Virus record (IMG/VR): IMGVR_UViG_3300027763_000029 | Source of the DNA: a virus | Strand: one strand, 5' to 3' | Length of the DNA stretch: 64,000 nucleotides | In this document: positions 1 through 64,000 of the stretch, in pieces | Position numbering within the stretch: position 1 is the first letter of the stretch | Layout: each line of letters starts with the position of its first letter | The notes under the pieces: generated by a model | Told to the model about the DNA's origin: nothing | The model's input: the letters and a program-made list of their open reading frames with translations, nothing else | Database searches by the model: none | Translations under genes and position numbers: made by a program

Positions 1-1035
1 AATCCAATCTGCCGGATTTAAATCAATATTCGGTCCAGTATATTTGATAATACTAATTGGTTTATTTAAAATTACTGACGAATTATTAGAGTATGGAGCT
101 GTTTGCTGTAATAAGACATAATCTGGTCTTTCGCTTTTGCTAATAACAAGATAGTTTTTGTGGGGTTCTAAAATCTCTAATGAATTAGATTGAATATCTG
201 GATCATACTCGACATATCCTTTTCCATCTTCTGATATTCCAATTATTTTTTCTATTTGAGATAATACATTACCTCCTAAACTATCAATATTTATAGACTC
301 TATGCTTGATGATGATGGATATGCTTCTGTCGGAATGTCGATAGTTGAATTAGTATACCCTCTACTAAATCCATTAGTTATTCTAAAATCATCGATATAA
401 CCTTTAAAATAAGCATTAGCACCAAAATAATAAGTCATAAAACCCATCGATTGATCAAAAGAATATTCAGTATTATCAATTATTGTATTGCTTCTTTTTA
501 TACCATCAATATAAAGTCTATTTGATGATCCTGATCTGGAAATAGCAAAGTGCTGCCACTTATTATTTAATAAATAGCTGTTTAGATTTGTAAAACTTAA
601 TTGATAATTTACTATTCCAGCACCTAGTTTCAATTCTCCTGATGAACAATTTAAATAAATACCATTATCAGATCCTGATATTGGCTTTAGAATATATCCA
701 CTATCTGTAAAGTCCGCCTTCTTCATCCACCATTCGATAGCAAAATCTCCAGTTAAAGATACTGATTGTGTTCCATTTAATGTAAAGTATCCATTTGAAT
801 AAGGTCCAAGATTAGGATTATAAAAACTTCCAGAACCAAATACCTTATCAGATGAAGATATACCTGCTGTAGAATTAGCCGTAACAGAACGATTATATAT
901 TGATGAATCAGTAAGCGAATTTCCACTTAATAATAAAGCAACTTGAGAATAATATGGATCAGTATTACCAGTATAAGTAAAAAAACAATATTTGCTATTA
1001 ATTAGTAATGGTTTTGGATAAAAGCAATTATTCAT
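1..1035 (-). CDS. Modular virion adhesin/fibre protein, 3'-truncated by window edge; LamG-like domain inserted into shared domain A
   Basis: Not in the ORF track. Manual translation from ATG at 1035 (MNNCFYPKPLLINSKYCFFTYTGNT-DPYYSQVALLLSG...GDFAIEWW...WQHFAISR...YIDDFRIT...IEKIIGISEDGKGY...) stays open to position 1. Confidence 0.85.
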   Translation of the reverse strand, partial: MNNCFYPKPLLINSKYCFFTYTGNTDPYYSQVALLLSGNSLTDSSIYNRSVTANSTAGISSSDKVFGSGSFYNPNLGPYSNGYFTLNGTQSVSLTGDFAIEWWMKKADFTDSGYILKPISGSDNGIYLNCSSGELKLGAGIVNYQLSFTNLNSYLLNNKWQHFAISRSGSSNRLYIDGIKRSNTIIDNTEYSFDQSMGFMTYYFGANAYFKGYIDDFRITNGFSRGYTNSTIDIPTEAYPSSSSIESINIDSLGGNVLSQIEKIIGISEDGKGYVEYDPDIQSNSLEILEPHKNYLVISKSERPDYVLLQQTAPYSNNSSVILNKPISIIKYTGPNIDLNPADWI

Positions 1036-1048
1036 AATATTTATGTCT

Positions 1049-4000
1049 CTAGTATATTGGCTCAAACTGTATCATTGAGAAGGTATTTGCAAATAGACCT
1101 ATTCCAGGAGAATTTGATCCATAAAGAGATATTCTATTTATCATAGTAGGATAACGATTTAATGTGTCAAAATAGAACTCCCTTGATGTTGTACTAATTG
1201 TTAGTTGAGATTGTGATATATAAAAACCTCCACTAAAAGTATTTACATATATTGACTGGCCACCATTTACTGCATCTTGCCATCCTGTGGTAAGAGGACC
1301 AAAAGCATACTTAAAGCCTCTTATAGGAGTCCAAACAGGGAAAACAACAGATATCTTAAAACCGTCTCTTTCTGTGTGAGTATTTATATATGTATTATAA
1401 TCTTGAGTAGATAAATATCTGTATCTAGTATTGTCATTTAAGAAACTCAATAATGGAGGATATGTTGTTTGGTTGACAACAGATGCTCTAGACATATCTG
1501 GATAGTTCGATTCAACACTGCTCCAACCATATCCGTCTATTATTGGTTGTCCAAAATTATCTAAATAATAGGGGGTGGGGTAGTAGGGCGGGGCTACTCT
1601 GTAGATAGGAACACGAACACCAAAACTAAAACTCTTCTGATAAAAATATTCATTAACAATATAAGGTCTTGGAGTGCGTGTTGGGGTTGATGTTATTGCT
1701 GGCGTTGGCGTGAATGGTGGTGTTGGAGAAACAGATGGTGTTGGATATGGTGTTTGAGATAGAGATGGGGTTGGTGTTGGTACATTTAGATAGTCTACAA
1801 CTAACTCAACAGGCATTGTATTTGATATGTCGTCAAATATTTGTAAAACAACTATACCTCCATTATTACCCACCGAATCATAGTAACCAACAAATAGATT
1901 ATCTTCCAAATTACAAGTATTACAATTCTTCTCAGACGCTATTGCTATAGACGTTACTATTTTACCTGGAATATTTAGATTTATGATATTAACTATTTGA
2001 TCAGAATCTGTATTGATGCATGCTACTTTATTGGTGTCTAATAAAACATATAGTATATTTTTATGGTATTCCATAGCAACTGGTTTTGCATTATCTGCGA
2101 AAGGTACACGATATAAGCTATTAGCAACCCAGTTCTCTACAAAAACTTCTTGAGTATTATTTTGATTGGCGGTCTCTGATAGTACATGAACGCCTGGATT
2201 ATCTCCTATATCAGATATATATACTTTTCCGTTAGTTCTCATATACGAAGAATTATTACCATAGAAATATTTTGCATTATTATTCGGACAAAGAACTTGG
2301 CCTGGTTCACTACCTTCTGGCAACATGCAATACCTATTAGATATAGCATTTGTTCCATATATAAAAATAACTGGTACAAGTTTCCATATTTTTGTAAGAT
2401 CTGGTTGAGCAAAAAATGCTCTTACAAGAGCAGCAACATAAACACATCCCGCGGTTGAACTATAGTCCAAACCCCTAGCATAAGTACCACCAATAGTATT
2501 TCTTATATTAGTTTTGAAAAACTCACTATTAGTAAATGGTCTTTCTGGATCGTTAGAGTAGAAAAAAGATCCATAGTCTATTCTGCAGTCATTACTGGTA
2601 TTATTGCTGGAACAGAAAGCAGATTCTCCTGGTAGCCAATATTGTCGATCCAAACTTAGTCCTACAGTTTTATTATTTGTTCCCATCATTGTTTGTTGAA
2701 GAGCAATTCCTACGTAGCCTGCATTATGATATTGCCCGGTTGGGAATCTGGAGTCTTCTAGATTACTAATATCGAAAGAATTAGAACCGTATGGTGCACT
2801 TATTCCAATGAAATTTGTTCCTTTGTTTTTAGTGTATCCACCAGTTGAAGAAAAAAATGTTGGGTCAGTAGTACCATAAAGTAATCCATATGATGTCGAA
2901 CCAGTTTCGTCAAAAAATTTAGCAGAGGTCAATCTGTGTATTTTCTTTTCCGTTAGTCCATAATAAGAACCTATATATAGACTATTATTTATTCTATATG
3001 CATTATTAAATTTTATTACATCTTTAATTTCACACCTTAATAATCCTCGACCATATTTAGGACTAAAGTTTAAAAGATGATTATCCGGTACACCAACATA
3101 GCTTGAAAGGTGTTTATCGGAAGCTATCGCTTGAACACCACCACTAACATTTATAATTCCTCTTAATGAAAATTGAGTAATATTTATTGGGGTTGGAGAA
3201 GGACTTGGTGTTGGATATGGCGTTGGTGTTTTGGTTGGTGGTAAGGTTGCTACTATTCTGGACGTACCATCTCCTACCGCATTAGCACTTACGCAATATG
3301 GAATATCATCGGTCTGAGTGGCATAAGACCAATAGCCAGCGTCGGTACCTATTGCTTTATAATATGCTGCTTTATACCATTCATTCCAGGTAGGAATATA
3401 ATATTTTGCTGTGGTATTTCTGGATCTATTACCAGATGTTGCACCACTTATACTGTATGCTCCAGTCTCAGTGGTACTATTATTCTGAGGTCCTATTGGT
3501 TTGCTATTATGCAACCAGTTTGCGTATCTTGCAGCACTAAGCCAGCTAACAAAATTAACAGGTTTATTACCATAGTTTGTTTTAGTCGAATATGAGTAGC
3601 TTCCATCGCCTCCTGATCGGTTTATACCTCCTAATGATCCAGACATATTGGTATCGTATACTCCATATAAGTCTGTGATTGCAATAGCATTCAAGAATTG
3701 AACATATTCGCTATTAGTAATCTCATATTTTTGTATCATATATGAATATGGAACGCTTCCTTTTCTGAATCCTGTAGTATCAGGAGCATTATTTGGATCT
3801 CCAACGGACATAAAATTAGAATAATTATTAGGATTAGTTAAAGTTGCTAAACGAAAGCCTATATAAGAACGTCTATCATTAGATCCGGTGCCAGATATTA
3901 AGTTTTTATTATTAATTGAAGTGTCTGAATAATTACCCCCAGTATAACAATATGAGCCAATACTAGGCGATTCATCGATCCATTCATCTATATTACCATC

Positions 4001-7000
4001 CATATCGTAAACGCCATAAGCACTTGGTCCGCCGTTAGTTCCAACAGTAGTTAGATTTCCGCTTGTGCCATTCCAAATAGCACAGCGACTCCAGTTTATA
4101 CTATTAGCTCCAATTATACGCGGAGTTAGTGTTGGAGTTATTGTTGGCGTTGATGCTGGCGTTCGTGTCGGTGTTGAAGTTACGGTAGGCGTAGATGTTA
4201 TAGCTGAAGTTTGTGTCTGAGTTACTGTTGTTGTTGACGTTACTGTTGGTGTTTTTGTTGGAGTTTGAGTTGCTGTTGATGTTCTGGTTGGAGTTGGTGT
4301 TGGCGTTGCAAATGAACCATCTCCAATACTATTAGATATTATCCGATCTGGCTGACTATTGCTCTGTGTAGCATAAGTCCAATATCCCGCATTGGTACTG
4401 CCTCCTTTATAATACGCGGCCTTGTACCATTCATTTTCGGTTGGAATATAATATTTTGCTCCAATTTTTCTTGATACAGTGTCTGTTCGTGCTGTTTTAC
4501 CATTTAAAGCGTATGCTCCATCTTCAGTGGTACTACTATTTTGAAGTCCAGATGGTTTACCATTATGCAACCAATTGCAGTAACGAGCAGCATCAAACCA
4601 ATTCACATAGTTTACCGGCTTGTTGCCGTAATTATTTTTTACAGTATAAGAAAAGCTTCCACTAGCTCCTGATTGGATTATCCCTCCTGGAGTACTAGCA
4701 TAACCCATCAGATAAAAATACAATTGATATGTATCAGTTGCAGCAATAGCATTTAAAAATTCAGCATACTCACTATTAGTAATTTCATATTTACCTATAT
4801 GATACTCATATGCTACTGCTCCCCTACCAATACTTCCATACGTATTCAAAGTATCAGCAAGATTATTAGCGTCTCCAACGACTACAAAATTAGAATAATT
4901 ATAAGGATTATTAGAGCTTGAGATACGAAAACCATACTGACTGGTCTTTGAAACTGGATTATCGAATCCTCCTCCGTAAGATGATGTGAAAGGAATAGTA
5001 ATATTAAATGCTCCACCCCTTATCTGCTTATCGGCATATGTATTGGTGCCGTCATAATCGTTCCATTCTTGAACATTGCCGTCCATATCATAAGTGCCAT
5101 AAGCGCTTGGTCCACCATTGCTTCCAACCGAAGATACATTTCCATTTTTATTATCCCAAACTACATAATTGTTGTAGTTAGCAGTATTAGCACCAAAAAT
5201 ACGCGATGTTGGTGTTGGCGTAGGTGTTTTTGTTTGACTAATTGTTGGCGTTATAGTGGGTGTTATAGCAGGTGTCTGAGTCGTTGTTGGAGTTACTGTA
5301 TTGGTTGGTGTTAATGTCACTGTTGGGGTGATCGTTGATGTTTTTGTAGCTGTTATAGTAGCTGTTTGTGTGGCTGTGACTGTTGGGGTTATTGTTGATG
5401 TTACTGTTGAAGTAAGGGTTGGAGTAACCGTTAATGTTCGAGTAATGGTTTTTGTTATTGTCTGAGTGTTTGTGGGAGTTGTCGTAGAGGTAATTGTTGG
5501 CGTTATCGTTGAAGTAAGAGTGGGAGTAGAGGTTAATGTTGGAGTAGTAGTTTTTGTTATCGTAGGAGTGGTTGTTGGTGTTATTGTTTGGGTTCTTGTT
5601 GGACTAATAGTATTAGTTTGGGTTATGGTTGTAGTAACTGTGGATGTAATGGTTGGAGTAACAGTTTGAGTGAGAGTTGGAGTTGGACTAATTGGAGTAG
5701 CTGTGATAGTTGACGTAACGGTTGGAGTAACTGTCTGAGTGGACGTTGGTGTTGGGCTAATTGGAGTAGCTGTAACAGTTGGAGTAACAGTTGGAGTGAG
5801 GGTTCTAGTTGCTGTTGATGTTACTGTGTTAGTTGGAGTTACGGTTGTTGTTGCTGTTCTTGTTACTGTTGGAGTAAATGTTGGACTCACAGTATTGGTG
5901 GGCGTTATTGTTGATGTTATAGACGGAGTAACAGTTGAAGTAGGCGTTAGTGATTGAGTAACAGTTTGAGTTACCGTTGAGGTTGTTGTAACAGTTGGAG
6001 TTGCTGTTGATGTTACTGTGTTAGTTGGAGTTACGGTTGATGTTGCTGTTATTGTTACTGTTGGAGTAAATGTTGGACTCACAGTATTGGTGGGCGTTAT
6101 TGTTGATGTTATAGATGGAGTAACAGTTGAGGTAGCGGTTAGTGATTGAGTAACCGTTTGGGTTACTGTTGATGTTACTGTAGTAGTTGGAGTTACGGTT
6201 GATGTTACTGTGTTAGTTGGGGTTACTGTTAATGTTGGCGTTATTGTTGATGTTACTGTATTGGTTGGAGTTAATGTCGGAGTTACTGTGTTAGTCGGAG
6301 TTAATGTGGGAGTTTCTTTGTTAGTTGGTGTTATTGTTGTAGTTGCCGTAACTGTTGGCGTTATTGTGGAAGTTGCTGTATTAGTTGGTGTTATTGAGTT
6401 TGTTGGCGTAAAAGTTGGAGTTATCGTTGGAGTAACCGTTGAACTGACCGTTACTGTTGGCGTAATTGTTGGAGTTACTGTCGGAGTTTTAGTAGCCGCA
6501 GGAGTTGATGTTGAAGTTGGTGTTCTTGTTGGAGTTGTTGTATTGGTTGGTGTGGGGGTTGGACTTGCTAATGGACCATAACCTATATTATTTACATTTA
6601 TCCCATATGGAGCACTATTACTCTGAGTAGCATACTGCCAATAGCCAGCGTCGGTACCTCCTCCTTTATAGTAAGCTGCTTTAAACCATTCATTTTTAGT
6701 TGGTATACAGTATTTTGCTCCAACTTTTCTCGTTGTACTAGTTCCACTACCTATTCCATTTAGAGCATAAGCTCCATCTTCAGTGGTGCTGCTATCTTGA
6801 ATTCCATTTGGTTTGTTGTTGTGCAACCAGTTTGCATAGCGAGCAGTATCAAACCAACTAACATAATTAACGGGTTTATTTTCATAATTATTTTTAGTTG
6901 AATAAGTATAACTGCCACTAATTCCTGATCGCAATATGCCTCCACCAGCAGCTGCCATATTAATATCATATAGTCCATATGTATCAGTTGTTGCAACTGC

Positions 7001-10000
7001 GTTCAAAAATTCAGCATATTCACTATTTGTTACTTCGTATTTCTGTATATAATATTGATATGAAACAGTTCCATTGTTAGTATAAATATCTGGACTATTA
7101 TTAATGTCTTCAATACTCAAAAAATTTGAATAATTATAGGGATTACTCAAACTTGTTAAACGAAAACCTATATATTGTTGGCTATTTGCTGGATTTTCTG
7201 ATATAGTAGTTTGATTATTTGCTGATAAAATATTAATAAAATCACCACCAAGTATTGTACGAAGATAGGTATTAAAAATACCTTCGCTCCATTCCTGAAC
7301 ATTTCCGTTCATATCATAAGCCCCATAAGCGCTGGGACCACCGTTACTTCCAACAGTAGTTACGTTTCCATTTCTACCATCCCAAACTGCTGAGTTATAT
7401 GTATTAGCAGTATTAGCTCCTATAATACGTGGAGTTGGTGTTGGTGTTGAAGTTAATGTTGGAGTAATTGTTGCTGTTTTGGTAATCGTTGGTGTTAGTG
7501 TTGAAGTTGCTGTAATGGTTGGTGTTGCTGTTGACGTTAATGTTTTTGTTGGCGTAACCGTTGATGTTAATGTTTTTGTTGGCGTAACCGTTGATGTTAA
7601 TGTATTCGTTGGAGTAAAGGTTGGACTTATGGTATTGGTTGGTGTTATTGTGGGAGTTAATGTAGATGTTGATGTTACTGTGGGAGTAATTGTAGAAGTA
7701 GGGGTTGGTGTTGATGTTGATCCAACTGTTGGTGTTACTGTTGTAGTCGCCGTTATTGTTGGAGTAACCGTTTCAGTTGGCGTTACTGTTGGAGTAACAG
7801 TTTCAGTTGGTGTTACTGTTGGAGTAGCAGTCAATGTTTTAGTGACTGTTACTGTAACTGTTGGGGTTACTGTAGCTGTTGGGCTTTCTGTAATTGTTGG
7901 AGTTACCGTAGAGGTTACGGTTGGAGTAGGAGTTTCTGTTTCTGTAATAGTAGGAGTAGGAGTTACCGTTGAAGTTGCCGTAACTGTTGGGGTAGCAGTT
8001 TGGCTTTCCGTAATAGTAGGAGTTAGTGTTGGTGTTACTGTTGGAGTAGCAGTCAATGTTTCAGTGACTGTTACTGTAACTGTTGGGGTTACTGTTGTAG
8101 TCGCCGTTATTGTTGGAGTAACCGTTTCAGTTGGCGTTACTGTTGGAGTAGGAGTTTCTGTTTCTGTAATAGTAGGAGTAGGAGTTACCGTTGAAGTTGC
8201 CGTAACTGTTGGGGTAGCAGTTTGGCTTTCCGTAATAGTAGGAGTTAGTGTTGGTGTGACTGTAGATGTAGCAGTAACGGTTGGTGTCACTGTAGTTGTT
8301 GGACTTGGCGTTAATGTTTGTGTCTTAGTGGTGGTAATAGTTGGTGTTGGAGTTAAGGTCTGTGTTCTAGTAACAGTTGGGGTTAGTGTATACATATCTC
8401 CAATATTAAAAGCAAATCCACTACTCTCATCTCCGGCATTTCTAGTTCCATAATCAGCAGAAACAGATATTTTTGATCCTTGGGTTGTCGTAAATTTCCA
8501 ATTAACGCTCTCATAAGTCCAGCTTCCAAAACCATTTAAATCTCCCTCATTATATCCTCCGATATCTTGTCCAGAACTAAACTGAGATCCATTAGAGGAA
8601 CTCAAAACTCCGCTTGGATTATATAGTGTTCCGCTACCACTAAAATCTGAAAATACTAAGGATCCAGCCGGATAAGTTCCATTACTAAGATCAGGATCAA
8701 TAGAAGTTCGGTTTCCTGGTCCTATGTTCCTCTCATTACCAGCACCAAATATCTGAAGTCCTTGTAAATTAAATATAGAAGAAAATTCAGGATCAATAGA
8801 ACCAGAAACAGTATAGGAAAATCTACTAAATCCATACCTTGTTGTGTCATAGCCAGGAGTAGACATCTTCATAACCACAGATAATCCAATATTAGGATAT
8901 CTTGGATTCTGTAAGTTAGATACTTCAAGAGTAATATCTTGGGCCGGAGTTGGTTGTCCAGCTTTGATATCAACAATATTCCAATCTAAATCGTTTAAAA
9001 ACCATGAGCCAATTCTTCTTCCTTTATGTACAATCAAACCGTCAGCAGAATTTGTAGAAACCGAAGAAACCGTATAAAGAATTCCATTAGTAGCACAATC
9101 TGATCCATTGCCAGATAAACTAGCACAAATAGGCTCCGGAACAATATCACTCTGAGTAGCATACAGCCAGTATCCAGCATCTGTTCCTGACACCTTGTAA
9201 TATGCTGCTTTGTACCATTCGTCTTCTGTTGGAAGATTATATCTTGCATTTGGATTTAAATCAATGAAATCTCCATCAGTAGCACCAAAAAGAGAGTATG
9301 CTCCATCTTCTGTGGTGGTCTCGTCTTGAATTCCACTTGGCTTACCGTTATGTAGCCAATTGCAGTATCTTGCAGCGTCAAACCAATTTGTCCAAATAAC
9401 CGGCTTATTTCCATAGTTTGATATTGTGATACTTGATGCATGTTCCGCATGGAGTCTGGTGGTTCTTTCAGCGTATGAATAATTCCCGGACGTTCCGGTT
9501 CTTGTTATTCCACCAACAGCATAATTATTACTTGGATATGACACACCCATATTAGTATTATATACTGAATAAGTATCATCTGATGCTATAGCATTTAAAA
9601 ACTCAATATACTCATCGTTGGTGGTTTCGTATTTTTTAATCTTATAGTCATAATTTACTGATCCAAATCCTGTCAAATCTGCAAGATTACCAGAGCTATT
9701 AACGTCCACAAAATCATTAAATAAATAGGGATTAGATTTACTAGCAACACGAAATCCTGTATTTCCACTATCATAATTAGGATGAACTAGAGCTCCACGA
9801 TATAATGAATTTATAGTACTAGCATTACTAGACCAATTAGCTCCTCCAGATTTTATTGAAGAATCATTTTTCCATTCTAATGTATTACCACTCATATCAA
9901 AAACGCCATAAGCACTAGCTCCACCAGCACTACCAACGGTAATAACGTTTCCATTTCTATCATCCCAATTAGCACATCTATTAAAATTAGCAGTATTTGA

Positions 10001-12310
10001 GCCTTTTATATATGGTAAAGGAATATTATTTGGACCACATAGATCTCTAAAGCCAACCCCAAGAGGGTTTTCGGGAGTAATACTTGTTACTAAATCAACT
10101 GTAGTTAATTGTCCCGTGATTAAAGATATGGTATACCATTGCCCGGTTTCAAATGATGAAGTATAAAGTATAGAATTGGTGCAATCAAAAGAATTTTGTA
10201 GTCTAACACCCATTGAGCTTTTGATTATATTGAAAGAAGACCTCGGATTATTAATGTCTAATGAATAAAAATATCCAGTATTCACATTTGCATAAAGTAT
10301 TCCAGTATCTTGATTAATAGAAATATCACCAAAAGTATTATCGGCACCAATACTTATATTAGTATTTATTGCCTCTATTGAGAGTATGGTAGGAATTTCT
10401 GATGAATAATCAAAACGAACTCTGATTAGGGTTGTTCTATCGTAATAAGAAACACTAGTAGCACCCATAAAAAAGAATACTGAGTCATCATAGTAACAAG
10501 CGCCAGATGGACCCACTGTCATACCTAATGATCCAAGAGTGCTTACATTGCCTAAAGATACAAATTTATTATCCAAATTCCAAAAGTATAGTTCTCCAGT
10601 ATTACCTGGCTTGAACATGAATAAATGTTTTCTTATTGGATCAAAAGACATAGAATTAGCAGAAGTAAAACCGGTATCAAATACTGGAATATAAGTTCTA
10701 TCTGCTGTATTTATCTGCCATATAATACCATTATTATCTACTCCATATAAAAATGATAGTAGTTCTTCGTATTCAATAACATAATTAGTAATTGGTAAAC
10801 CGCCAGTAAAACTTGGAGCATCCCAAGATAATGCTAATTCGTGGGTGGCTGAAGTTGCTGTTAAATGAATAGGAGCGTCTGGAATTACTGCTGGTGTTGG
10901 GGTAACTGTGGCTGTTGGAGTTAGTGTGCATGAAGCAGTCTGGCTAATAGTTTGCGTTATTGTGCAAGTATTGGTGGGTGTTAAGGTACAAGTTTCTGTT
11001 GGAGTATTTGTATTTGTTGGAGTGACTGATGCTGTCGGAGTAAGCGTACAACTATTAGTAGGAGTAAAAGTGGGAGTATTGCTTTGAGTAAGAGTTGGTG
11101 TAACTGTAGAACTTTTAGTTATAGTGGGTGTTACTGTAGAGGTTTCACTAACGGTTGGAGTTAATGTAGAGGTTGGAGTAATGGTTGGAGTTATTGTTAG
11201 TGTGGCTGTAGATGTTGGAGTAACAGTTAATGTTTCTGTGGGTGTTTTAGTGACCGTTACTGTTAATGTTGGTGTTACAGTAGACGTGGGGCTTATAGTT
11301 GGAGTTAATGTTTGTGTTAATGTGGGTGTTGGTGTGTTTGTTGAAGTTACTGTTGGGGTAACTGTTTTAGTTGGAGTTAGAGTAGCAGTTGGTGTGCAAA
11401 GATTATCTTGGTTATAATAACAATATGGTCCACTTCTATTTGAAGATAATGAGACACAAACTGGATCTTCATTGTACTGCGTAGCATATTTCCAATATCC
11501 GCTATTTCTTCCGTTACCTTTATAGTAAGCAGCCTTAATCCATTCATCTACAGTTGGTATCCAATACTTAGCACTATCATTCTTAGATATTATGCCATTA
11601 CTAGCGCCATATAAAGAATACGAACCATCTTCTGTTGTGCTATTATTTTGAGATCCAGATGGCTTATTATTATGAAGCCAGTTACAATATCTAGCGGCAC
11701 TATACCAACTGATATAGTTAACAGGCTTATTACCAAAATCTCCAACAGAATATACATAAAGTCCATTATCTATAGTTCTTTGTATTCCCCCATAAGTTCC
11801 AGCCATATTAGTACTATATAAATAGTATGTGTCCGATGCGCTGGCAACAGAGTTTAAAAAGACCGAATATTCATAATTAGTTATAGCATATTTGCTTATT
11901 AGATAAAAATAACCTATGCTTCCTAAACCTTCGTTATCTGGAGAATTTTCAATATCGTTTATCTCAACAAAATTATTAACACTATCTAAATTTGAACATA
12001 CTCTGAATCCAAGCGTTGATGATATTGATGATGGGGTTGAATATGGTCTATTTTTTAGATTAGCTAATGATGAGGTATAATTACCTCCAATATACGTCTT
12101 ATTAAAGTAAGATACTGTTGTATCTGTCCATTCATCAATATTTCCATTTTGGTCATAAGTGCCATAATAGCTTGGACCACCATTAGTTCCGACCGTGCTT
12201 ACATATCCTCCACAATTATTGAAGTTAGCATTATTAAATCCTCTATCGGGATTAATTACTATTGCGTTGGATATATAATTATTATCGGTCATTTTACAGT
12301 ATCTCTCCAT
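1049..12310 (-). CDS. Giant (~3750 aa) adhesin-like virion protein: 5 permuted FGE-sulfatase/CLec-fold domains, Thr/Pro linkers, partial Fn3, beta-propeller-like regions
   Basis: Five copies of GGPSxYGxYDxxGNxxEW...GFR...KYExTNxEYxxFLN...KPVxxxxWxxAARYxNWLHN...PTxxEWxKAAYYK, separated by long TPT repeats. The true start may be ATG 12292, which has GGAGA upstream. Confidence 0.85.
5809..6170. repeat. Imperfect direct duplication, period 192 bp, inside a Thr/Pro stalk
   Basis: The block beginning gctgttgatgttactgtgttagttggagttacgg occurs at 5811 and 6003. Confidence 0.75.
7920..8257. repeat. 116-bp direct repeat (7920-8035 and 8142-8257) inside a Thr/Pro stalk
   Basis: The two copies are identical by eye; period 222 bp. 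Confidence 0.85.
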
Positions 12311-12368
12311 GCATTATTCATAATAAGCTCTTTATATTTATATGCAAATTGGTAAAATTGTATTTTTA

Positions 12369-15300
12369 TCATATAAATGGCCCAATATCGGTATACGATA
12401 CAAGATAGTCATCGTATCCTCCTCCTCCAACGATTAATTTACTTCCATTTGAAATCAATCCAAATCTGGGAGCTATTGTACTTATACTTTTTGCTATAAC
12501 TCCAACATTTCCATTAGAGATAGAGTCTGTAATATCAATCGATATTAATTTATTAGTTGAATTATTTACTGATGAATTATAAAGATTCATATATGCTCTA
12601 TCATAAATAGTATTAACATGTATTCCAGCAGCGATAAATTCGCATCCAACAGGTAGTGTAATAGTATTACTAATAGTATCGGTAGCTGTATTTATTATGA
12701 CCAATCCTGATTGACCCATACTATAATTTGGCATTGGAATAAATAGTCTATTATTAGTATCTAAAAACATATTTGAATGACTAATTAAGCTAGGATAATT
12801 GAATAAACCAGTTGGCAGATTAATAAATTTAGTTATAGTATTAGAGTTTATATCGTAAACATATACTACTCCATCTCCTAAAATATATAGCTTCAATCCG
12901 AATTTGACTATATTTCTAGCAGATACTCCTAGATTTAAACTAGCTGACTCAGTTAGCGGAGTATTAAAAAATGCAGATACATCATAGGACTTAATAAATC
13001 CTCCAACACTAGCATATAATTTACTAGAATTGCTATCATATTTGATAAAATCAAAAGTTCCCAAACCTGAAAAAGAGGTAGTATAATTTGAATATGATGT
13101 TGAACTACCAATACAATGAATAATAAAATTATCTTTAGCAATAAATACGGATCCATTCGTTCCGACAGTTATAGGACATGAAATCCCGGTTCCTAATCCA
13201 ATTGATCTTATGCTGAATATGTTTGATGATACATCCAGACAAAATAATACTCCTCCTGTTGCTCCGGCTAATCCATGTACTCTGTTGGAATTTCCTTCAA
13301 AAACAAGAGATTGAATACCATATCCTGGAAAGTATGCATATGGTGCCACCTGAGTAAAAACCGTTTGTGTTGATGTTGGTGTTGCTGTTAATGTTGGTGT
13401 TGGTGTCTTTGTGGGAGTGATTGTTGAGGTTATTGTTGAAGTAATGGTTGGGGTAATGGTTGGAGTTAGAGTTAAAGTTTTTGTGGGAGTAATTGTACTA
13501 GTTATAGTTGGTGTAACTGTTAACGATGGAGTTAATGTTTGAGTTACTGTTGGTGTCGGGGTTGGAGCAACCGTTATGGTGTTCCAATCACTAACCGAAA
13601 TACCGGTACCATAATTCAAAAGTCTAATTCTCCAAGAGACAATACCATTAGAGTGACCACGAATAAGTGGAATTGCATAACTAATAGGATTATAGTCAAA
13701 TAGTTTCCATTTGATATTGTCAGTTGAAAACTCTAATATATAGTATCCATATCCATCTGTTCTTCGGTCCATATTCGTTATTGTTATGCTATTAGCTGTT
13801 ATATTAGTTATTGATGGTGGGATAAGATTTTCTGGATTAATATAAGTATGAGTATTTGACCAAGGACTAACAATATCTGGAGTAATACTTTTCCAGCATT
13901 TTACTCTCCATATTTTTGATTCAGAATACGTAATATAAGATGTGTTATTGCTGTTAGATGAAACTGTTCCATTTCCTTCTAATATCCAATTAGATCCTCC
14001 ATCCGAAGAAGAGTTTAGTTCAAAAGCTACCTGAAAATCATTGACATTAAATATAACAGCAAACGAGGAAGTACTTACAGATACCAGTGTAGGAACTAAT
14101 GGAAGAGGAGTTGTAGTAGGAGTCGGAGTTGTTGTACTAGTAGCAGTTATCGTTGGAGTTTGAGTTACTGCTGGTGTTCTGGTTGGAGTTGGAGTTGGAG
14201 TTGCTAATGGTCCGTATCCTATACTGTTGGAGCTAATACAGGTAGGGGCCGTATCACTTTGGGTGGCGTATTTCCAATAACCAGAATTAGTTCCATCACC
14301 CTTGTAGTAAGCGGCCTTATACCATTCATTAAAATTGGGAATAAAATATTTTGCTATAGTATTTCTTGATATATTTCCAGAAATTGCGCCACTTAGATTG
14401 TATGCTCCATCCTCAGTAGTACTACTATCTTGAAGTCCAGTTGGTTTATTGTTGTGCAACCAATTGCAATATCTCGCGGTACTGAGCCAACTAACAAGAT
14501 TAATCGGCTTATCATCATAATTTGTTTTAGTTGAGTAGGAATAGCTACCGTTAGTTCCTGATCTTATTATACCTCCTCTACTTATACCCATATTTGCGTA
14601 ATACAGCTCGTACGTATCTGTTGTAGCTACAGCATTCAAAAAATCCCTATATTCATTATTAGTTACTGGATATTTTTGAATCATATATGTATATGAGACA
14701 TTTCCTTTTCTGGAAGGTTTAGTATTAGACTGATTATTAGGATCTCCAACGGATACAAAATTAGAATAATTATTAGGATTAGTTAAAGTTGCTAGACGAA
14801 AACCTATATAATCGCCGAGGCCCCACGAGGCACGCCCATATATTCCTACATCATCGCCGAACTCTGACAAAGAGCTTAAATAGCTACCACCCACATAATT
14901 GTAAGAGCCAACGCCAGGTACATCATCAATCCATTCAAAAACATTACCGTTCATATCATAAGTTCCATAAGCACTTGGTCCACCATTAGTGCCAACAGTA
15001 GTAACATTACCATCTATGCTATCCCAATCAGCACAATAGTTAAAATTAGCAGTATTAGCTCCTGCCGGCAGAGCATATCTAACTGGAGTAGAAGTTGGGG
15101 GTGGGGTTCTTGTTGGAGTAACTGTTAAAGTTGATGTTACTGTTGGTGTTAATGTCTTTGTGGGAGTTCTTGTTGGAGTAATTGTTGAAGTGACCGTTAT
15201 CGTTGGGGTTATTGTTGGAGTTTTTGTTATTGCTGGTGTGTTGGTGGGCGTTACTGTTGGTGTTGGTGTTGGCGATGGAATCATTCCATCTCCTGAAATA

Positions 15301-18300
15301 TCAGCACTAACACAAACTGGATCACTATCATTCTGAGTAGCATATCTCCAGTAGCCAGAATTAACTCCATATCCTTTATAATAAGCAGCTTTGTACCACT
15401 CATTTTCAGTGGGTATATGGTATTTTGCGCCGACTTTTCTAGATACAGCGTTTCCATTAAAAAGTCCATTTAATGAATAAGCACCATCTTCGGTGGTACT
15501 ATTATTTTGAATTCCACTTGGCTTACCATTATGGAGCCAATTGCAATATCTTGCGGCATCAAACCAACTAATCCAATTAACGGGCTTATTTCCATGATTT
15601 ACTTTAACGGAGTATGAGTAACTTCCGCTACTTCCTGACTGTACTATGCCTCCCACTTGACCAATACCATTAGATCCCATATTAGGATGATATAGATTAT
15701 ACGTGTCGGTTATTGCTATAGAATTTAAGAATTCAGTATACTCACTATTAGTCACTGCATACTTTCCTATATTATATATGTATGAAACAGCGCCTTTGGT
15801 GGTATAAGTATCGTTAGCGTTATTAATATCTCCAACAGTAACAAAGTTTGAAAGACCTAAAGGATTAAGCGTAGAATAAGACGAAGCAACTCTAAAGCCG
15901 AAGCTATTACTAACATCACTAGGAATATGACTCCTATTATTTCCTGCTCCAATATAACTTATTGTAAACTCATTAAAAGCACCACCTCTTAATTGACGAT
16001 AAACGCCTTGACTCAATGCTCCTGGGCCACCAACACCATTCAAATCATTCCACTCAAAGATATTTCCGCTTTGATCATATGTTCCGTAAGCGCTTGGTCC
16101 ACCATTACTTCCAACAGTAGTAAGATCTCCGTCATTACCTCCCCAATCAGCACAATTACTAAAATTAGCAGAATTACTTCCAATACTAAAAATAAAAGAT
16201 GATACAGATAAAGCTCTGGTGCTAAAAGAGAAGGTTTCTGGGTCTCTAGCCAACATCATAAAACGGCCATTGTTTAAATAAACTATCTTGGTATAATAAG
16301 TTTGACCACCGTACCCACCCCAGCCAAGAGGTAAATCATTTTTTATTCTCCAATTAATACCATCAATACTTACTCCATAACGATTTTCTCCAGTAATGCC
16401 ATATCCAGCAAATATGAAAGTATGATCTCCATATGCTATGGAACTAGATGCTGGTGCAGAACTGTCTAGGCTAGCATTAGTCCAATTTATAGTGTCATAG
16501 CTATATTTTACTGAAGCACTATTAAATATCGAATCAGATACTGCAATCCATTTTGACTCTCCATAAGTTATGGACATACCACCAATTCCATTAATATTTC
16601 TTTTAGTCCAATTTAACCCATCGGAACTAAAAAGAACACAATCTCCATTTCCAACATAATATCCTCCAGGAACAATAGCTTTATTCGACGGACTAACCAC
16701 AAAGGTATTATTAAGAAAACTAATCCTTGAATAACCAGCATAATAAGTATTAAAGTAGCTGCTAGTTGGAGAGGGTAATGTTCTTGCTGTCCAGTTTATT
16801 CCGTCTGTACTAGTAATATAAAGATGTGGCGATAATGCTGGATATGTTAAGTTTTCAACTACCTGAGTACTATGAGAGGCAACAGCAACAAACATTCCAT
16901 TACCATAGGCTATCGATTGCCAAAAACCATAAGGAATGGTTCCAACTTCCCAGGAGTATCCTTTATCATAGCTATAATAATATTTATTACTTGGTAGCAC
17001 AGAAGCATTATAATCTCTACTAGTCTTTCTTGCTGAAGGCAAAATTATAAGCATACCAGATATAGGATTATATGTTATGGATGAAATTCCAGAATAATAT
17101 GATGGTCCCGAATTAGATCCTGGTAATGACGATAAATCTGGCCCGAGAATCCATCCGTTTTGATTATCTATATTATCGTTTAGATATATAGATCCACCGT
17201 TAGTCAGTATAATGGCAGGAAATCCTTTACCAACTGTGATATAATCACTACCAAGTATCGCAATATCAATAGGACTAGAAACACTACCAAGTCCTAAGTC
17301 ATTTATAGAAACATCAAGACTTTGATTCGTAGTAGAACGCTGAGTAATAAATACTTGTTGGGTTGGAGTAACCGTTGGTGTCGGAGTTTTAGTTGCCGTA
17401 GCTGTTATGGTTTTTGTTATTGTTGGCGTTGGTGTTACTGTGGGGGTTTTTGTTGGAGTTACCGTTAAGGTACTTGTATTAGTTGGTGTTTTTGTTGTAG
17501 TTGCTGTTAATGTATTTGTAGGGGTAGGTGATGGGTCAGGACTTGGACAATGATATGTAAAATTCTGTGTAGTATATCTTGCAATCCCCTTAGTCACTCT
17601 AAGCTCGTCAATATAACAAGTGTTGCTATTTGGATAGTTTGGAGTAGCCCCTATGCAAACTGGTAAAGTATTAGATAAAAGTGTTGGGATTGACGCGAGC
17701 CCGACCTCTGAACCATTAATATATGCTCTAATTTGCCCAGCGGCCCTTGAAAATGCTACGTGGGTCCACTGATTTAATGGAACAGCTGTTGTCCCGAATG
17801 ATGTAGAAGCTGATCCGTTCCAGAAATTCAAAATACCGTTATTTCTAACTGAAAAGCTAAAATTTGTTGATATTCCAGTCGTTGTAAATAGCTGAGTATC
17901 ATAAGTTCCATAAGCAATAATTTTAATCCACGCTTCTACAGTAAAGTCTCCTGAGCCAAAACCAAAAAGAGTACTATTTGCTGGTATTTGTAAATAGTCT
18001 CCTACTCCATCTATATACAAACTACTATTATTAAATCTATAGTCATCAGTTGATATTTTAGCATCTCCAACATAAGAAATAGTATTTGTACTAGAATTTG
18101 AACTACTATCAGTAAATACTTGTGAATTATTAGATCCATTAAAGTGTAATAATAATGAAACATTGTTGCTAAATGTATCGGCACTACCAACAGGACAGGT
18201 CGATGGAGTTAATGTCGGGGTTAATGTTTTTGTTGGAGTAACAGTTGGCGTCAATGTTTTAGTTGGAGTAACAGTTGGCGTCAATGTTTTAGTTGGAGTG

Positions 18301-19688
18301 ACTGTTGGTGTTACTGTGGGAGTTTTTGTTAGTGTTGGTGATACTGTATTTGTTGGTGTTTTTGTTGGAGTTACTGTTGACGTTATTGTTTTTGTTAATG
18401 TTGGAGTTGCTGTTAATGTTGGAGTTAATGTTTTTGTTGGAGTTAGTGTTGGAGTCAATGTTGTTGTTTTAGTAACTGTTGCACTAACCGTTGGAGTTAC
18501 TGTTGGAGTTAATGTGCTTGTTGCAGTATTACTTACAGTAACTGTTGGAGTACAAAGATTATCAGGATTATATGAGCAATAAGGACCACTGCCATTAGCA
18601 AAAGCACTAATAAAAGCAGGTGCTACATCACTCTGAGTAGCATATGTCCAATATCCTTCATTAATACCATATCCCTTATAATATCCAGCTTTAATCCACT
18701 CATCTTCTGTTGGTATCCAATATTTTGCCCCATCTTCTTTTGGATAAATTCCATAGTTAGCACCATCCAAAAAATATGCTCCGTCTTCTGTGGTAGATCT
18801 ATCTTGTAATCCAGTATTTGGTTTTCCGTTATGTAACCAGTTGCAGTATCTTGCTGCATTATACCAGCTGATAAAAACTACCGGTTTATTACCCATATAT
18901 GATCTTGATATATAATCATATATTCCATAGCTTGTTGATCTTTGTATTCCTCCTCTAGGATCAGAGGACATTAGGGGATTATAAGCATTATAATAATCAT
19001 ATTTTGCTGTGCTATTTAAAAAATCAACATACTCATCGTTAGTAATTTCATACTTGCTAATAGCATACTTATAGCTAACGCTTCCATATCCATTAGAATC
19101 ATTAGAATTATTGATATCTTCAATAACAACAAATCTATTATTTTCAAAATCACATGAACATGGTCTAAATCCTAACTTATCCGAAATATATGATGGATCA
19201 GCAAGTGTTCTATCTTTAAGAGAAGACGAACTTGTTGTTGACCAGTTTCCACCCCTATAAACTCTCTTAATAGAGTTTCCACTAATAGTATCATTCCATT
19301 CACTAGCATTACCGTCCATATCATAGCAGTCATAATAGCTTGGTCCGCCATTAGTTCCTACCGACGTTGTGTTACCTTGACCAGTAATATTCCAAATTGC
19401 AAAATTATTATAGTTGGCCGTATTGAATCCAGTTATCCTAGCTAATATAATAGGATTATCTGTAGTAGCATCACTAAAAATTAAATAATACCTATCAGGC
19501 TGTAATTTAAGAAGGTTATTAAAGCTTGATCCTGGTACCCAAGAATACATCTCTAGTCCATCATAGGATATTCCTAATACTTTTTTTATCCTAGATTTAA
19601 ATGGAGCATCATCAATAGTTAAACTGGTTAATCCAGTATATTTGACTATTTCCGTTGCCTGGGTGATGATGCAGAGATTGTCTATCAT
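12369..19688 (-). CDS. Giant (2439 aa) adhesin-like virion protein: domain A, 3 permuted FGE domains, LamG, propeller repeats, 2 Fn3-like domains, C-terminal YVTN-like propeller
   Basis: LamG: VSLLLHFNG...GDFTVEAW...WTHVAFSR...YIDELRVTKGIARYT. Propeller-type repeats: SIAYGNG.FVAV and SxDGINW. FGE motifs as in the neighbouring gene. Confidence 0.85.
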   Translation of the reverse strand: MIDNLCIITQATEIVKYTGLTSLTIDDAPFKSRIKKVLGISYDGLEMYSWVPGSSFNNLLKLQPDRYYLIFSDATTDNPIILARITGFNTANYNNFAIWNITGQGNTTSVGTNGGPSYYDCYDMDGNASEWNDTISGNSIKRVYRGGNWSTTSSSSLKDRTLADPSYISDKLGFRPCSCDFENNRFVVIEDINNSNDSNGYGSVSYKYAISKYEITNDEYVDFLNSTAKYDYYNAYNPLMSSDPRGGIQRSTSYGIYDYISRSYMGNKPVVFISWYNAARYCNWLHNGKPNTGLQDRSTTEDGAYFLDGANYGIYPKEDGAKYWIPTEDEWIKAGYYKGYGINEGYWTYATQSDVAPAFISAFANGSGPYCSYNPDNLCTPTVTVSNTATSTLTPTVTPTVSATVTKTTTLTPTLTPTKTLTPTLTATPTLTKTITSTVTPTKTPTNTVSPTLTKTPTVTPTVTPTKTLTPTVTPTKTLTPTVTPTKTLTPTLTPSTCPVGSADTFSNNVSLLLHFNGSNNSQVFTDSSSNSSTNTISYVGDAKISTDDYRFNNSSLYIDGVGDYLQIPANSTLFGFGSGDFTVEAWIKIIAYGTYDTQLFTTTGISTNFSFSVRNNGILNFWNGSASTSFGTTAVPLNQWTHVAFSRAAGQIRAYINGSEVGLASIPTLLSNTLPVCIGATPNYPNSNTCYIDELRVTKGIARYTTQNFTYHCPSPDPSPTPTNTLTATTTKTPTNTSTLTVTPTKTPTVTPTPTITKTITATATKTPTPTVTPTQQVFITQRSTTNQSLDVSINDLGLGSVSSPIDIAILGSDYITVGKGFPAIILTNGGSIYLNDNIDNQNGWILGPDLSSLPGSNSGPSYYSGISSITYNPISGMLIILPSARKTSRDYNASVLPSNKYYYSYDKGYSWEVGTIPYGFWQSIAYGNGMFVAVASHSTQVVENLTYPALSPHLYITSTDGINWTARTLPSPTSSYFNTYYAGYSRISFLNNTFVVSPSNKAIVPGGYYVGNGDCVLFSSDGLNWTKRNINGIGGMSITYGESKWIAVSDSIFNSASVKYSYDTINWTNASLDSSAPASSSIAYGDHTFIFAGYGITGENRYGVSIDGINWRIKNDLPLGWGGYGGQTYYTKIVYLNNGRFMMLARDPETFSFSTRALSVSSFIFSIGSNSANFSNCADWGGNDGDLTTVGSNGGPSAYGTYDQSGNIFEWNDLNGVGGPGALSQGVYRQLRGGAFNEFTISYIGAGNNRSHIPSDVSNSFGFRVASSYSTLNPLGLSNFVTVGDINNANDTYTTKGAVSYIYNIGKYAVTNSEYTEFLNSIAITDTYNLYHPNMGSNGIGQVGGIVQSGSSGSYSYSVKVNHGNKPVNWISWFDAARYCNWLHNGKPSGIQNNSTTEDGAYSLNGLFNGNAVSRKVGAKYHIPTENEWYKAAYYKGYGVNSGYWRYATQNDSDPVCVSADISGDGMIPSPTPTPTVTPTNTPAITKTPTITPTITVTSTITPTRTPTKTLTPTVTSTLTVTPTRTPPPTSTPVRYALPAGANTANFNYCADWDSIDGNVTTVGTNGGPSAYGTYDMNGNVFEWIDDVPGVGSYNYVGGSYLSSLSEFGDDVGIYGRASWGLGDYIGFRLATLTNPNNYSNFVSVGDPNNQSNTKPSRKGNVSYTYMIQKYPVTNNEYRDFLNAVATTDTYELYYANMGISRGGIIRSGTNGSYSYSTKTNYDDKPINLVSWLSTARYCNWLHNNKPTGLQDSSTTEDGAYNLSGAISGNISRNTIAKYFIPNFNEWYKAAYYKGDGTNSGYWKYATQSDTAPTCISSNSIGYGPLATPTPTPTRTPAVTQTPTITATSTTTPTPTTTPLPLVPTLVSVSTSSFAVIFNVNDFQVAFELNSSSDGGSNWILEGNGTVSSNSNNTSYITYSESKIWRVKCWKSITPDIVSPWSNTHTYINPENLIPPSITNITANSITITNMDRRTDGYGYYILEFSTDNIKWKLFDYNPISYAIPLIRGHSNGIVSWRIRLLNYGTGISVSDWNTITVAPTPTPTVTQTLTPSLTVTPTITSTITPTKTLTLTPTITPTITSTITSTITPTKTPTPTLTATPTSTQTVFTQVAPYAYFPGYGIQSLVFEGNSNRVHGLAGATGGVLFCLDVSSNIFSIRSIGLGTGISCPITVGTNGSVFIAKDNFIIHCIGSSTSYSNYTTSFSGLGTFDFIKYDSNSSKLYASVGGFIKSYDVSAFFNTPLTESASLNLGVSARNIVKFGLKLYILGDGVVYVYDINSNTITKFINLPTGLFNYPSLISHSNMFLDTNNRLFIPMPNYSMGQSGLVIINTATDTISNTITLPVGCEFIAAGIHVNTIYDRAYMNLYNSSVNNSTNKLISIDITDSISNGNVGVIAKSISTIAPRFGLISNGSKLIVGGGGYDDYLVSYTDIGPFI

Positions 19689-19738
19689 TAGATAAAAATT
19701 TCATATGAATTGATAATATTAGCCTTGTCCTATAACAT

Positions 19739-19749
19739 AGTATACACCC
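19739..19749 (-). promoter_or_regulatory. GTGTA motif (candidate late promoter)
   Basis: GGGTGTATACT about 55 nt upstream of the start at 19688. Confidence 0.5.
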
Positions 19750-19782
19750 AACAAGTACAATGAATTTAGCCAGAAATATAAT

Positions 19783-20412
19783 TTATGTTGTTAACCAAAC
19801 CTTTATGCCATCCCAATATGCAGCATCTCTTCTTAGGAGTGTTAGATATTGTCCTTGATCCAAATGAGTAGAATATGATCCAGAACCAGACGATCCTATT
19901 TGAAGTTCCACTACAGGACTACCAACATCGGGCCCAGTATTTTTCCATATTGAAGCTTCTCCATAATTTGGATCTCCATATGCTGATACTGATGTCCATG
20001 ATACATGAATGGTTCCTGAAACTAATGCTGTAACCTTAAGTTGTTCAGTAGTAGTCCATGAATTTTTTGTATAAGCGGTTTCTTCTGATGCTCCGCTACC
20101 ACCAGCATCCCAGGTTCCTGTTAGAGACAAAGATAGTATCATAGTAGGAGGGATCGTCTCCAAGTAAGAATATAGAGTAAAGTTTGGATTGTCTATATTA
20201 CCTATAATTAAGTATTTTTTATTTGTCTCAAAATCAGTTAATGTATTAAATTTTCCATTTGGAGAAAATTCTACTAAATGATCATTATCTTCACTAATTC
20301 CAATTACTTTACTAAGATTATCTAATGCTTCATTTGTTAAATTTGATATCGGCACATTATAACCGGTATACTCTATAAATGAATATTTTTTAGAAATTTT
20401 TACATTTTTCAT
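19783..20412 (-). CDS. Domain A plus small beta-rich domain (virion accessory protein)
   Basis: N-terminus ISKKYSFIEYTG...KVIGISEDND...FNTLTDFETNKKYLII matches the N-termini of neighbouring genes. Confidence 0.75.
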   Translation of the reverse strand: MKNVKISKKYSFIEYTGYNVPISNLTNEALDNLSKVIGISEDNDHLVEFSPNGKFNTLTDFETNKKYLIIGNIDNPNFTLYSYLETIPPTMILSLSLTGTWDAGGSGASEETAYTKNSWTTTEQLKVTALVSGTIHVSWTSVSAYGDPNYGEASIWKNTGPDVGSPVVELQIGSSGSGSYSTHLDQGQYLTLLRRDAAYWDGIKVWLTT

Positions 20413-20424
20413 TTGATCACATTA

Positions 20425-20628
20425 TTATAGAATAACAGTAGTCAATAGCAATTCATTTGATTCTTTATTATATATCTCTATTTTTTCTAAACCCTCTGTA
20501 TTTTCTAATAATTCCATTATTCCTCTAGGATATTTTTTATCATCCAATACAGATAGTATACTATCTAAATTAACTGATGTATTACCATATACATTTACAA
20601 TATATTTTGTTAAAGTTAGTGTTTGCAT
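20425..20628 (-). CDS. Small hypothetical protein (67 aa)
   Basis: Fills the gap in the operon and has AAGGA upstream of the ATG. Confidence 0.65.
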   Translation of the reverse strand: MQTLTLTKYIVNVYGNTSVNLDSILSVLDDKKYPRGIMELLENTEGLEKIEIYNKESNELLLTTVIL

Positions 20629-20642
20629 AATATTTCCTTATT

Positions 20643-23630
20643 TTATGTAGCGTCGTATATTACTATTGATGGGTTGGTATTAGAATATCCACCAAGAGCT
20701 AATCTATTTGATAGATAGATCGTTCCTAATCTTGGAACTCCAACACAGAAATTTTTTGTAAGTATACCTATATCGTCATTATCTATCGAAGCAGCAATAT
20801 CTAATCCTACTAGTCTGTTGGATGAATTACTAGTACTAGAATTGTTACAATTGATATAGGCTATGTCATGAGCAACGTCAACAGCAATATTAGCTTGAAT
20901 AAAGTTAATACCCACAGGCAACGATATTGTATTGCTTATAGTATTATTAGAGGTATTAATTACTAGTAAACAGGCTTGACCATTTCCAAAACTTGGTAAT
21001 GGAATATATAGTTTATGGTTTGTATTATCTAGGAAAGAGTTAGAAGAGCTAATATTGGTAATACTTCCAAATTCCGCTGGTAAAGTTATCGAAGTTACTT
21101 CGGTATTTCCATCAGTATCTATAACAATTATTGAGGTATCAGTAATCAAATATAGCCTATCATCCGTTGAATTGACTAATATATTTTTGACATTAGTACC
21201 AACAGCTAAAGTTAAGCTAGATATTTCAGTAAGAGAAGTAGAGGTAGATGTACTATAGGTCTTTAACATACCTCCTATAATACCATATAAACGATTAGAT
21301 GAACTATCGTACTTAATAAAACCAAAAGATCCAAGAGAACCAGATATACTAATAACAGAATTAAGATTATCTAAATCATAAACACCTATTTTATTATTTG
21401 ATCCAAGATAGATTCTTTCATCTTCACCAATTGTCATTGGACATGTTGCTATTGTCATAGAACTATTTTGTAAATGAAGAGCATCTAGAACATCTAAACT
21501 AGATGAATATGAGTCAAACTTATATATAGATTGAAAAGAAGTATCATAATCAACTAAACAGTAAATAAAATTACTATTACCTCCAACTCCTATATCTGTA
21601 AATTTATGACGACGATATAGACTTTGTAAGTTCTTATATGCCAAAGTAGGAAATACTACCTGAGTCGCTGTTGGCGTTACTGTTGAAGTTGGAGTAACAG
21701 TTGGAGTTTCTGTAATGCTAGGAGTTACTGTTGGACTTAATGTTAATGTAGGAGTCGGTGTTGTTGTTTCTGTAGGTGTTGGAGTTAAGGTCGTGGTTTC
21801 TGTAACAGTTATGGTTAAAGTCGGAGTTGCTGTTGTACTAGGCGTTAATGTTGGAGTTTCTGTTGGGGTGAGAGTTGGAGTTAGAGTATTTGTTGGAGTT
21901 AGCGTTGGTGTTAGTGTTTCTGTTGGCGTTAGAGTTGGAGTTAAAGTCTCTGTTACTGTTGGAGTTACAGTATTTGTTGGAGTTGCCGTTACTGTTGGAG
22001 TAAGAGTTTCGGTTGGTGTTATGGTTTGAGTTGGTGTTATAGTTTGAGTTAGCGTAACAGTTGGCGTAGGAGTTTGAGTTAGCGTAGGGCTTATTGTTAA
22101 GGTTGGTGTTACTGTAACAGTTGATGATATTGTTTGTGTTGGCGTAGCCGTTGGTGAATTTGTAATTACTGGAGTTCTAGTAAGTGTTGGAGTATTAGTA
22201 GGACTTACTGTTATTGTTGGAGTACAAACATTATCGGCATTGTAAGCACAATACGGACCACTACCACAAGATCCAGCACTAATCGATACTGGAGTACTAT
22301 TACTCTGAGTTGCATAATTGAAATAGCTTGGATTTTTATAGTATGCTGCCTTAACCCACTCATCTTCTGTTGGAATCCAATATTTAGCGCCATTATTTTT
22401 TGGTATGATTCCTTGATTTGCTCCATATATATCGTATGCACCAGTTTCTGTGCTGTTGGCAGTTGGTGCTCCTGATACTATTTTGCCGTTATGGAGCCAG
22501 TTAGCGTATCTTGCGGCATTATACCAGCTGACATAAACAACTGGTTTATTTCCCATACATGGCTTACTATAGTAAGAATACGAACCATTAGATCCAGTTC
22601 TGATTATTCCGGCTCTAATATCATTAATTGTAGCAGTATCGTATAGTCCATAAGTATCTACTACTGCCGTAGCATTTAAAAAATCAACATACTGATCATT
22701 TGTTACAGTATATTTTTGTATCATATACTGATATGGTACAGACCCATATCCTGTAACAGCATCTGGTTCATTGTCCTCGTCTAATATCGGGATAAAAAAA
22801 TTATAATTTGAAGGATTTGACCAAGAAGCTAATCTAAATCCTAAAGTATTCAAAGATCCAGAAGGAGAGTATATTGTTCGAGCACTTTTAGCTAAACTGG
22901 AAGATGATGAAGACCAATTTCCTCCTCTAAAGCTTCTGGAAAAATTATTAAGAATATTATCAGTCCACTCATCAACATTTCCATTCATATCATAACAACC
23001 GTAATGGCTAGCACCACCATTAGTTCCAACAACGGTTACATTGCCTGTTTGAGCATTCCATCCTCCAGTATTGTTGTAATTAACAGCATTAAAACCAGCC
23101 ATAACCGGTGGTTTTTCCCATAGAACGAAAGGAGTACCATTAGTAATGATCAAATACATTTTATTAGGAGATAGATAGGTTAAAGTATTAAACTGACTAT
23201 CTTTAGTCCATGAAATAAAAGAAGAACCATTACTACTAACTCCATAAATTTTTTCTATAAAAGGAAATGTTCTGCTTGTAATATTTAAATTTTCTGTATT
23301 CTTATATGTTACTAATGAAATTTTATTTTGTAGTATTATAGAAGATGTTGGTAGAACGTCTGCTGTTACTGGCCCAAAAGAATACTCAGGATATTTTTGT
23401 GAGCTTACTATTATGTAGTTTTTATTTGTTTCTAAACTTGTAAGACTATTAAAAATACCACTAGGTTGATAATAGACATAATGATCTCCGTCTTCACCAA
23501 CTGTAAAAATAGTAGATATTTCTGATTTAACATTATTATCAAGACTATCTAAAGATAGATTATCTCCTAAATATTCTATAAAAGATAGCTGTTTTGTGAT
23601 ATTAATGCTATTACCATTGATCATATTCAT
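20643..23630 (-). CDS. Adhesin-like protein: 2x domain A, permuted FGE domain, Thr/Pro stalk, YVTN-like beta-propeller
   Basis: The C-terminal ~330 aa align with the C-terminus of the 2439-aa protein ([17 protein letters not shown] vs LGTFDFIKYDSNSSKLY; [17 protein letters not shown] vs INTATDTISNTITLPVG). Confidence 0.85.
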
Positions 23631-23720
23631 AATATTTTATATCTTTAGTCCTAAGATCTTATTTAAATGATTGTTATTCCTCAATGGTCATAAAGAGGAG
23701 TATTCTGTAAAATTAAAACA

Positions 23721-25670
23721 TTATCCCAATATAACATCGCCAGCTTTAAATACTCCATAGTATCTCTTATTGTTGAGTGATGCTTTAGTGAAAACGAATG
23801 GCTCATCAACATAGGTGCTATTGGAGAAAGTCACTTGAGCCACTTGTACACTATTAACAATCAATCTCATAATTTGAGGCATATCATCTGGTGATAATGC
23901 ATTAAAAGAGAATACGTCCCCAACACTGCCTTTGAATGTTACTCCATCAGAAGATTCTCCAGCAGTAGTAGTATTAACAGTTATAGATAAAGTTGTATCA
24001 TAAGCTGGTGATGGTGTTGGAGAAGGGGTCGCAGTTTGAGTTACTGCTGGAGTTGCTGTTACTGTTGGAGTTACTGAAATAGTAGGTGTTACAGCTGCTG
24101 TTCTTGTTAAGGTTGGAGTAGGAGTTGGTTGTAATAAACAATCATTGCAATATATATTGATAAGTTTATTGGTCCCAGCAGAACATCCTGGATCTTCTGG
24201 ATAGACTGTTAATTTTAAGATATTGAATTTTGTATTCTTGATATTCTCAGAGAAAGCTACTCCGGTATCATTATATTCAAAGCAGTCATCACAACTAAGA
24301 TCATTATCAAAATAAAACATATTAGCAATAGTAACAGCAGTAGTATCAGGATAAAAAGATCCACTTCTTGGATATATATTACATGGCCAGTTTGAGGAAA
24401 CTGATTCAAAAGAGTAATTATATTTTCTACCAATAGTTAAGTCTGAGATTGTTGTGGATATGGTTGTACTATTGACATTTTGAGTATTAAGAGCGATTGT
24501 GCTATTAGCGTCATCTATTATTGGGCAATTAACATATGTGGAATAATCTGTATGATTATTTGCTTGATTATAGATAAGATGGACAGAATCAGTATCTAGA
24601 ACAACATTCTTATCTAGCAAATCAACATTAACAATAACATTTTTTGCAGTATCCATTGATAGCATTGATAAACAATCACCAAGACTATTTACTGTATATA
24701 GAGATCCTGAGCTTGGAACCATCATCGGGCTACCAGTATCACTACTGACTCTGAATCTATATGTATATTCGTAATTATCTCTTTTTGTATTTGATACAGA
24801 TACGTTGATTGGGATGGCGTTCTCTAAATCAGAATCTGTTAATCTTGTTATTTTATCTCTTCCAATTATACTAATGTTTGGCTTACGTGCAGTAGAATAT
24901 GTTGAATCAGGATTAACTGAAATTGATTGTTCTGATATGGCGTTCTGAATATCAGCCGATGGTATAGATAGTGGTGTAAATAATCTTCCGCCAAGAACTT
25001 GATCTCCGCATATGAAAGCTATTGAGTCACCACAGACTAAATTATTATCTTTGAATAAGTTAATATTTAGGATTATATTATTTGTATCATTAAATAGTAC
25101 TGTTAGTGGTATAGTTGCTGGTAAGTTATTATTACTGATTATAGTTCCAGATTGTGGCGATACTGATGGAACTCCACCAGCGCCAACAGCACTTATCGAA
25201 TAAGTATACGGATAACCATTTTCAGCATCTCTAACAGTAGCTATTATTGGTAGTGGATTAGAGCAAGCAGAGTCTGCTATGTATGTGATATCGGCCATGT
25301 CAAAATTAACAGATACTTTATCAACACTACTACTAAGTGATCCACTAATAGTTGGGGCAGAATAAGGGAATATTATTCTTGTTCCACTAACCGGATGTAC
25401 CATATGGGAAATAACATAGTACGAGTGGCTAGATTCTAATTCGGTCAAAGTAGATGCTGTCGATATGGTATTATCAGAATTTTTAAAGAAAACGGGGATG
25501 CTACTATCTTCTCTTTGTGATCCATAAATAGCCTTAACACTATCTATAAATCTTTTATATTTTGACTCCTCTATTGATCCACTAGTAATTCCTGCCGGAG
25601 TAGATGAGCTTAAGGGTAAATTAGCCTTACCATCGTAGCGCGTAATTGTAAATTGAGAATCAATGATCAT
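23721..25670 (-). CDS. Modular virion protein: divergent domain A, 3x Ig-like domain B, Thr/Pro linker, C-terminal beta domain
   Basis: Three internal repeats of YxYxF/I...(V/I)xPxSG...IxC. Confidence 0.75.
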   Translation of the reverse strand: MIIDSQFTITRYDGKANLPLSSSTPAGITSGSIEESKYKRFIDSVKAIYGSQREDSSIPVFFKNSDNTISTASTLTELESSHSYYVISHMVHPVSGTRIIFPYSAPTISGSLSSSVDKVSVNFDMADITYIADSACSNPLPIIATVRDAENGYPYTYSISAVGAGGVPSVSPQSGTIISNNNLPATIPLTVLFNDTNNIILNINLFKDNNLVCGDSIAFICGDQVLGGRLFTPLSIPSADIQNAISEQSISVNPDSTYSTARKPNISIIGRDKITRLTDSDLENAIPINVSVSNTKRDNYEYTYRFRVSSDTGSPMMVPSSGSLYTVNSLGDCLSMLSMDTAKNVIVNVDLLDKNVVLDTDSVHLIYNQANNHTDYSTYVNCPIIDDANSTIALNTQNVNSTTISTTISDLTIGRKYNYSFESVSSNWPCNIYPRSGSFYPDTTAVTIANMFYFDNDLSCDDCFEYNDTGVAFSENIKNTKFNILKLTVYPEDPGCSAGTNKLINIYCNDCLLQPTPTPTLTRTAAVTPTISVTPTVTATPAVTQTATPSPTPSPAYDTTLSITVNTTTAGESSDGVTFKGSVGDVFSFNALSPDDMPQIMRLIVNSVQVAQVTFSNSTYVDEPFVFTKASLNNKRYYGVFKAGDVILG

Positions 25671-25698
25671 TTTACCCTCGTATTGATGGTTTTATTGG

Positions 25699-26385
25699 TT
25701 ATGTAAGATCTAATACACCCTGATCTATAGAGGAATCGTACTTTTGATTATTGCTTGTAACACTAATACTTTGGTTAATAAAATTAGATAAATATACCAA
25801 TGTGCCAATTTTTACACCTAGAATTTTGACATCCGAAGAAGTATTAATCAGTGGTGAAATTGACTTTAATAAGCCTATTTTTGAAGATATCTCTTGTATA
25901 TTACCTATAGATATAACAGTATCTCTATACTGATTGCTATATGGAATAAACTTAAAAATAGGTAATTGATCAACTTTATATTCCCAATTATTATATACGC
26001 TTAAAACTATATCAGATCCATCATTTACTTCACAATCACTAAGAGTACCACATTTGACAACACACATCTGAGATGCTGTAATATTTATGCCACTAATCTC
26101 TGCTTTAACTATATGAATTTTTGTTGGATCAATTCTCATTAGAGTAGATAGCTTTTGAGAATTGGCACTAGCTCTAATAATTTGATTTGTTGGAGAAAAT
26201 GAAGCAGTATTATTCAAAGTGGAGTAGTTGATGGAGTATGATTGACCAATAATAAGATTATTAATATCTAACGAGACTATAATTTCTCTGCACTCGCAGT
26301 TTTTATAGGCCAATACAATGATATTATCTCTGGGTTTTTGAGGAGAATAATAGTCTAAATTAAAATTAATGCTAGTAGTAGGCAT
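25699..26385 (-). CDS. Virion protein with domain B
   Basis: NNLIIGQSYSINY...FSP...VVKCG; the N-terminus resembles that of the 1305-aa protein. Confidence 0.7.
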   Translation of the reverse strand: MPTTSINFNLDYYSPQKPRDNIIVLAYKNCECREIIVSLDINNLIIGQSYSINYSTLNNTASFSPTNQIIRASANSQKLSTLMRIDPTKIHIVKAEISGINITASQMCVVKCGTLSDCEVNDGSDIVLSVYNNWEYKVDQLPIFKFIPYSNQYRDTVISIGNIQEISSKIGLLKSISPLINTSSDVKILGVKIGTLVYLSNFINQSISVTSNNQKYDSSIDQGVLDLT

Positions 26386-26409
26386 AAGTTAGTATCCCAT
26401 GGTTATTAA

Positions 26410-26420
26410 TATATACACTA
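26410..26420 (-). promoter_or_regulatory. GTGTA motif (candidate late promoter)
   Basis: TAGTGTATATA about 29 nt upstream of the start at 26385, overlapping the upstream stop codon. Confidence 0.5.
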
Positions 26421-27419
26421 TTCGTCTAAAATAACTATGGCTAAAGCATCTATAGAATTAAGATTTTCATCAGTTAAAGTACATTTGACTATAGCTTGGC
26501 CAGTTTCTGCCTGTATAGATAAATTAGAAAATACTTTGCCAATATATGATGTATTTGAACTATTCGGATTTAATGATAAAATTCCACTCTTATTGTCAAA
26601 TATAAGATTAGCAGTGTCTGATTCTGAGTCAAAAAGATAAGAATAGTTTTTATTAGCTTGACCATTAATGGATACTGATACAAGATAAGAATTATTGGAG
26701 TTATTATCTCTTATTGGTATATTGTATACTTGTTGATCAAACGCAGCTCCAAATGCTGCATCTTGCGGCATTGGCGTATGTGAAGGGGTGATGGTTGGTG
26801 TAGCCGTTACTACTGGGGTAGAAGTATTTGCTGGCGTTGCTGTTGGAGTAATGCTTGTGGTTACTGTTGGCGTTAGTGTTGGCGTTGATGTTACCGCCGG
26901 TGTCGGTGAAGGAGGTAAAAAAGACCAAAGATCATAAGGAACAGAATTACTTTGTACTAGATATGAAACACCATTTTGTAAAGATATTAGACTATTCATA
27001 GTAGAATTTTTAGACCAGGATAATGGATTTAGACCATCATTACTAAAACCAAAAATTTGATCTATATTAGATATTGAAGATATTGATGATATCAGTGAAG
27101 AGTTAGCACTTGATGTAAATGAAGCTATCTCTAAAGTTTTTGTTAATCTTTTACTGGTTGTGTTCTTTCCAGAGTCTACTTCGCTATACAATGAATAGTT
27201 CGGATTATTTAATTTGCTAACTATGAGATATCCACTGCCATTAGTGATAGTAGAAAGAGAATTAAATATTGATGAAGAAGACCAGGAGAGAAAAGATGAT
27301 CCATCAGTATTAATAGATAAGATATAATCGATATTAGATGTACTTGTAAGTTCTGATATGGGTCTTGTAGTACCTAAATATTCTATAAGTTGAAATTTTT
27401 TATTTATGATTAATCCCAT
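26418..27419 (-). CDS. Adaptor-like virion protein: 2x domain A, Thr/Pro linker, domain B
   Basis: Tandem repeats INTDGSSFLSWSSSSIFNSL...GYLIVS and FSNDGLNPLSWSKNSTMNSL...SYLVQS. Confidence 0.75.
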   Translation of the reverse strand: MGLIINKKFQLIEYLGTTRPISELTSTSNIDYILSINTDGSSFLSWSSSSIFNSLSTITNGSGYLIVSKLNNPNYSLYSEVDSGKNTTSKRLTKTLEIASFTSSANSSLISSISSISNIDQIFGFSNDGLNPLSWSKNSTMNSLISLQNGVSYLVQSNSVPYDLWSFLPPSPTPAVTSTPTLTPTVTTSITPTATPANTSTPVVTATPTITPSHTPMPQDAAFGAAFDQQVYNIPIRDNNSNNSYLVSVSINGQANKNYSYLFDSESDTANLIFDNKSGILSLNPNSSNTSYIGKVFSNLSIQAETGQAIVKCTLTDENLNSIDALAIVILDE

Positions 27420-27430
27420 TAACTATATCC

Positions 27431-27892
27431 TTATGCGAAGTATGTCGTGTCGTTAGTGAATACTCCTGAATAGTTTATTCCCCCAATACTAAGTCTGTAT
27501 TGTGTATTTAAATAAGAATCAACAAATACTATTCTGGCAATTTCTACGGAATTCTGAATATTTCCTTTTCTTATAGAGGAAATTCCAATAGTAGCTGAGG
27601 CTGCCTTCTTATTGAAGTTGAGAGTTGCACCACCCGTGCAAGTAAATGTTAATCCATCAGAGCTATATGTTCCAATAGTATTATTTGTACCAGCTATAGT
27701 TATGCTTGTATCAAAAGTTGATAGAGGTGTTGGGGTTGGTGTTGGGGTAGTGGCCGGTGTTGGTGAAGGCTGTTGTCCTACAGTATTTTCATTACATATA
27801 ATTGTCAATATATCTTCTACTATTCTGCATGGTTCGCTAGGCGATACGTGTTCTACGGCTGATACTTTAAGTAATAGATAATTATTGCTCAT
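27431..27892 (-). CDS. Small virion protein, paralogue of the C-terminus of the 649-aa protein
   Basis: FDTSITI...SSDGLTF...YSGVF vs YDTTLSI...SSDGVTF...YYGVF. Confidence 0.7.
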   Translation of the reverse strand: MSNNYLLLKVSAVEHVSPSEPCRIVEDILTIICNENTVGQQPSPTPATTPTPTPTPLSTFDTSITIAGTNNTIGTYSSDGLTFTCTGGATLNFNKKAASATIGISSIRKGNIQNSVEIARIVFVDSYLNTQYRLSIGGINYSGVFTNDTTYFA

Positions 27893-27901
27893 ATATTATA
27901 C

Positions 27902-30900
27902 TCAGATTGGGGTTCTAGTTGGAGTTGGAGTCAAAGTATTAGTTTTTGTTACTGTGATAGTCGGTGTCGGAGTTGGGGTTGGACTAGTAAAAGGGTATGT
28001 TCTTACTGGACAAGTCAATAAATAAGTCCAAGCAGTTGATGCGCATGGAGCCTCAACTACAACCTTAATATATATCATTCCGTCTGGTTTCTCTATCTGA
28101 TAACTACCAGCTCCAGTACCACTCAAACCTGTTGCATAACCGCAAGGGCTACTTCCCCTAAAACCACTATCAAATAGTAATACTTCTGGTTTTGTCTTAT
28201 CGACAGGAATACCTATAACCTTGAATCTATCAGGAATAGTATAAGCTTCATAATAGAATGTCATAGTTCCAGGCCAAAATGATGTCTGAATCACTCTTGT
28301 ATCTACAGTATAAAGAGTTACTTCTGTTTCAATAGGAATATTCTCGATAATATTATTATTCAATGTTATTTTCTTAAAACCAGCAGTATCATCTATGCTT
28401 CTGAAATAATCTTCTACAGATACTGCGTGTGTATCTTCGTCTAATCCATCTGATCTCAATATAGAATATTGCAAAGCTGTTGTTGGTACATTATCAACTA
28501 CGATATAGTTTTGTCCGGATACTGCTGGTATGACCACATTCAATATGTATATTGGATTTTGCCCGCCAGCACTCTGTAGATCGTTACAAGGTACTGGTTG
28601 AGATATGGTCGGAGTTGGAGTGATACTAGATGTTGGTGTTGGACTAGGTAATACTCCGATAATCTCTACAAAATTTTCAGCATTAAATTTACTATTTAAA
28701 TTATTTACATCTCCATATCCAGTTAAAACAGTAACGGATATCGGAGAGTCGAGATATCCACTCCCAGGATCTGTGATATTTACAGCTAATTGAGAAAATT
28801 TATTTGGATCTGAATTTATAGATGCTCCACTTCCGTCTCCATTAGAAGAAACTATTGATGGTGGATATGAAGAATATCCTGATCCAGCATTAACTACAAC
28901 ATATGGTTTATCCGTAAATTGATTTATATCAAATACTATACCTGTTGTTAATGGAATTTCATTGTGATCTACTAGAGATGGAGCAGTTTTATATCCTGAT
29001 CCAGAATTTATTACAATATATGATATGATAACTCCGGATTGATCCACCGAAGTAACAAGTATCTCGGCCCCAGTACCTCCGCCACCAGTTAAAGAAATAA
29101 TATCTCCAGCAACAACAACTGTAGTATTAGTTCCTATGAGCGATGATATAGAACTATTTGTTATTCCATTTTCTTTTGAAATAGCAAAATTATTAGAATT
29201 AGCAACTAATGTTGCTGCTGTTCCATTTCCTGTTAATGTTACTAGTCCTGTTGGAGCACTAGTGAAACCATAACCCCCATTTAGAACTTCGTATGTTAAA
29301 ATATCACCATATGAATCAACAGTTAATATTTTAATAACAACATCAGAACCACCACCACCGGTTGTTGTTAACAAGTCATTTGGAGCATATCCGTAGCCTC
29401 CGGTTAATGATGTTATAGAACTAAGAGTCATTGATCCCGAAACTATTTTTATCTGAGCTCCAGAGCCTCTACCACCAACAACATTTAATGTTTCTCCTAT
29501 ATTGTAATGATTACCACCAGAAACAGTAATCGATTCCGACGTTATTCCTCCAAGAGCAGGAATAGTAAAATGATCATTGTTGAAGGAAGCAGATACTCCT
29601 TGTCCATCTCCTGTTAATGATTGTAATCCAGTAGGAGCTCCTGTATATCCGCTACCAGAGTTAATAACGGTGAAACTAGGATCTGTAAAATTATTAGAGT
29701 TAAAAGTAGCGACTAAACCAGCGCCATCTCCATCTGAACTAAATTGCGAAGGAGCATTATAGTAACCTGATCCAGCATCAATAATAGCAAAACTAGTTTT
29801 AGTAAACTTAGAAGTATCAAAAGCTGGAGTATTAGTGACAACACCACCAGAACTATTTAATACTATGGGGATGGAAGTATATCCTGAGCCTCCTGAAGTT
29901 ATAACAAAATCTAATATTTTTCCTGAACCATCGACAGATAGAATTTCTATGGTTGCTCCAGTTCCATTGCCTCCTGTAATTAATAAAGTGTCTCCAACAT
30001 CATAACCAGTACCAGTATTAATAAAACTAGAGATAGAAGACTTAGTAATTGATCCAGCAGCAGGAATACCAAAATTATCGGAATTTGCAGATATTGCCGG
30101 TTGTGAACAATTTTCAGAAGAGCATTTTAATACCGATAATGCTGTGGGAGGAACAGTAAATCCATAACCACCATTTATTACTTCCCAATCAGTTATGGCT
30201 CCTGTAAGTTCGTTAATTTCTGTAACTCTAATAACAACATCACTTCCGTCTCCTCCTGTTGTTGTTAATAGATCTCCAACAGTAAATCCAGATCCAGCGG
30301 GTAATGTTCCATCAATAGTTTCTTTAGTAATAGAACCAGACGTAATCTTTACTTGAGCTCCTGAACCACCACCACCAATTATATCAACTATTTCTCCTAT
30401 ATTATATCCTGTACCTCCTTGTAATTTTATCGAATCACTAGATATTCCTCCAGCAGCAGGAATAGTAAAATTATCAGCATTAAAAACAATATTAGTACAA
30501 GATCCTGAGCTATTCAAAGATACTAGACCATTAGGAGCATAAGTATATCCATGTCCTGGATTAAGAACATTTATACTCGTTATTGTCCCACCAGCACCAG
30601 TGTTAGTAACTTCTAGAACAGCATCTTTACCTCCACCGCCAGTAGTTGTTAACAAGTCTCCAATTGAAAATCCAGTACATCCACCGATTGTATTTATGTT
30701 TACAGAATCGTTTGTTAAGCCACCGCTAGTAATTTGTATTAGTCCACCAACACCACCACCACCTGTAACAGAAATATAGTCTCCTATATTATATCCATTT
30801 CCACCACTAAAAGCAGTGAATGAATCAGTAGTTATTCCTCCTGCCACAACCGTCAATGAAGCACCATAGCCTCCACCGCCATTCGGTGACAACTTATCTC

Positions 30901-31819
30901 CAATTCTGAATCCTTTTCCTCCACTGATATCAGATATCGAATCATTAGTTAATCCCCTTAATGCACAACTTCTAAAAGCAGGAGCACCTATTGCCAAATC
31001 AATTCCTGATGGCAAATTAATATCATTCATTGTTGTACTAATATGTTTAAATAATATTGGATCGCTTAATTTTGTTATATTATTTTCAGAATCTGTTACA
31101 GATGCGTACAGGTAGATGAACTTTCCTTCGTTGTTGGGAAATGTTATTTTACTATTAAAGTTTTGGGTGCTTTCTCCAGAAAAGAATTCGCCACTTTTCT
31201 TTTCAAATGATACGGAATTAGGCGGAACATCAAAAAATTCGTAGTTATATTTATAGCCTATAATTGTATTTTTAGCTAAACCAACCAAAGGAAATTCTGT
31301 AGTACCAGAAGGTAGAACTATGATACCATCATTGATGGTAGTATATCCAGGATCAACAAGCTCGACAATAACCCTATTTTGTCTAGAAAATGCACTTGGT
31401 GTTAGTGTAGGAGTTTGTGTAGGAGAAGGTGATGGGACTATATCATCTCCACACTTTAATGTGCACATAGCAGAAGATCTAACATCATTTTCTTGATCAT
31501 ATAAAGTTGCTTGTAGAACATAGTCTCCAGCAACATCTAAATCAACAAGAGTTGCAAATGTTTGTGTTGAAAATGATGCATAGATAGACTCTACTGCAGG
31601 ATTGAATATATTGACTCTATTTCCTGGATTTGAGTTTGGATTCAATATTTGATAAGTTATCTGATAGCTATTTCCAGGAATTAAGTTATCGCATATGACC
31701 GATAGGATAAAGTTGTTATTTATGCATTGTCCGGCCGGTAGCTTATATATCCCCAGACCTGTTCCTTGTCCGGGTAGATAATAAGAAAAATCGAAAGTGA
31801 TTGTTGCTGGTGTTGACAT
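27902..31819 (-). CDS. 1305-aa structural protein: 2x domain B, nine nested Gly-rich repeats, C-terminal AYxxPDRF/TAW-CP beta domain
   Basis: GxGYxxGD...GGGGxxA...VxNxGxGYxxxP repeats resemble those in baseplate/structural proteins of T4-like cyanophages (from recall). Confidence 0.8.
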   Translation of the reverse strand: MSTPATITFDFSYYLPGQGTGLGIYKLPAGQCINNNFILSVICDNLIPGNSYQITYQILNPNSNPGNRVNIFNPAVESIYASFSTQTFATLVDLDVAGDYVLQATLYDQENDVRSSAMCTLKCGDDIVPSPSPTQTPTLTPSAFSRQNRVIVELVDPGYTTINDGIIVLPSGTTEFPLVGLAKNTIIGYKYNYEFFDVPPNSVSFEKKSGEFFSGESTQNFNSKITFPNNEGKFIYLYASVTDSENNITKLSDPILFKHISTTMNDINLPSGIDLAIGAPAFRSCALRGLTNDSISDISGGKGFRIGDKLSPNGGGGYGASLTVVAGGITTDSFTAFSGGNGYNIGDYISVTGGGGVGGLIQITSGGLTNDSVNINTIGGCTGFSIGDLLTTTGGGGKDAVLEVTNTGAGGTITSINVLNPGHGYTYAPNGLVSLNSSGSCTNIVFNADNFTIPAAGGISSDSIKLQGGTGYNIGEIVDIIGGGGSGAQVKITSGSITKETIDGTLPAGSGFTVGDLLTTTGGDGSDVVIRVTEINELTGAITDWEVINGGYGFTVPPTALSVLKCSSENCSQPAISANSDNFGIPAAGSITKSSISSFINTGTGYDVGDTLLITGGNGTGATIEILSVDGSGKILDFVITSGGSGYTSIPIVLNSSGGVVTNTPAFDTSKFTKTSFAIIDAGSGYYNAPSQFSSDGDGAGLVATFNSNNFTDPSFTVINSGSGYTGAPTGLQSLTGDGQGVSASFNNDHFTIPALGGITSESITVSGGNHYNIGETLNVVGGRGSGAQIKIVSGSMTLSSITSLTGGYGYAPNDLLTTTGGGGSDVVIKILTVDSYGDILTYEVLNGGYGFTSAPTGLVTLTGNGTAATLVANSNNFAISKENGITNSSISSLIGTNTTVVVAGDIISLTGGGGTGAEILVTSVDQSGVIISYIVINSGSGYKTAPSLVDHNEIPLTTGIVFDINQFTDKPYVVVNAGSGYSSYPPSIVSSNGDGSGASINSDPNKFSQLAVNITDPGSGYLDSPISVTVLTGYGDVNNLNSKFNAENFVEIIGVLPSPTPTSSITPTPTISQPVPCNDLQSAGGQNPIYILNVVIPAVSGQNYIVVDNVPTTALQYSILRSDGLDEDTHAVSVEDYFRSIDDTAGFKKITLNNNIIENIPIETEVTLYTVDTRVIQTSFWPGTMTFYYEAYTIPDRFKVIGIPVDKTKPEVLLFDSGFRGSSPCGYATGLSGTGAGSYQIEKPDGMIYIKVVVEAPCASTAWTYLLTCPVRTYPFTSPTPTPTPTITVTKTNTLTPTPTRTPI

Positions 31820-31851
31820 AAATATTTCCTAAAATTCCAGTACTATAAGAT

Positions 31852-31862
31852 GAAATACACTA
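31852..31862 (-). promoter_or_regulatory. GTGTA motif (candidate late promoter)
   Basis: TAGTGTATTTC about 37 nt upstream of the start at 31819. Confidence 0.5.
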
Positions 31863-31872
31863 TATATAAAGC

Positions 31873-32655
31873 TTATGGACAATTTCCGCAGACAAAAAAG
31901 CCTATAGACTCTACGGTTTTTTGGCCATTTGATATACCAAATTTTATAGAATAATTTTCACAAGGATTTTTCATAGTTACGCTAGTATAAATATCATGAG
32001 ATAAACTACTATTACTAATAGTTATAATTCCAGTAGGATTAGAAAATTCTATTCCTTGATTCATATCTGTACTAAAATGATAAGTATAAGATTGACCTAT
32101 TTTGCCTTTGGCCGTTCCATATATTGTAACTTCGCCGCAATTATTCATCCTTGTTACCAACTGAGGAAATAATGCAGAAAATCCTAGCGGTGGCGTTCTT
32201 GATGGAGTGACTGTAACTGTATTTGTTGGTGTTATAGAAGGCGTTGGAGTTATAGCTGGAGTTTTTGTTGGTCGTGGAGTTGAGGTTGCAGTAGGAGTAG
32301 GTGTTACCGATGGCATTACTGGGTCTTGTGATAAATTACCACAATAAATAGCTGTATAATCTCTATGTACTTCAGAATTATTATTATCAAAAATTGATAA
32401 TTTAATTATATTTGAACTGCTGTTATACATAGTATATGCATTGTTAGCAGAAAAAATAGCTGATAATGTGTTATTGCTATTTGATGGTCTGATATTGAAC
32501 CCAGTAGGTATTATCTGATATGCTCCTTCTGGCATCCTGCTAACACAACTAAAAACTACAGTATAGTTTTCACCAATATTTAATTTAACGCCATCAAAGG
32601 ATACTAGTACTCCACTACCACATTCATTTCCAGAATAAGTTTTACTAGTAGACAT
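31873..32655 (-). CDS. Virion protein: domain B - Thr/Pro linker - domain B
   Basis: Two Cys-bounded repeats ending IYCGNL and FVCGNCP. Confidence 0.75.
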   Translation of the reverse strand: MSTSKTYSGNECGSGVLVSFDGVKLNIGENYTVVFSCVSRMPEGAYQIIPTGFNIRPSNSNNTLSAIFSANNAYTMYNSSSNIIKLSIFDNNNSEVHRDYTAIYCGNLSQDPVMPSVTPTPTATSTPRPTKTPAITPTPSITPTNTVTVTPSRTPPLGFSALFPQLVTRMNNCGEVTIYGTAKGKIGQSYTYHFSTDMNQGIEFSNPTGIITISNSSLSHDIYTSVTMKNPCENYSIKFGISNGQKTVESIGFFVCGNCP

Positions 32656-32662
32656 ATTTATC

Positions 32663-33175
32663 CTAACAATTATTACAGGTGGTGTTTAGAATACTTTCTG
32701 ATAGTAGTATATCTGTATCTATAGTATCTATTGTAACTATTTTAGAAATACTTATTTTCAGAATTACTATCGATGTATCAGAAGGTATATTTAAATTCAA
32801 AGTAATAGATCTTTGAGAACTATTAGCTGGTAATAACTCAGAAGAGTAAGAGCTAACAATAACATTAGCTGAAGGATTTAAATCAGTAATAGTTAATCTA
32901 TATCTATCGTCATAAATCAGATTATTAACAATAATAGTTACTGCTCCACCATTGCAGCATACCGAAGCAATGTTTTCAAAAGAGATAATTGGTAGAGCTG
33001 ACATACCATTACCATAAGTTGTATCACATAATTGGTTTGGAACCCATTTAACTATGGTTCCATCAACCTTTTTGGTATATAATATTCCAGTATTAGCATT
33101 AATGACTAATTCGCCAACCTCTACCTGATCTGATGCTGGTGAGGAACTTGATGATATGTCTCTTTTAAGTTTCAT
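32663..33175 (-). CDS. Fibre-attachment-like N-terminal domain (Mtd-N/gp34-N-like) plus domain B
   Basis: KLKR...P..DQVEVGELVINANTGILYTKKVDGTI is a common tail-fibre N-terminal motif. The start at 33175 overlaps the upstream stop (TAATG). Confidence 0.7.
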   Translation of the reverse strand: MKLKRDISSSSSPASDQVEVGELVINANTGILYTKKVDGTIVKWVPNQLCDTTYGNGMSALPIISFENIASVCCNGGAVTIIVNNLIYDDRYRLTITDLNPSANVIVSSYSSELLPANSSQRSITLNLNIPSDTSIVILKISISKIVTIDTIDTDILLSESILNTTCNNC

Positions 33176-34620
33176 TATGAACATACTCCAGTAAATACAA
33201 CAACTTCGCCATCCAATAAACTTATTATAGCTGTGTCACTAGGATTTGTCAAAATTAAATTACCGTTACTGTCACAAGTTAGTATTTGGCCACTAGAAGA
33301 AGGTGGGGTCCATTTTAATGATGATATATTAACATCTCCAATTAAATCTATACCAATATTTGATACTCTTATTCTATTAGATCCAGCAATAATATTTGTT
33401 TGTTGATGATTAGCTGTTAAAACCTCTACTTGAGTATTAGCTCTATTAACAACAACAGCGAATTCTCCACTTGTTGCATTTGCTGTCGAAGATATTGCTC
33501 TTGATATAATTTGAGAAAATTCGATCTGACTATTAATAGAATTTTTACCAGACAAGTTAATAGTGCCTATTATTGAACCAGCATCAGGTAATTGCTGTGG
33601 TTTATTATAAAGAGTGATATTTGATGGCGAACATTGATTTCTATTTTCTAATCTAATACCTTCTCCACAAATAGTATTAACTATATGAAGAGTTGATAAA
33701 GATTCTGGTAGTGCTGTTGTCGGAACATTTATTCCAACTTTTCCAGTATGCAAAAACCATAAACTTTTATCTCCACTACCTCTAACTATAAAATCAGAAC
33801 TTGTACTCAAATTATTAAATATGGTGCTATCTGTTCCTGTGGTTGGAAATATAGCATAAGCTTCTTCTTCTACAGATGATCCAAGTAAGAGTTTATTATT
33901 TAAACCAGCATAAAGACTAGAGCCAGTTAATGATCCGCTATGATTATATTGAAATGATTCATATGGTAAGGATGCCTCATAGGATAAAGACGTAAAGCTT
34001 TGAGAATCAAACGACGAAGATTCGTCCTTTAGTTCTACCCAATCCTCGCCAGTGCAAATCAATTTAGAATATCTATTTGCAGATAGTACTAGTAATTCTT
34101 TACCATAAGTATCTTTAATAGATAAATTATTAGATCCATTAGTAGTTTTGAATTCTAGGCATAAACTTTGATTATCAACTACTGATGGCAAGAAAGCAGA
34201 TAAATCTTTTTTAGAAAGATCAACATAATATGTTGCATGTACTGGGTCGATATGGAAGTCATCATCTCTGCTGATAAAATTATTGAAGGCAGTTTTAAAA
34301 TTGTAAGAGTTAGCAAATGAATAAATAGTATTACTACTGTCCTTATTAAAATTTATAGGTTGATTATTATTTGATGACTGTAAAACCTTAATGCGATCAA
34401 TTACTATTTTAGAGCCAATATTAATAACTTTACCTATTCCAACTTCATAATTATCTTTATTCTTACAAAGATAAGATATGGTCGATCCCAGATCAGAATA
34501 TCCTATTGACCTAAAGCCATTAACTGGTTGGCCCAATATAATTTGACCATTTTCACTAGTAAAAGAACAACCTGAGTTGTCTAGAATTTTTATCGGAGAA
34601 TTAATCATATTTGTTTCCAT
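33175..34620 (-). CDS. Tail fibre-like protein
   Basis: YEVGIG...SSNNNQPINF and GKVGINVPT...STLHI are fibre-type motifs; this is the first gene after the tape measure gene. Confidence 0.6.
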   Translation of the reverse strand: METNMINSPIKILDNSGCSFTSENGQIILGQPVNGFRSIGYSDLGSTISYLCKNKDNYEVGIGKVINIGSKIVIDRIKVLQSSNNNQPINFNKDSSNTIYSFANSYNFKTAFNNFISRDDDFHIDPVHATYYVDLSKKDLSAFLPSVVDNQSLCLEFKTTNGSNNLSIKDTYGKELLVLSANRYSKLICTGEDWVELKDESSSFDSQSFTSLSYEASLPYESFQYNHSGSLTGSSLYAGLNNKLLLGSSVEEEAYAIFPTTGTDSTIFNNLSTSSDFIVRGSGDKSLWFLHTGKVGINVPTTALPESLSTLHIVNTICGEGIRLENRNQCSPSNITLYNKPQQLPDAGSIIGTINLSGKNSINSQIEFSQIISRAISSTANATSGEFAVVVNRANTQVEVLTANHQQTNIIAGSNRIRVSNIGIDLIGDVNISSLKWTPPSSSGQILTCDSNGNLILTNPSDTAIISLLDGEVVVFTGVCS

Positions 34621-34634
34621 TCTTTACTATAATT

Positions 34635-34645
34635 ATTATACACCC
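34635..34645 (-). promoter_or_regulatory. GTGTA motif (candidate late promoter)
   Basis: GGGTGTATAAT about 19 nt upstream of the start at 34620. Confidence 0.5.
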
Positions 34646-34648
34646 ATA

Positions 34649-37600
34649 TTAAGCCGTATGACCAACGCGACCCATAATTGCATCTGGATTTCCTGCTGTA
34701 ATTTGAGCCTCGCTATTTTTATGTAAACCATAGACAAGTGTCGATGAAGTATTGTTAGAAATAACCTGAGAGTTTGCCGCTGCCTGAGCAAGTAACTGTT
34801 GACCCATTTCTCCAAGACCAGTATGATGATGTGTTTGTGTTACACTTTGAGAAACAGCAAGCTGTCCAGGGAAATTGCTTGCATGTTCACCAAATTGATT
34901 AGTTATACTTCTAAATTCCTGCATAGCTGCTTTAAATTCTTTTGCATCCAATGTCATATTACCACTATTTACATTTCCTCCTTTTGCAAAGTATTGGGGG
35001 GATACTGAGCCACCATCAGATAGATGTATTGGCATTACCATAGGAGGAGCAACCATAGGAGCAACCATACCTCCTTCGGCCAAATATTTTACCACTCCAC
35101 CTTGACTATAAGCTCCACTATTAATAGCTTGTAACATTGGCATATGTTGTTGGGCGGCTTGGCGATTGATAACAAATTCGCCAGGAGTTAACATTGCTGG
35201 AACGGTGTCGGTCCCCATTGGTTGAGCATTTATAAAAGCCCCATTACTAGCATATACTAAACCTCCAGTAGCATATCCAGTTCCTCCACTAGGAGTTTTC
35301 CAATTCTTTCGTTTCTTTTTATCAGGATCAATAACTGGCATTTTAGCAGCATTGTTGTTTGTAGCATCTATGTTCGGCATTGGTGCTGCATTATTATTTG
35401 TAGCATCGAACATCGGCATTTTTGCCGTACCTTCTGTATTTTCTTCGCCAACAACATCTTTAGGGGTGACAGATCCTGATAATAGATTGTATAAACCATA
35501 TCCAATAGTACCGCCAATAGGAGCAGCCATACCCAATCCTGTTAATAGCATTCTTGTGCTTTTTGATTGCTGTTTTTTTTCTAGAAGCGTTCGATATTCG
35601 GCATCAGCAGCATTCTTTATTCTTGCCATCTCTTCAGTATCACCAGCTGCCTTTGCTTTCTTCCACGATTTATTAAATCTATCCTTTACTGCTGCAAGCT
35701 CTGGGTTGGAGGCTCTTCTTTTTTGTTCCAACTTTTCTGACGATACTCTTCCAGCAGCTACAACTTCAGGAGATGAAGCTGGTTTTATAGGAGGGTTTAT
35801 TAGATCATCCAAAGATTTTTCAAAATCCGAAATCCTTGTTGAAAATGATGACATTTCTTCTGATGATTTTGTTGCTCGTGAAAGTCCATTGATCTCAGAT
35901 ATCATATCAGAAGCTTTATCGCCTTTTCTTAATCTATCTTGAATAATATTTATATCTAATCCTGCTTTATCCCAATCTTTTCTTAATCTATATAGTTCTC
36001 TACTATCTTTACTATATCCTAATGCTTTCCCTACCGTATCATGGAACTCTTCTGATGCTGCTGTTCCATTTGTTCGTCTTCTCTCTACTTCAGCATCAAA
36101 AGTTTTTGTAAGAATGTCCACATTTTCTGGCTTTCCTACAAACATATTTGGCTGACCTTTGACAAATCCTGCGCTTCTTCCTATTTTTAACTTGCCTGAT
36201 TGTTCTAATTCTAATAATTGATCTTTATACTTGTCATATGTTTCTGCTGAAGTTAATAATGCTGCTGGTTTACCTGGTTGATCCGAAGAAAATCCTCTTC
36301 TTGCTGACCTTATCACACTTTCTACCTCTTGGTCTCCACTAATTACTCCAAATCCAGCAGAAGCTAGTTGATCAACTCTTGATATTGAAGAAGGATTGAC
36401 TGGTGTTTCTGTTGCCTTTTTGGTTGCTTGGTCTACTGATGCTTTTTGTTGTGGAATTGCACCGGCTTCTGGACCACCCTTATCAGTATAGCTAATATCT
36501 CCTTTGTAAGTTGGAAATAAATCAGGATAATCTCTATAAAATTCATCCATCATTTTCGAAGGACCCAATTTGCCTGCCTTGTACAGAGCTGTATGTATCT
36601 CGCTGACTATCCCTCCCTTGGTTCTAAGGCTCGACATTAGAGGAACTTCAAAATTATCAAATCTAGGATCATAAGTTTTATCGGTACCTTCTTGTTTTCT
36701 TTTAGCAAGCCATCTTTTACGCAAATCTTTTAATGCCGAGGTTAACTTTTGAGTATCAATTGTATCAAGTCCCCCATCAATATTAGGATCATACCTTGTG
36801 GTTCCAAATTTCCCTAAAGAGACTGTGTCTCCATAATCCTTTGCTCCGCCAGCAAAAAGAATATCATCACCCAATGCTTCCATACGTTTAGTTATAGCAA
36901 TAGCTTCTTCAGCAGTACCCTTTTTACCATATGCTACTAAGAATCTTTTATCCCTACCCGATACAGAATCTTCAAATGAGTGCTGCTTGAAACCAAACGG
37001 ACCAAGCATCTGTGCTAATTCTGGATCTGCTGCCATACGAGATATCATTTCGTCCATTTGACCGGCCTGTACGGCAAATCTCGGCTTGTATCCAGTATTT
37101 ATTGGCTCTCTATAGTCAGAAGATACTTCTTTTGGTTTAAACCACCTAAGCATAGTACCCGTATCTTCATATGAGCCCGCGCGAACTTCTGTATTATACA
37201 AACCCTGTTTCATACCGGTCGGGTCGTCTTTTGCTCTTTCTAATAAATCTTTGGGACTCCTGGCTTCAACTTCAACCGGCTTAATAGAACCAGCAGCTTC
37301 TTCAGCAGCACTAACGGCAGGATTAGCTGTTTCCACATTATTTGTGTTTGATCTGGTATTTATAACAGTTTGTTGCTGTTGTGGAGTTAAATTTGCCCAA
37401 GCTTCTGTGGTATAATCATCGGGCTTTCCTGTGGTGCTAATTGGTTTACTTGATGAAGAGCCTTCAAACATACCACCCATCAATTTATCAACTTCTGCCT
37501 GCTCTTTAGCATTAGCAGCATCTATTTTTTGTTGTCTATATTCAGTGACGCTTATTCCAGCCTCATTTGCTTTTGTTCTATCAAAAATATCAGACCTGAT

Positions 37601-40600
37601 AGATGATGCTTCTTTATTTAATTTTTCGTTAATTTCAGCTCTAATTTTAGCTCGTTCTTTAGGATCCTTAATATCTTTGGTTTTTTCCTTATATTCAGCA
37701 CTAAATCGTGCTTTAGCTTCTGCTTTTCTTGCCTCTTTTTCAATAGCAAGATCTGATAAGAATTTGTTGTTCCTTGCTGTTGCTGTTTTTTCAGCTATCG
37801 CTGGATCAATTCCATCTTTAACCAATTTTTCCGCAAGCTGAGTTTTATTAAGATAAGGATTTTCAGCAATAACTTTATCTATCTGTGCTTTTGTCTGTGA
37901 AGCAGCACCTGCTGATTTAAACTCACTATCGATCCCAGATAATAAGCTGGATATCCCCCTCATAATTGGACTAGAGCTTTCGCTCATGGGAATACGAGCA
38001 CCCTTCATTCCAGGTATGCCAAAACCATTATTAGGTACCAAATGAAGAATAGGACTCATGAATTCAAAAATACTCTGATCTCTTTGAGCCTCTCTAGCTT
38101 CTGCTACTCTTTCTTGAGCATCTCTAATTTGTGTTTTATTATCTTTTATTTGATTTTTTTTCTCTATTGCAGCTAATCTATCGTTTCTGTCCATGATACG
38201 ATTAAAGTCTTCAAATCTTAATTCTTGTGCAATATCGTTGAAAGATGTTGGCTTTGCTGGTCCTTCTGGACGAGCATAATTTTTGGTTCCCTTACCTCCA
38301 AAATTAGATGATGGAAGAATAAATCCAGAAATAAAATCCATTAAAGCATCTTGACCAGTACCAAAATCTCCGCGATTAGTTGCTCCTCTAACACCAGCTC
38401 CTATTGCTGCTTCCGTAGACCCACTAACAGTTCTTGTTAATAAAGATCTAACAATAGTAGAAGATCCAGTAAATGGATTGCCAGTTAATAATCCAGTCAA
38501 TAATGATCCAACAGCAGTTTCCCTTGGTCTTTTTTGTGCTAATTCTTTTTGTCTTTTATCAAAATCTGTACCTTCTAATGCCACGTCTTGTAATGCATTA
38601 GCAGTCAAACTAGCAGTAACTCCTCCAAGTATGGTAAGTCCAGCAGCAGCAAGGCCAGTTACTCCTAGAGCTGGTAAGATAATAGGCGCACCAGCAATGG
38701 CCGCTGTACCAGCTAATAATGGAACTATTGCTCTTTGAGCAGCCAATCCAACAGCTTCTCCACCTTCTGAGTCTCTCGCTATCTCTAATTTCTTTTTAGT
38801 ATCTTGAAGACTCTGTTTATCCAATTGACTCATCTGATTAATAGTTAAAGTTTCTCTTCTAATGGTATTAGCTGATACGGTTGATCCTCTTCTATCTCCA
38901 AATGGAATTCCTCTCTCGGCTTCATATGTTCCTAATTCTTCATATTCTTTTGCTGTTAATCTCTTCTTTGGCTTTTCAGCTCCTCCCCATTCTTTTGGCC
39001 AATATTCCCCTAGCCAAGATCTATCATATTTACTCTGACCTATTGCTCTTGATCTAAGTTCTTGAAATCTTTTTTCCGACTTTTCTCTTTCGATAGCTAT
39101 TGTTGCTTGTTGTTCTTTGATATCAATAGCTTCTTGTTTTGCATTATCTGCATTTCCATTAAAAAATTGTGCTCTACTAGGACCACCAGCAGTTGTTGCT
39201 TTTTGTGCATCCAATACTCTACCAGTTATAGGATCAACTCTAGCCCCAGACTTTTTGGGTTCTGGAGGCATAACTGGTAATGCGTCAAGCTTATCTTGCT
39301 CCATAGCAAGTTGTTTCATTGGATCTTCAATAGTAGGTATAACTTCTGGCAGAGGAATCGGTGGAGAAGGTAGTGAGGCATTAATATCTGCGGAAACCTG
39401 TTCACTAATACCTTTAAGAGTTTCATTATGTTCTAGCTGCGATATTGTTGAATCATTTCTAGACTGTTCAAGAGCTATATTTCTAGATTGAGGAGCCAAC
39501 TTATCAAGAGGCACAGTGAACCTTGTTCCATTAGCTCTTTGAATAACAGCAGATCCCGATTTTTCATTTACACTATATATTCTGCCAGATATCTGTTTGC
39601 CACTATCATTACCTATTAAGAAATTTTCACCAGTTTTAGCTTTATCTACTTCTTTTTCTAAAGCATGTGCTCTAACTTTAGTTCTGGACTGATCGCTTAA
39701 TTGATCAAGAGGTACCGTTGTATAGATTTGTTCTTCTTTATATCCTGTAACAAACTTTTCAGGATCTCTTCCTTGGGCTTCTAATTGTTTCTTTGTTACC
39801 TCTCCATTACCATATATTGGTATTTTCCTAGTAATAGGCATACCTGTTTTTGGATCAATCTTTGCTATTCTAACTGTTCCAGCCTTAAAGTCTACGTTAT
39901 CAATAGTTCCTGTTGTTGATGCTGTTCCATCCTTATTAGTAAACTTATATTGAGATTCTATAATCTGTTCTCTTCGTCTTTGTTTTTGTTGTTCAAAACC
40001 CGCAGATGCTGCTGATCCTGGATCATATCCGGGCGGATTTCCTCCTCTATCACTGGTGATCATACCAAGCTCTTTGTCTCTAGCGTCTAGAGCCATTTGA
40101 CGCTCACCTTCTACTCTGCGTCTTTCTTGCTGTTTCTCATATGCTTTTTGTCTAGCATCATTTATAGCAGGATTGCCCTTTTCTTGTTCATCTATAAGAT
40201 TATTCATTTTCCCAACCGGACCCTGAGTACCAACTATCGCCCTATCAGGACCAGCAATATCTCTTCCATTACCTCTATCTACTCTGTTACTTTGTTCTCT
40301 TGCAGATTGCGACGATTTATATTCATCTATATAATCTCTAGTTTTTTGACCTGTTGGATCGTCTCTAGTTGATAAATCTTCTTTGTCTCTAATATGACTT
40401 AATGCACTAGATTCATTATATGAATTGGGTGTTGATGTAACTCCTATTGATCTCCAGAAATTTTCATCTCTGCCTATACCATATTGTTGATCTCTAATTG
40501 AGTCAACAGTCATATTAAAAATTTTATCAGGATCAGCATCAGGATTTTGAGATTGAATCTTTTGTCTATTTTCTTCAAAATATCTTCTATCTGAATATAT

Positions 40601-43600
40601 TCTCTGTAAAGCTCGATCAACAACCCAAGATCTACCATTAAGTCTACTTGCTACAGCATCATCTCTATTTCTTTGACTAGCTATTAGACTTTTAGGAGTT
40701 TTATAATATCCTAGTGTTTCTTGTAGTGTCGCAAGCTCTTTTCTCTTTTCTTCTAACGTGGTTGGATTACCTTCAATATCGAATATTGGCTCATTATTAG
40801 CAGCTTTCTCCTCATAAGATGGCATAGCCTCAGATAATTCCCTAGCTCTAGCAGCAGTTTTCTTTTCATCATAAATATCAATTCCATATTTATGTCTTTG
40901 AAGAACATCTCCAGGATCAAATCCTCTTCCTAGCCATTCATCTGTGCTAATTTCTTTATTTTTATCAGTATCTAGTTCTGAATATGCTGTTCTTTCTTTA
41001 CCCGATAATACTCCGTCTTCATTAACGTCTAATCTATAAAAATCGTCAAGATTTTGTTTGCCAGGTATCTGTGCTCTAGGATCTCCAGGAACTAATGATG
41101 GCCTATAATCTCCAGCCGCCGCTGAAGTATCACTATATTGATCTCTAAATCTTTTTGCTCTTGTCTTTCGAAAATCTTCAAGTTCTTGTTTGCTAGCATC
41201 TTTTTCTCCTATCGGTCTTTTTCCTTTTTTCTTTAAAAAGTTTCTTTGTCTTTCAGCTTTAATTTCATCTATAGTCATGCCGCGAGCCAATCCTTCTCTG
41301 AATAGCCCAATTTCTCCCATATTATTGGGCTTTCTGAAAACCTTTGGACGAGCAGGAGGAGCCGGTGCTCCTGCTGGAGGCGCTGGTGCTGCCGGAGGAG
41401 CCGCCGGAACTGGTGCTGGTGCTGCTGGAGCTTTTGCTGGAGGTGCTGCTGGAGGAACCGCCGGTACTGGTGCTGGTGCTGCTGGAGCTTTTGCTGGAGG
41501 TGCTGCTGGAGGAACCGCCGGTACTGGCGCTCCTGCTGGAACTGGAGGTTTCACAGGATTTGTATTGTACTGAACATTCTCTTTCTTTAGTCTTTCTTCA
41601 GCAAGCTTTCTTTCTTTTTCTTTCTCTTTTATATAGTATTGACTTACCCTAGCGCCGAAGTCGGGTTTGGCCTGCTCATCTGCTATACGTTGTGTCCAAT
41701 TAATACCATCGCTATGAAATTCTAATCCAGTTCCTGGGCCAAATGCTAGAGCTCTTTCTGGGATACCAGCATCTCTCAAAGCATTATTAACAGAATTAAC
41801 ACCTATTCTTCCCATATTGCTGTCATTGGGTCTATTTTCGACTAAATCTAGATCATTAAGTAAACTTCTATCTGTAGTTGCAGATTCGTCTCCCATATTT
41901 GCTTGAGCAGCGTATCTCTGACTACCATTAACTTCTATCCTACCAAGACGACTCCTTTCTTCCTCTGTTTTATAAGAACTACTTTTTCTTCTCATTTCAG
42001 TTTCGTGAGCTATTCTTCTATCTGATACTTCTCTAAATTTATCAAAATCACCCCCCATTAATCTAGCTTCTTCATCAAGTAATTCTTTTTGTTTCTTCTC
42101 ATCTTCCATTCTTTCTTTGCTATCCGGAGCCTTATAAGCTTCTGTTCTGGATCTAATAGTTTGATTTATATTGTCTGATTCTATTCTTTCTTGTTTTAAT
42201 TTATCTTCTATATCTTTGCGAGTTCTACCACCCGTTGATAGATAAACCACACCACCACTACTCATCATGGCAGTATTACCAACTAAACTATTACCACTAT
42301 TAATGCTTTCTAATAAAGATAAATTTTGAGCAGTTGCTCTAGCATTGACGACAAACTCTCCGGGGGTTAACATAGCCGGAACAGTATCAGTACCCTTTGG
42401 ACTAAAATTAACTAAGCTACCACCAACAGAAGCATAAATAACTCCACCATCTGCTTTTCTAAGAGGATTATTAATACCTAAATCTGCTAATTTAATATTC
42501 TGCAAACCCGCTAAAACTCCAGAAAAATTTTCGATCTGCTCTTTCAAAAGCAATATGGCAGATGTATTTTCTGATATTGCGTCTTTATTGAATAAAGCAG
42601 CTATTTGCTCATTAGCACTAACTTGAATAGCACTATTTACCTTTATTGTATCAGCTAATTGTGCAATAACGGGGTCTCTGGTAGGATCAACACTAGCCAT
42701 TATTGTCTGAGCTACTCCAGGATTCATAAATCCAAGCTCGTTGGCCATTTGACCTCTAAGATTACCACTGCGTTTCCTAAATTCCATTTCTGCATCTTGA
42801 TCAGATAATTCTTTTCCTTGAGCAGCTGCTCTATTTTTGATATCTAATATGAAGTTAGATTTGTACTGTTCCATTGTTCTAAGGTCAATACCTCTATCTT
42901 GAGCCATCTGAGCTTGACCAGCTTGCATAGCCAAGAATCTATTGCCACCAGTTTGTCTAAAAGTCATATCATATGCTTGTTTAGCCGCTCTTGATGGGCC
43001 AGGATTGATACCCATCATTCTTTGTTGAACTCTTATTAAAGACTCATTCAGTTTTTGTAGTTCTTGTGGCGTTGAAGATAATATCTGATCTAGATTTTGT
43101 AATCTATCAGCTTGCATTTTTTGTGCATCTCGCAACTGACCAAATGCTGCTGTTACTATATCACTACTATTAGCTAGTTTTTCTAAAGCATTTTTATTTT
43201 TAATTATCTGCAGATCCAAATTTGCCATATCGCTTTGTATTGGACCCCTGTCCGTTACTGGTGTCTTTAATTCTCTTTCTGATAATTTTTTCCTAGCTTC
43301 AGCAAGATTCTCGATATTTTGTCTTATAAGTTTTGGATCAGCAGTACTATTATTAAGATTAAATCCAACTTCTCTTGCTACTATTTGATTAGCCTCTTTA
43401 GTTCCTGCCGTTTGATTTTTTATTTCATTATCTCTAATACCTATACGCTGTCTTATACTGGTAGGAGCCCCAGTAAGAGCTTCTTTCAGTGTCAAATCAG
43501 TTTCTGTTGCAATATTTCTGGCTTTATCAAGACTTTCATTTGCTGCTAGTACAGAATCTACAATTCTGTTTAAAGATTCTACAAATCTATCTGCACCTTT

Positions 43601-46600
43601 ATTTTTAAACTCTAAAAATGCGATGGTACCTTTACGTAAAGTGTCTGTCATATTCCCTATGGAGTTGCCAAATTTTTTATCTATTTCATCAGATAATTTA
43701 TCTACTTTTTCTCCAGGTTTATCAAATTTTAATTTATCTACTTCATCTATAGTATTTTTTAATGCTAGTTTTAAATTATTTCTTATAACATCTGGTAAAC
43801 CTTTTGTAGATTCATCGAGTGCAGTTTCTAATTTTGGTCCTAGTTTTGTTAAATCTTCATTACCCTTATCGCTATTAATAGCATCAGCTATTCGTTTATT
43901 AAGATTTCCTTGTATTTCATCTATTTTAGTTTGATCAAACCCTAATGCATCACTGATCAAATTAGCTTGATTGATTCGTGATTTTTTTTCTTCTACCGGA
44001 ATACCCTGAGCGTTAGGGTTGGTAATTTCAAATGCGATTTTCCTATAATTAGATTTAACCCTATCTCTTTCCATGGCATAAGCTTCTGGATTCTTTAACA
44101 TATCCAACTCTTCGCTGTCTGCATTGGCTACTCTTGGTTTTCCTGTAAGAGCTTCAGAATTACTTCTTCTTATTTTAGCAGCGTTATTGGTATTAAATTC
44201 TACCTTAGAAACAGCAGAAAGAATAGATCTGCCAAGACTATCAAATCCTTGTGTAGCTTTTCTTGTTGATCTTTCTAATTCTTCCATAGCTTTAGCGGTT
44301 ACTGCCGTCCTTTGTGCAGCCAAAAACACTTCGTCTTTCAATAGTGCTATTCTACGAGATGCTAGTTCTTCCTGAATTCTTTTTTGTTTTGTTGTGCCAG
44401 TAGCAGCGAAAGCAGCATCCTCCATATCATTTATTTTTGCTACAAATGCTAGAAACTCATTATCTGCACTAGATATACTGTCAGCTAAAGCAGCAAAACC
44501 AGGATCTTGGGAGATATCTGATAGTGTACTTCCTCTACTAATTTTAGATTCAATAATATCTCTAGCAACTTTTGCCGCACCGCTATTTTGTTTTGACTGC
44601 TCAGAGACTAGTTGGTCTATGTCTTTTTTATCTAATTTTGGTACCGGACCACCCATAAAAGATCCAAGTATTCCTCTGCTATTAGCTTTATTTTCGGCTG
44701 CATTTTTAATTTTAATGGCAAAATCATCATCATTTAATTTTAGTCTATCCGTTAATGGTCTAATAAGATTATCATTATTTCCTGTTTTTTGAGCAGCCTC
44801 TACCCCTTTTGCTATTTTCTCATCAATATCTTCTATTTTTTTGGTTCTTTCAGCTTGTTCAAATTCTTTGACTGCTTTTGTTGCCCCATTGAATCCTTCC
44901 TTTAAAGATAAAAGAGCCGTACCAGCTAGGGTAAAAGCAGCAATATATGGTCCAACAACAGGGATTAGTGCAGCACTAGAAGCTATGCTTAAGCCAGAAG
45001 CAAAGGTACTAACTCCAGCCTCTATACCCGCACCCACTTTGGATCTGGTTTTTTTATCTCCACCGCCAGGAAGCATGCCCGCAATATTATTTCCTTGACC
45101 GGCAATTATACCAAGACCCAAGCTTGCGAAGTATCCAGCATTACCAGTACCCAATCCACCCAAGGATTGTATCATCCTATTACCTGTCCCAAGTAAATTC
45201 TTAGGAGAAAGACTCTTTCTCAATCCAGCAAAATTAGATCCAAAATTTTCTAGACCAGTACCAGTATATCTTGGTATTAAGTCTCTACCGGGTCCAGCTA
45301 ATCCTGCTGCTGTTGCCATATTCCTAGCAGCAATCCTTCGATCTGCCAACTCTTTTTCTGTTAAAGCTCTGGCTTCAGCTGCTCCTTTGCCTAAAGAAAT
45401 TAATTCTTGAGTACGTAATACTCTATATTCTTTATCCATTTGAGCTAGAAACTTACGATCCATCATGCTTTGTTGAGCATATTTTCTTACGTCTTCACCA
45501 ACAATTCCTTGAGATTTTAAATCAGATCTACTAACACCAGTTATTGATGATGTTGCTCTTAGAGTAGATGATTCATATATTTTATTTTTTTGTTCCTCTG
45601 TCAAAGGACTCTTATTCTGTTTTGCTCTGGCTTCTTCTGCTCTTGATATGACATCTTGAGCATGCTTATTGGACTCTAATAGAATTTGTTGTTGAACTTC
45701 ACCGGAAGATCTATCTCTTACTGCACTGAAGGCACTCTCTAATGCATTATTTTTACCAACTTCTTTATTTTTAGATTTTCTAATTGTAGCTAAAGCATTT
45801 TCAGCTGCTATTATTTGACTAATACTACCACCAGCCGCCTTGACTCTATCTACTTCAGATTTGGCAGCTTTTTCTGCTGAGGCATATGATACTCTTCCTT
45901 CATTAAGTAGTAATGATGAAACTTTTTTACTACTTAATCCAAGTTCTTGAATAATTTGTTCTAGTTGTTTTAACGAAGTAATTGACTCTTGGTTGATTCT
46001 TATCGTTGAGCTTTGTATTGTCTCTGGTCTTATTGGTAATCCAGGTCCACCACTAGCAAAAGTTTGAAGTCCAACGCTTCCGCCACTAGCATACAAACCT
46101 AATGCTTTTGTTGCTCTTTCTCTCAGTATAAAGCTACCAACAGGTAAATCTATTGGACCTATGCTATCACTGGTACCGTTTCCTGGTCCTTTAAAAACGC
46201 CGATGCCACCTTTGGCAAATTTACTCATCCCATTACGGTCAGCCTGATTCATTTCATTTAGTCTTGAATATCCAATTTCCTTAGCTGCTTCTGGTGGTAT
46301 ATAAGCCTCGCCATTAGAAACCATAGCTTGAACATGCCCACCTGATGCATAGCCTCTAGCCTTAAGATAATTACCGATCTGACTTTTTAGTTCTGCTGGT
46401 CCATTAAGAGTAAGTTTAGCGTCTGTTGGAATGTTTTGAGGAAGATTAAAATATTTAGCAGCACTTTGAAGACCGTCTGGGAAATCGATGCCATAATTGG
46501 TGGCAGCTTTATTTGCTATTGGACCACCCAATTCATTGATAACTCTTTCAGCAAGATATCCTTTTGCATTGGCTTCGCCAAGCTTTTTCCTAGATGTTGG

Positions 46601-49600
46601 TCCTACTCTTTTCTTTTTATAGAGATATGATCTTATACCCCTCTTCTCAGCTTCTGCTATATTTCTATCGTCGTCATCAATAAAAGCGCCCTCTGGATTC
46701 ATCAAGTCTGCCTTGAGGATAGCAACTTGTTCTGCTGTAATATTTTCTCCACCAACACCCTTAATTCTACCAAGAGGAATTGGAATACCTTGTTGTGCTA
46801 ACCAACCAGCAATCAGATCCATTGTTGATTGTGGTCTAGCAGAAATAATGTGCAGATTATCTGCAAAAGATGGAGTCTGCTTAACTGTATTTGCTATGGC
46901 TTTACCCAAAGCACTAAGTTTAGCTGTTTTAAGAGCACCAGATACTTTTTCTCTATTAGAGAATTCGCTATATTTTGGTTTTCTCGGATCGGCTAAGATT
47001 TTATCTGCACCAAAAGCTAATGTTCTATCAAAATCAGCATATAGTGGACCTGTTTGCTTCAGAATATCCTTAATCATAATGTTTCTTGAAGTTTTATTAG
47101 CTATATCATTTAATCCGACGGTCATCTTACCTAATAACTTCTTTGACATTTCAGAATCTAAAACACCACTAGTAATTCTAACTTTAACTGGATTTTTTAA
47201 TCCTGGAATATCCATTCTGGGAGTTGTAGCAAACGCCTTGCCTTTGAATCCAGCAGCACCAAATAAGAGACCCTCTGTGGTTGCTTTTTCTATATCCAGA
47301 GCATTTGCTGCTTTAATTCCAGAAGTTTTTTCTGTATATTTTGCTAAAATTTTATCTTTGATAGCTTGTTCTGTTGGACTTAATGATTTTCTTTTCTTTA
47401 ATATTTTTTGTATATCACCAGCATTTGATCCAGTATCTTTAATAACTTCATCTAAAGTAAGAACTCTGAATATCTCTGTAGAAGTAGCTGCTGTGCCTGA
47501 CGTTGGAGTCACTAAACCCGCATTAGCAAATTTACGAATAAAACCGCCAGAAGCTTTATTAGTTTGATCTTTTTTATATAGCCTGCGAATTTCTTCAATA
47601 ACCGAGCTTTTATTCGGCATTTCAAAAACTTCAATATTGCCGATATCTTTTGTCTCTGGAGAAAATTTAGTAAAGGGTTGCGTTATATTTCTAGTCACTC
47701 TTGCTCTTAATAATTTATCTAAATAATCTGTTTTAGATACAACGCCACTAGGACGAAATTTTACTTCTCCAATAGATCTTCCATTTTTACTTATTAAATC
47801 AATTGGATAACTATTCCTATAAGGAACATTTTCAATTTCACCAGTTGGTATATAATTTCTTATTCTTAATTCATCTCTCATATGATTTGACAAAAGTCTT
47901 TCATATGCTTCAGACCATTTAGGACTTTCTCTTTGAGTACCTAGTTCATCAACTCTTCTTTGACCTTCTTTTCCAGCTAAAAAGTCTTGTCCTCTTCTAG
48001 ACAACAATCCAGCATAACTTTTTGATTGTACTGGTGTGGGTTTATTTTTTCCTAATAAAAATTTTTGATTTGCTTGAGAAATAGGCAGTCCTTTTCTCAT
48101 ATCATTATATATTTCTCTTGATATAGTCTTAACATCCAAACTTAGCATATTCGGTGTTATCTGTTGAATAGATGCTGAAGCACTATCTTGTTTAGGATTA
48201 ATATATTGTGCTACTCTAGGATTTTGAGAGATTAGTGAAACAGCTTGTGGTAGAGTTTTAATCTCTATTGGTCCTACCTTTCCTCCTTCAGTATACTTAT
48301 TCATTCTATGAAGGTTATGTGACCCTATGGCCTTAACTGCTGGTTTACTCATCACAAATTCGCCTGGCATCAACTTAGCATCAATAGAGTCTGTGTCTCC
48401 GCTTCCAGGAACTAATCCACCACTAGCAAATCTTCTAACTGGACCACCAGAACTCATACCTGGACCGCCACCCAATCTATTACCTAGTCCTTTAGCTCCA
48501 CCAGAACCTCTTATTCCACTTAAAAATCCGCTACCAAATTGTACGGCTGCCGAGGCACCTTTAAATGCTAGCATAACACCTAGAACTGGTAATATTCCTT
48601 TAATACTATCAGCAGCCTTAATTAAAGCACTAGTAACAGATAATGCTCCTTGAGCAATTGCTTGAAAACTATCTGATTTTCCAATATCTCTGAATAAAGC
48701 TAAGAATTGCTCACGAACTTTGGATATTTGCACAGCTAAAGACTCTTGAGCTTTTGCAGCATCTGCTGCTAATGATCCTTGTCCTGTTTGAGCCACCTTC
48801 AATGCATCTTGTGCTGTTGCGAACTGTTGAATAAGAGGAATAACTTTACCAATCTGTCGGAATCCACCAAGTTCTTCAACAATCTTTGAAAACTTTAAAT
48901 CTCTTGGATCTAAATTACCTAGACCTTTACTTAATAGTTCAACGGCCTTATAAGCTCCTACGAACTTACCATCTAGATCTTGTAGATTAACACCATATTC
49001 TTTGAGAGCCTCTATTGTGTCTCCTCTTTGAATTCTGGTAAAGATAGTTCTTAAGCCAGTAGCAATAGTTTCTGCGCTTTCACGAGTAGTAGCTCGTATA
49101 CTAGTGAATACGGCTAAGAATTCATTAAGGGCATCTGTACCTTCACTAACTCCCTTACTCGCTGTGGCGAACACACCACCAGTACGCTGAATGGCTGTAA
49201 TTAAGTCAGCAGCTTCAACAGCAAATTTAGCAGCAACAGAGTTGACAGAGCCTAGTGCTTTTTCTAGATCGCCAGCATTAATACCGAACTGTCTCATCAA
49301 AGCAATAGAACCTTCAACAGTCTCATTCATACTATCGAATGACGGGGCTAATGAACTTAATGCTAATGCTTTAAGAGCTCTTTCAGTATCTCTTGCAGAT
49401 AAGCCGGCCTGAGCTAGTGTGCTAGATATTTGAGTAAGTTCTGCTGATCCAACGCCCAAACCTGTTGCTAGACTTGTGATGGTGGTTTCAAGGCCCTTCA
49501 ATCCTGCTGCTGACTGACCGGTAACCTGTTGTAGCTTTACTAATTCTCTATCATAATCAATATATGCTCTAACACCATTATTAATAGCATTAGTTAATCC

Positions 49601-50047
49601 GTATATAACACTAGTAACAGAGGTGATTGCAGAAAATCTTCTAAAAGCAAGTCCTGCTTGTCTACCGAACTCTGTCATTTCACTACTTGCTGATCTTAGT
49701 TGTTTGGCATTATTGGTCGATGCCTGAGCGACTCTATTTAAAGCAGTAGCCGAGCTATTGAGTACTTGGGGTAAGTTAGAAGCATTTATCGATCCAATAG
49801 AAGTACTAAGATTACGAATAGCAGTAGCAGCAGCATTTGCATTTCCTGTTGTTGTTGATAGTGTTCTGTTAAATGTTAATAGTGCAGCATTTATTCTATT
49901 TAAGTTTGTGGTAGCTGCTGGAGCAATAGTGAGATTTACCGAAGCATTAATGGTACCTAATTGCTTTTTAATGTCTGCTACTATAACAGAAACATTACTT
50001 GGTCCTTTAAGATTAAGCTGTGCCGTTAGATTAAAGCCTGCTGCCAT
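34649..50047 (-). CDS. Giant multidomain tail tape measure protein (5132 aa)
   Basis: TP901-family TMP core near the N-terminus (LAQAGL...ALKALAL...TTRESAETIATGLRTIFTRI), Ala/Gly-rich hydrophobic segments, GTDTVPAMLTPGEFV modules, and position after the tail tube and chaperone-like genes. Confidence 0.9.
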   Translation of the reverse strand: MAAGFNLTAQLNLKGPSNVSVIVADIKKQLGTINASVNLTIAPAATTNLNRINAALLTFNRTLSTTTGNANAAATAIRNLSTSIGSINASNLPQVLNSSATALNRVAQASTNNAKQLRSASSEMTEFGRQAGLAFRRFSAITSVTSVIYGLTNAINNGVRAYIDYDRELVKLQQVTGQSAAGLKGLETTITSLATGLGVGSAELTQISSTLAQAGLSARDTERALKALALSSLAPSFDSMNETVEGSIALMRQFGINAGDLEKALGSVNSVAAKFAVEAADLITAIQRTGGVFATASKGVSEGTDALNEFLAVFTSIRATTRESAETIATGLRTIFTRIQRGDTIEALKEYGVNLQDLDGKFVGAYKAVELLSKGLGNLDPRDLKFSKIVEELGGFRQIGKVIPLIQQFATAQDALKVAQTGQGSLAADAAKAQESLAVQISKVREQFLALFRDIGKSDSFQAIAQGALSVTSALIKAADSIKGILPVLGVMLAFKGASAAVQFGSGFLSGIRGSGGAKGLGNRLGGGPGMSSGGPVRRFASGGLVPGSGDTDSIDAKLMPGEFVMSKPAVKAIGSHNLHRMNKYTEGGKVGPIEIKTLPQAVSLISQNPRVAQYINPKQDSASASIQQITPNMLSLDVKTISREIYNDMRKGLPISQANQKFLLGKNKPTPVQSKSYAGLLSRRGQDFLAGKEGQRRVDELGTQRESPKWSEAYERLLSNHMRDELRIRNYIPTGEIENVPYRNSYPIDLISKNGRSIGEVKFRPSGVVSKTDYLDKLLRARVTRNITQPFTKFSPETKDIGNIEVFEMPNKSSVIEEIRRLYKKDQTNKASGGFIRKFANAGLVTPTSGTAATSTEIFRVLTLDEVIKDTGSNAGDIQKILKKRKSLSPTEQAIKDKILAKYTEKTSGIKAANALDIEKATTEGLLFGAAGFKGKAFATTPRMDIPGLKNPVKVRITSGVLDSEMSKKLLGKMTVGLNDIANKTSRNIMIKDILKQTGPLYADFDRTLAFGADKILADPRKPKYSEFSNREKVSGALKTAKLSALGKAIANTVKQTPSFADNLHIISARPQSTMDLIAGWLAQQGIPIPLGRIKGVGGENITAEQVAILKADLMNPEGAFIDDDDRNIAEAEKRGIRSYLYKKKRVGPTSRKKLGEANAKGYLAERVINELGGPIANKAATNYGIDFPDGLQSAAKYFNLPQNIPTDAKLTLNGPAELKSQIGNYLKARGYASGGHVQAMVSNGEAYIPPEAAKEIGYSRLNEMNQADRNGMSKFAKGGIGVFKGPGNGTSDSIGPIDLPVGSFILRERATKALGLYASGGSVGLQTFASGGPGLPIRPETIQSSTIRINQESITSLKQLEQIIQELGLSSKKVSSLLLNEGRVSYASAEKAAKSEVDRVKAAGGSISQIIAAENALATIRKSKNKEVGKNNALESAFSAVRDRSSGEVQQQILLESNKHAQDVISRAEEARAKQNKSPLTEEQKNKIYESSTLRATSSITGVSRSDLKSQGIVGEDVRKYAQQSMMDRKFLAQMDKEYRVLRTQELISLGKGAAEARALTEKELADRRIAARNMATAAGLAGPGRDLIPRYTGTGLENFGSNFAGLRKSLSPKNLLGTGNRMIQSLGGLGTGNAGYFASLGLGIIAGQGNNIAGMLPGGGDKKTRSKVGAGIEAGVSTFASGLSIASSAALIPVVGPYIAAFTLAGTALLSLKEGFNGATKAVKEFEQAERTKKIEDIDEKIAKGVEAAQKTGNNDNLIRPLTDRLKLNDDDFAIKIKNAAENKANSRGILGSFMGGPVPKLDKKDIDQLVSEQSKQNSGAAKVARDIIESKISRGSTLSDISQDPGFAALADSISSADNEFLAFVAKINDMEDAAFAATGTTKQKRIQEELASRRIALLKDEVFLAAQRTAVTAKAMEELERSTRKATQGFDSLGRSILSAVSKVEFNTNNAAKIRRSNSEALTGKPRVANADSEELDMLKNPEAYAMERDRVKSNYRKIAFEITNPNAQGIPVEEKKSRINQANLISDALGFDQTKIDEIQGNLNKRIADAINSDKGNEDLTKLGPKLETALDESTKGLPDVIRNNLKLALKNTIDEVDKLKFDKPGEKVDKLSDEIDKKFGNSIGNMTDTLRKGTIAFLEFKNKGADRFVESLNRIVDSVLAANESLDKARNIATETDLTLKEALTGAPTSIRQRIGIRDNEIKNQTAGTKEANQIVAREVGFNLNNSTADPKLIRQNIENLAEARKKLSERELKTPVTDRGPIQSDMANLDLQIIKNKNALEKLANSSDIVTAAFGQLRDAQKMQADRLQNLDQILSSTPQELQKLNESLIRVQQRMMGINPGPSRAAKQAYDMTFRQTGGNRFLAMQAGQAQMAQDRGIDLRTMEQYKSNFILDIKNRAAAQGKELSDQDAEMEFRKRSGNLRGQMANELGFMNPGVAQTIMASVDPTRDPVIAQLADTIKVNSAIQVSANEQIAALFNKDAISENTSAILLLKEQIENFSGVLAGLQNIKLADLGINNPLRKADGGVIYASVGGSLVNFSPKGTDTVPAMLTPGEFVVNARATAQNLSLLESINSGNSLVGNTAMMSSGGVVYLSTGGRTRKDIEDKLKQERIESDNINQTIRSRTEAYKAPDSKERMEDEKKQKELLDEEARLMGGDFDKFREVSDRRIAHETEMRRKSSSYKTEEERSRLGRIEVNGSQRYAAQANMGDESATTDRSLLNDLDLVENRPNDSNMGRIGVNSVNNALRDAGIPERALAFGPGTGLEFHSDGINWTQRIADEQAKPDFGARVSQYYIKEKEKERKLAEERLKKENVQYNTNPVKPPVPAGAPVPAVPPAAPPAKAPAAPAPVPAVPPAAPPAKAPAAPAPVPAAPPAAPAPPAGAPAPPARPKVFRKPNNMGEIGLFREGLARGMTIDEIKAERQRNFLKKKGKRPIGEKDASKQELEDFRKTRAKRFRDQYSDTSAAAGDYRPSLVPGDPRAQIPGKQNLDDFYRLDVNEDGVLSGKERTAYSELDTDKNKEISTDEWLGRGFDPGDVLQRHKYGIDIYDEKKTAARARELSEAMPSYEEKAANNEPIFDIEGNPTTLEEKRKELATLQETLGYYKTPKSLIASQRNRDDAVASRLNGRSWVVDRALQRIYSDRRYFEENRQKIQSQNPDADPDKIFNMTVDSIRDQQYGIGRDENFWRSIGVTSTPNSYNESSALSHIRDKEDLSTRDDPTGQKTRDYIDEYKSSQSAREQSNRVDRGNGRDIAGPDRAIVGTQGPVGKMNNLIDEQEKGNPAINDARQKAYEKQQERRRVEGERQMALDARDKELGMITSDRGGNPPGYDPGSAASAGFEQQKQRRREQIIESQYKFTNKDGTASTTGTIDNVDFKAGTVRIAKIDPKTGMPITRKIPIYGNGEVTKKQLEAQGRDPEKFVTGYKEEQIYTTVPLDQLSDQSRTKVRAHALEKEVDKAKTGENFLIGNDSGKQISGRIYSVNEKSGSAVIQRANGTRFTVPLDKLAPQSRNIALEQSRNDSTISQLEHNETLKGISEQVSADINASLPSPPIPLPEVIPTIEDPMKQLAMEQDKLDALPVMPPEPKKSGARVDPITGRVLDAQKATTAGGPSRAQFFNGNADNAKQEAIDIKEQQATIAIEREKSEKRFQELRSRAIGQSKYDRSWLGEYWPKEWGGAEKPKKRLTAKEYEELGTYEAERGIPFGDRRGSTVSANTIRRETLTINQMSQLDKQSLQDTKKKLEIARDSEGGEAVGLAAQRAIVPLLAGTAAIAGAPIILPALGVTGLAAAGLTILGGVTASLTANALQDVALEGTDFDKRQKELAQKRPRETAVGSLLTGLLTGNPFTGSSTIVRSLLTRTVSGSTEAAIGAGVRGATNRGDFGTGQDALMDFISGFILPSSNFGGKGTKNYARPEGPAKPTSFNDIAQELRFEDFNRIMDRNDRLAAIEKKNQIKDNKTQIRDAQERVAEAREAQRDQSIFEFMSPILHLVPNNGFGIPGMKGARIPMSESSSPIMRGISSLLSGIDSEFKSAGAASQTKAQIDKVIAENPYLNKTQLAEKLVKDGIDPAIAEKTATARNNKFLSDLAIEKEARKAEAKARFSAEYKEKTKDIKDPKERAKIRAEINEKLNKEASSIRSDIFDRTKANEAGISVTEYRQQKIDAANAKEQAEVDKLMGGMFEGSSSSKPISTTGKPDDYTTEAWANLTPQQQQTVINTRSNTNNVETANPAVSAAEEAAGSIKPVEVEARSPKDLLERAKDDPTGMKQGLYNTEVRAGSYEDTGTMLRWFKPKEVSSDYREPINTGYKPRFAVQAGQMDEMISRMAADPELAQMLGPFGFKQHSFEDSVSGRDKRFLVAYGKKGTAEEAIAITKRMEALGDDILFAGGAKDYGDTVSLGKFGTTRYDPNIDGGLDTIDTQKLTSALKDLRKRWLAKRKQEGTDKTYDPRFDNFEVPLMSSLRTKGGIVSEIHTALYKAGKLGPSKMMDEFYRDYPDLFPTYKGDISYTDKGGPEAGAIPQQKASVDQATKKATETPVNPSSISRVDQLASAGFGVISGDQEVESVIRSARRGFSSDQPGKPAALLTSAETYDKYKDQLLELEQSGKLKIGRSAGFVKGQPNMFVGKPENVDILTKTFDAEVERRRTNGTAASEEFHDTVGKALGYSKDSRELYRLRKDWDKAGLDINIIQDRLRKGDKASDMISEINGLSRATKSSEEMSSFSTRISDFEKSLDDLINPPIKPASSPEVVAAGRVSSEKLEQKRRASNPELAAVKDRFNKSWKKAKAAGDTEEMARIKNAADAEYRTLLEKKQQSKSTRMLLTGLGMAAPIGGTIGYGLYNLLSGSVTPKDVVGEENTEGTAKMPMFDATNNNAAPMPNIDATNNNAAKMPVIDPDKKKRKNWKTPSGGTGYATGGLVYASNGAFINAQPMGTDTVPAMLTPGEFVINRQAAQQHMPMLQAINSGAYSQGGVVKYLAEGGMVAPMVAPPMVMPIHLSDGGSVSPQYFAKGGNVNSGNMTLDAKEFKAAMQEFRSITNQFGEHASNFPGQLAVSQSVTQTHHHTGLGEMGQQLLAQAAANSQVISNNTSSTLVYGLHKNSEAQITAGNPDAIMGRVGHTA
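41401..41530. repeat. GC-rich 57-bp tandem repeat encoding PVPAVPPAAPPAKAPAAPA in the TMP
   Basis: ccgccgg starts at 41401, 41458 and 41515. Confidence 0.85.
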
Positions 50048-50078
50048 ATTTCTAAAGTCCTATATAATGCTGGTGATT

Positions 50079-50122
50079 AAAAAATAAAACCCCCAACCAG
50101 AGCAAGTCTAGTGGGGGATTTT
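50079..50122 (-). terminator. Rho-independent terminator-like hairpin
   Basis: Minus strand reads CCCCCACTAGA-CTTGC-TCTGGTTGGGGG followed by TTTTATTTTT. Confidence 0.7.
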
Positions 50123-50152
50123 AATTGTAAATTAGTAGTATTAAATGAAACC

Positions 50153-51055
50153 TTATGCGCTAGCACTGGCTTCTGTAACAGTTCCTTCAGAAGGCTTAAC
50201 TTCCTCTGTTGGTGTTGCTGGCGATGGTTGAACTGGTTTTTCTTCATCTTTTTTATCTTCATCAAGGATGACTGGTTTACCTTCATCGTCCAAAAATGGT
50301 TGTGTATCAACAATATAATCTCCCTCAGCATCAACCTTATTGCCATACTTATCAACAAAGTTACCATTCTCATCAATAAATCTACCATTCTCATCAACAA
50401 GTCTACCATCAGAATCAATAAGTCTGCCCTTCTTATCTACGAGACGCAACTTATCATCAATAAATCTATACTTCTTTAAGAATTTATTTTCTGGTAAGTT
50501 ACTTTCATAATTATTATCCAATCCATAAAGCATGTTAGCCAAATTTTGAGCACCTAATAGAGATACCTCTTCACCAGCCCTATTCAAATATTCTTCCATA
50601 CTATTAAAATATGGCTGTTTAGTATCATTATACACCAAGCATACTGATACTAAATAATTAAATCTAGCATTATCAGCTTGACCTTCAGCACTATGGTTAT
50701 CAAGAGATGTACGAACGCTGATTAGATCTCTGATTTCCTCTCTAACGCCCTTCATTTTAATTGCAAGGTCTTTGGCCTCGTTCAAACTAAATCCACCCTT
50801 GGCTAGTCTCTTTTCTCCATCCAAGAGTTCCTTTTGCAGAGCACTGAACTTGGCCTGTTTTTCATCATTCCATAGTCCCTGATCTTGTAGTAGATCATCG
50901 AGCTTTGCCCTAACAACACTCTTACTCTTAATGGCATCTGTAAAAGCTTGATTATAAACCTTTTGAGCCTCTCTCTGATCATTCAAAGATGGACTCCTAA
51001 CTAACATTTCGCGCTGAACATTATCTAAAGTAACAGTAAAAGTCTTTGTTTTCAT
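50153..51055 (-). CDS. Putative tail assembly chaperone
   Basis: Lies directly before the TMP gene; helical N-terminal part and C-terminal (L/F)(V/I)DxxG repeats. Confidence 0.55.
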   Translation of the reverse strand: MKTKTFTVTLDNVQREMLVRSPSLNDQREAQKVYNQAFTDAIKSKSVVRAKLDDLLQDQGLWNDEKQAKFSALQKELLDGEKRLAKGGFSLNEAKDLAIKMKGVREEIRDLISVRTSLDNHSAEGQADNARFNYLVSVCLVYNDTKQPYFNSMEEYLNRAGEEVSLLGAQNLANMLYGLDNNYESNLPENKFLKKYRFIDDKLRLVDKKGRLIDSDGRLVDENGRFIDENGNFVDKYGNKVDAEGDYIVDTQPFLDDEGKPVILDEDKKDEEKPVQPSPATPTEEVKPSEGTVTEASASA

Positions 51056-51348
51056 CTTTCTTCTCCTGGATTCTTGAAATAGAACTTGTAGTGGTATTTC
51101 TGGTTAAAATTATTTTGTTCTCCATATAAATATTGATATAAGTCTTTCATGGCTGATCTTATTTGATGATTTCCATTATTCAAAATTTCGTTACGAGTTT
51201 CTTCCCAAAGATCTTCGTATTCTTCTCTATTTATAGTATCATTTTCCCAAAGATATGCAAAATTTTCTTCAAACTTAGCCAAGGAGCCAATCATAGTAGT
51301 CTTAAGTCTTTTTTCAATATTCTGTAATAATTTATCTTTATCATTCAT
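51052..51348 (-). CDS. Hypothetical protein in tail assembly cluster
   Basis: 98-aa ORF with a 4-nt overlap to the next gene. Confidence 0.7.
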   Translation of the reverse strand: MNDKDKLLQNIEKRLKTTMIGSLAKFEENFAYLWENDTINREEYEDLWEETRNEILNNGNHQIRSAMKDLYQYLYGEQNNFNQKYHYKFYFKNPGEER

Positions 51349-51359
51349 TTTATATTATC

Positions 51360-52400
51360 CTATCTTATTTTAAGAGCTTCTCTTGATTGATTTAAAAGAT
51401 CTCTTTTAACATCTGGTAAAGCATAGTCTTCTGTTGACCCTACACTATTTATATAGCTAATTTTTTCTTTCATCCTATGCATTGATTCTTTTGAATTTAA
51501 TGAAAGAATATCTTCTATTTCATTAGTATTTTTACCAAACAAGAATACCTCTCCTGCATTTTTAAGATTTGGATTTAATTCATCAACGGTTTGTTGTTTT
51601 TTGGCTTTTTCAACTTTACGTTTTTGAACTATCATCCAACCATCAAGCATATCATCATCTTCTATAACGCCTTCCGGAGGACTTTCTGGATGTTCGTAGA
51701 TACTATCATACATTTGACTAAAACTAACCAAACTTCTTTGGTCATCTGTCCACTCACTAATTGGTCCGGGAAAAATTGGATTATTTTTATGGGCATTCCA
51801 GTATGATTTCCAAATATAGTGTCTTGAAATTTTCTTAAAATCATTAATTGATATCGTATATTTATTTATTTCAAATACTAACTCATTAAATTGAGAATAA
51901 GAATGAGAATCACTATCATTATCATTAAATACTCTTTTTGAGTTTTTATAAAGATTTTGACATATCATATACTCATTTTTAATTGAAGAAGCATATCCTT
52001 CTAAAGTATTTGCTGAAAAATCAGTCTTTTTAGAAGTTATCTTATTTAACTGATCTCTAAATGATTCTAAATTTCTTTTTATTCTTTTTTGATTATCAGG
52101 TCTCATAAAATTTTCAAATAATTCTACTTTACTAGTTTCAATTCTTTTCTCTAATTGCTTAATTATTTTATCGGTTTCTTTTGTCCAAAGTCCCAAATTA
52201 ATCATTATATTGGTTACATTCTCTTCTCTTATCCAATCGCTATATTTCTCATCATTCATTATATTATTATAGAGTATTTCTGCCTCATATCTTACTAAAT
52301 TGGATAATTTTTTAAGTTCATATTTATCCTGCTTATAGTAAAAAATAAGTTGTCCACTTAAAATCCTATATAGTAAATTTTCAATACTTCCATCACTCAT
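51360..52400 (-). CDS. Hypothetical protein, possible tail assembly chaperone
   Basis: 346-aa ORF between the tail tube and TMP genes; coiled-coil region plus YDSIYEHPESP...DDDMLDGW. Confidence 0.6.
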   Translation of the reverse strand: MSDGSIENLLYRILSGQLIFYYKQDKYELKKLSNLVRYEAEILYNNIMNDEKYSDWIREENVTNIMINLGLWTKETDKIIKQLEKRIETSKVELFENFMRPDNQKRIKRNLESFRDQLNKITSKKTDFSANTLEGYASSIKNEYMICQNLYKNSKRVFNDNDSDSHSYSQFNELVFEINKYTISINDFKKISRHYIWKSYWNAHKNNPIFPGPISEWTDDQRSLVSFSQMYDSIYEHPESPPEGVIEDDDMLDGWMIVQKRKVEKAKKQQTVDELNPNLKNAGEVFLFGKNTNEIEDILSLNSKESMHRMKEKISYINSVGSTEDYALPDVKRDLLNQSREALKIR

Positions 52401-52401
52401 C

Positions 52402-52542
52402 CTAATCCTTAGACTGAATTTGTCTTAGAGAATCAATTTCCTGATCTTTATCTTTTATCTGTTGTTGTAGTAACTCAATGACTTTTTGAGAGTTATATGA
52501 ATCTACATATAGTCGTCCTATTATATTAAATATTTCTTCCAT
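52402..52542 (-). CDS. Small coiled-coil protein (46 aa), absent from ORF track
   Basis: MEEIFNIIGRLYVDSYNSQKVIELLQQQIKDKDQEIDSLRQIQSKD*; AGGA upstream; ends 1 nt before the next start codon. Confidence 0.65.
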   Translation of the reverse strand: MEEIFNIIGRLYVDSYNSQKVIELLQQQIKDKDQEIDSLRQIQSKD

Positions 52543-52607
52543 TATTATAATTCCTATTTCCTCGAACCTTTTCCCTTATCTTTTGCCTCTAAACTATTAA
52601 CTATCTA

Positions 52608-53723
52608 TTAAAAATAGTAGTCAGTATCTACAGTATTATCTGACCATTTTTCTTGAGCGAAAGTGCCGCTACTACTAATCTTAAACTTATTATAGGTCTG
52701 AAAGCTATATGAAATAGTAGCATTACCACCACCAGTATCTCCACCAGTATAATTTACTGATGTTAGCTTATTCTTACCACCAAGATCAAGACTTAGATAG
52801 CCAGAAGTATTACCTGTTCCGGCGCAAACAGCAATCTTAACAGATTTATCTATAACGTTTCTGTAGTTCTGTCCACAACCAGTAACACTACTAAAGTCAT
52901 TAGCATCAACCGTATCGCCATCACTAGCAATAACCTGAAATTCTGATTTAACTTCTAATGGAAAGCGAACATAACGGAAATATGGGGCCATAGCACCAAG
53001 CTCATAAATAGCTTCACGACCAAGGTCAGCACTGAGAGTAACACTTTGTACGTATGGGCGATTAATCTCTCTGCCTGAAGGAATTGGGATTCCAGCCTTG
53101 CCTGTTGGAAGAATACTTTGTCCTGGATTAAAGTTATATCTGCGAACGATACCAGGAGCTGTTGGAGTTTTTCCCTCATCAGATGGATCAAATTCACTTG
53201 TTGACATTGGAGAACCACTATTCCAGATCTTATTATTACCAACAAGAGTAACTTCTTCTGTAGCGTTTCCTTCGATGGGAAAAGTAAAATTGAATCTACT
53301 CAAATACATACCAGAGCAATCAACATAATGTCTAGCAGTGCCTGTGGTCGCAGGAACAGTATCTGGCCAAATACCTAGTCTAAAATTAACTCTATTATTA
53401 ACTAATTCTACTAGTTCTTTATTATTAGCTCCTGCGATACCACTTGGTCCACACATGCACATAGCATATAATGTTGGTGTTCCGTCAAGAACTTTATTAA
53501 GTGTTACTTCAACCTCTGGAACATTCTCTAAATTATCATAAAGATCTAATTGACCGAGTTGGAAAACTGGTGTTAGAGCAAAATTTGTTGTCATACCAAC
53601 GCTTTGTAGTCCCTGTGGAACATACCACGAACTACCATCATCATATAATGCTGTTCCATCTGCATTTTGTGGTTGTAGCTGAACTGACTGACTAGCATAA
53701 AAAATTCTGTTATTAGCTGGCAT
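52608..53723 (-). CDS. Major tail tube protein
   Basis: GLQSVGMTTNF...VFQLGQ...PEVEVTLNK and a second half VQSVTLS...REAIYELG; position upstream of the chaperone-like and TMP genes; strong GGAG RBS. Confidence 0.7.
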   Translation of the reverse strand: MPANNRIFYASQSVQLQPQNADGTALYDDGSSWYVPQGLQSVGMTTNFALTPVFQLGQLDLYDNLENVPEVEVTLNKVLDGTPTLYAMCMCGPSGIAGANNKELVELVNNRVNFRLGIWPDTVPATTGTARHYVDCSGMYLSRFNFTFPIEGNATEEVTLVGNNKIWNSGSPMSTSEFDPSDEGKTPTAPGIVRRYNFNPGQSILPTGKAGIPIPSGREINRPYVQSVTLSADLGREAIYELGAMAPYFRYVRFPLEVKSEFQVIASDGDTVDANDFSSVTGCGQNYRNVIDKSVKIAVCAGTGNTSGYLSLDLGGKNKLTSVNYTGGDTGGGNATISYSFQTYNKFKISSSGTFAQEKWSDNTVDTDYYF

Positions 53724-53782
53724 GGTTTTGTCTCCCAGTTATAAAATCATTTAAGATTGTTTGGTGATCAAGATTTCAATTA

Positions 53783-53793
53783 TAAGTACACCA
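53783..53793 (-). promoter_or_regulatory. GTGTA motif (candidate late promoter) before tail tube gene
   Basis: TGGTGTACTTA about 64 nt upstream of the start at 53723. Confidence 0.5.
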
Positions 53794-53834
53794 AAATTTT
53801 AGTAAAAATGAGCTCAAAATTATTTGATTACTTT

Positions 53835-56800
53835 TTATATAGTTGGATAAATCTCTATACTCAATCTTAATACACCATGATATAGGTTGTTGCTAAAAAC
53901 ATTTAATTCTGATAAAACAGCATTTTTTATATATGCTCTAGCCAAGTAAAAAGATTGATCGTTGTAAATTTGATCATAATTTAGCCTATTAGGGTTAGGT
54001 TCTCCCCTGTAATTTGTAAACTGCCTATCATTCTTAATAAGTTTTTGCAGATTGTAGAGATTAAGCATCTTATCTTTTTGCTTTAATAAAATATCTATTA
54101 GATTATTCCTTTGAACTGGGCTTTCTGTTAATATGTGAATCATAACATCTTGTATTAGTATGTTTGTGGTTGTTCCAAGCTCATAAGGGATAGATACTGA
54201 TCTTGGAGCTATATCTATAACTATAGCTGGAAGTTGGATTTTATTATAAGAGGATGTTTTATCCTGAAGTACTGATGGATTGTAAGAATTTTCAACAACC
54301 TCTTTCCACCAAACACTATCACTAGATTTATATACTTGAACTAACCTATAAGAATATTCTAAACTAACATTGCTTTTAGCTGATATATTTTTGTCGAATG
54401 TTACTCTTCCTAATGGATAGTTGATATGGTATGAATATGCCCCACTGCCTGTTGGAGCAGGCAAGAATGTTCCATTAAGATTTATACCAGATATATTATA
54501 TGGGCTGGTATTATGATAATATATTCCTGTCTCATATATCCAGTCTTTTCTTGGTGATTCCCACACTCTTGGATAAACTACTGTTGGATCTCCACTAACT
54601 GGTTTTAGTTTAGAAAAATCTCCACCATCAAGACTATTAGTAGAAATATCAACATTAACAAAAGCTCCAATATTTAAAAATGACCAATCTAAAAAGCTTT
54701 TAAGATTATCTTCTAATGATGCTACTGGACCCATATGTCCTATATCCGAAACTAGATTGAAAGCAGCAGAGGCTGGGCGACGATTTCGATTATTATTCGG
54801 ACTAGAACTTGGAGTTGGAGTAGTAACAATACTGTTGGTTGAGCTAGGGGTAGGGGTCGGAGTGTTTCCTATTATTGGTGTCGGAGTTGGTGTAGGAGTT
54901 GGTTGATTAGGCAAAACCCTTTGACTTTTAATAACTTTTAGTTCATCTATATATCCTGTAAAATAACCTCCTGGCTCAGTTGTTCCACCTACTCTTCCAA
55001 TTGTAATAATACTATCTGCATCCGTCATTTGATAGGAATCGTCTATGCTCAAGATATCATCTACATATACCTTAATATTAAACATATCTCCAAACAAAGG
55101 ATTTCCACTTACCACAACATGATGCCATTCATTACTGGAAATAAATGCTGGTCCAATTAGACCATCACCACCATTATGACCATAAAAGCTAATATGATCA
55201 TCGGTAATATAAACGACCCAAGATAAAGAAATTCCGTGCTGATCTTTGCCTATTATGGATCCTTGTGCAATCTCTAATGTTGGATAGAACCAAGCATCAA
55301 TTGTGAATTTACTATTTGATAAGTTAAAAATAGGTGAATTAGCAATTTTTAGATTAGAAGATCCATCAAGATATAAACTTGTTCCTCCAGAAACGCTTTG
55401 AGAGTCACTAATGACTGGAGAACCTTCGATAGAAATGACATTATTATATTGTGAACTATCTATAAATGTTGAACTACCATTATTACCATCAAAATGCATA
55501 TCAAGTACTGTGGTATCTTCATAATGAAATATGTCTCTACCAGATGTTGTCCTTAAGTAATTAATATCAAAAAAATCACTTCTAACTTTTATTACTCTAT
55601 ACTCATATGGATTTGGTCCACTTTCTGAAAAATCCAAAGCAAAAGTTTGTACTTGTGTTCCTAGTCCATTAGAGTCTCCTTTATATTCGATCATTCGTGG
55701 ACTTAAAGTTACATAATTAATAGTATGAGTAAAAGAATCATCTAATTCCTTTACTATTGTATAACTTCCTTGAAAAGGAATGCCAGAATCTCCCTTTATT
55801 CTTGATCTACATATTGCTGTACTATTAGTAAGATCTATTTCATATATAACGCCACCAGCTAAAGTACCAGTAAAAGATCCATCATCAAAAATTGAAACCG
55901 TATCATTTCCACTAGTCAATGGCTCTATATCCATCTGCCATCTTGCATCATGCTGGGCATCCAACCCATTGTATTCGTCGCCTGTTACTGTTAAAAAATT
56001 TATTGGATTAGTTTGTATGGTTATAGCTTCAAGTGACCCATTTGTATCAATAGCCCAAATAACATCCTTTGTTTCATAATCAATACAGAATACCACATTA
56101 TGATTTCTACAACTAACAACTATATTACCTGTAATAGGATGAACATCTAAAGAATTTGCGTGAAACCACTCAGGATCATTAGAATTAAAACTGTCACCAC
56201 TCCACCATTCCCATACAATTTGATGATTAGGTGACTGTTCCTGAATATAAAATCCATTATTATAAGATAAATAGATTATATTTCCTCGTCTATTAATTGG
56301 ATTTTTTATTTCTTGTGTTTCATGAACATCGATAGTATGATTGACTGATCTACTGTCAGGATTTATCATATTAATGATATTAACTAAATCTAGATTATTT
56401 TCAGATAATTGTATTATATATCTTTCTTGATCATTCCAAGCGTTTGTTATTAATCTATTATTTTGGTATCCTTTATGGAGACTAATTGTTTGAGAAGGAG
56501 ACTTAACGTACCAAATTGGAACTCCATATTGGTCATAAATAGAACAATATATTTGAGCTGAGAAGCCATCGCTTGGAACAGCTAAGTAGTATCCGGGTAT
56601 ATAATCAGCTGTTTTTTCTGAAATAGTAGCAACAGGAAAATCCTTTGGTATTATTTTTATGAAATACTCTTGAATATCATCTGTTATATATAGAGTTTTA
56701 TTTACAGATCCTGATGGAATTACTTCTAATGTTCTATCTATTTCATTTACAAATAATGATATATTCGAAACTCCAGACACTGAGGATTCTCTAATATAAT

Positions 56801-56918
56801 AGTCATGTATATCAATACTAAAAGGAGGATAAAGACCACCTCCATCGCAATCTGCAAGTATGCCTGTTATAGCAGTATCTGATAATACTGGTATAAATAT
56901 GTCACTACTAATAGTCAT
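53835..56918 (-). CDS. Fusion: arylsulfotransferase-like propeller + LamG + Thr/Pro linker + tail terminator-like domain
   Basis: ASST-like motifs DVHE, WFHANS, SCRN, QHDARW, IFDDG. LamG: HFDGNNGSSTFIDSS...FTIDAW...GYIDEL. C-terminal QLPAIVID...PYELG...QDVMIHIL, with the gene lying just before the tail tube gene. Confidence 0.7.
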   Translation of the reverse strand: MTISSDIFIPVLSDTAITGILADCDGGGLYPPFSIDIHDYYIRESSVSGVSNISLFVNEIDRTLEVIPSGSVNKTLYITDDIQEYFIKIIPKDFPVATISEKTADYIPGYYLAVPSDGFSAQIYCSIYDQYGVPIWYVKSPSQTISLHKGYQNNRLITNAWNDQERYIIQLSENNLDLVNIINMINPDSRSVNHTIDVHETQEIKNPINRRGNIIYLSYNNGFYIQEQSPNHQIVWEWWSGDSFNSNDPEWFHANSLDVHPITGNIVVSCRNHNVVFCIDYETKDVIWAIDTNGSLEAITIQTNPINFLTVTGDEYNGLDAQHDARWQMDIEPLTSGNDTVSIFDDGSFTGTLAGGVIYEIDLTNSTAICRSRIKGDSGIPFQGSYTIVKELDDSFTHTINYVTLSPRMIEYKGDSNGLGTQVQTFALDFSESGPNPYEYRVIKVRSDFFDINYLRTTSGRDIFHYEDTTVLDMHFDGNNGSSTFIDSSQYNNVISIEGSPVISDSQSVSGGTSLYLDGSSNLKIANSPIFNLSNSKFTIDAWFYPTLEIAQGSIIGKDQHGISLSWVVYITDDHISFYGHNGGDGLIGPAFISSNEWHHVVVSGNPLFGDMFNIKVYVDDILSIDDSYQMTDADSIITIGRVGGTTEPGGYFTGYIDELKVIKSQRVLPNQPTPTPTPTPIIGNTPTPTPSSTNSIVTTPTPSSSPNNNRNRRPASAAFNLVSDIGHMGPVASLEDNLKSFLDWSFLNIGAFVNVDISTNSLDGGDFSKLKPVSGDPTVVYPRVWESPRKDWIYETGIYYHNTSPYNISGINLNGTFLPAPTGSGAYSYHINYPLGRVTFDKNISAKSNVSLEYSYRLVQVYKSSDSVWWKEVVENSYNPSVLQDKTSSYNKIQLPAIVIDIAPRSVSIPYELGTTTNILIQDVMIHILTESPVQRNNLIDILLKQKDKMLNLYNLQKLIKNDRQFTNYRGEPNPNRLNYDQIYNDQSFYLARAYIKNAVLSELNVFSNNLYHGVLRLSIEIYPTI

Positions 56919-56939
56919 ATTACAGATCCTTGATTTTGT

Positions 56940-57587
56940 TTATATATTAGCTTCTACTTCACTTTGTATAAGCTTGTAAATACTTGACTCCAAACGATCA
57001 ACAGCTCTTGTAGTCCAGTTGCTAGAAGCTGTACCAGCAAATTCAGCAGGAACTCTCCAGTTACTATTAGATCTAACCATAATAGCATTGCCAGTACGAG
57101 AATTGCTATTTGGTCCAATTTTTACATTATAATTTTGTACTATGGTTTGACTACCTTTAAATAAAAGCCACTCTAACCAAGGTAAAGAGTATCCTCTAGT
57201 TGTATCATCAACTATTGCACTAGAATCATTGATAATACCATTAATATCGTCTGTTTTGATACCAGTCAACTGAAATCCACCTGATAATCCAGCGTTTGAT
57301 ATTTTAATTGGAAGATTATTGATCGTAATAGTATTAGCTATTTTTTCAACTATATCATCAACAACACTACTGTCTGGTATACCAAATTCAAATCTTAATT
57401 TTCCAGATTTTAAAGAGCTATATTCTGGTTCTTGTTTTAAGGCATCAGATACTAATGGAACTATCTTTATAGAGAGTGATTTAGCTGATTTTTGCATAAT
57501 ACGGTCTAATTCTACTTTGAGTGAGTCTAGGATTAGTCCTCTGATAGTACTGTTACTTTCTAGTATGTTTAATGATAGATTCATCAA
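56940..57587 (-). CDS. Putative neck/tail completion protein
   Basis: Synteny between the head-closure-like and terminator-like genes; LPWLEWLL motif. Confidence 0.5.
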   Translation of the reverse strand: MMNLSLNILESNSTIRGLILDSLKVELDRIMQKSAKSLSIKIVPLVSDALKQEPEYSSLKSGKLRFEFGIPDSSVVDDIVEKIANTITINNLPIKISNAGLSGGFQLTGIKTDDINGIINDSSAIVDDTTRGYSLPWLEWLLFKGSQTIVQNYNVKIGPNSNSRTGNAIMVRSNSNWRVPAEFAGTASSNWTTRAVDRLESSIYKLIQSEVEANI

Positions 57588-58090
57588 GCATTACTCCAAA
57601 AGGTTACAATATATTGATGTTCAGCTAGTCCACAAGTTCGTGGTTCACCAGCTCTTTTATATTCTGAGCCAGAAACTGTCAAAGTTCTTGCATTGCTAAT
57701 TTTTGAAAGTAAATCTATACGACAAATAGTCTGTAAAACTCCATTACCAACCATAGCAATATCTCCAACATTAATAAAGCTTTTACTATCAAGAATTACC
57801 GCTAATTTAATACTTTCTTCTTTAACCGTTTTTGTCATTCCAATACCTAAACAAACAGGACATACTCCTCCATCAGGAAAAGGAGATGGTCCAGTGTTGT
57901 TGTATATGTTGGAGGATACTCTACTGATAGTATCTAGGATACAATTATCACAAAGATTTTGTTGATTAAATTCATTTCCATATTTTAAAATACATTCTGT
58001 TGTTAGACCAGAATCAGATAATATAGCGTCTATAGCATTATTAAATAGTTGTTTAAATTCTAGAGTTAATATATTAGAGAATGGATTCAT
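57584..58090 (-). CDS. Putative head-closure protein with Cys motif
   Basis: CDNC...CPVCLGIG, plus synteny. Confidence 0.5.
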   Translation of the reverse strand: MNPFSNILTLEFKQLFNNAIDAILSDSGLTTECILKYGNEFNQQNLCDNCILDTISRVSSNIYNNTGPSPFPDGGVCPVCLGIGMTKTVKEESIKLAVILDSKSFINVGDIAMVGNGVLQTICRIDLLSKISNARTLTVSGSEYKRAGEPRTCGLAEHQYIVTFWSNA

Positions 58091-58287
58091 TGTTTGTTCA
58101 CATTAAATGTAAAGATACGATCTTTTTGTATTGTTATAGTTGTACCAGTTCCAGCATTGCTTCCGATAGAACCTTTTAATTTTTGAATAGTTATTGTATT
58201 TGTTATAGTATTTATACTAGTCAAAACTAACGAATTAATTACAGCAGATAGATTATATGAACTATTATATATCTTTGTTATATCCAT
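58087..58287 (-). CDS. Small hypothetical protein (66 aa)
   Basis: ATG 58287 has AGGA upstream and avoids overlap with the preceding gene (the track start at 58320 lies inside it). Confidence 0.55.
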   Translation of the reverse strand: MDITKIYNSSYNLSAVINSLVLTSINTITNTITIQKLKGSIGSNAGTGTTITIQKDRIFTFNVNKQ

Positions 58288-58289
58288 TT

Positions 58290-59216
58290 TTATCCTGCAT
58301 ATGTAATTATTAATTTCCACGAATCAATGGTTCCAATATCTCCAATATCGCTATCAATAATTATGAGATCCCAATTACCATTAGCTGAAGATCCTATAAG
58401 ATTATCTATAGTACTAATAAGAGTTTCATTATTATAGTTTATTGTTGTTGTTTTATCTTTAATTTGACATAAACCACCACTAATAACATTATTTAGATAT
58501 ATATTATTTAATGCTCTATTAGAAAACATAAAACTAAATCCAGATTTATAATTTGATATTTTTGAATTAGCAGATAGTAGAATTTTATCCCCAGAAGGAG
58601 GAGCTAATATAAAAATTAAATCTTGTGGGCTGCTGTGGGTTAAGCCATTAATTGCAATTTCAACATTATCTATCAGCCTAGTATCACTAATAGAGATTGT
58701 ATCCACTATGCTGTCATTATCAGGAATATTTAAACCACTTCCAGTATATATTATACTATAAATATCTAAATTATTACATTGGCTATCACAAGATTTTAAT
58801 AAATTATTAATTGAAGCGCTAATATTTGCACAATCTGGTAATGTCGTTGGGATATTTCTTTTAACAATACCTACAGATCCCGTAGCTAAACGATATGTGG
58901 TTAATCCTCCTCCAGGGTATTGTTCTCTTGGTTCCTGTAAGTCTAAGTCATAAATAAACGAATTAAATGTATAAGTGTTGGTGATCCTAGCTGGAATTTG
59001 AAGAACTATGGTACCATCAGAATTTGCTTGAAAATCATACTCATCACCAGTATATCTATTTGAGAATATATAAGCATCACCTGTATCTGTCAACCACTGC
59101 ATTAATACACAGTAATCTCTTATATCTACAGCATTTCCATTCTCATCAGCATACAAAAAAGTTATTTTAAAAGCTGAACCTTGTTCTATGACAAAATTAT
59201 AATTAGCTGCTGGCAT
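58290..59216 (-). CDS. Virion adaptor-like domain fused to proprotein-convertase P-domain
   Basis: N-terminus YNFVIEQG.F...YDLDL. C-terminus IPDND...THSSPQDLIFILAPPSG...ANGNWDLIIID...GDIGTIDSWKL. Confidence 0.7.
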   Translation of the reverse strand: MPAANYNFVIEQGSAFKITFLYADENGNAVDIRDYCVLMQWLTDTGDAYIFSNRYTGDEYDFQANSDGTIVLQIPARITNTYTFNSFIYDLDLQEPREQYPGGGLTTYRLATGSVGIVKRNIPTTLPDCANISASINNLLKSCDSQCNNLDIYSIIYTGSGLNIPDNDSIVDTISISDTRLIDNVEIAINGLTHSSPQDLIFILAPPSGDKILLSANSKISNYKSGFSFMFSNRALNNIYLNNVISGGLCQIKDKTTTINYNNETLISTIDNLIGSSANGNWDLIIIDSDIGDIGTIDSWKLIITYAG

Positions 59217-59231
59217 AAAAATATCCTAAAA

Positions 59232-59747
59232 TTATGAGTAAATATCTCTACTTCTATATGGATTGAGCTGAATAGCTCTTGGATCAAATTTATTACCAAC
59301 GAATGGACTAAGCACAGCACGAATAGCGGTTGCCTCTTTAACATCCCAATGAGATACTAATTCGTCATAAGCTGCACATGGACCTTCTTCAATAATCATC
59401 TTTAATCCGGCCAAACTACCGCCCACACTAAGTTGAGCTGGACCTAGTGCTGCTCTTATTCCTTCCATGGCTGCTTTTGTTCGTAATACACTTTGGTCAA
59501 CTATGCAAGCTGATTTCAATGAAACCAAACTAATAAAAATACTATCATCAATTGATGTTGGATCTGGAGTTATTCCCGGAACAACAACATCAATCTTATA
59601 GGTATGGTCCAAAACAACATCGAATTGAACATATTTAGCTGCTACTGTGATTATTTGTAATAGTCTCTCATCAGAATACGTTGGAGTAGCTGAGATATCA
59701 TTAATTAATGTTCTAACCATAACGGGTATTTCGATTTTCCAGCTCAT
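59232..59747 (-). CDS. Putative head-tail adaptor protein
   Basis: VRTLIND...YSDERL N-terminus; first gene of the neck module. Confidence 0.55.
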   Translation of the reverse strand: MSWKIEIPVMVRTLINDISATPTYSDERLLQIITVAAKYVQFDVVLDHTYKIDVVVPGITPDPTSIDDSIFISLVSLKSACIVDQSVLRTKAAMEGIRAALGPAQLSVGGSLAGLKMIIEEGPCAAYDELVSHWDVKEATAIRAVLSPFVGNKFDPRAIQLNPYRSRDIYS

Positions 59748-59783
59748 ATTTTGACCCTTTTAAGAGTAAATAATCTCCGATAT

Positions 59784-59794
59784 TTAATACACCT
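59784..59794 (-). promoter_or_regulatory. GTGTA motif (candidate late promoter)
   Basis: AGGTGTATTAA about 41 nt upstream of the start at 59747. Confidence 0.5.
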
Positions 59795-59834
59795 TCTGGT
59801 TATTAGTGGTATATTTAAAATTAATTGATTAGTT

Positions 59835-60038
59835 TTATTGAGCAGGTACTTCTGGGGCTATATTAACTATTTGACATTCTTTAACATAATCATCATAATT
59901 AGTTCCTTGCCAATGTATTATCCATCCATTACCAACTGTGGTTACTTGGTCAACTCCTGTAACCCCATCTCCATAATCTGTTCCATTAGTAATAATCCAG
60001 TAAGTCGGATTGGTTGGTTTGAAAATTTCTTGATTCAT
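59835..60038 (-). CDS. Small hypothetical protein (67 aa)
   Basis: GAAGGA RBS and plausible composition. Confidence 0.6.
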   Translation of the reverse strand: MNQEIFKPTNPTYWIITNGTDYGDGVTGVDQVTTVGNGWIIHWQGTNYDDYVKECQIVNIAPEVPAQ

Positions 60039-60080
60039 ATAAATTGTCCTTCAATAATAAGAATAGACCAGATTCAATTA

Positions 60081-60091
60081 TAGTGTATTAT
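60081..60091 (+). promoter_or_regulatory. GTGTA motif on + strand before the inverted GT cassette
   Basis: TAGTGTATTAT about 28 nt upstream of the start at 60115. Confidence 0.5.
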
Positions 60092-60114
60092 ATGACATAA
60101 ACACAGGATAACAA

Positions 60115-60828
60115 ATGATGATTTCGTATTGTTCTCAAATTAAGAATAGATTTTATCAATTTCAACAAACTTTCTATCATAATATAAATCATATCAAGAA
60201 TAATCCAGATACTGAATGGGTTATTGTGGATTGTGATTCAAAGGATGGATTACATGAACATATGTTGAAGTTTGGAATCTCTGATAGAGTTCATTATCAT
60301 AGAACATTAAATTATCATAGTTATTCAATTCCTGTTGCTAAGAATTTAGCAGTGAGGTTGAGTTCTGGGGATTATGTGTTCAATTTAGATATTGACAACT
60401 ATATTGGAAATGCCACAAGTCAAATTAAAAGTCTTGGAACAAAAACTGGCGTATGTTGTGATATTTTCAAGCGTGGGGTTTATGGTAGAATAGGGTGCTC
60501 TAGAAGAGTTTTTAATATGGTGGGTGGTTATGATGAATCTTTTTTACCAGCTGGAAAACATGACATCGACTTTATGGCTAGATGCAAATTAGTTAATTAT
60601 TATTTCAAACATATTCCATGTCTGATTAGTCCTATTTTAAATTCTAAAAAAGAAACAACTCTTAATACTGGTAGTGATATGGATTGGGAAACTATGAATA
60701 ATCTGAATGGAGAAAAAATGAAATATAATATAGAGAATAAAATCCACTATCCAAATACAAAATTTACAAGTTGTGATTTAGAATACAATTTTACTAAAAA
60801 GATTACACTATCTGAGGAGATAATATAA
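60115..60828 (+). CDS. GT-A fold glycosyltransferase (GT2/GT7-like)
   Basis: EWVIVDCDSKDG, AKNLAVRLSSGDYVFNLDID (DxD), VGGYDESFLPAGKHDIDF. Confidence 0.85.
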   Translation: MMISYCSQIKNRFYQFQQTFYHNINHIKNNPDTEWVIVDCDSKDGLHEHMLKFGISDRVHYHRTLNYHSYSIPVAKNLAVRLSSGDYVFNLDIDNYIGNATSQIKSLGTKTGVCCDIFKRGVYGRIGCSRRVFNMVGGYDESFLPAGKHDIDFMARCKLVNYYFKHIPCLISPILNSKKETTLNTGSDMDWETMNNLNGEKMKYNIENKIHYPNTKFTSCDLEYNFTKKITLSEEII

Positions 60829-61940
60829 TGCTATTAACATTAAATAAGAATAGAATGGACCAACTAGCCCCTGATCAGATAGCATTTTATCAAGAACAAT
60901 GTGGAGATATTCTTAATGCTCCACTACCAAGTATTATATCAAACTCTGCTGAACTAAAACAAAAGACAGGAGCTAATAATTTTACAAGTTTAGCTCCATA
61001 CTATCACCCAGACCCAAACTCTCCAACGGGATTTCCTTATATCCGAATTGATGGAACAAGAAACCTTGAGTCTAGAAAAAGTTCTGATAGTCCATACTTA
61101 AATTCTATACTATCTTTAGTAGCTTCAGCATCTACTTTATACTACTACACTAAGTCTGAAGACTATGTTATTAAAGCTATGGAAGCTCTTCAAGTTTTCT
61201 TTCTTAATGAAAATACTAAAATGAATCCTAGTATGACATATAGTGGATTAGTTATCGGCGATAGCATGGATGATCTGCGAATTAGAGGAGCAATTATAGA
61301 TAGTAATATATTATCAGTATTACCAGATTTTATTGAACTGCTTAAACCTAGTTCTCATTGGACAACTGAACTAGACAATGGAATGATTTCATGGTTTGAC
61401 TCATTAAGCGATTGGTTCAAAACTAATCCTAGAGGAGTCTTGCAAGCTAGCTATAGCCATAATATTAAAACCTCTTATATGAAACAATTATGTTCTTATC
61501 TTTGTGCATGCGGAAAAGAAGTTGAGGCACGAACCTATCTGGAGAATAATTTAACAGCTTTGCTAGTTGCTCAAATAGATATAGATGGTAAACAGGTCTT
61601 AGAAATGAATAGAGTAAAAAATAGACATTATAGTAATTTTAATCTAATACTACTAGTAAATCTAGCTACTATAGCAAAATCTTTGGGGATCGACGTTTGG
61701 AATTACGAAGATAGCGAAGGTAAAGGAAGTATTAAGAAAGCTATGAAATATTTAGCCTATTATTATCTCCATCCTACAGAATGGACTACTTCTGATGAAG
61801 CTAATAATTCTGCTATGACAAGATCATGGCTCCAAGCTGGTGTTGAACTCTATGATGATCAAATCTTACAAGATGTTTTTAGAGAAGTTAAGATTTATAA
61901 TTTTACTAGTGTTCCAGATTATATCTCTTTGCCTAATTAA
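60828..61940 (+). CDS. Alginate lyase family-like protein
   Basis: SLAPYYHPDP...PYIRIDG, FFLNENTKMNP, QIDIDGKQVLEMNR...HYSNFNL. TAATG-coupled to the GT gene. Confidence 0.8.
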   Translation: MLLTLNKNRMDQLAPDQIAFYQEQCGDILNAPLPSIISNSAELKQKTGANNFTSLAPYYHPDPNSPTGFPYIRIDGTRNLESRKSSDSPYLNSILSLVASASTLYYYTKSEDYVIKAMEALQVFFLNENTKMNPSMTYSGLVIGDSMDDLRIRGAIIDSNILSVLPDFIELLKPSSHWTTELDNGMISWFDSLSDWFKTNPRGVLQASYSHNIKTSYMKQLCSYLCACGKEVEARTYLENNLTALLVAQIDIDGKQVLEMNRVKNRHYSNFNLILLVNLATIAKSLGIDVWNYEDSEGKGSIKKAMKYLAYYYLHPTEWTTSDEANNSAMTRSWLQAGVELYDDQILQDVFREVKIYNFTSVPDYISLPN

Positions 61941-62578
61941 GTAAAATACAGTACTATACCGCCTGGAGAACCGTTTGTTGCCGAGTTGGCGTTGGCATTT
62001 CCTGCCACACCCTTAAATCCAGCATTAAGACTTGAACCAGATAATGTTACAGCGGCCACTCTTCCTTGATAGTCTAGCACGCCACCAGCATAAAAGGTTC
62101 TATTAAAATCACCTCCAGAACCAACACCATTGCTTCCTAAAGGATAACTTGGAGGAACACTATAGTTACCTAATGCTCCTGCTCCTGTTATTGTAACTCC
62201 ACCATAAGTCAGTGTAGTATTTCCTCCAGAAGTACTAGATCCGTCTCCTTGAACTCCTGCCGCACCTACAACATAAGCAACTGTTGCTCCTCCGGTAACG
62301 CTATAAGTTTTAACTGCTTCTCCTCCATAATAGCCGTCATCAGTTCCTTGACATCCACTAGTATCATATGTTCCACCAGAACCGCCCCCAATAACCCAAG
62401 CCTTCATGCTTGTGGCTCCTGTTGGTACTAATCGACTAGTTCCAGTAGTTACTACAAAAGCAACCGGAGTAAAAGAACCTGCTCGTGTTGGTGTTGGTGT
62501 TGGTGTTCTTGTTAGTGTTGGTGTTGGTGATGATACTAAAGATCTTCTATTAAAATGATTAAATTTAGCACTAAACAT
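61937..62578 (-). CDS. Gly-rich fibre/adhesin-like protein with short Thr/Pro linker
   Basis: VPTGATSMKAWVIGGGSGG...VGAAG...GSPGGIVLYF is a phage glycine-rich domain pattern. Confidence 0.7.
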   Translation of the reverse strand: MFSAKFNHFNRRSLVSSPTPTLTRTPTPTPTRAGSFTPVAFVVTTGTSRLVPTGATSMKAWVIGGGSGGTYDTSGCQGTDDGYYGGEAVKTYSVTGGATVAYVVGAAGVQGDGSSTSGGNTTLTYGGVTITGAGALGNYSVPPSYPLGSNGVGSGGDFNRTFYAGGVLDYQGRVAAVTLSGSSLNAGFKGVAGNANANSATNGSPGGIVLYFT

Positions 62579-62584
62579 AAATTA

Positions 62585-64000
62585 CTAATAGTTTTGACTA
62601 AAAGCCCCGTACCACGAAGTTCCATCGCTGATAAAGCTTAATATATCTATTTTACTAGCTGTTACAGTAATTGTAGGAGCTGTTCCACTACTCCATTTTA
62701 CACTAGTAAAAGTTGCTGTAAATGATCCCGCTCCGGTACTTAAAAATAGTGTGAAGCTTTTCCCAGCGGTGGCGGTTGGCATAGTAAATGTACAATTACC
62801 AGTTAATGTACAAGTTTGAACAGTTCCGTTTGTTAAAGAGATTGTTTTAGAGGTAGAACTGTTGCCTATAGCTACGACACTTTCAGTAAAATCATTGAAA
62901 CTAAGTGTTCCTGCAATATTAGTATTCCCAACCACATGCATTTTGCTAGTTGGTGAAGCTGTTCCAACACCCAAATTTGTTCCATCAAATACAAAATCAG
63001 AAGAACCAGAAGCAACATTGCCTGAGTTTTTATAAACAACCTGATTTGCGCTTCCAGCTACAGGTCCAGCTGTGCCTTGAACACCCTGACTATTTAATGT
63101 TCCTTGTACCCCTTGCAGTCCCTGAGAGCCTTGACTTCCGTTAGATCCCGACGTTCCAAGAGTACCTTGAACACCTTGAGTCCCTTGTGCTCCACTACCA
63201 GAACCAATGGCAGTAGCTACTCCGGCACCACCAGAAGTTATATCTAGATAGTATCCTCTATTTGTTCCACCGGTTTCAAAGAATCTTAATCTGTTTTGAT
63301 TAATATCGATAGTTACTGATGTATTGATACTAGTATTTGTAGCCGCTTTAAGTAGTCTTATTTCTCCTCCTTCATCTCCTGCGGAGTTTGTGGATTCAAA
63401 ATTACTCGCTCTAAGAGTTGAGGTATCCCAGGTTAAAGATGAACTACCAGTAGCAATATTACTTCCATCTTTATATACTATTTGATTTGCTGAACCAGCA
63501 ACAGGACCGGAAATACCCTGAGATCCTGATGATCCCTGACTGCCAGTACCAGTTAAGCCTTGACTACCCTGACTACCTCCCGTACCTATTAATCCCTGAA
63601 CTCCTTGATTTCCTTGGCTTCCATTAGACCCAGAAGAACCTACGATACCTTGAGTACCTTGACTTCCATTGGATCCGTTTGACCCAACTGTTCCTTGGGT
63701 ACCCTGACTATTTAATGCTCCTTGAACTCCCTGGCTACCGTTTGATCCAGATGAGCCGGTATTACCTTGAACACCCTGACTGCCTGTATTACCTAAAGTA
63801 CCCTGAGTGCCTTGACTACCATTCGATCCGGCACTACCAACGGTACCTTGAACGCCTTGACTACCATTCGATCCGGCACTACCAACGGTACCTTGAACGC
63901 CTTGACTACCATTCGATCCGGCACTACCAACGGTACCTTGAACGCCCTGACTGCCGTTCGATCCGGCACTACCAACGGTACCTTGAACGCCTTGACTGCC
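62585..64000 (-). CDS. Collagen-like tail fibre protein, 5'-truncated by window edge
   Basis: Manually checked: the frame has no stop from 64000 to 62585. It contains Gly-X-Y runs, GDEGGEI...RLRFFE, GVGTASP and a C-terminal TLTGNCTFT...DILSFISDGTSWYG domain. The track shows only the last 129 aa. Confidence 0.85.
   Translation of the reverse strand, partial: GSQGVQGTVGSAGSNGSQGVQGTVGSAGSNGSQGVQGTVGSAGSNGSQGVQGTVGSAGSNGSQGTQGTLGNTGSQGVQGNTGSSGSNGSQGVQGALNSQGTQGTVGSNGSNGSQGTQGIVGSSGSNGSQGNQGVQGLIGTGGSQGSQGLTGTGSQGSSGSQGISGPVAGSANQIVYKDGSNIATGSSSLTWDTSTLRASNFESTNSAGDEGGEIRLLKAATNTSINTSVTIDINQNRLRFFETGGTNRGYYLDITSGGAGVATAIGSGSGAQGTQGVQGTLGTSGSNGSQGSQGLQGVQGTLNSQGVQGTAGPVAGSANQVVYKNSGNVASGSSDFVFDGTNLGVGTASPTSKMHVVGNTNIAGTLSFNDFTESVVAIGNSSTSKTISLTNGTVQTCTLTGNCTFTMPTATAGKSFTLFLSTGAGSFTATFTSVKWSSGTAPTITVTASKIDILSFISDGTSWYGAFSQNY
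63809..64000. repeat. 45-bp tandem repeat encoding collagen unit GSQGVQGTVGSAGSN
   Basis: Units start at 63809, 63854, 63899, 63944 and 63989, running off the window edge. Confidence 0.9.

Follow-up and report, generated by a model that had tools for sequence, protein, structure and literature searches.

Phages and bacteria carry out the most extreme targeted protein diversification known, that of the diversity-generating retroelements (DGRs), on a scaffold with the FGE-type C-lectin fold. In ordinary FGE/SUMF1-family proteins the GNVWEW...GFR block is C-terminal, after the KYEVT and PTExEW motifs, and the C-terminal subdomain of catalytically active FGEs holds a conserved pair of cysteines, whose position is taken from the human enzyme. 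The N- and C-terminal strands of the fold pair with each other (PMC6328139), and the published variable regions of Mtd and TvpA span residues 337–381 and 285–329, respectively. Natural circular permutants arising by duplication and truncation have been reviewed (PMC3320104), with concanavalin A as the standard lectin example. Here we analyze a window of 64,000 nucleotides from the IMG/VR virus record IMGVR_UViG_3300027763_000029, in which the two halves of this domain come in the opposite order. The reading that we consider likely, taken as a whole, is that of a permuted FGE-sulfatase clade in virus-like DNA with a single origin by duplication and truncation, whose domains (heads) would be non-enzymatic and ligand-binding and would owe their diversity to the germline and not to a DGR.

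Ten FGE-sulfatase domains with swapped halves

The window contains nine copies of the head, all on the minus strand and located in three intact ORFs (Table 1), within about 40 nt of where the original prediction had placed them. A tenth was found in an 886-aa ORF just past the window start (contig 64931–67591), which completes the genome total, and the ten paralogous heads are 46–64% identical. The three proteins match PF03781 with E-values of 8e-76 (3753 aa), 2.6e-49 (2439 aa), and 1.3e-22 (995 aa), and scores of 255.5, 168.6, and 81.2 bits, the gathering cut-off being 23.3. Scanning the halves separately, the N-terminal ~93 aa of all nine heads (the N-half) matched PF03781 positions ~148–254 and the following ~178 aa (the C-half) positions ~16–133. 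All nine C-halves scored above the cut-off (34.8–53.6 bits), as did, at or above it, six of the nine N-halves, the remaining three reaching 21.1–22.9 bits. The tenth copy likewise has 148–254 ahead of 16–133, so that the order is reversed in 10/10, and in none of them was the match collinear with the profile (KYEVT/PTE.EW ahead of GNVWEW..GFR). The sequence match to the solved structure of CarF (5aoh) is reversed too, with query 148–262 corresponding to chain 44–165 and query 31–91 to chain 199–262. An NPxNYSNF-type joint between the halves is conserved in most copies. The swapped order first proposed from the motifs is thus borne out by split and reversed matches in all nine copies, both to PF03781, with no collinear full-length alignment, and to solved structures.

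Table 1. Genes and permuted heads in the window (positions within the 64,000 nucleotides; variable stretch, from EW to GFR).
Feature	Position	Strand	Location and composition	Variable stretch
P0001 gene	1049..12310	(-)	3753 aa; five permuted heads; 29% Pro/Thr-rich linker	
P0002 gene	12369..19688	(-)	2439 aa; ~85-aa N-terminal adaptor module, then three heads	
P0003 gene	20643..23630	(-)	995 aa; two adaptor modules, one head, 191-aa Pro/Thr linker, C-terminal region	
Head 1	11465..12265	(-)	P0001 aa 16-282	about 11993-12136
Head 2	9140..10009	(-)	P0001 aa 768-1057	about 9740-9880
Head 3	6611..7426	(-)	P0001 aa 1629-1900; Pro/Thr linkers both sides	about 7151-7297
Head 4	4352..5200	(-)	P0001 aa 2371-2653; Pro/Thr linkers both sides	about 4916-5071
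Head 5	3302..4117	(-)	P0001 aa 2732-3003; Pro/Thr linkers both sides	about 3842-3988
Head 6	18621..19433	(-)	P0002 aa 86-356; directly after adaptor module	about 19155-19304
Head 7	15321..16187	(-)	P0002 aa 1168-1456	about 15882-16058; longest (50 aa)
Head 8	14247..15068	(-)	P0002 aa 1541-1814; Pro/Thr linkers both sides	about 14787-14939
Head 9	22293..23102	(-)	P0003 aa 177-446, sole copy there; sequence modelled	about 22824-22973

Tandem arrays of normal-order domains are common in bacteria, and over the junction between their units they give a collinear alignment with a permuted query, from which the permutation could be suspected to be a mere phasing artefact of tandem normal-order repeats. 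We give this practically no credence. Pro/Thr linkers flank the unit made of N-half then C-half (NC), in which the N-to-C joint takes up 0–9 aa against a C-to-N spacing of hundreds of residues. Single-copy NC proteins, 91 among the fetched relatives, together with 76 viral-locus ORFs that have one NC unit, start with the N-half, and cryptic extra halves looked for on either side of single-copy units were not found. Besides, the AF2 prediction for the NC unit is a single domain. The earlier argument that tandem repetition cannot explain the order, made from the single copy in the 995-aa protein, holds for the present-day unit but not for its origin, which was probably tandem duplication.

The AF2 model of head 9, obtained with an input of 70 sequences, is one compact domain (pLDDT 89, pTM 0.90); the nine window copies only gave a pLDDT of 31.5, and the 70-sequence model is the one used throughout. 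In comparisons made half by half with sequential aligners on this predicted model, residues 98–270 align to human FGE 86–250 and residues 1–100 to FGE 252–374 (VIA-align), and the same split appears against CarF, TvpA, PorK, CalU17, and Mtd, with Z of 3.5–6.4 per half (VIA-align). Superposition of each half on FGE-family chains gave rmsd values of 1.8–4.6 Å over 79–144 residues. Foldseek returned half-length matches only, all to the FGE family, and no match against the PDB at E ≤ 0.001, as is expected for a permutant. Structure prediction, suggested at the outset as a check, places the two halves on opposite halves of FGE-family structures. By sequence and predicted structure, both halves are homologous and swapped, and the heads are natural circular permutants of the FGE-sulfatase domain; in the model, the permuted unit is an autonomous domain with an FGE-type C-lectin fold. 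The wiring departs from that of the normal domain, in which the two terminal beta strands pair. In the heads as we read them, an 8–12-residue NPxNYSNF-type hairpin connects the former C-terminus (GFR strand) to the former N-terminus (FVxVGD strand), and the chain is opened in the loop normally linking ...YATQS to GxNxAN...

The variable stretch between EW and GFR

The stretch from EW to GFR had been predicted to differ most between copies, and per-column entropy peaks there, variability not being evenly spread. Among the nine copies it is the first of 233 contiguous entropy windows, with a mean of 2.2 bits vs. about 1.0–1.4 elsewhere (z = 6.7 vs. shuffled columns), and its length goes from 38 to 50 aa. 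In the family as a whole, normal-order bacterial members included, it is again the most variable stretch; this variability is a property of the family and not special to the phage panel. The equivalence with the variable region of DGR proteins was supported as well, the stretch falling on the variable regions of Mtd and TvpA in alignments that pair Mtd 266–375 with model 5–93 and TvpA chain positions 184–292 with query 3–92.

The heads match DGR variable proteins in fold and in where the variable stretch lies, and one could imagine that this stretch is, or recently was, diversified by such an element. The probability of this appears negligible. No reverse transcriptase (RVT_1) was detected in the 151,782-bp genome (CheckV 100% complete), while control genomes gave matches, and none was present in 38 related viral records. 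A blastn search with the nine variable stretches as queries found no template repeat in the genome, the matches being chance ones of ≤ 25 nt. Indels, which adenine mutagenesis does not produce, set the copies apart, and the stretch, at residues ~47–87 of a 270-residue domain with ~180 more residues after it, is internal and not at the C-terminal end. The panel had been called fixed, and the whole-genome search for both elements agrees with this.

Pfam classes the domains under FGE-sulfatase and there are weak NCBIfam matches to EgtB, PvdO, and SenA, so they might be taken for FGE/EgtB/PvdO-like enzymes, oxidases with a host or virion substrate, and not for binding modules. We find this very unlikely. 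Every NCBIfam match is far under the cut-off and covers only a fragment; EW..GFR is the least conserved stretch and variable in length, unlike an active site; and the heads lack a conserved Cys pair where active FGEs hold the catalytic cysteines. Indeed, EW..GFR has no Cys in nine of the ten copies and one in the tenth, and is also free of Cys in 90 of 102 other permuted relatives. The NCBIfam identities EgtB, GldK, PvdO, and GldJ were rejected as fragmentary sub-threshold matches, and no NCBIfam model exists for the permuted order.

Genomic context and putative role

Five genes of the block have in common an N-terminal module of ~80 aa, and a neighboring 1305-aa protein matches virion-structural and baseplate PHROGs, the PHROG and Pfam matches of the neighbors being weak. 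The three proteins and their neighbors otherwise gave unknown-function PHROGs, linker-type matches, and a "kinase" family that covers an FGE-domain fragment, and none of them matched a PHROG tail-fibre family. P0001 has no signal peptide. P0002 carries a Laminin_G_3 domain at aa 560–698, and its C-terminal region is 38% identical to that of P0003, which has a weak YncE-like beta-propeller match. The tail/baseplate-like neighborhood and the common N-terminal module point to a probable location on the virion, where we infer a ligand-binding role. Four giant proteins of a tail/fibre gene module would carry ten diverged heads in series on Pro/Thr-rich linkers, and the heads would act as non-enzymatic ligand-binding modules, most likely glycan-binding. 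Their specificity would be set by the 38–50-residue EW–GFR stretch, the counterpart of the Mtd/TvpA ligand-binding variable region, and their diversity would be germline-encoded through gene and domain duplication, substitutions, and indels, with no DGR involved. The suggestion that the permutation makes in-line display on stalks possible is not supported, because normal-order domains are also displayed in line within long bacterial proteins and tandem arrays, and the permutation is not needed for it.

Ig-like capsid decorations have been proposed to tether virions to environmental polymers, particles, or mucus-like matrices. The heads could instead be real permuted binding domains with such a tethering role, or act off the virion, and not bind host receptors. 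We hold this to be unlikely, although several features speak for it. The layout, beads on a string joined by long and flexible Pro/Thr linkers, is unlike that of classic trimeric tail-fibre tips, PHROG tail-fibre matches are lacking, and other complete relatives of 150–160 kb carry a single head, so that the extra nine may be accessory; moreover, TvpA and TaqVP are monomeric (PMC6328139). Against it, the genes sit in a tail/baseplate-like block, the N-terminal module is common with neighboring genes, as in fibre attachment domains, and the short "adaptor + one head" relatives P0127 and P0154 are laid out like receptor-binding proteins. Returning to ligand-binding heads, a bolder version, possible but doubtful, is that of a virus-lineage topological variant used as a germline repertoire, with up to ten paralogous specificities per virion on mucin-like Pro/Thr stalks. 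Where DGRs hypermutate this binding surface, the phages would have a hard-wired alternative. The permutation, made from tandem arrays by truncation at more than one phase, would have taken the binding stretch clear of the chain end, which is the normal site of DGR homing.

Distribution, origin, and known systems

A total of 3,639 cluster representatives matched at E ≤ 1e-30, both orders counted, and at least 267 stretches of IMG/VR viral contigs encode the permuted topology. Architectures were counted by half-profiles, and full-length collinear matches were not taken as permuted, since tandem normal-order arrays align collinearly too. Viral loci were NC (76) or NCNC (6), the exceptions being arrays cut by the locus edge or a second frame. 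Loci from bacterial genomes, mostly Verrucomicrobiota and Planctomycetota, were CN (73), CNCN (7), or CNCNCN (2) in a sample of the best 80 of at least 600 matching stretches, beyond which permuted copies may exist in bacteria. In the loci sampled, the permuted order is found only in virus-like DNA. A tblastn search against 50,697 GenBank phage genomes gave no match, and hence there is no cultured relative or annotated function to borrow. Neither the full-text literature searched (a limited collection) nor the CIRPIN permutation survey describes a permuted FGE-sulfatase or C-lectin domain.

Among normal-order proteins, the closest relatives are of the signal-peptide/PEP-CTERM kind and come mostly from Verrucomicrobiota and Planctomycetota. 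The bacteria that carry them have a median GC of 0.61, far apart from the 0.36 of NC-bearing viral loci (0.34 in the phage described here), and are therefore probably not the hosts, the donor being uncertain. The GC comparison gave no host, and the rest of the genome yielded no tRNAs.

On a 150-leaf tree, NC vs. CN requires two changes, compared to a shuffled mean of 50, and constraining NC as one group gave a higher likelihood (p-AU 0.93). An unconstrained quick ML search had split NC into two groups; the tree from the constrained search was better, and the two-origin reading was discarded. The tree is compatible with a single origin, and judging from these sequences the permuted form probably arose once. 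However, the virus/bacterium and NC/CN splits coincide, so the single-origin tree could partly reflect a long separation of viral and cellular lineages and not the permutation event. Bacterial tandem arrays with N-to-C joints of 4–13 aa exist, and L057 and L050 show a second cut point, which is why tandem duplication followed by truncation is the probable route. The permuted form would have arisen by truncation of both ends of a tandem normal-order array, like those in PVC-type bacterial surface proteins, and would then have spread in low-GC uncultured large phages.

The FGE-type C-lectin scaffold thus has a second topology, which is abundant and, in the loci sampled, virus-associated. Sequential profile or structure searches split or under-score the permuted heads, and a dedicated model would improve the annotation of receptor-binding proteins in uncultured phages. 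With candidate tandem intermediates and two cut points available, the family is a clean natural case for how circular permutants arise, and the ten-head panel provides ready variants of one putative binding surface for glycan-binding studies.

Among known systems, the PEP-CTERM proteins of Verrucomicrobiota and Planctomycetota (P0183, P0240, P0193; ESM Atlas clusters with PF03781 and PF07589) are about 45–57% identical to the heads per half. They have the same motifs, EW..GFR is likewise their most variable stretch, and their C-half superposes on that of the modelled head at 1.6–1.7 Å over 163–171 residues. They differ in having the normal order (C-half, 19-aa joint, N-half), in being secreted and cell-anchored, and in belonging to high-GC genomes (median 0.61 vs. 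0.34 in the phage). The DGR proteins Mtd (1yu1/1yu4, Bordetella phage), TvpA (2y3c, Treponema), and TaqVP (5vf4, Thermus) share the fold subtype, with a ligand-binding variable region that corresponds to EW..GFR, and Mtd is a phage receptor-binding tip. In them the order is normal and the variable region, at the very C-terminus, is mutated by reverse transcriptase from a template repeat, whereas the phage heads have the stretch in an internal position, their genome lacks both reverse transcriptase and template repeat, and variation includes indels. FGE (SUMF1; 1y1e and others) and pFGE (1y4j) have the same fold and Pfam family, and FGE superposes on both halves, but their half order is opposite, and the heads lack the catalytic Cys pair and are hypervariable in the corresponding stretch. 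Classical permutants such as concanavalin A have a different fold, although they too have swapped halves and preserve their fold as the heads do; in the family described here, candidate tandem intermediates and alternative cut points can be seen alongside.

The phage genome and its heads

The window is, except for its last 36 bases, the reverse complement of positions 1-63964 of a 151,782-bp IMG/VR virus record with a CheckV completeness of 100%; those last bases (63965-64000) are not N, nor do they match the opposite end of the record, so the source of the window exceeds the IMG/VR record there. The genome is that of a phage and encodes PolIII-alpha-like polymerase pieces, a DnaB-like helicase, ribonucleotide reductase and glycosyltransferases. 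Between 1 and 59.7 kb of the window, nearly every gene is on the minus strand. Three adjacent ORFs, coding for the proteins P0001, P0002 and P0003 (table), carry the permuted FGE-sulfatase heads, with whole-protein Pfam scans giving PF03781 E-values of 8e-76, 2.6e-49 and 1.3e-22, respectively. Placed by the motif anchors YDMxGN, GFR and YATQ, the nine copies fall within ~40 nt of the originally stated coordinates, and a genome-wide scan revealed a tenth in an 886-aa ORF just beyond the window. Mutual identity among the ten is 46-64%. The first heads of each protein (1, 6 and 9) form one subtype (54-57% mutual identity) and are each followed by a two-cysteine knob, GPYCxYNxDNxCTPT, that is missing after internal heads; among the latter, the nearest-relative pairs are 3/4, 5/8 and 4/7 (60-64%).

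Coordinates of the features (window positions unless a contig or locus, L050 to L164, is named)
Feature	Coordinates	Strand	Remarks
P0001 ORF	1049-12310	minus	3753 aa; five copies
P0002 ORF	12369-19688	minus	2439 aa; three copies
P0003 ORF	20643-23630	minus	995 aa; one copy
Heads 1, 6, 9	11465-12265, 18621-19433, 22293-23102		
~80-aa module, P0002	19434-19688		N-terminus
~80-aa module, P0003	23121-23336, 23403-23624		two copies
~80-aa module, 209-aa ORF	20185-20397		
~80-aa module, 333-aa ORF	26925-27407		two copies
~80-aa module, 659-aa ORF	103-261		ORF runs off window start
Shared C-terminal region, P0002	12423-13181		
Shared C-terminal region, P0003	20688-21446		
SxDGxNW-type motifs, P0002	16194-17360		aa ~783-1165
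Single head, YncE-like gene (relative)	L164:4808-5731, 6456-7403		203-aa gene between
Polymerase ORF, 606 aa	contig 95296-97116 (L160:13296-15116)	minus	phrog_405 positions 56-615
Polymerase ORF, 542 aa	contig 92807-94435 (L160:10807-12435)	minus	phrog_405 positions 622-1059
Glycosyltransferases	L160:8609-10273, L162:16900-18180		outside window
Second permutation frame	L057:2896-3975		IMGVR_UViG_3300016467_000949
Second permutation frame	L050:2761-5004		3300029349_000001

Near the head genes are a 1305-aa protein matching virion-structural and baseplate-wedge PHROGs, a 153-aa protein with a weak tail-tube match, and several Laminin_G_3 proteins. An ~80-aa N-terminal module of P0002 is found again in P0003, also at the N-terminus, and in three further ORFs (29-39% identity). 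It is a candidate for a shared docking domain, and sharing of this kind between genes is usual for fibre attachment domains. P0002 and P0003 also have a C-terminal region in common, 38% identical and weakly matching a YncE-like beta-propeller, whereas in one relative the single head and the YncE-like protein are separate genes, which suggests fusion or fission of the two modules. Another part of P0002 contains repeated motifs (e.g., STDGINW, SSDGLNW, YDTINW, SIDGINW) reminiscent of Asp-box/BNR propeller repeats; the region gave no Pfam match at E <= 0.01. Outside the window, the PolIII-alpha-like polymerase is split over two ORFs separated by a 231-aa ORF. Given the two phage glycosyltransferases (one of them matching phrog_24687 at E 1.4e-174) and structural proteins that are 16-29% Pro/Thr linker, glycosylation of the stalks is conceivable.

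Swapped halves and predicted fold

Each copy was split after GFR and its halves were scanned singly against PF03781. In all nine, the leading N-half matched positions ~148-254 and the following C-half positions ~16-133, precisely the split matches in reversed order that had been expected. A nine-copy profile against PDB sequences gave the same split, with CarF (5aoh) residues 44-165 aligned to query 148-262 and residues 199-262 to query 31-91, while the C-terminal part of TvpA (184-292) aligned to query 3-92. As originally claimed, phasing of a tandem repeat does not explain this order: P0003 consists, as far as the domain goes, of a single N-piece and then a single C-piece, with no other piece; Pro/Thr-rich linkers flank heads 3, 4, 5 and 8 on both sides; and the N-to-C joint is short and conserved (NPxNYSNF type) compared to C-to-N spacings of up to hundreds of residues.

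AlphaFold reached a pLDDT of 31.5 with the nine copies alone and, with 61 single-domain relatives added, predicted one compact domain (mean pLDDT 89, pTM 0.90; 87-95 in the EW..GFR stretch). Foldseek retrieved half-length matches, none at E <= 0.001 and all from the same family (CarF, TvpA, FGE, pFGE, PorK, CalU17 and Mtd). With VIA-align, model residues ~97-270 corresponded to N-terminal parts (human FGE 86-250, CarF 2-176, TvpA 53-223) and residues 1-100 to C-terminal parts (human FGE 252-374, CalU17 178-307, Mtd 266-375, PorK 327-454), at Z of 3.5-6.4 per half. Since these two alignment classes fall on the same chains, the heads as modelled are a circular permutation cut near human FGE residue 250. 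In the FGE-type fold the N- and C-terminal strands pair together (PMC6328139), which would make permutation easy. The proposal that permutation allows in-line display is not supported, as bacterial normal-order domains also stand in line in long proteins, separated by linkers or by other domains.

Distribution and origin of the two orders

A profile search over 1.84 billion cluster representatives returned 30,702 matches at E <= 1e-3 and 3,639 at E <= 1e-30. Because tandem normal-order arrays can also give collinear matches, architectures were called with separate half-profiles; the 270 fetched proteins included 91 permuted (NC), 41 normal-order (CN), 62 CNCN and 27 NCNC. CN proteins, of ~340 aa, have a signal peptide and in many cases a PEP-CTERM anchor; their C-to-N joint is a constant 18-19 aa, and each half is ~45-57% identical to the heads. 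NC proteins have no signal peptide, and many have Pro/Thr linkers or the P0002-type N-terminal adaptor. Among IMG/VR viral contigs (267 encoding stretches), the best ~80 loci comprised 76 NC and six NCNC, the exceptions being a second permutation frame and arrays truncated at the edge of the locus, while in species-representative bacterial genomes (at least 583 confirmed stretches, mostly Verrucomicrobiota and Planctomycetota) the best ~80 were 73 CN, seven CNCN and two CNCNCN. NC genes also occur on two long metagenome contigs that look viral and contain mostly ORFans; GenBank phages gave no match, and the ESM Atlas returned only normal-order Verrucomicrobiota and Planctomycetota clusters (C-half aligned at 1.6-1.7 A). 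Median GC is far apart, 0.36 in NC viral loci (0.336 in this genome) versus 0.61 in CN bacterial loci, which makes such bacteria unlikely hosts.

In a tree of 150 units, with halves re-ordered and concatenated, the two orders required two changes (shuffled mean 50), and one starred clade contained 74 of the 80 NC units. Constraining NC to one side of a branch raised the likelihood by 81 units (p-AU 0.93), so these sequences are compatible with a single origin. Permutation may have proceeded by duplication and then truncation. This would fit both the bacterial tandem arrays whose N-to-C joints span just 4-13 aa (e.g., the database relatives P0122, P0071, P0066 and P0064) and the second frame in two viral loci, where the last ~36 aa of a C-half (opening with YW[IL]PSxxEWYKAAFYK) are followed by an intact normal C-to-N joint, the N-half, an NPLxL joint, the C-half to ~position 150 and a Pro/Thr linker. 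Neither Pfam nor NCBIfam has a model for the permuted form, and the literature searched, including a 2026 permutation survey, did not describe a permuted FGE-sulfatase or C-lectin domain.

The variable stretch and likely function

EW..GFR has a column entropy of 2.2 bits, compared with 1.0-1.4 for the three remaining segments, and this stretch, 38 to 50 aa long among copies, ranks first of 233 contiguous windows (z = 6.7). The original observation that it differs most is thus upheld, but this is not special to the panel: variability is likewise concentrated there in 137 other permuted relatives (2.77 bits) and in 95 normal-order bacterial relatives (2.44 bits), and because both orders share it, EW..GFR variability is a property of the family.

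Diversification by a diversity-generating retroelement (DGR) was rejected. RVT_1 had no match across the complete genome (control genomes did match), none of the variable stretches occurs a second time in its DNA, and the copies differ by indels, which adenine mutagenesis does not generate. The lack of both reverse transcriptase and template repeat is consistent with the panel being fixed, as had been suggested; nor was a reverse transcriptase found in any of 38 related viral records, of which 12 are at least 90% complete.

Ten heads are unusual, because other complete 150-160-kb relatives carry one each. They are probably non-enzymatic, glycan-binding and diversified by duplication, on flexible virion fibres; we infer both the virion location and the binding. 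FGE has its catalytic cysteine pair in this stretch, while the phage heads are without it, nine of the ten copies having no cysteine there. In sequence and structure alignments EW..GFR corresponds, as predicted, to the variable regions of the DGR proteins Mtd (337-381) and TvpA (285-329), both of which lie before the invariant last strand (PMC6328139).

Follow-up and report, generated by a model that had tools for sequence, protein, structure and literature searches.

A predicted single-chain tree of recursively nested barrels in a tail-module protein of an uncultured marine phage

Residues 289-1050 of a 1305-residue protein (P0001), encoded in the tail module of an uncultured 152-kb marine phage, probably fold as one chain into a tree of nine homologous six-stranded barrels of the T4 gp18 domain-I type. 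Where domains are nested by insertion, there is usually a single level and the domains are unrelated; P0001 appears to be one of the rare proteins in nature in which a domain has been inserted recursively into copies of itself. Each barrel would be made of an N-half and a C-half of three strands each, joined by a distal hairpin, and in barrels 1, 2, 4 and 7 this hairpin would be replaced by two complete daughter units and a six-residue linker, so that the chain would run outward via unfinished N-halves and the C-halves would close them in reverse order on the return path. As the array starts and ends in the same root barrel, its 760 residues would act as one plug-in between the regions 1-288 and 1051-1305.

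The gene occupies positions 27902..31819 on the minus strand (as do all its features given below) of the window, i.e., the whole stretch of 64,000 nucleotides analysed. Counted downstream from the tape-measure gene, a 5132-aa ORF at 34649-50047 matching tape-measure families (E 1.8e-25), it is the fourth gene. The N-terminal region (residues 1-288, 30956..31819) carries a PT-rich linker at about 128-143, and its residues 5-125 are homologous to the N-terminus of the ORF at 25699-26385. The C-terminal region (residues 1051-1305, 27902..28669) has PT-rich linkers on its flanks and gave no family. PHROG and Pfam scans of 20 neighbouring ORFs found almost nothing except the tape measure and an FGE-sulfatase domain, the whole of P0001 had no Pfam match at E <= 1 (biotinyl/lipoyl and RNA polymerase domains were absent), the PDB sequence search produced chance-level rows only (E >= 0.25), and the sole tblastn match among 50,697 phage records was with cyanophage P-RSM6, over a 16% stretch with 31% identity.

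An HMM built from the five contiguous units matched these units in full (E 1e-33 to 1e-37) and also recognised, in the expected order, four pieces with the N-half only (model positions 1-39) and four with the C-half only (47-84), while it had no match in the other 25 ORFs of the window. The segments of residues 289-1050 thus read N N [NC] L N [NC] L [NC] C C L N [NC] L [NC] C C, where L is a linker, and their order is that of the tree 1(2(3,4(5,6)),7(8,9)), with a depth of 4. The array opens with the lone N-halves of root barrel 1 (N1, residues 289-327, 30839..30955) and barrel 2 (N2, 328-366, 30722..30838), followed by unit 3, a contiguous leaf of first-child type A (367-451, 30467..30721). 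Behind the sibling linker TIPAAG (452-457, 30449..30466) stands the lone N-half of barrel 4 (N4, 458-495, 30335..30448), whose daughters are the contiguous leaves 5 (type A, 496-583, 30071..30334) and 6 (second-child type B, 590-672, 29804..30052), separated by the linker GIPAAG (584-589, 30053..30070). The lone C-halves of barrels 4 (C4, 673-711, 29687..29803) and 2 (C2, 712-751, 29567..29686) come next, and the linker TIPALG (752-757, 29549..29566) leads to the second branch, composed of the lone N-half of barrel 7 (N7, 758-795, 29435..29548), contiguous leaf 8 (type A, 796-878, 29186..29434), the linker AISKEN (879-884, 29168..29185), contiguous leaf 9 (type B, 885-968, 28916..29167) and the lone C-half of barrel 7 (C7, 969-1008, 28796..28915). 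The lone C-half of the root barrel (C1, 1009-1050, 28670..28795) ends the array.

The insertion site is a constant hairpin position, and zero residues separate one N-half from the next. Unlike the contiguous units of an ordinary tandem-repeat protein, four of the nine units are split, with gaps of 175 to 681 residues. Full-binary bracketings make up only 14 of the 48,620 orderings of nine N- and nine C-halves. The N-half is marked by GxGYxxGD...GGGGxGA and the C-half by GxGYxxxP...NF; type A leaves 3, 5 and 8 have DLLTTTGG in common, type B leaves 6 and 9 GTGA..SVDxSG. The subtrees 4(5,6) and 7(8,9) are collinear, with 46% identity over 251-254 aa (E 1e-60). An initial annotation, made from the letters alone, had proposed lone N-halves balanced by lone C-halves like brackets, two children per split unit at the same hairpin position, six-residue linkers restricted to sibling pairs, leaf motifs specific to the child type, and a duplication relating the two subtrees; each of these proposals holds, and all 17 segments that it named are exactly placed.

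The same grammar governs the relatives of P0001. All 41 complete close homologues collected from JGI, ENA, NCBI and Logan are balanced and follow the rule U -> N U L U C, with 7 units in 26 proteins, 9 in four, 11 in five, 13 in five and 19 in one. Every one of their 158 split units has exactly two children, the gap from a C-half to the following N-half is exactly 6 aa in all 158 cases, and the gap between successive N-halves is zero in 157 of 158. Nesting depth ranges from 4 to 8 among close relatives and reaches 8 in the 19-unit protein P0002; homologues of different depth, which had been sought as support for nesting, therefore exist and span 7-19 units. For two 2100-aa relatives (P0011 and P0014), no balanced tree was assignable, and several of their halves are truncated or degenerate.

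Changes in unit number leave paired traces. P0015 (11 units) and P0008 (13 units), 89% identical, are distinguished by indels of 133 and 40 aa whose sites lie about 96 aa from each other; P0016 (9 units) and P0004 (13 units), 84.5% identical, differ by 266 and 80 aa, and P0001 differs from its 7-unit relatives, which lack N7 and C7, by 127-130 and 40 aa. Each size change combines k x ~127-133 aa (N-half, type A leaf and linker) at one site with k x 40 aa (C-half) at another. A size change by one contiguous indel was ruled out because the alignments always require two separate gaps. A tree of the flanking domains places several changes of unit number inside one clade, each in balanced steps. 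Leaf 9 of P0001 is orthologous to leaf 7 of the 7-unit proteins, while N7/C7 was copied from N4/C4 and leaf 8 from leaf 5. An existing leaf was therefore wrapped by an addition of 127 aa on its upstream side and a separate one of 40 aa on its downstream side. Selection for closed barrels would presumably keep the numbers of N- and C-halves equal. The resulting trees have the form of a comb (caterpillar), (N A L)^k B C^k, and not that of evenly branched dendrimers.

Similarity among the halves also bears on their pairing. In P0002, with nine of its 19 units split, the N-half and C-half similarity matrices correlate under bracket pairing (r 0.81), a value equalled or exceeded in 1 of 5000 permutations. 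Within P0001 alone the congruence backs N1 with C1 and does not separate units 2, 4 and 7; it is significant only in the 19-unit relative.

The unit appears to be a six-stranded barrel, at best a distant relative of domain I of the T4 sheath protein gp18 (residues 98-188; PDB 3foa, 3fo8). Domain I is the best structural match of leaf 8: VIA-align superimposed 76-77 of the ~83 leaf residues on gp18 residues 99-188 (Z 6.5-6.8, rmsd 2.8 A, 22-24% identity), and the gp18 rows lie 3 Z above the next rows, yet below 8, the range that the tool calls common. A profile of 199 leaves matched gp18 residues 104-156 (E 4.3e-5 in a single comparison), with correspondence of GxxYxVGD and the hairpin motifs, while the gathering score of Pfam PF22639 (Gp18_dom_I) was not reached, leaf 6 attaining 14.8 against 27 bits (E 0.028). 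Since a leaf matches one barrel using both halves, a lone half would be incomplete. Within gp18, domain I is in turn an inserted domain (I in II in III in IV), and it protrudes outward with no subunit contacts (PMC3004832). However, gp18 holds one copy nested in unrelated domains, a heterotypic arrangement, whereas in P0001 the barrel serves as host and as guest, in nine copies, and the sheath core domains are lacking. Other searches lead to virion proteins as well: the PHROG families matched by P0001 are virion structural, baseplate-wedge and Hc2, BFVD contributes 52 rows (E <= 1e-3) of cyanophage baseplate-wedge, neck, fibre and structural proteins, and the ESM Atlas clusters matched carry PF23786 Baseplate_wedge and PF22639 Gp18_dom_I; the language-model atlas search with leaf 8 as the query returned unnamed viral clusters only. 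These cyanophage proteins have a motif family ('GSGY' 40-aa repeats) in common with P0001 in addition to the structural matches. The virion-protein matches and the position in the tail module fit a putative inserted, outward-facing module of a phage virion protein.

An AlphaFold model of the array, which the initial annotation had put forward as a check, proved confident: AF2 run on 774 residues with a 40-sequence alignment gave a mean pLDDT of 90.3 and a pTM of 0.83, and the lone halves have a pLDDT above 90 and three strands each. When C1 was deleted in silico, the 10-residue blocks of N1, about 700 residues away, fell from 93/95/91 to 79/87/72 and N1 lost three of its four strands; the drop in pLDDT was moderate (about 14 points) and was no collapse. 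The sequence neighbour C7 and all other blocks stayed within about +-5 to 8. In these models N1 depends on C1. The deletion was applied to the N1-C1 pair only, and by analogy N4 would pair with C4 and N7 with C7. Pairing of N2 with C2 is suggested by the same analogy and by one weak structural alignment, in which the HerA barrel 4d2i_B (residues 10-106) covers 52 residues of the model between 49 and 453, N2 through C2, with an rmsd of 2.7 A and a Z of only 2.9. Foldseek of the whole model against the PDB retrieved nothing at E <= 0.001.

The halves could in principle be completed in trans, with the lone N-halves of one chain closed by the C-halves of another in an oligomer, giving an inter-subunit lattice. 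Such a lattice would likewise require balanced N/C counts and paired indels, many tail proteins are oligomeric, and the inserted domains of the RNA polymerase insertion Si3, considered below, are reported to exchange secondary-structure elements (PMC11515920). We nevertheless regard it as improbable, as the monomer model satisfies all halves at a pLDDT of 90 and a pTM of 0.83, and the mirror-image order, the zero-residue junctions between successive N-halves and between successive C-halves, and the two children per node describe an intramolecular out-and-back path. Moreover, C1 supplied as a separate chain docks with weak support only: its complex prediction with chain 283-1008, which at that strength also speaks for the tree, reached an ipSAE of 0.54 against 0.00 for the best of three controls, three runs shared at least 93% of the contacts, and the partner pLDDT was at least 77. 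Of 80 solved complexes, 58 reach the mark used in complex prediction, as do 2 of 110 mismatched pairs; at ipSAE <=0.60 it is reached by only 7 of the 80 solved complexes and by both of the passing mismatches.

A linear array, in which 18 half-units of ~40 aa are the true repeats and pack on their sequence neighbours as a solenoid or mini-domains, the order of N and C being mere duplication history, is very unlikely. N- and C-halves do follow one plan (strand, GxGY, strand, G-rich loop, strand). The N-type and C-type HMMs showed no significant cross-match, and hhalign of N vs C gave E 0.057. Purely tandem C-type arrays also occur in distant homologues such as P0073, with eight C-type 40-aa repeats at residues 164-475 and no N-type, and half-units can therefore occur in linear arrays; in P0001, by contrast, the repeats are bracketed. 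However, a linear array gives no reason for equal N and C counts through at least five architectures or for paired indels between relatives that are 85-89% identical. Nor does it agree with the effect of the C1 deletion on N1 rather than on the adjoining C7, with the match of a leaf to one six-stranded barrel using both halves, or with a pTM of 0.83 over 774 residues. Mis-assembly of a repetitive metagenomic region, or a non-coding frame, would be conceivable for a contig of an uncultured virus but is practically negligible here, as the translated frame 27902-31819 is open across 1305 codons with no stops, the DNA repeats are merely 60-88% alike and thus offer an assembler nothing to collapse, the identical protein is found on four contigs, and the 41 homologues keep the rule.

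The single-chain tree of barrels therefore remains the preferred reading, and the claim of the initial annotation that the protein is a nested, branched chain rather than beads on a string stands on the grammar, the paired indels, the AF2 model and the C1 deletion. Its picture of repeated self-insertion into a dendrimer-like chain needs revision in two respects, as two-sided wrapping speaks against simple insertion into a leaf and the comb shape against a dendrimer. Because the gene lies in a tail-tip/fibre module and the gp18-type barrel protrudes without subunit contacts, the array may serve, by analogy, as a rigid, surface-exposed, length-adjustable branched arm or adhesin, with the leaf barrels used for host-surface contact or spacing. 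For phage biology, this suggests how the reach or valency of a tail appendage could be tuned with its anchoring domains untouched. We tentatively propose, at somewhat less than even chances, that P0001 is a naturally evolving 'grammar' protein, a tail arm that alters its length and valency by adding or losing an N-half, leaf and linker at one site and the matching C-half at another, and in which recursive insertion is still ongoing. If so, fold closure would act on indels as base pairing does on compensatory substitutions in RNA stems, and the family would offer a tractable model for the evolution of domain insertion and a template for designed branched single-chain proteins. For long-range pairing in proteins, indel covariation would supply evidence of a new kind. 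The series of 7, 9, 11, 13, ~17 and 19 units provides material on the origin and folding tolerance of insertions. It also points to a design principle, rigid branched single-chain scaffolds with their ends kept together, which could therefore be built into a loop of any protein chosen as host.

The initial annotation knew of no description of such an architecture, but a precedent exists. Si3, in the beta' subunit (RpoC2) of cyanobacterial and plastid RNA polymerase, consists of recursively inserted HABAS/sandwich-barrel-hybrid (SBHM) domains (CATH 2.40.50.100; PDB 8emb) with nesting reported as six levels with bifurcating nodes, and is described as an old, fixed elaboration (PMC10895346, PMC11515920, PMC13114784). 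It was the only published recursive self-insertion of one domain family that we found. In both Si3 and P0001 a small beta domain is present in eight or nine copies, several of them discontinuous through inserted copies, and the array as a whole is inserted too, with its two ends coming together. P0001 has copies of the same domain family between its split segments, i.e., recursive homotypic insertion, and several inserts per node at multiple levels, four here and up to eight in P0002. The two differ in location, since Si3 sits in the RNA polymerase trigger loop and P0001 in a phage tail module with no RNA polymerase domains. The domain appears to differ as well, that of P0001 being related to gp18 domain I. 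They also differ in regularity, the rule of P0001 being strict, with two children at every split unit, linkers of 6 aa and leaves typed as A or B, and in depth, which varies from 4 to 8 levels among close relatives of P0001 and is described as fixed in Si3. If insertion in this family is indeed still ongoing, it would be the first documented case of ongoing recursive homotypic domain insertion, with 4 to 8 levels among close relatives and thus deeper nesting than the six levels reported for Si3. In structural comparisons, Foldseek of the whole model against the PDB ranked 8emb first, at a non-significant level (E 0.012, prob 0.04, TM 0.06) that we do not take as a sign of a common fold, and 8emb was not among the listed VIA rows. 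The conserved GD of the N-half recalls the GD-box-like motif noted for HABAS (PMC11515920).

A single open frame (27902-31819, minus strand; 1305 aa) holds the whole repeat region, residues 289-1050, and the 17 coordinate pairs of the initial annotation translate into precisely the pieces claimed. A unit profile made from the five contiguous ~85-aa units of the window protein matches these five in full (E 1e-33 to 1e-37), the lone halves N1, N2, N4 and N7 at profile positions 1-39 only, and C4, C2, C7 and C1 at positions 47-84 only; the 25 other ORFs of the window gave no comparable match. The pieces run in the order N N [NC] L N [NC] L [NC] C C L N [NC] L [NC] C C, where N and C are lone halves, [NC] is a contiguous unit (leaf) and L is a 6-aa sibling linker. 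The four linkers are confined to sibling junctions, DLLTTTGG is common to leaves 3, 5 and 8 and GTGA..SVDxSG to leaves 6 and 9, and the subtrees 4(5,6) and 7(8,9), which initially looked like duplicates, are collinear with 46% identity (E 1e-60); the repeat observation is confirmed. Similarity between the repeats at the DNA level is just 60-88%, which makes the pattern an old one and not an effect of assembly. Pro/Thr-rich linkers at residues ~128-143 (PSPSPTQTPT..), ~1057-1075 (PSPTPTSSITPTPT..) and ~1275-1305 (TSPTPTPTPT..) part the N-terminal, repeat and C-terminal regions, the last of them forming the protein's own end.

A search of 5.8 billion proteins found 87 relatives, and homologues were parsed with one profile for the N-half and one for the C-half, both rebuilt on 582 halves in total. 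Homologues of different nesting depth, named initially as a source of support, do exist: all 41 complete close homologues have balanced brackets, in five architectures. Twenty-six proteins have seven units, 1(2(3,4(5,6)),7); four have nine and the same tree form as the window protein, 1(2(3,4(5,6)),7(8,9)); five have 11, with ...7(8,9(10,11)); five have 13 and lie one level deeper than the 11-unit form; and one (P0002) has 19 units and a depth of 8. An N-truncated fragment (P0018) is compatible with a 17-unit tree. Across the 41 homologues exactly two children are found in each of the 158 split units, sibling linkers measure exactly 6 aa without exception (158 of 158), and the junction between consecutive N-halves has zero spare residues in 157 of 158. 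By chance, full-binary bracketings make up 14 of 48,620 orderings for nine units and 4,862 of 3.5e10 for 19. When the units themselves are placed in a tree, they group by structural role (root, unit 2, other split units, first-child A leaves, second-child B leaves) and not by protein. The commonest sibling linker among the homologues is the Cys-containing TIPCAG, where the window protein has TIPAAG or TIPALG, and the family consensus of leaf 3 has a conserved Cys in GCxGF and another near the leaf's C-terminal end; the cysteines may act as disulfide staples at branch points.

In a tree of the non-repeat flanks the 7-unit form is basal, and the 9-, 11-, 13- and 19-unit forms are mixed within one derived clade. 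Proteins of different size are separated by paired indels. P0015 (11 units) and P0008 (13 units), which are 89% identical, differ by 133 aa (linker, N-half and A leaf) and by 40 aa (one C-half) ~96 residues downstream, and P0016 (9 units) and P0004 (13 units; 84.5% identity) by 266 and 80 aa. The indels between the window protein and its 7-unit relatives (49-53% identity) are 127-130 and 40 aa, those to the 11-unit P0009 (58%) 127 and 40 aa, and those to the 13-unit P0007 (56%) 274 and 82 aa. In every pair the N-halves gained equal the C-halves gained, at two separate sites. These indels are to a protein what compensatory changes are to an RNA stem, and we regard them as the strongest evidence that each N-half probably belongs with the C-half of the same number.

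Leaf 9 clusters in the unit tree with leaf 7 of the 7-unit proteins, and N7/C7 and leaf 8 cluster with N4/C4 and leaf 5, which indicates that an existing leaf was wrapped. The self-insertion mechanism proposed initially does not agree with the unit tree and the paired indels, as the leaf was not split by an inserted copy. Wrapping may have come about through unequal exchange, twice in succession, in the tandem runs (N A L)^k and C^k, or through a single misaligned conversion with two loops. In P0002 (residues ~284-1921), units 12, 14, 16, 18 and 13/15/17 cluster with the protein's own units 2, 4, 6 and 5, suggesting that the second arm received, deep inside it, a further copy of the whole subtree 2, which brings the depth to 8.

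AF2, run with a 40-sequence alignment on residues 283-1056, gave a mean pLDDT of 90.3 and a pTM of 0.83, with three strands predicted in each half and pLDDT >90 for the lone halves. Topology was approached indirectly, by deletion, complementation and structural alignment. Adding C1 back to residues 283-1008 as a second chain was scored as 'weak support' (ipSAE 0.54, the best of three controls reaching 0.00), with contacts agreeing in at least 93% between runs and a partner pLDDT of at least 77; of 80 solved complexes 58 pass the mark used, as do 2 of 110 mismatches, and passing scores at 0.60 or under are those of seven of the 80 solved complexes and of both passing mismatches. We consider a nested single-chain tree very likely, and closure in trans, with the lone halves completed across chains of an oligomer, improbable. 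When C1 was deleted in silico and residues 283-1008 were refolded, the blocks over N1 dropped from 93/95/91 to 79/87/72 and three of the four N1 strands were lost, while C7, which abuts the deletion, and all other blocks shifted by no more than about ±5 to 8. This modelled effect on N1 across ~700 residues is what the nested tree would predict; pairing of the lone halves with their sequence neighbours predicts the opposite. The compact N-terminal barrel of HerA (4d2i_B, residues 10-106) aligns across model positions 49..453, from N2 through C2 (52 residues, 2.7 Å), a weak match (Z 2.9, row 20 of an exhaustive search) that agrees in direction with N2-C2 closure. The pairing of N4 with C4 and of N7 with C7 would follow by analogy and from the indels.

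Leaf 8 aligns with residues 99-188 (domain I) of the T4 tail sheath protein gp18 (Z 6.5-6.8, rmsd 2.8 Å, 76-77 residues, 22-24% identity), three Z units over the next rows. A profile of 199 leaves matches gp18 residues 104-156 (E 4.3e-5 in a single comparison), and GSNYAVGD and the VDADGK hairpin line up with the leaf motifs. Pfam Gp18_dom_I is sub-threshold on leaf 6 (E 0.028), and a Pfam scan of the whole window protein gave zero matches. The barrel is therefore classed as distantly related to gp18 domain I and not as a Pfam-standard member. Domain I of gp18 is a six-stranded barrel that projects from the sheath without inter-subunit contacts, and it lies inside domain II, II inside III, and III inside IV (PMC3004832). 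In the split units the insertion point corresponds to the central hairpin, which joins strands 3 and 4. A plan of strand, GxGY, strand, Gly-rich loop and strand is common to N- and C-halves, whose similarity in profile comparison is marginal (E 0.057).

Residues 164-475 of a distant homologue (P0073) form eight tandem ~40-aa C-type repeats (..VTNxGSGYTSAPTVTxSGGGGxGAxATA..), with no N-type half among them, and thus the half-unit can also occur in a linear array. In two 2100-aa relatives (P0011, P0014) some halves are truncated and parsing by the half profiles failed; several N-halves end early, after GxGYxxGD, and short peptides, e.g., TQYSSSG, stand in place of some expected C-halves. Such halves may reflect the decay of split barrels or a less strict form of the rule.

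The initial annotation knew of no description of such an architecture; a precedent exists in Si3, the insertion in cyanobacterial and plastid RNA polymerase beta' with recursively inserted HABAS/SBHM domains. In a 2026 survey covering 2.7 million domains, Si3 is picked out as a recursive insertion of 'six-level' depth whose nodes bifurcate (PMC13114784). The top Foldseek row for the model, non-significant, is the 8emb crystal structure. The present case differs from Si3 in its probable domain family, which is gp18-domain-I-like, in its host, here a phage tail-module protein, in the strict binary, typed rule, and in a depth that still varies among close relatives, up to 8. The tree is a variation on an architecture already known but very rare.

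Each tree has the shape of a comb, (N A L)^k B C^k. Its expected three-dimensional form is a stalk built from split barrels, each with one A leaf on its flank, and a B leaf as cap, the chain passing outward along one side and back along the other. The root barrel would bear two arms, unit 2 (k=2) and unit 7 (k=1 in the window protein; in relatives, k=0 to 3 or more). Since both ends of the array lie in one barrel, arm length could change without shifting the N- and C-terminal regions, which presumably anchor the protein. The two-stranded, zero-linker connections would make a stiff arm, and the pTM of 0.83 is consistent with this. We infer a putative surface-exposed, length-tunable scaffold or adhesin.

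The window is the first 64 kb, reversed, of a 151,782-bp IMG/VR virus record rated complete, and the gene is the fourth downstream of a 5132-aa ORF (34649-50047, minus strand) resembling tape-measure families (phrog_28, E 1.8e-25; also phrog_25241, E 3.5e-12). In BFVD and the Atlas the model matches baseplate-wedge, neck, fibre and structural proteins of cyanophages, and the PHROG matches agree with this; every homologue is annotated 'hypothetical protein' in its source. The position in the tail module and the virion-protein matches together indicate a structural protein of the tail-tip or fibre module. Tape-measure matches of the 5132-aa ORF are confined to its first ~510 residues and to residues ~2550-2650. 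If tail length tracks tape-measure length as usual, either the tail is extraordinarily long or most of this protein is cargo. Farther downstream of the nested-repeat gene lie proteins with FGE-sulfatase (C-type-lectin-like) domains and two giant ORFs. This domain (PF03781, E 1.3e-22) is found in a 995-aa ORF of the tail module, and phrog_15511 matches recur in four large tail-module ORFs (20643-23630, 12369-19688, 23721-25670 and 53835-56918, all minus strand); both are candidates for receptor-binding domains or for targets of diversity generation. Residues 5-125 of the window protein (31445-31807, minus strand) are 31-32% identical (E ~1e-9) to the N-terminus (26044-26376, minus strand) of a 228-aa ORF three genes downstream, and an N-terminal module present in both would point to one attachment site for the two proteins.

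What the first reader, a model, noticed from the sequence alone, without database searches (positions are those of the whole stretch)
34649..48460. Tape measure protein punctuated by [FY]AxGG motif clusters that bracket cargo domains: possible injected polyprotein
Seen: about 17 xxxGG motifs (FASGG, YTEGG, KASGG, YASGG, FAKGG, KADGG, LSTGG, YATGG, YSQGG, LAEGG and others) in five clusters at ~48280-48460, 47515-47560, 46050-46355, 42225-42460 and 34975-35280. Five copies of a D(S/T)xPAxLxxGEFV-like module sit at ~48380, 46315, 46150, 42370 and 35190. Globular, non-TMP domains lie between the clusters. Knowledge: TMPs leave the tail during DNA ejection and are often proteolytically processed, and Gly-Gly sites are used for polyprotein cleavage in some large DNA viruses. 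A single such module is common in TMPs; the repetition around cargo is what stands out. Inference: the motifs are processing or boundary signals that release effectors into the host.
Basis: partly seen in the sequence, partly recalled or inferred. Interest (0 to 1): 0.8.

Follow-up and report, generated by a model that had tools for sequence, protein, structure and literature searches.

The report
Giant cassette-built phage tape measure
The tail "ruler" gene of this uncultured 152-kb marine phage encodes a 5,132-residue protein whose fixed backbone and swappable inserts, one of them an intact phosphatase, are joined by five copies of a short conserved joint; phage lambda's ruler has one such joint beside its cutting site, but cutting here is untested.

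Summary
The ORF at 34649-50047 (-) is a real TP901-type tape measure protein (TMP). It has 17 [FYKLM][AST]xGG motifs against about 2 expected. They form the edges of five copies of one junction module, plus one minimal joint.

At least 303 giant relatives (3,245-7,872 aa) exist in metagenomes. All 120 examined carry 3-10 modules. The module profile hits 26,172 protein clusters, yet no Pfam or NCBIfam model matches the copies here.

Homology blocks between relatives start and stop at the GG motifs to the residue. Different segments show different degrees of relatedness, so inserts are exchanged at the modules.

One insert is a HAD phosphatase with all catalytic motifs invariant and a HAD-fold model.

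The "processing signal" reading is neither shown nor excluded. Lambda gpH has one module just after its mapped cleavage region. T5 pb2 is cut directly before an AEGG motif, but that resemblance is by eye only. No suitable protease was found in the phage. The 2,312-aa variable block has no internal modules.

This scan has reported the same architecture on more than a dozen other phage genomes, with the same verdict each time.

The parts
34649..50047 (-). Tape measure protein gene, 5,132 aa, no cysteine
   Evidence: Single ORF. PF10145 at 1.2e-20 and TIGR01760 at 3.1e-27 in the N-terminal part. PHROG tape-measure families. Zero Cys.
48443..50047 (-). N-terminal TMP core, aa 1-535. It ends with a hydrophobic stretch (aa 484-503) and a Gly-rich run (aa 511-535).
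   Evidence: Present in all 121 proteins as one cluster of median length 528 aa. Hydropathy. T5 pb2 shows the same order of hydrophobic stretch then cleavage site (PMC10038345), and lambda gpH has a Gly-rich run just before its module.
48272..48442 (-). Junction module M1, aa 536-592 (FASGG ... DTDSIDAKLMPGEFV ... YTEGG)
   Evidence: Module profile 51-75 bits. Coverage by relatives falls from 104-115 to 36 of 120 directly after it.
47558..48271 (-). Insert A1, aa 593-830, unknown fold, variable among relatives
   Evidence: Covered by only 32-40 of 120 relatives. No Pfam or PDB sequence match.
47507..47557 (-). Minimal joint, aa 831-847 (KASGG ... FANAG), no hairpin
   Evidence: Weak partial profile match. 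Homology blocks start at bins 820 and 840.
46358..47506 (-). Insert A2, aa 848-1230, with a HAD phosphatase core at aa 996-1146 (window 46610-47062). Motif I DFDRT at 47021-47035, motif II SARP at 46832-46846, Lys at 46703-46720, motif IV DDDD at 46667-46684.
   Evidence: Catalytic motifs invariant across 10 homologues at 26-88% identity. AlphaFold core pLDDT 85-95. Foldseek top hits include AphA, HisB-N, T4 Pnkp phosphatase and MDP-1, with probability about 1.0. Atlas lead to viral HAD families at 0.83.
46031..46357 (-). Module doublet M2 (aa 1231-1283, short form) and M3 (aa 1274-1339, degenerate long form)
   Evidence: 37 homology blocks start exactly at residue 1233 and 18 end at 1334. Doublets at this seam appear in many relatives.
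42473..46030 (-). Conserved backbone segment, aa 1340-2525, with a hydrophobic pair at aa 1681-1715 (window 44903-45007)
   Evidence: One cluster in 120 of 121 proteins, median 1,174 aa, always at the same ordinal position. Hydropathy.
42224..42472 (-). Junction module M4, aa 2526-2608 (KADGG ... GTDTVPAMLTPGEFV ... MSSGG, LSTGG)
   Evidence: 100-108 bits. Coverage falls from 120 to 23 and then below 10 of 120 after it.
35288..42223 (-). Hypervariable block, aa 2609-4920. It holds a Pro/Ala tandem repeat (41345-41555), an EF-hand loop pair (40937-41029) and a hydrophobic hairpin (38606-38752). No internal modules.
   Evidence: Only 2-10 of 120 relatives align. Cluster of 8 proteins. DNA repeats. 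EF loops, weak Pfam EF-hand at E 0.06-0.08, and precomputed EF-hand families in relatives. No module found.
34973..35287 (-). Junction module M5, aa 4921-5025 (YATGG ... GTDTVPAMLTPGEFV ... YSQGG, LAEGG, LSDGG, FAKGG)
   Evidence: 113-118 bits. Coverage rises from 8 to 117 of 120. Same position relative to the C-terminus as the single module of lambda gpH.
34652..34972 (-). C-terminal tail, aa 5026-5132. Inferred to be the equivalent of the hub-binding plug of lambda gpHC and T5 pb2C.
   Evidence: All relatives end 100-420 aa after their last module, most at about 130-170 aa. In lambda, T5, JBD30 and Douge, the last 33-42 residues are the part resolved in the hub (PMC12617516, PMC10038345, PMC11445458, PMC13033339). 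Function here is inferred.

Best explanation
This is a genuine TP901-type tape measure protein from a very large family of 3,000-8,000-residue TMPs of uncultured aquatic siphophages.

It consists of a fixed backbone:
- a core of about 525 aa;
- a helical/hydrophobic segment of about 1,170 aa;
- a C-terminal tail of about 130 aa.

Exchangeable inserts sit between the backbone parts. Every seam is the same Gly-Gly-flanked junction module of 55-105 aa. This is the multiplied form of the single module that precedes the C-terminal plug in lambda gpH and many other TMPs.

Shown: the architecture, the seams, the exchange of inserts at the seams, strong purifying selection on the module, and one insert being an intact HAD phosphatase.

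Inferred mechanism:
1. The protein is made as one chain and threaded through the tail tube, where it rules a tail of roughly 0.8 micrometre.
2. At infection it leaves ahead of the DNA, C-terminus first.
3. Its hydrophobic segments help build the envelope conduit.
4. The inserts are carried into the host envelope or cytoplasm and act there.

The module has no confident autonomous fold when modelled alone; apart from one short helix the model is low in confidence. It is a standard connector that tolerates any neighbour, and this is why inserts can be swapped at it. It is also the most likely place for any post-assembly cutting, as in lambda and T5, but cutting is not demonstrated.
For: TMP identity: PF10145, TIGR01760 and PHROG tape-measure families.

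Family size: at least 303 giant relatives, and 3-10 modules in every one of 121 proteins.

Module spread: the profile hits 26,172 clusters at E<=1e-3. Of these, 1,277 score <=1e-30; the 150 listed have 3-12 stretches each.

Seams:
- Coverage profile and block ends.
- Residue-level breakpoints.
- Identity steps.
- Backbone and cassette clusters, including 115 singleton cassettes.

Selection on the module:
- The 15-mer GTDTVPAMLTPGEFV is at least 90% conserved across 466 copies.
- In M4 and M5 the peptide is identical, but only 8 of 20 third codon positions match.

Module fold: the monomer model has pLDDT 65, with only one helix confident.

Same module elsewhere:
- Lambda gpH 733-785.
- Twice in Douge gp16, and in JBD30 gp46.
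- Directly before the mt3 peptidoglycan hydrolase in a TM4-like TMP (PMC1796659).

HAD insert.

Ruler plausibility:
- Nodularia phage 2AV2 has a 3,404-aa TMP with two internal modules and a 795-nm tail (PMC6293099).
- Deleting the TM4 cargo domain shortens the tail as predicted (PMC1796659).

Delivery precedent: the virion RNA polymerase of P23-45 gp96 (PMC10770324).

Single chain: modules lie in more than one ORF in only 1 of 80 loci.
Against: - No virion, tail length or proteome exists for this phage. Ruler function, ejection and delivery are all inferred.
- Only one insert has a verified fold. The 2,312-aa variable block gave no Pfam, PDB or Atlas match.
- The neighbouring tail genes are unannotatable, so the gene's slot in the tail module rests mainly on the N-terminal TMP domain.
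- What the module does physically is unknown. It is unresolved in every published tail structure that contains it (PMC12617516, PMC13033339, PMC11445458).
- Homologues are related to each other, so the breakpoint counts are not independent events.
Confidence: 0.7

Rival explanations
1. Processed polyprotein. After tail assembly or during ejection the chain is cut at each module. This would release the N-core, the HAD-bearing piece, the backbone piece, the variable block and a gpHC-like plug as separate proteins.
For: - Lambda gpH is cut in its Gly-rich region just before its only module. A cut at the T5-equivalent position would give about 79.7 and 12.6 kDa, interpolated from the masses. Reported values are about 78 and 14 kDa (PMC12617516).
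- T5 pb2 is cut after R1127, directly before AEGG (PMC10038345; sequence).
- The family motif is [FKRY]-[AS]-x-G-G-hydrophobic.
- The module has no confident fold in isolation, so it may be exposed to proteases.
- M1 follows a hydrophobic stretch and a Gly-rich run; T5 has the same hydrophobic-stretch-then-cut order and lambda the same Gly-rich run before its module.
Against: - T5 pb2 is not detected by the module profile, so that link is by eye only.
- Lambda's exact cleavage site and its protease are unknown (PMC12617516).
- Lambda's second ATGG motif is evidently not cut: a cut just before it gives H* 84.4 kDa, against about 78 kDa reported.
- No JAB, C48 or NlpC/P60 protease was found in the genome.
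- The residue before Ala is not conserved.
- A cut at each member of the M2-M3 doublet would release a peptide of about 44 aa with no evident role.
- The 2,312-aa block has no internal modules, so its sub-domains would not be separated.
- No cleavage has been reported for the TM4 TMP (PMC1796659).
Confidence: 0.3
2. Uncut structural joint. The modules are never cleaved. They would act as docking hooks for the hub or tube lumen, or as points that re-establish the register of the trimer after each non-coiled insert. The whole chain enters the host intact.
For: - The most conserved part is the central 15-mer plus the following helix, although the flanking GG pairs are also at least 90% conserved. 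This fits a binding surface.
- The JBD30 authors predict that the equivalent residues (1022-1066) form a hook like the T5 pb2* end, which lodges between hub subunits (PMC11445458, PMC10038345; module mapped to 1018-1086).
- P23-45 gp96 stays full-size in virions yet its enzyme works in the host (PMC10770324).
- Giant TMPs are essentially never split into separate genes.
Against: - P23-45 gp96 has no module, so it says nothing about modules.
- No structure shows the module bound to anything.
- The modelled monomer is mostly unstructured.
- Lambda's TMP is cut next to its module.
Confidence: 0.4
3. Length spacers only. The inserts would exist just to lengthen the ruler, and so the tail, and would have no function in the host. 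The modules would be relics of recombination.
For: - Tail length scales with TMP length, cargo domains included (PMC1796659).
- Most inserts have no recognisable family.
Against: - All four HAD catalytic motifs are invariant across homologues as low as 26% identity, which spacers would not need.
- EF-hand loops are kept here and in relatives.
- The modules are under strong purifying selection at protein level, not DNA level.
Confidence: 0.1

Closest known systems
Phage lambda tape measure gpH and its maturation to gpH* plus gpHC
   Same: Lambda has one copy of the same module (FATGG ... PAGIVHRGEFV ... YATGG, aa 733-785), preceded by a Gly-rich run and followed by the hub-binding C-terminus. 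M1 here repeats the Gly-rich-run-then-module part of this layout, and M5 repeats the module-then-C-terminal-tail part. Cutting in lambda occurs in the Gly-rich region next to the module (PMC12617516).
   Different: Lambda has one module and no inserts in 853 aa. Here there are five modules and about 3,000 aa of inserts. The lambda-specific NCBIfam model TIGR01541 covers gpH 472-813 but does not match the modules here. The N-terminal cores belong to different TMP families.
Phage T5 tape measure pb2 (pb2* plus pb2C)
   Same: A hydrophobic stretch is followed by a mapped cut (after R1127), directly before an A-E-G-G motif. This motif starts the C-terminal fragment that is expelled first (PMC10038345).
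   Different: The resemblance of pb2 1128-1153 to the module is visual only; the profile does not detect it. pb2 has a single site and 1,219 aa.
Mycobacteriophage TM4 gp17 with the embedded mt3 peptidoglycan hydrolase
   Same: An enzyme domain inside a TMP counts toward tail length and aids infection (PMC1796659). In the TM4-like BoostSeason gp17 the module ends at FAEGG (762-766), and the mt3-type sequence begins about 15 residues later.
   Different: TM4 gp17 has one module and one cargo domain in about 1,225 aa. The cargo is a wall hydrolase, not a phosphatase. No exchange of cassettes has been described.
Thermus phage P23-45 gp96 (5,002-aa TMP fused to a virion RNA polymerase)
   Same: A giant TMP of the same size for an extremely long tail. 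It carries an enzyme that works inside the host after ejection (PMC10770324).
   Different: gp96 has no junction module. It carries one N-terminal enzyme and is present full-size in virions. It is not homologous beyond being a TMP.
Polyvalent proteins of phages and conjugative elements (Iyer et al. 2017, PMC5512222)
   Same: The concept of one huge polypeptide that brings several activities into the recipient together with the DNA, with processing proposed for some.
   Different: Those proteins are head-packaged or conjugation-transferred and often carry a zincin-like peptidase. Tape measure proteins are not mentioned in that paper, and no peptidase domain was found here.

Membership tests
TP901-family tape measure protein (PF10145 / TIGR01760) | Match to the family core model above the curated cut-off | tested here: met
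   PF10145 at 74.7 bits (cut-off 33.2), aa 193-382. TIGR01760 at 95.5 bits (cut-off 28.8), aa 148-477.
TP901-family tape measure protein (PF10145 / TIGR01760) | Position in a tail gene module, between chaperone/tube genes and distal tail/hub genes | tested here: inconclusive
   All flanking genes are on the same strand. The downstream 1,305-aa protein matches virion, baseplate and head-closure PHROGs. Upstream and immediate downstream ORFs have no family match.
TP901-family tape measure protein (PF10145 / TIGR01760) | Sets tail length | not testable with these tools
   No virion exists for this uncultured phage. By analogy only: 2AV2 has 3,404 aa and a 795-nm tail (PMC6293099).
Lambda-type TMP C-terminal region (NCBIfam TIGR01541) | Match to the model | tested here: not met
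   Lambda gpH 472-813 scores 448.7 bits. None of the five modules here gives any hit at E<=10.
Lambda-type TMP C-terminal region (NCBIfam TIGR01541) | Shared module: xAxGG, PA....GEFV hairpin, helix, xAxGG | tested here: met
   The family profile built here hits lambda gpH 733-799 at 24.2 bits. Profile A3 hits PDB chain 8iyk_H at E 0.05.
Viral polyprotein cut at Gly-Gly by a dedicated protease (adenain or ASFV pS273R type) | Virus encodes a clan CE (Ulp1-like) or comparable Gly-Gly-specific protease | tested here: not met
   No PF02902, PF14464 or PF00877 match in the 151.8-kb genome at E<=0.1. A divergent protease cannot be excluded.
Viral polyprotein cut at Gly-Gly by a dedicated protease (adenain or ASFV pS273R type) | Demonstrated cleavage products | not testable with these tools
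   This needs virion proteomics.
HAD-superfamily phosphatase (insert A2) | Four catalytic motifs in order: DxDxT, S/T, K, DD | tested here: met
   DFDRT (1005-1009), SARP (1069-1072), an invariant Lys and DDDD (1124-1127). All are invariant in 10 homologues.
HAD-superfamily phosphatase (insert A2) | Rossmann-like HAD fold | tested here: met
   Core pLDDT 85-95. Of the 20 Foldseek hits at E<=1e-3, nearly all are HAD enzymes or HAD-derived proteins, with target TM-scores of 0.45-0.60 for single-domain HADs.
HAD-superfamily phosphatase (insert A2) | Match to a curated HAD sequence model | tested here: not met
   No Pfam family matches. The best is PF06189 at E 0.13 in one member. No PDB sequence hit.
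Polyvalent proteins (Iyer et al. 2017) | Several enzymatic domains plus, typically, a zincin-like processing peptidase in one chain | tested here: not met
   Only one enzyme domain was verified, and no peptidase family was detected. The resemblance is functional, not membership.

The most novel reading that the evidence does not exclude
The junction modules are maturation seams. After the ruler has done its job, the chain would be cut at the modules, by itself or by a host protease as in lambda and T5. The tail lumen would then hold an ordered train of separate proteins (plug, variable block, channel-forming backbone, phosphatase piece, core) that enter the host one after another ahead of the DNA. 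The swappable slots would then be a general, evolvable protein-injection system of long-tailed phages.
Probability: 0.3. Interest if true: 0.85.

Novelty: new variant of a known kind. Interest (0 to 1): 0.62.

Why it matters
TMPs with a single embedded enzyme are known (TM4, T5, P23-45). I found no published description of three things seen here, in three full-text searches on related terms:
- A family of more than a thousand protein clusters in which one conserved connector, absent from Pfam, is repeated up to 12 times per protein.
- That connector marking the exact points where inserts are exchanged.
- Some of those inserts being intact enzymes.

This matters in three ways:
- It offers a sequence handle on two unsolved questions in a classic system. 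Where and how lambda gpH is cut is still unknown.
- It gives a rule for finding proteins that phages may inject with their DNA.
- It suggests a natural scaffold into which foreign domains can be inserted without breaking tail assembly.

It also implies that tails of 0.5-1.2 micrometre are common among uncultured aquatic siphophages.

Tried and rejected
- Trimer prediction of the module (three copies, alignment A3): no verdict, score 0.00. This counts neither for nor against.
- AlphaFold of the module alone: low confidence, so no fold search was made on it.
- PDB sequence searches of aa 593-1340 and 2609-4920: nothing.
- Atlas search of aa 4270-4740: no usable hit.
- Pfam on the HAD alignment and on 124 modules: nothing meaningful.
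- Search for stand-alone homologues (216-690 aa) of the HAD insert: none.
- Megablast of the gene against cultured phages: no match.
- Direct DNA repeats between modules: none, so recent duplication or gene conversion is rejected.
- Gene splits at modules: 1 of 80 loci, so this gives no support for separate genes.
- The module in P23-45 gp96: absent.
- T5 pb2 as a statistically supported module homologue: rejected.
- Literature searches for the motif, for 'polyprotein' and for self-cleavage together with tape measure: nothing relevant. The 'moraphage' paper concerns an unrelated lineage.
- Chance or low complexity as an explanation of the motifs: rejected by the shuffles.

Full report
**The gene.**
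- The window is part of a 151.8-kb IMG/VR virus record rated complete.
- A single uninterrupted ORF on the minus strand, 34649-50047, encodes 5,132 residues.
- Its first 510 residues match the tape-measure core models above their cut-offs: PF10145 (74.7 bits) and TIGR01760 (95.5 bits). They also match three PHROG tape-measure families.
- In cultured phages only this N-terminal core finds relatives, at 23-25% identity, in SPbeta-like and other Bacillus phage TMPs. There is no nucleotide match.
- Flanking genes are on the same strand and mostly unannotatable. The downstream 1,305-aa protein matches virion and baseplate families.

**Checking the observation.**
- Plain Gly-Gly is not enriched: 44 against 36 expected.
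- [FY][AST]xGG occurs 9 times against 0.41 in shuffles. [FYKLM][AST]xGG occurs 17 times against 1.94. No shuffle out of 2,000 reached either count.
- The five hairpin modules are at aa 536-592, 1231-1283 (a short 'SNGEAYI' form), 1274-1339 (degenerate), 2526-2608 and 4921-5025.
- The cluster at aa 831-847 is a minimal joint without a hairpin.
- M4 and M5 share an identical 15-residue peptide, yet in the surrounding 20-codon comparison only 8 third positions agree, and no DNA repeat links the copies. The copies are therefore kept by selection on the protein, not by recent duplication.

**The family.**
- A word-based search found at least 303 relatives of 2,822-8,981 aa at E<=0.001. The 120 listed are 3,245-7,872 aa, mostly on contigs of 20-250 kb.
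- Every one of the 121 proteins carries 3-10 modules.
- The family plan is N-core (about 525 aa), module, variable segment (500-2,400 aa), module (often a doublet), conserved segment (about 1,170 aa), module, one to five cassettes separated by modules, module, and a C-terminal tail, most often about 130-170 aa.
- Clustering the 749 inter-module segments gave three backbone clusters, each present in 105-121 proteins at a fixed position. The cassettes behind the third seam fall into many small clusters and 115 singletons.
- A profile of 124 modules taken from the window and 76 viral contigs was run against 1.84 billion representative proteins. It hit 26,172 at E<=1e-3 and 1,277 at <=1e-30; the 150 listed have 3-12 stretches each.
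- No Pfam or NCBIfam model matches the modules here.
- In cultured phages, tblastn finds the module in 47 records. Every annotated feature under the listed matches is the TMP gene, although two records label it endolysin and some records are unannotated.

**Are the modules boundaries? Yes.**
- Coverage of the query by the 120 relatives is 104-120 through M1 and drops to 36 right after it. It is 104-120 through M4, then falls to 23 and below 10. It jumps from 8 to 117 at M5.
- Of 910 ends of homology blocks of at least 100 aa, 62.5% lie within 40 aa of a module. The modules plus that margin cover 12.6% of the protein.
- At residue level, starts pile up at 1233 (the Y of YASGG), at 2528-2534 (KADGG is at 2531) and at 4925-4926 (YATGG). 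Ends pile up at 591, 1334 and 2607, which are the last Gly-Gly of each module.
- Segments have different histories. One relative is 87% identical up to residue 584 but about 39% in the backbone segment. Another is 67% identical through 1-1334 but 25% afterwards. Four relatives with only 64-66% identical cores share part of the variable block at 43-48%.
- These counts come from related proteins, so they are not independent events.

**What the module is.**
- The family consensus is [FKRY]-[AS]-x-G-G-[IVLM]-[VI]-Y-A ... G-T-D-T-V-P-A-M-L-T-P-G-E-F-V ... a helix ending in I-N-x-G ... Y-x-x-G-G.
- The central 15-mer is at least 90% conserved in 466 copies. The Gly pairs are also at least 90% conserved in the 124-sequence alignment.
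- AlphaFold with that alignment gives pLDDT 65, with only one short helix confident. The module does not model as a confident autonomous fold.
- The same module occurs once in lambda gpH at 733-785, right after the Gly-rich run. It occurs twice in mycobacteriophage Douge gp16 and once in JBD30 gp46 at 1018-1086. It occurs twice, internally, in the 3,404-aa TMP of Nodularia phage 2AV2.
- It also occurs once in a TM4-like TMP. There it ends at FAEGG (762-766), and the mt3-type peptidoglycan-hydrolase sequence starts about 15 residues later (PMC1796659).
- In all published tail structures that contain it, this stretch is unresolved (PMC12617516, PMC13033339, PMC11445458).
- The JBD30 authors predict that their residues 1022-1066 form a hook like the T5 pb2* end, which lodges between hub subunits after ejection (PMC11445458, PMC10038345).

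**Are the inserts cargo?**
- For aa 837-1230 I aligned ten homologues at 26-88% identity. DFDxT, (S/T)ARP, a Lys and DD are invariant.
- The AlphaFold model has pLDDT 85-95 over the core.
- Its Foldseek matches are almost all HAD-superfamily enzymes or proteins derived from them. They include AphA, HisB-N, T4 Pnkp phosphatase, MDP-1 and phosphoserine phosphatase.
- The Atlas lead pointed the same way. No curated sequence model detects the insert, and no stand-alone homologue of 216-690 aa was found.
- The 2,312-aa variable block contains a Pro/Ala tandem repeat, two canonical EF-hand loops and a hydrophobic hairpin. It gave no family, PDB or Atlas match and has no internal module.
- The 1,186-aa block between M3 and M4 is conserved backbone, not cargo.

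**Are the modules cut? Unresolved.**

In favour:
- Lambda gpH is cut in its Gly-rich region to give about 78 and 14 kDa fragments, with site and protease unknown (PMC12617516). A cut at the start of the module would give about 79.7 and 12.6 kDa, interpolated from the masses.
- T5 pb2 is cut after R1127, and the next residues are AEGG (PMC10038345).
- M1 follows a hydrophobic stretch and a Gly-rich run. T5 shows the same hydrophobic-stretch-then-cut order, and lambda the same Gly-rich run before its module.

Against or neutral:
- The module profile does not detect T5 pb2.
- Lambda's second ATGG is not the cut site.
- The residue before Ala varies among F, K, R, Y and L.
- No JAB, Ulp1-type or NlpC/P60 protease is detectable in the genome.
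- Giant TMPs are almost never split into separate genes.
- P23-45 gp96 is a 5,002-aa TMP whose N-terminal RNA polymerase works in the host, yet it is full-size in virions (PMC10770324). However, it lacks the module, so it does not bear on the seams.

**Tail length.**
- At 1.5 angstrom per residue, 5,132 aa would give about 770 nm.
- 2AV2 has 3,404 aa and a 795-nm tail (PMC6293099).
- Deleting the 114-aa cargo domain of TM4 shortens the tail by about 20 nm, as predicted (PMC1796659).
- Whole-chain ruler use is therefore plausible. It would imply tails beyond 1 micrometre for the largest relatives.

**Verdict.**
The boundary reading is supported and the cargo reading is supported for one insert. 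The processing reading is open, at about 0.3.
- The same architecture has been reported by this scan on more than a dozen other phage genomes with matching conclusions. Those notes gave me the P23-45, TIGR01541 and cysteine leads, which I checked here.

Noticed in passing
window 34649-50047 (-): The 5,132-residue protein has no cysteine at all. 105 of 121 giant relatives also have none (median 0 per 1,000 aa). This fits a chain that must be stored extended, pass a narrow channel and refold.
   Followed up: partly
window 41345-41555: A GC-rich tandem DNA repeat with periods of 9-57 nt encodes a Pro/Ala-rich linker inside the variable block. Several homology blocks of relatives start just after it, near aa 2980, so it may be a second kind of seam.
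   Followed up: no
L002 (phage T5) 17122-20781, pb2 aa 1128-1153: The segment of T5 pb2C annotated as a zinc-carboxypeptidase motif (GEHGTEVV, after AEGG) lines up by eye with the GG-plus-hairpin part of the junction module. The 'peptidase motif' may be a degenerate module. This is not supported statistically.
   Followed up: partly
L084 (Nodularia phage vB_NpeS-2AV2) 10983-21197: A 3,404-aa TMP with a reported 795-nm tail gives 2.3 angstrom per residue. This is well above the usual 1.5 angstrom per residue rule.
   Followed up: no
L038, L052, L053, L055, L057, L060, L065, L069, L070, L074, L076: In these viral contigs the module-bearing ORF ends shortly after the module. The longest ORF of the locus, 2,400-3,260 aa and reaching the locus end in every case, starts shortly downstream (about 230-1,500 nt after the match). 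This is a different giant tail gene next to a TMP.
   Followed up: no
L086 (Mycobacterium phage BoostSeason) 2853-6527, aa 703-800: In this TM4-like TMP the junction module (LATGG ... SDSILARVANGEFI ... FAEGG) is followed within about 15 residues by YKWGG...DCSG. That is the start of the experimentally studied mt3 hydrolase domain. The module-then-cargo order therefore already exists in a model phage.
   Followed up: partly
window 46358-47539 (-): The HAD insert has no stand-alone homologue of 216-690 aa in 5.8 billion proteins at the sensitivity of the word-based search. This HAD lineage seems confined to tape measure proteins.
   Followed up: partly
window 53835-56918 (-): A 1,027-aa upstream protein combines an arylsulfotransferase-like region (PF05935, 9.8e-9) with a LamG domain (PF13385, 2.1e-11).
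   Followed up: no

Follow-up and report, generated by a model that had tools for sequence, protein, structure and literature searches.

A phage tail terminator fused to an N-terminal sulfotransferase-like module and LamG domain, a putative decoration of the virion neck

The gene at positions 53,835 to 56,918 of the 64,000-nucleotide stretch analyzed here (the window, part of the 151,782 bp record IMGVR_UViG_3300027763_000029 of a 152-kb uncultured phage) encodes a single 1027-aa protein, P0001, in which a sulfotransferase-like module, a LamG domain and a Thr/Pro linker precede a domain that is, by the fold of its model, a tail terminator. We judge it reasonably probable that this protein is a tail terminator with swappable N-terminal sulfotransferase-like and LamG cargo, which it would display at the neck of the virion in an auxiliary role. 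The parts of the gene are as follows:

53835..56918, minus strand: the whole fusion gene (P0001), with sulfotransferase-like module, LamG, Thr/Pro linker and tail terminator, from the open reading frame list and translation.
56634..56918, minus strand: residues 1-95, the N-terminal region before the propeller-like part, conserved across all homologs as a portion of the module.
55524..56633, minus strand: residues 96-465, the arylsulfate sulfotransferase (ASST)-like catalytic region, with the PF05935 match at residues 235-350 (55869-56216).
54927..55364, minus strand: residues 519-664, the LamG (concanavalin-A-like lectin) domain, from Pfam Laminin_G_3.
54771..54911, minus strand: residues 670-716, the Thr/Pro-rich flexible linker that is the fusion joint, seen in the translation and the DNA.
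53835..54770, minus strand: residues 717-1027, the tail terminator domain, from an AF2 model and structure comparison.

All four parts lie in one uninterrupted frame, whose stop-to-stop extent is just 7 codons greater than the open reading frame, and its start codon is kept in an ortholog from an independent metagenome (P0002, 1066 aa) that has the same architecture of sulfotransferase-like module, LamG, linker and terminator. The two proteins are 68% identical over residues 1-686, with a range of 58-68% across the protein, and residues 757-1065 of P0002 match the P0001 terminator with an hhalign probability of 100. The LamG domain and TP linker that the initial annotation had noticed in the sequence are both there: Laminin_G_3 (PF13385) scores 44.7 bits against a cut-off of 27.6 (residues 519-664, profile positions 3-142 of 151), and the linker is visible at residues ~670-716. 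A scan for promoters and transcription terminators around the gene gave nothing exceeding background. In PHROGs the matches of the whole fusion protein were confined to the LamG and linker regions, a PDB sequence search with the whole protein gave nothing useful, and the sulfotransferase-like and terminator domains had no match in PHROGs v4 or in 50,697 GenBank phage records (INPHARED, tblastn).

The C-terminal domain had no match in Pfam, no PHROGs family matched it or 77 of its homologs, and a PDB sequence search with the terminator profile found nothing; its identity comes from its predicted structure. The single-sequence AF2 model was unusable (pLDDT 32), and a 77-sequence alignment was used instead, which gave a model of residues 717-1027 with a pLDDT of 92.3 and a pTM of 0.90. 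In VIA-align the best structural match of this model is T5 p142 (8bcu_A; Z 12.5, rmsd 3.0 Å, 142 of the 160 p142 residues), 40-odd further tail-terminator or cap chains follow at Z 7-12, and the first non-terminator row is at Z 5.9; lambda gpU (Z 9.3), T4 gp15 (Z 9.7) and the terminators of Mu, pyocin, GTA and others were also matched. Terminators are the top Foldseek matches to the model as well. By its modeled fold the domain is a tail terminator. Its core is of the gpU/p142 type, a beta-sheet packed with two helices, and ~145 additional, beta-rich residues appear to be inserted where the first helix leads into the core sheet.

The initial annotation had placed the gene in the usual tail-terminator slot, and this placement holds: the gene lies directly upstream of the tail tube gene, and four relatives have a stand-alone terminator there. 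The two adjacent genes are:

52608..53723, minus strand: the tail tube gene, 371 aa, next downstream, which fixes the terminator slot.
56940..57587, minus strand: a 215-aa gene, next upstream, kept immediately before the terminator in relatives.

The Atlas features of the tube protein score 0.97-0.98 to clusters carrying Phage_tube_2 (PF18906) or Phi812_tail_tube, with TM values of 0.71-0.84. The 215-aa protein, for which no family match was found, is 47% identical to its counterpart beside the L002 terminator and 28% identical to that beside the L003 terminator, and presumably belongs to the neck or the connector. The conserved gene order is 171, 308, 77, 168 and 215 aa, terminator, tube, 346, 98 and 300 aa, and tape measure. 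The stand-alone terminators in this slot in the four syntenic relatives (L002, L003, L005 and L006) are 311-327 aa long, two of the four being ~80% identical to that of P0001, and one terminator-family copy was found in the whole record. The module is also absent from a complete 170-kb relative; because this phage and the relatives with ~80%-identical terminators do without it, the module is dispensable. No member of sheath family PF04984 was found in the genome, which is consistent with a T5-like siphovirus without proving one. A single-protein query of the GTDB genomes gave no match, and a query with a closer alignment gave three contigs of 3-8 kb in MAGs labelled Alphaproteobacteria, Saccharimonadales and Woesebacteria, which are probably mis-binned and without a usable host call. 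Among the records from which related contigs derive, just one has a name, a Lake Lanier MAG, and we take it to be of freshwater origin. The suggestion in the initial annotation of a host or habitat rich in sulfated glycans finds no support in these results.

Turning to the N-terminal cargo, PF05935 (Arylsulfotrans) matches residues 235-350 at 35.1 bits against a curated cut-off of 24.2, in agreement with the genome search, and this match spans just 110 of the 374 profile positions (158-267). In the ortholog P0002 PF14269 also exceeds its cut-off (28.2 against 27), and P0001 gives weak hints of propeller families in Pfam (Beta-prop_ACSF4, E 0.028; PQQ_2, E 0.25). Among Atlas clusters the module comes closest to aryl-sulfate sulfotransferases, although the score is weak (0.81). 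EcAST consists of an N-terminal beta-sandwich and a 6-bladed propeller, and the roles of its active-site residues and its chemistry without a nucleotide cofactor have been described (PMC13426309). Residues 1-95, with which a Pfam search found no match, may be the counterpart of the AssT beta-sandwich domain.

The module belongs to a clade of 54 protein clusters, all with PF05935, whose members are 25-74% identical. This phage clade is well separated: where the first cellular-type sequences appear, the profile E-value jumps to 1e-12 from 1e-107. Solved ASSTs are matched weakly by a family profile (E 0.002 to 0.06). Throughout the 54-cluster family the phage module is always embedded in fiber-like or terminator proteins, and Mtd_N, a tail-fiber N-terminal domain, is present in 17 of the 54 clusters. 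In the members checked the module forms the distal, C-terminal part of the protein, as with residues 300-774 of 776 in one of them; from these and the two terminator fusions it follows that the module lies at the free end in each.

The initial annotation had assigned this region to the ASSTs from three histidines and one arginine in the contexts DVHET, WFHANS, SCRN and QHDARW. All four motifs are present, and their conservation, counted in a MAFFT alignment of the 54 module-family members, is as follows:

56322..56324, minus strand: His199 codon (DVHET), candidate equivalent of EcAST His252, kept in 52/54.
56154..56162, minus strand: His253-Ala-Asn255 (WFHANS), equivalent of EcAST His356 and Asn358, each kept in 53/54.
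56106..56108, minus strand: Arg271 codon (SCRN), equivalent of EcAST Arg374, kept in 53/54, with one Lys.
55950..55952, minus strand: His323 codon (QHDARW), equivalent of the EcAST sulfo-histidine His436, kept in 54/54.

H253, N255, R271 and H323 are among just 15 near-invariant positions of the 465 in the module, and HMMER profile alignment places the first three on His356, Asn358 and Arg374 of 3elq. The equivalence of H323 and His436 rests on the motif, the HMMER gapping to 3elq being 8 residues off at the catalytic histidine: in 3elq His436 lies within YTQHTAW (QH being residues 435-436), and the variant chain 4p04 differs at exactly residue 436. The QHDAR of P0001 is identical in P0205, a cellular-type ASST, whose motif HMMER aligns to the QHD of the solved sulfotransferase 9kf4. 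The H199 motif, D-x-H-[DE]-x-Q, is shared with P0205 and 9kf4, and by way of P0205 all four motifs are common to the module and 9kf4. With PF05935 above its curated cut-off and a conserved His/His/Arg/His set that has counterparts in the AssT active site (for H199 a candidate one), the ASST-like assignment is supported. The conserved pocket residues are equally compatible with binding without turnover.

Judged from the alignments, this motif conservation is not due to chance. The module most likely still binds a sulfate ester, because the residues that hold the sulfuryl group and the transiently sulfated histidine of E. coli AssT are kept, and it probably also turns the ester over by the PAPS-independent ping-pong route. 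No nucleotide cofactor is required for this chemistry, which could therefore work on a virion outside the cell. A collar that only binds, that is, a lectin-like adhesin in which the old sulfate pocket and LamG hold sulfated or anionic glycans with no turnover, is unlikely but deserves real weight. The nucleophile is often lost when an enzyme evolves into a pure binder, whereas here the nucleophilic His323 is kept in 54 of 54 members, its Gln neighbor in 50 of 54, and all of the aligned sulfuryl-coordinating residues are retained; such conservation would nevertheless be equally expected for the residues of a binding site. The pairing of the module with LamG, a lectin-type fold, and its location in other phages at the site of receptor-binding heads also fit binding, and lactococcal neck collars bear carbohydrate-binding modules whose binding is ancillary and of low affinity (PMC6669499).

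The ~310-aa C-terminal domain is discrete, as had been supposed at the outset: it has 520 cluster-representative homologs, which are mostly stand-alone proteins of ~315 aa. Among 156 terminator-family sequences (the 150 best representatives of the 520 plus added sequences) the median length is 318 aa, an N-terminal extension of at least 50 aa is present in 6, and just two run past the otherwise flush C-terminus, by 93 and 109 residues. T5 p142 is reported to remain a soluble monomer with an N-terminal His6 tag and to form fibers with a C-terminal tag (10.1101/2024.10.16.618446). The fusion joint in P0001 coincides with the natural N-terminus of stand-alone terminators, those of L005 and L006 starting in alignment with residue 717. 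The cargo ahead of this joint varies: P0098 shares 89% identity with P0002 over the linker and terminator yet has a different cargo, and P0069 (1959 aa) has two LamG matches ahead of its terminator domain. Thr/Pro linkers similar to that of P0001 precede the terminator domain in P0002, P0098 and P0008, and the well-supported branches of the terminator tree require at least 4 gains or losses of fusion.

Recurrent, differing cargos on the same socket fit display better than they fit a discarded pro-piece, and we consider it improbable that the cargo is absent from the mature virion, either through processing of the linker or through synthesis of a short terminator from an internal start at Met729, with the N-terminal part acting as a free or assembly-time protein. 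Thr/Pro linkers are accessible to proteases, and six 78-kDa arms might crowd a siphovirus neck. The Met729 ATG lies just inside the terminator domain with AGGA three bases upstream; however, we judge an internal start there unlikely, since this residue is not conserved (it is replaced by Leu in P0002 and by Ile in P0098), and such a start would remove ~12 N-terminal residues that stand-alone terminators keep. An assembly chimera, which the initial annotation had named among the findings that would overturn it, or a sequencing error that merged a fiber gene with a terminator gene is hardly credible. Although the record was assembled from a metagenome and no fusion is seen in the nearest terminator relatives, the four-part protein recurs on the independent P0002 contig (58-68% identity), linker and terminator are joined in the same way in a third sequence, P0098, the reading frame is clean, and the neighboring genes follow the conserved order.

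Display of the cargo at the neck, the reading that we favor, could work as follows: As a tail terminator the fusion protein would assemble into a ring of six that closes the tail tube on the head side and through which the tube docks to the head connector. At its free and presumably exposed N-terminus it would have gained a swappable cargo, the arylsulfate-sulfotransferase-like module followed by LamG, tethered by the Thr/Pro linker of ~47 residues. Because terminators assemble as hexamers, six arms would be expected to radiate from the neck as a collar, and by this analogy six copies probably hang there. On the virion these arms would bind sulfate esters and turn them over by cofactor-free, PAPS-independent ping-pong chemistry. 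They would have an auxiliary role, in which they adhere to, or edit, glycans of the host envelope or matrix or else phenolic sulfate esters; the carbohydrate-binding collars and "evolved" tail proteins of lactococcal phages would be comparable. Since a neck collar is far from the tail tip, it is unlikely to act directly on the receptor.

Phages are known to bear sugar-binding decorations on their capsids, tail tubes and distal tail proteins and on separate neck collars. With terminator display, the "evolved core protein" principle would also cover the terminator, the one core tail component still without a decoration. No such neck decoration was found in the literature and phage collections searched, and our literature searches found no description of a terminator ring as a display scaffold with exchangeable cargo, no link between arylsulfotransferase and phage tails, and no paper naming PDB 9KF4. 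We know of no PAPS-independent sulfotransferase chemistry at the phage-host surface from cultured phages, and the conserved, apparently intact active site on virion appendages suggests a possible new class of virion enzyme. It is possible, if doubtful, that the whole 54-cluster phage clade is made up of enzymes that are carried on the virion, transfer sulfuryl groups or desulfate without a cofactor, and in this way edit sulfated glycans of the host surface, and that the terminator N-terminus is a general plug-in socket; if so, the clade would be a new chemical class of receptor-modifying phage enzyme. If active, the module would also be a naturally tethered new source of cofactor-free sulfation or desulfation enzymes.

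How does this protein compare with known systems? It shares with the tail terminators T5 p142, lambda gpU, SPP1 gp17 and T4 gp15 the core fold, the slot before the tail tube gene and the single copy, and it differs from them in the 311-aa length of its domain, in the apparent ~145-aa beta-rich insertion and, uniquely, in the 716 aa of cargo ahead. The extra domains described on known terminators serve sheath termination or are duplications (10.1101/2024.10.16.618446) and, unlike the P0001 cargo, are neither enzymes nor lectins. The neck passage structure (collar and whiskers) and the extensions of "evolved" Dit and major tail proteins in lactococcal 936 and P335 phages are ancillary carbohydrate-binding modules present in multiple copies, and the neck and tail modules of these phages are non-essential and swapped as cassettes (PMC6669499). 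P0001 would resemble them in that multiple ancillary modules are borne where head and tail join or by core proteins of the tail. The neck passage structure, however, is built from a protein of its own, present in 18 copies, which combines a BppU-like ring domain with a trimeric coiled coil, whereas the scaffold of P0001 is the terminator, of which 6 copies are expected, its tether is a Thr/Pro linker, and its head is an enzyme-family domain and not a BppA-type binding module. P0001 thus has the terminator fold as its anchor in place of the features of a neck passage structure, and the resemblance is functional only.

With the PAPS-independent ASSTs (E. coli AssT, 3ELQ, which is periplasmic, and 9KF4/9KF6) the module shares the Pfam family and the equivalents of His356, Asn358, Arg374 and His436. 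Those proteins are periplasmic or cellular stand-alone soluble enzymes, whereas the phage module is embedded in virion-type proteins and its catalysis is only predicted. Finally, the Mtd_N tail-fiber proteins carry the same ~465-aa module (34-46% identity) with the same invariant residues, and in them, too, it forms the free end of an appendage of the virion. Their N-terminal anchor (Mtd_N and a beta-roll) is followed by a C-terminal module, and P0001 inverts this arrangement, its anchor being the C-terminal terminator.

The gene under study (53835-56918, minus strand) lies in a window that corresponds, in reverse complement, to bases 1-63964 of the 151,782-bp IMG/VR record, which CheckV rates as complete. 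The ORF list and translation give one 1027-aa reading frame, which the stop-to-stop frame exceeds by just seven codons, and its start is sound because conservation of the N-terminus extends to the orthologue P0002, a 1066-aa protein from an independent JGI contig. The recognized parts of its product are as follows:

Residues 235-350: Arylsulfotrans (PF05935), Pfam 35.1 bits, curated cut-off 24.2
Residues 519-664: Laminin_G_3 (LamG), Pfam 44.7 bits, curated cut-off 27.6
About residues 670-716: Thr/Pro-rich linker, after LamG

The initial annotation had predicted an arylsulfate sulfotransferase (ASST) match, and the first of these, above the curated Pfam cut-off, bears it out. The C-terminal ~311 residues match nothing in Pfam or PHROGs, and the DNA at their junction with the linker is clean.

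In an exhaustive HMMER search, residues 711-1027 matched 520 cluster representatives, of which 142 had E < 1e-30. Nearly all homologues are stand-alone proteins, with a median length of 318 aa in the 156 sequences analysed (the best 150 of the 520 representatives plus added sequences), close to the ~300 aa that the initial annotation had asked about. AF2 models the domain at pLDDT 92.3 and pTM 0.90 with a 77-sequence alignment, whereas the single-sequence run gives a pLDDT of only 32. Every significant Foldseek match in the PDB (E up to 0.001) is to a neck or tail-terminator entry (P74-26, T4 gp15, P1), and VIA-align, whose alignment covers only about 140 of the 317 modelled residues, places the model best on T5 p142 (Z 12.5, rmsd 3.0 Å, 142 residues), with 40-odd more terminators or caps at Z 7-12 (DT57C, Douge, SaPI1, GTA, Mu, pyocin R2, lambda gpU and T4 gp15) and the first unrelated row at Z 5.9. 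The model and both structural searches confirm the proposal that this is a tail terminator. In the model a beta-rich insertion of ~145 residues after the first helix appears to interrupt the terminator core. Two family members, P0020 (567 aa) and P0022 (697 aa), are long without any N-terminal cargo; their extra length apparently consists of large insertions within the terminator domain, which suggests a second permissive site in the terminator, possibly the beta-rich insertion.

The gene also occupies the terminator slot, as had been claimed. Its neighbours, in transcription order, encode:

Upstream of the fusion gene: proteins of 171, 308, 77, 168 and 215 aa
Downstream of the fusion gene: proteins of 371, 346, 98 and 300 aa, then a giant 5132-aa ORF

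The adjacent 371-aa protein is the tail tube protein (Atlas feature score 0.97-0.98 and structural TM 0.71-0.84 against Atlas clusters with Phage_tube_2 or Phi812_tail_tube). Four related contigs have the same gene order, with orthologues on both flanks confirmed by BLAST, and carry a stand-alone protein of 318, 327, 311 or 311 aa in the fusion-gene slot. The terminator domain is single-copy in the genome. With no sheath family match in the genome, and with T5-type proteins as the best matches for both terminator and tube, the tail is likely long and non-contractile. Several other genes of the window deserve mention:

34649-50047 (-): the 5132-aa ORF, in tape-measure position
60115-61940 (+): family-2 glycosyltransferase (PF10111) and alginate-lyase-family protein (PF05426, E 1e-48)
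58290-59216 (-): 308-aa protein upstream of the neck genes, with a C-terminal proprotein-convertase P-domain (PF01483, E 1e-8)
20643-23630 (-): 995-aa neighbouring fibre-gene product with an FGE-sulfatase-type Pfam match (PF03781)
12369-19688 (-) and 1049-12310 (-): giant fibre-like proteins
23721-25670: 649-aa protein

The syntenic counterpart of the 5132-aa ORF has 1368 aa in contig L003 and at least 1333-1406 aa in L002 and L005, where it runs off the contigs. In contig L006, a close relative, two ORFs (L006:6078-7340 and L006:7448-8551) separate the terminator from the 346-aa gene, a place that the tube gene alone fills in the window; an additional 420-aa ORF shares 59% identity with the window's tube protein and the second, of 367 aa, occupies the tube position, which suggests that the tube gene may be duplicated there. 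In this part of the structural module only the glycosyltransferase and lyase genes are on the plus strand, and the Thr/Pro stalks present on many proteins here could be glycosylated. The N-terminus of the 308-aa protein matches phrog_1084, and its P-domain is kept in the L005 orthologue. The 995-aa protein shares phrog_15511 with both giants and the 649-aa protein, and phrog_18508 with the giants only; a further phrog_15511 match falls on the linker region of the fusion protein, probably through low-complexity Thr/Pro sequence.

Is the fusion real? P0002 is 68% identical over fusion residues 1-686, and its residues 757-1065 match the terminator profile with an hhalign probability of 100; this independent repetition of the four-part architecture in a second assembly, at 58-68% identity, excludes the chimera that the initial annotation had considered. 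The stand-alone terminators of L005 and L006, about 80% (79-82%) identical to the window's domain, begin where residue 717 aligns and have stop codons in the frame upstream, so the fusion joint lies exactly at the terminator's natural N-terminus. The N-terminal cargo, with its flexible linker, amounts to 716 aa. That the fusion is real and its terminator genuine is in our judgement close to certain.

Other cargos are found at the same end. P0098, a fragment from the end of a contig, shares 89% identity with P0002 across linker and terminator, and the ~150 aa upstream of these have no relation to the ASST-like module or LamG; they include a ~90-aa cargo domain that is 79% identical over 90 aa to one at G000:C1:116738-117007, outside the window in the genome of the phage studied here, and therefore the terminator socket shares a domain kit with the fibres. 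P0008 carries a different small cargo on a Thr/Pro linker, and in P0069 (1959 aa) two LamG matches and long repeats lead up to the terminator domain at the C-terminus. Six of the 156 family sequences have N-terminal extensions of at least 50 aa, and only two of the 156 run on past the usual C-terminus, by 93 and 109 residues. A maximum-likelihood tree built from 76 terminator domains requires five label changes to account for its five fused rows, at least four of them forced by well-supported branches; with the varied cargos, this means that cargo has been gained or lost repeatedly. The window's domain clusters with those of the unfused L005 and L006 (SH-aLRT 100), and P0002 is the next sister at a support of 88, which is not decisive; the ASST-LamG cargo may have been present in the ancestor of this small clade and lost on two occasions, or may have been transferred. 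An N-terminal socket fits published observations that T5 p142 is a soluble monomer with an N-terminal His6 tag and forms fibres with a C-terminal one, and that extra domains on known larger terminators either act in sheath termination or represent duplications (10.1101/2024.10.16.618446).

By word-index search, residues 1-465 have relatives in 54 clusters; every one of these has a precomputed PF05935 hit, 17 have LamG and 17 have Mtd_N. Mtd_N is the N-terminal domain of tail-fibre-type receptor-binding proteins. Where its position was checked in Mtd_N members, the module forms the distal C-terminal end (for example, residues 300-774 of 776); in these fibres, as in the two terminator fusions, it thus lies at a free terminus of a virion appendage. 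This phage clade is set well apart from cellular-type ASSTs by a gap in profile E-value between 1e-107 and 1e-12, and the nearest Atlas feature clusters are exclusively aryl-sulfate sulfotransferases, at a weak score of 0.81. The module is absent from a complete 170-kb relative and from the closest relatives, and is therefore accessory.

The His/Arg motifs singled out earlier proved to be conserved: only 15 of the 465 positions are near-invariant in 54 sequences with 25-74% identity to the window, and these include H253, N255, R271 and H323, while H199 is kept in 52 of the 54. The family profile (HMMER) places H253, N255 and R271 on residues 356, 358 and 374 of the 3elq chain, and in this enzyme, E. 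coli AssT, His252, His356, Asn358, Arg374 and Thr501 coordinate the sulfuryl group and His436 is the transiently sulfated nucleophile (PMC13426309). Counting on the printed alignment puts His436 within YTQHTAW, and the variant chain 4p04 departs from 3elq exactly there. The HMMER gapping at His436 is 8 residues off from QHDARW; we equate H323 with His436 because both share a Q-H-x-A-(x)-W motif and because of a bridging protein, the cellular-type P0205 (470 aa), which has an identical QHDAR and aligns to the solved sulfotransferase 9kf4 (E 4e-15) with all four motifs (D-x-H-[DE]-x-Q, H-x-N-S, S-x-R and Q-H-D) in register. From these residues we consider it probable that the pocket is functional for a sulfate ester; that it turns over, rather than only binds, is a more tentative reading, to which we give slightly less than even weight.

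By known terminator biology, the domain would form a hexameric ring between tube and connector, so that six arms would project from the neck, each on a ~47-residue linker that could span roughly 10-15 nm if extended; display of the cargo at the neck is likely. By AssT chemistry, the predicted pocket would bind a sulfate ester and perhaps transfer its sulfuryl group through sulfo-His323, which needs no PAPS and so would be feasible outside the cell. The neck is far from the tail tip, which favours an ancillary role, and the arms may be the first to engage capsule, exopolysaccharide or matrix material, or may modify it. A habitat rich in sulfated glycans, as first envisaged, is not supported; the only related contigs that binned genomes yielded are short and probably mis-binned, and one is from Lake Lanier.

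Neither domain matches PHROGs v4 or 50,697 GenBank phage records, and the literature searched held no paper connecting arylsulfotransferases with phage tails. That phages decorate their core tail proteins and neck collars is already known, and to this principle a terminator serving as cargo socket, and a head of the sulfotransferase family on virion appendages, add new forms; in their ancillary role the proposed neck arms would be comparable to lactococcal phage collars, which bind carbohydrates with low affinity (PMC6669499).
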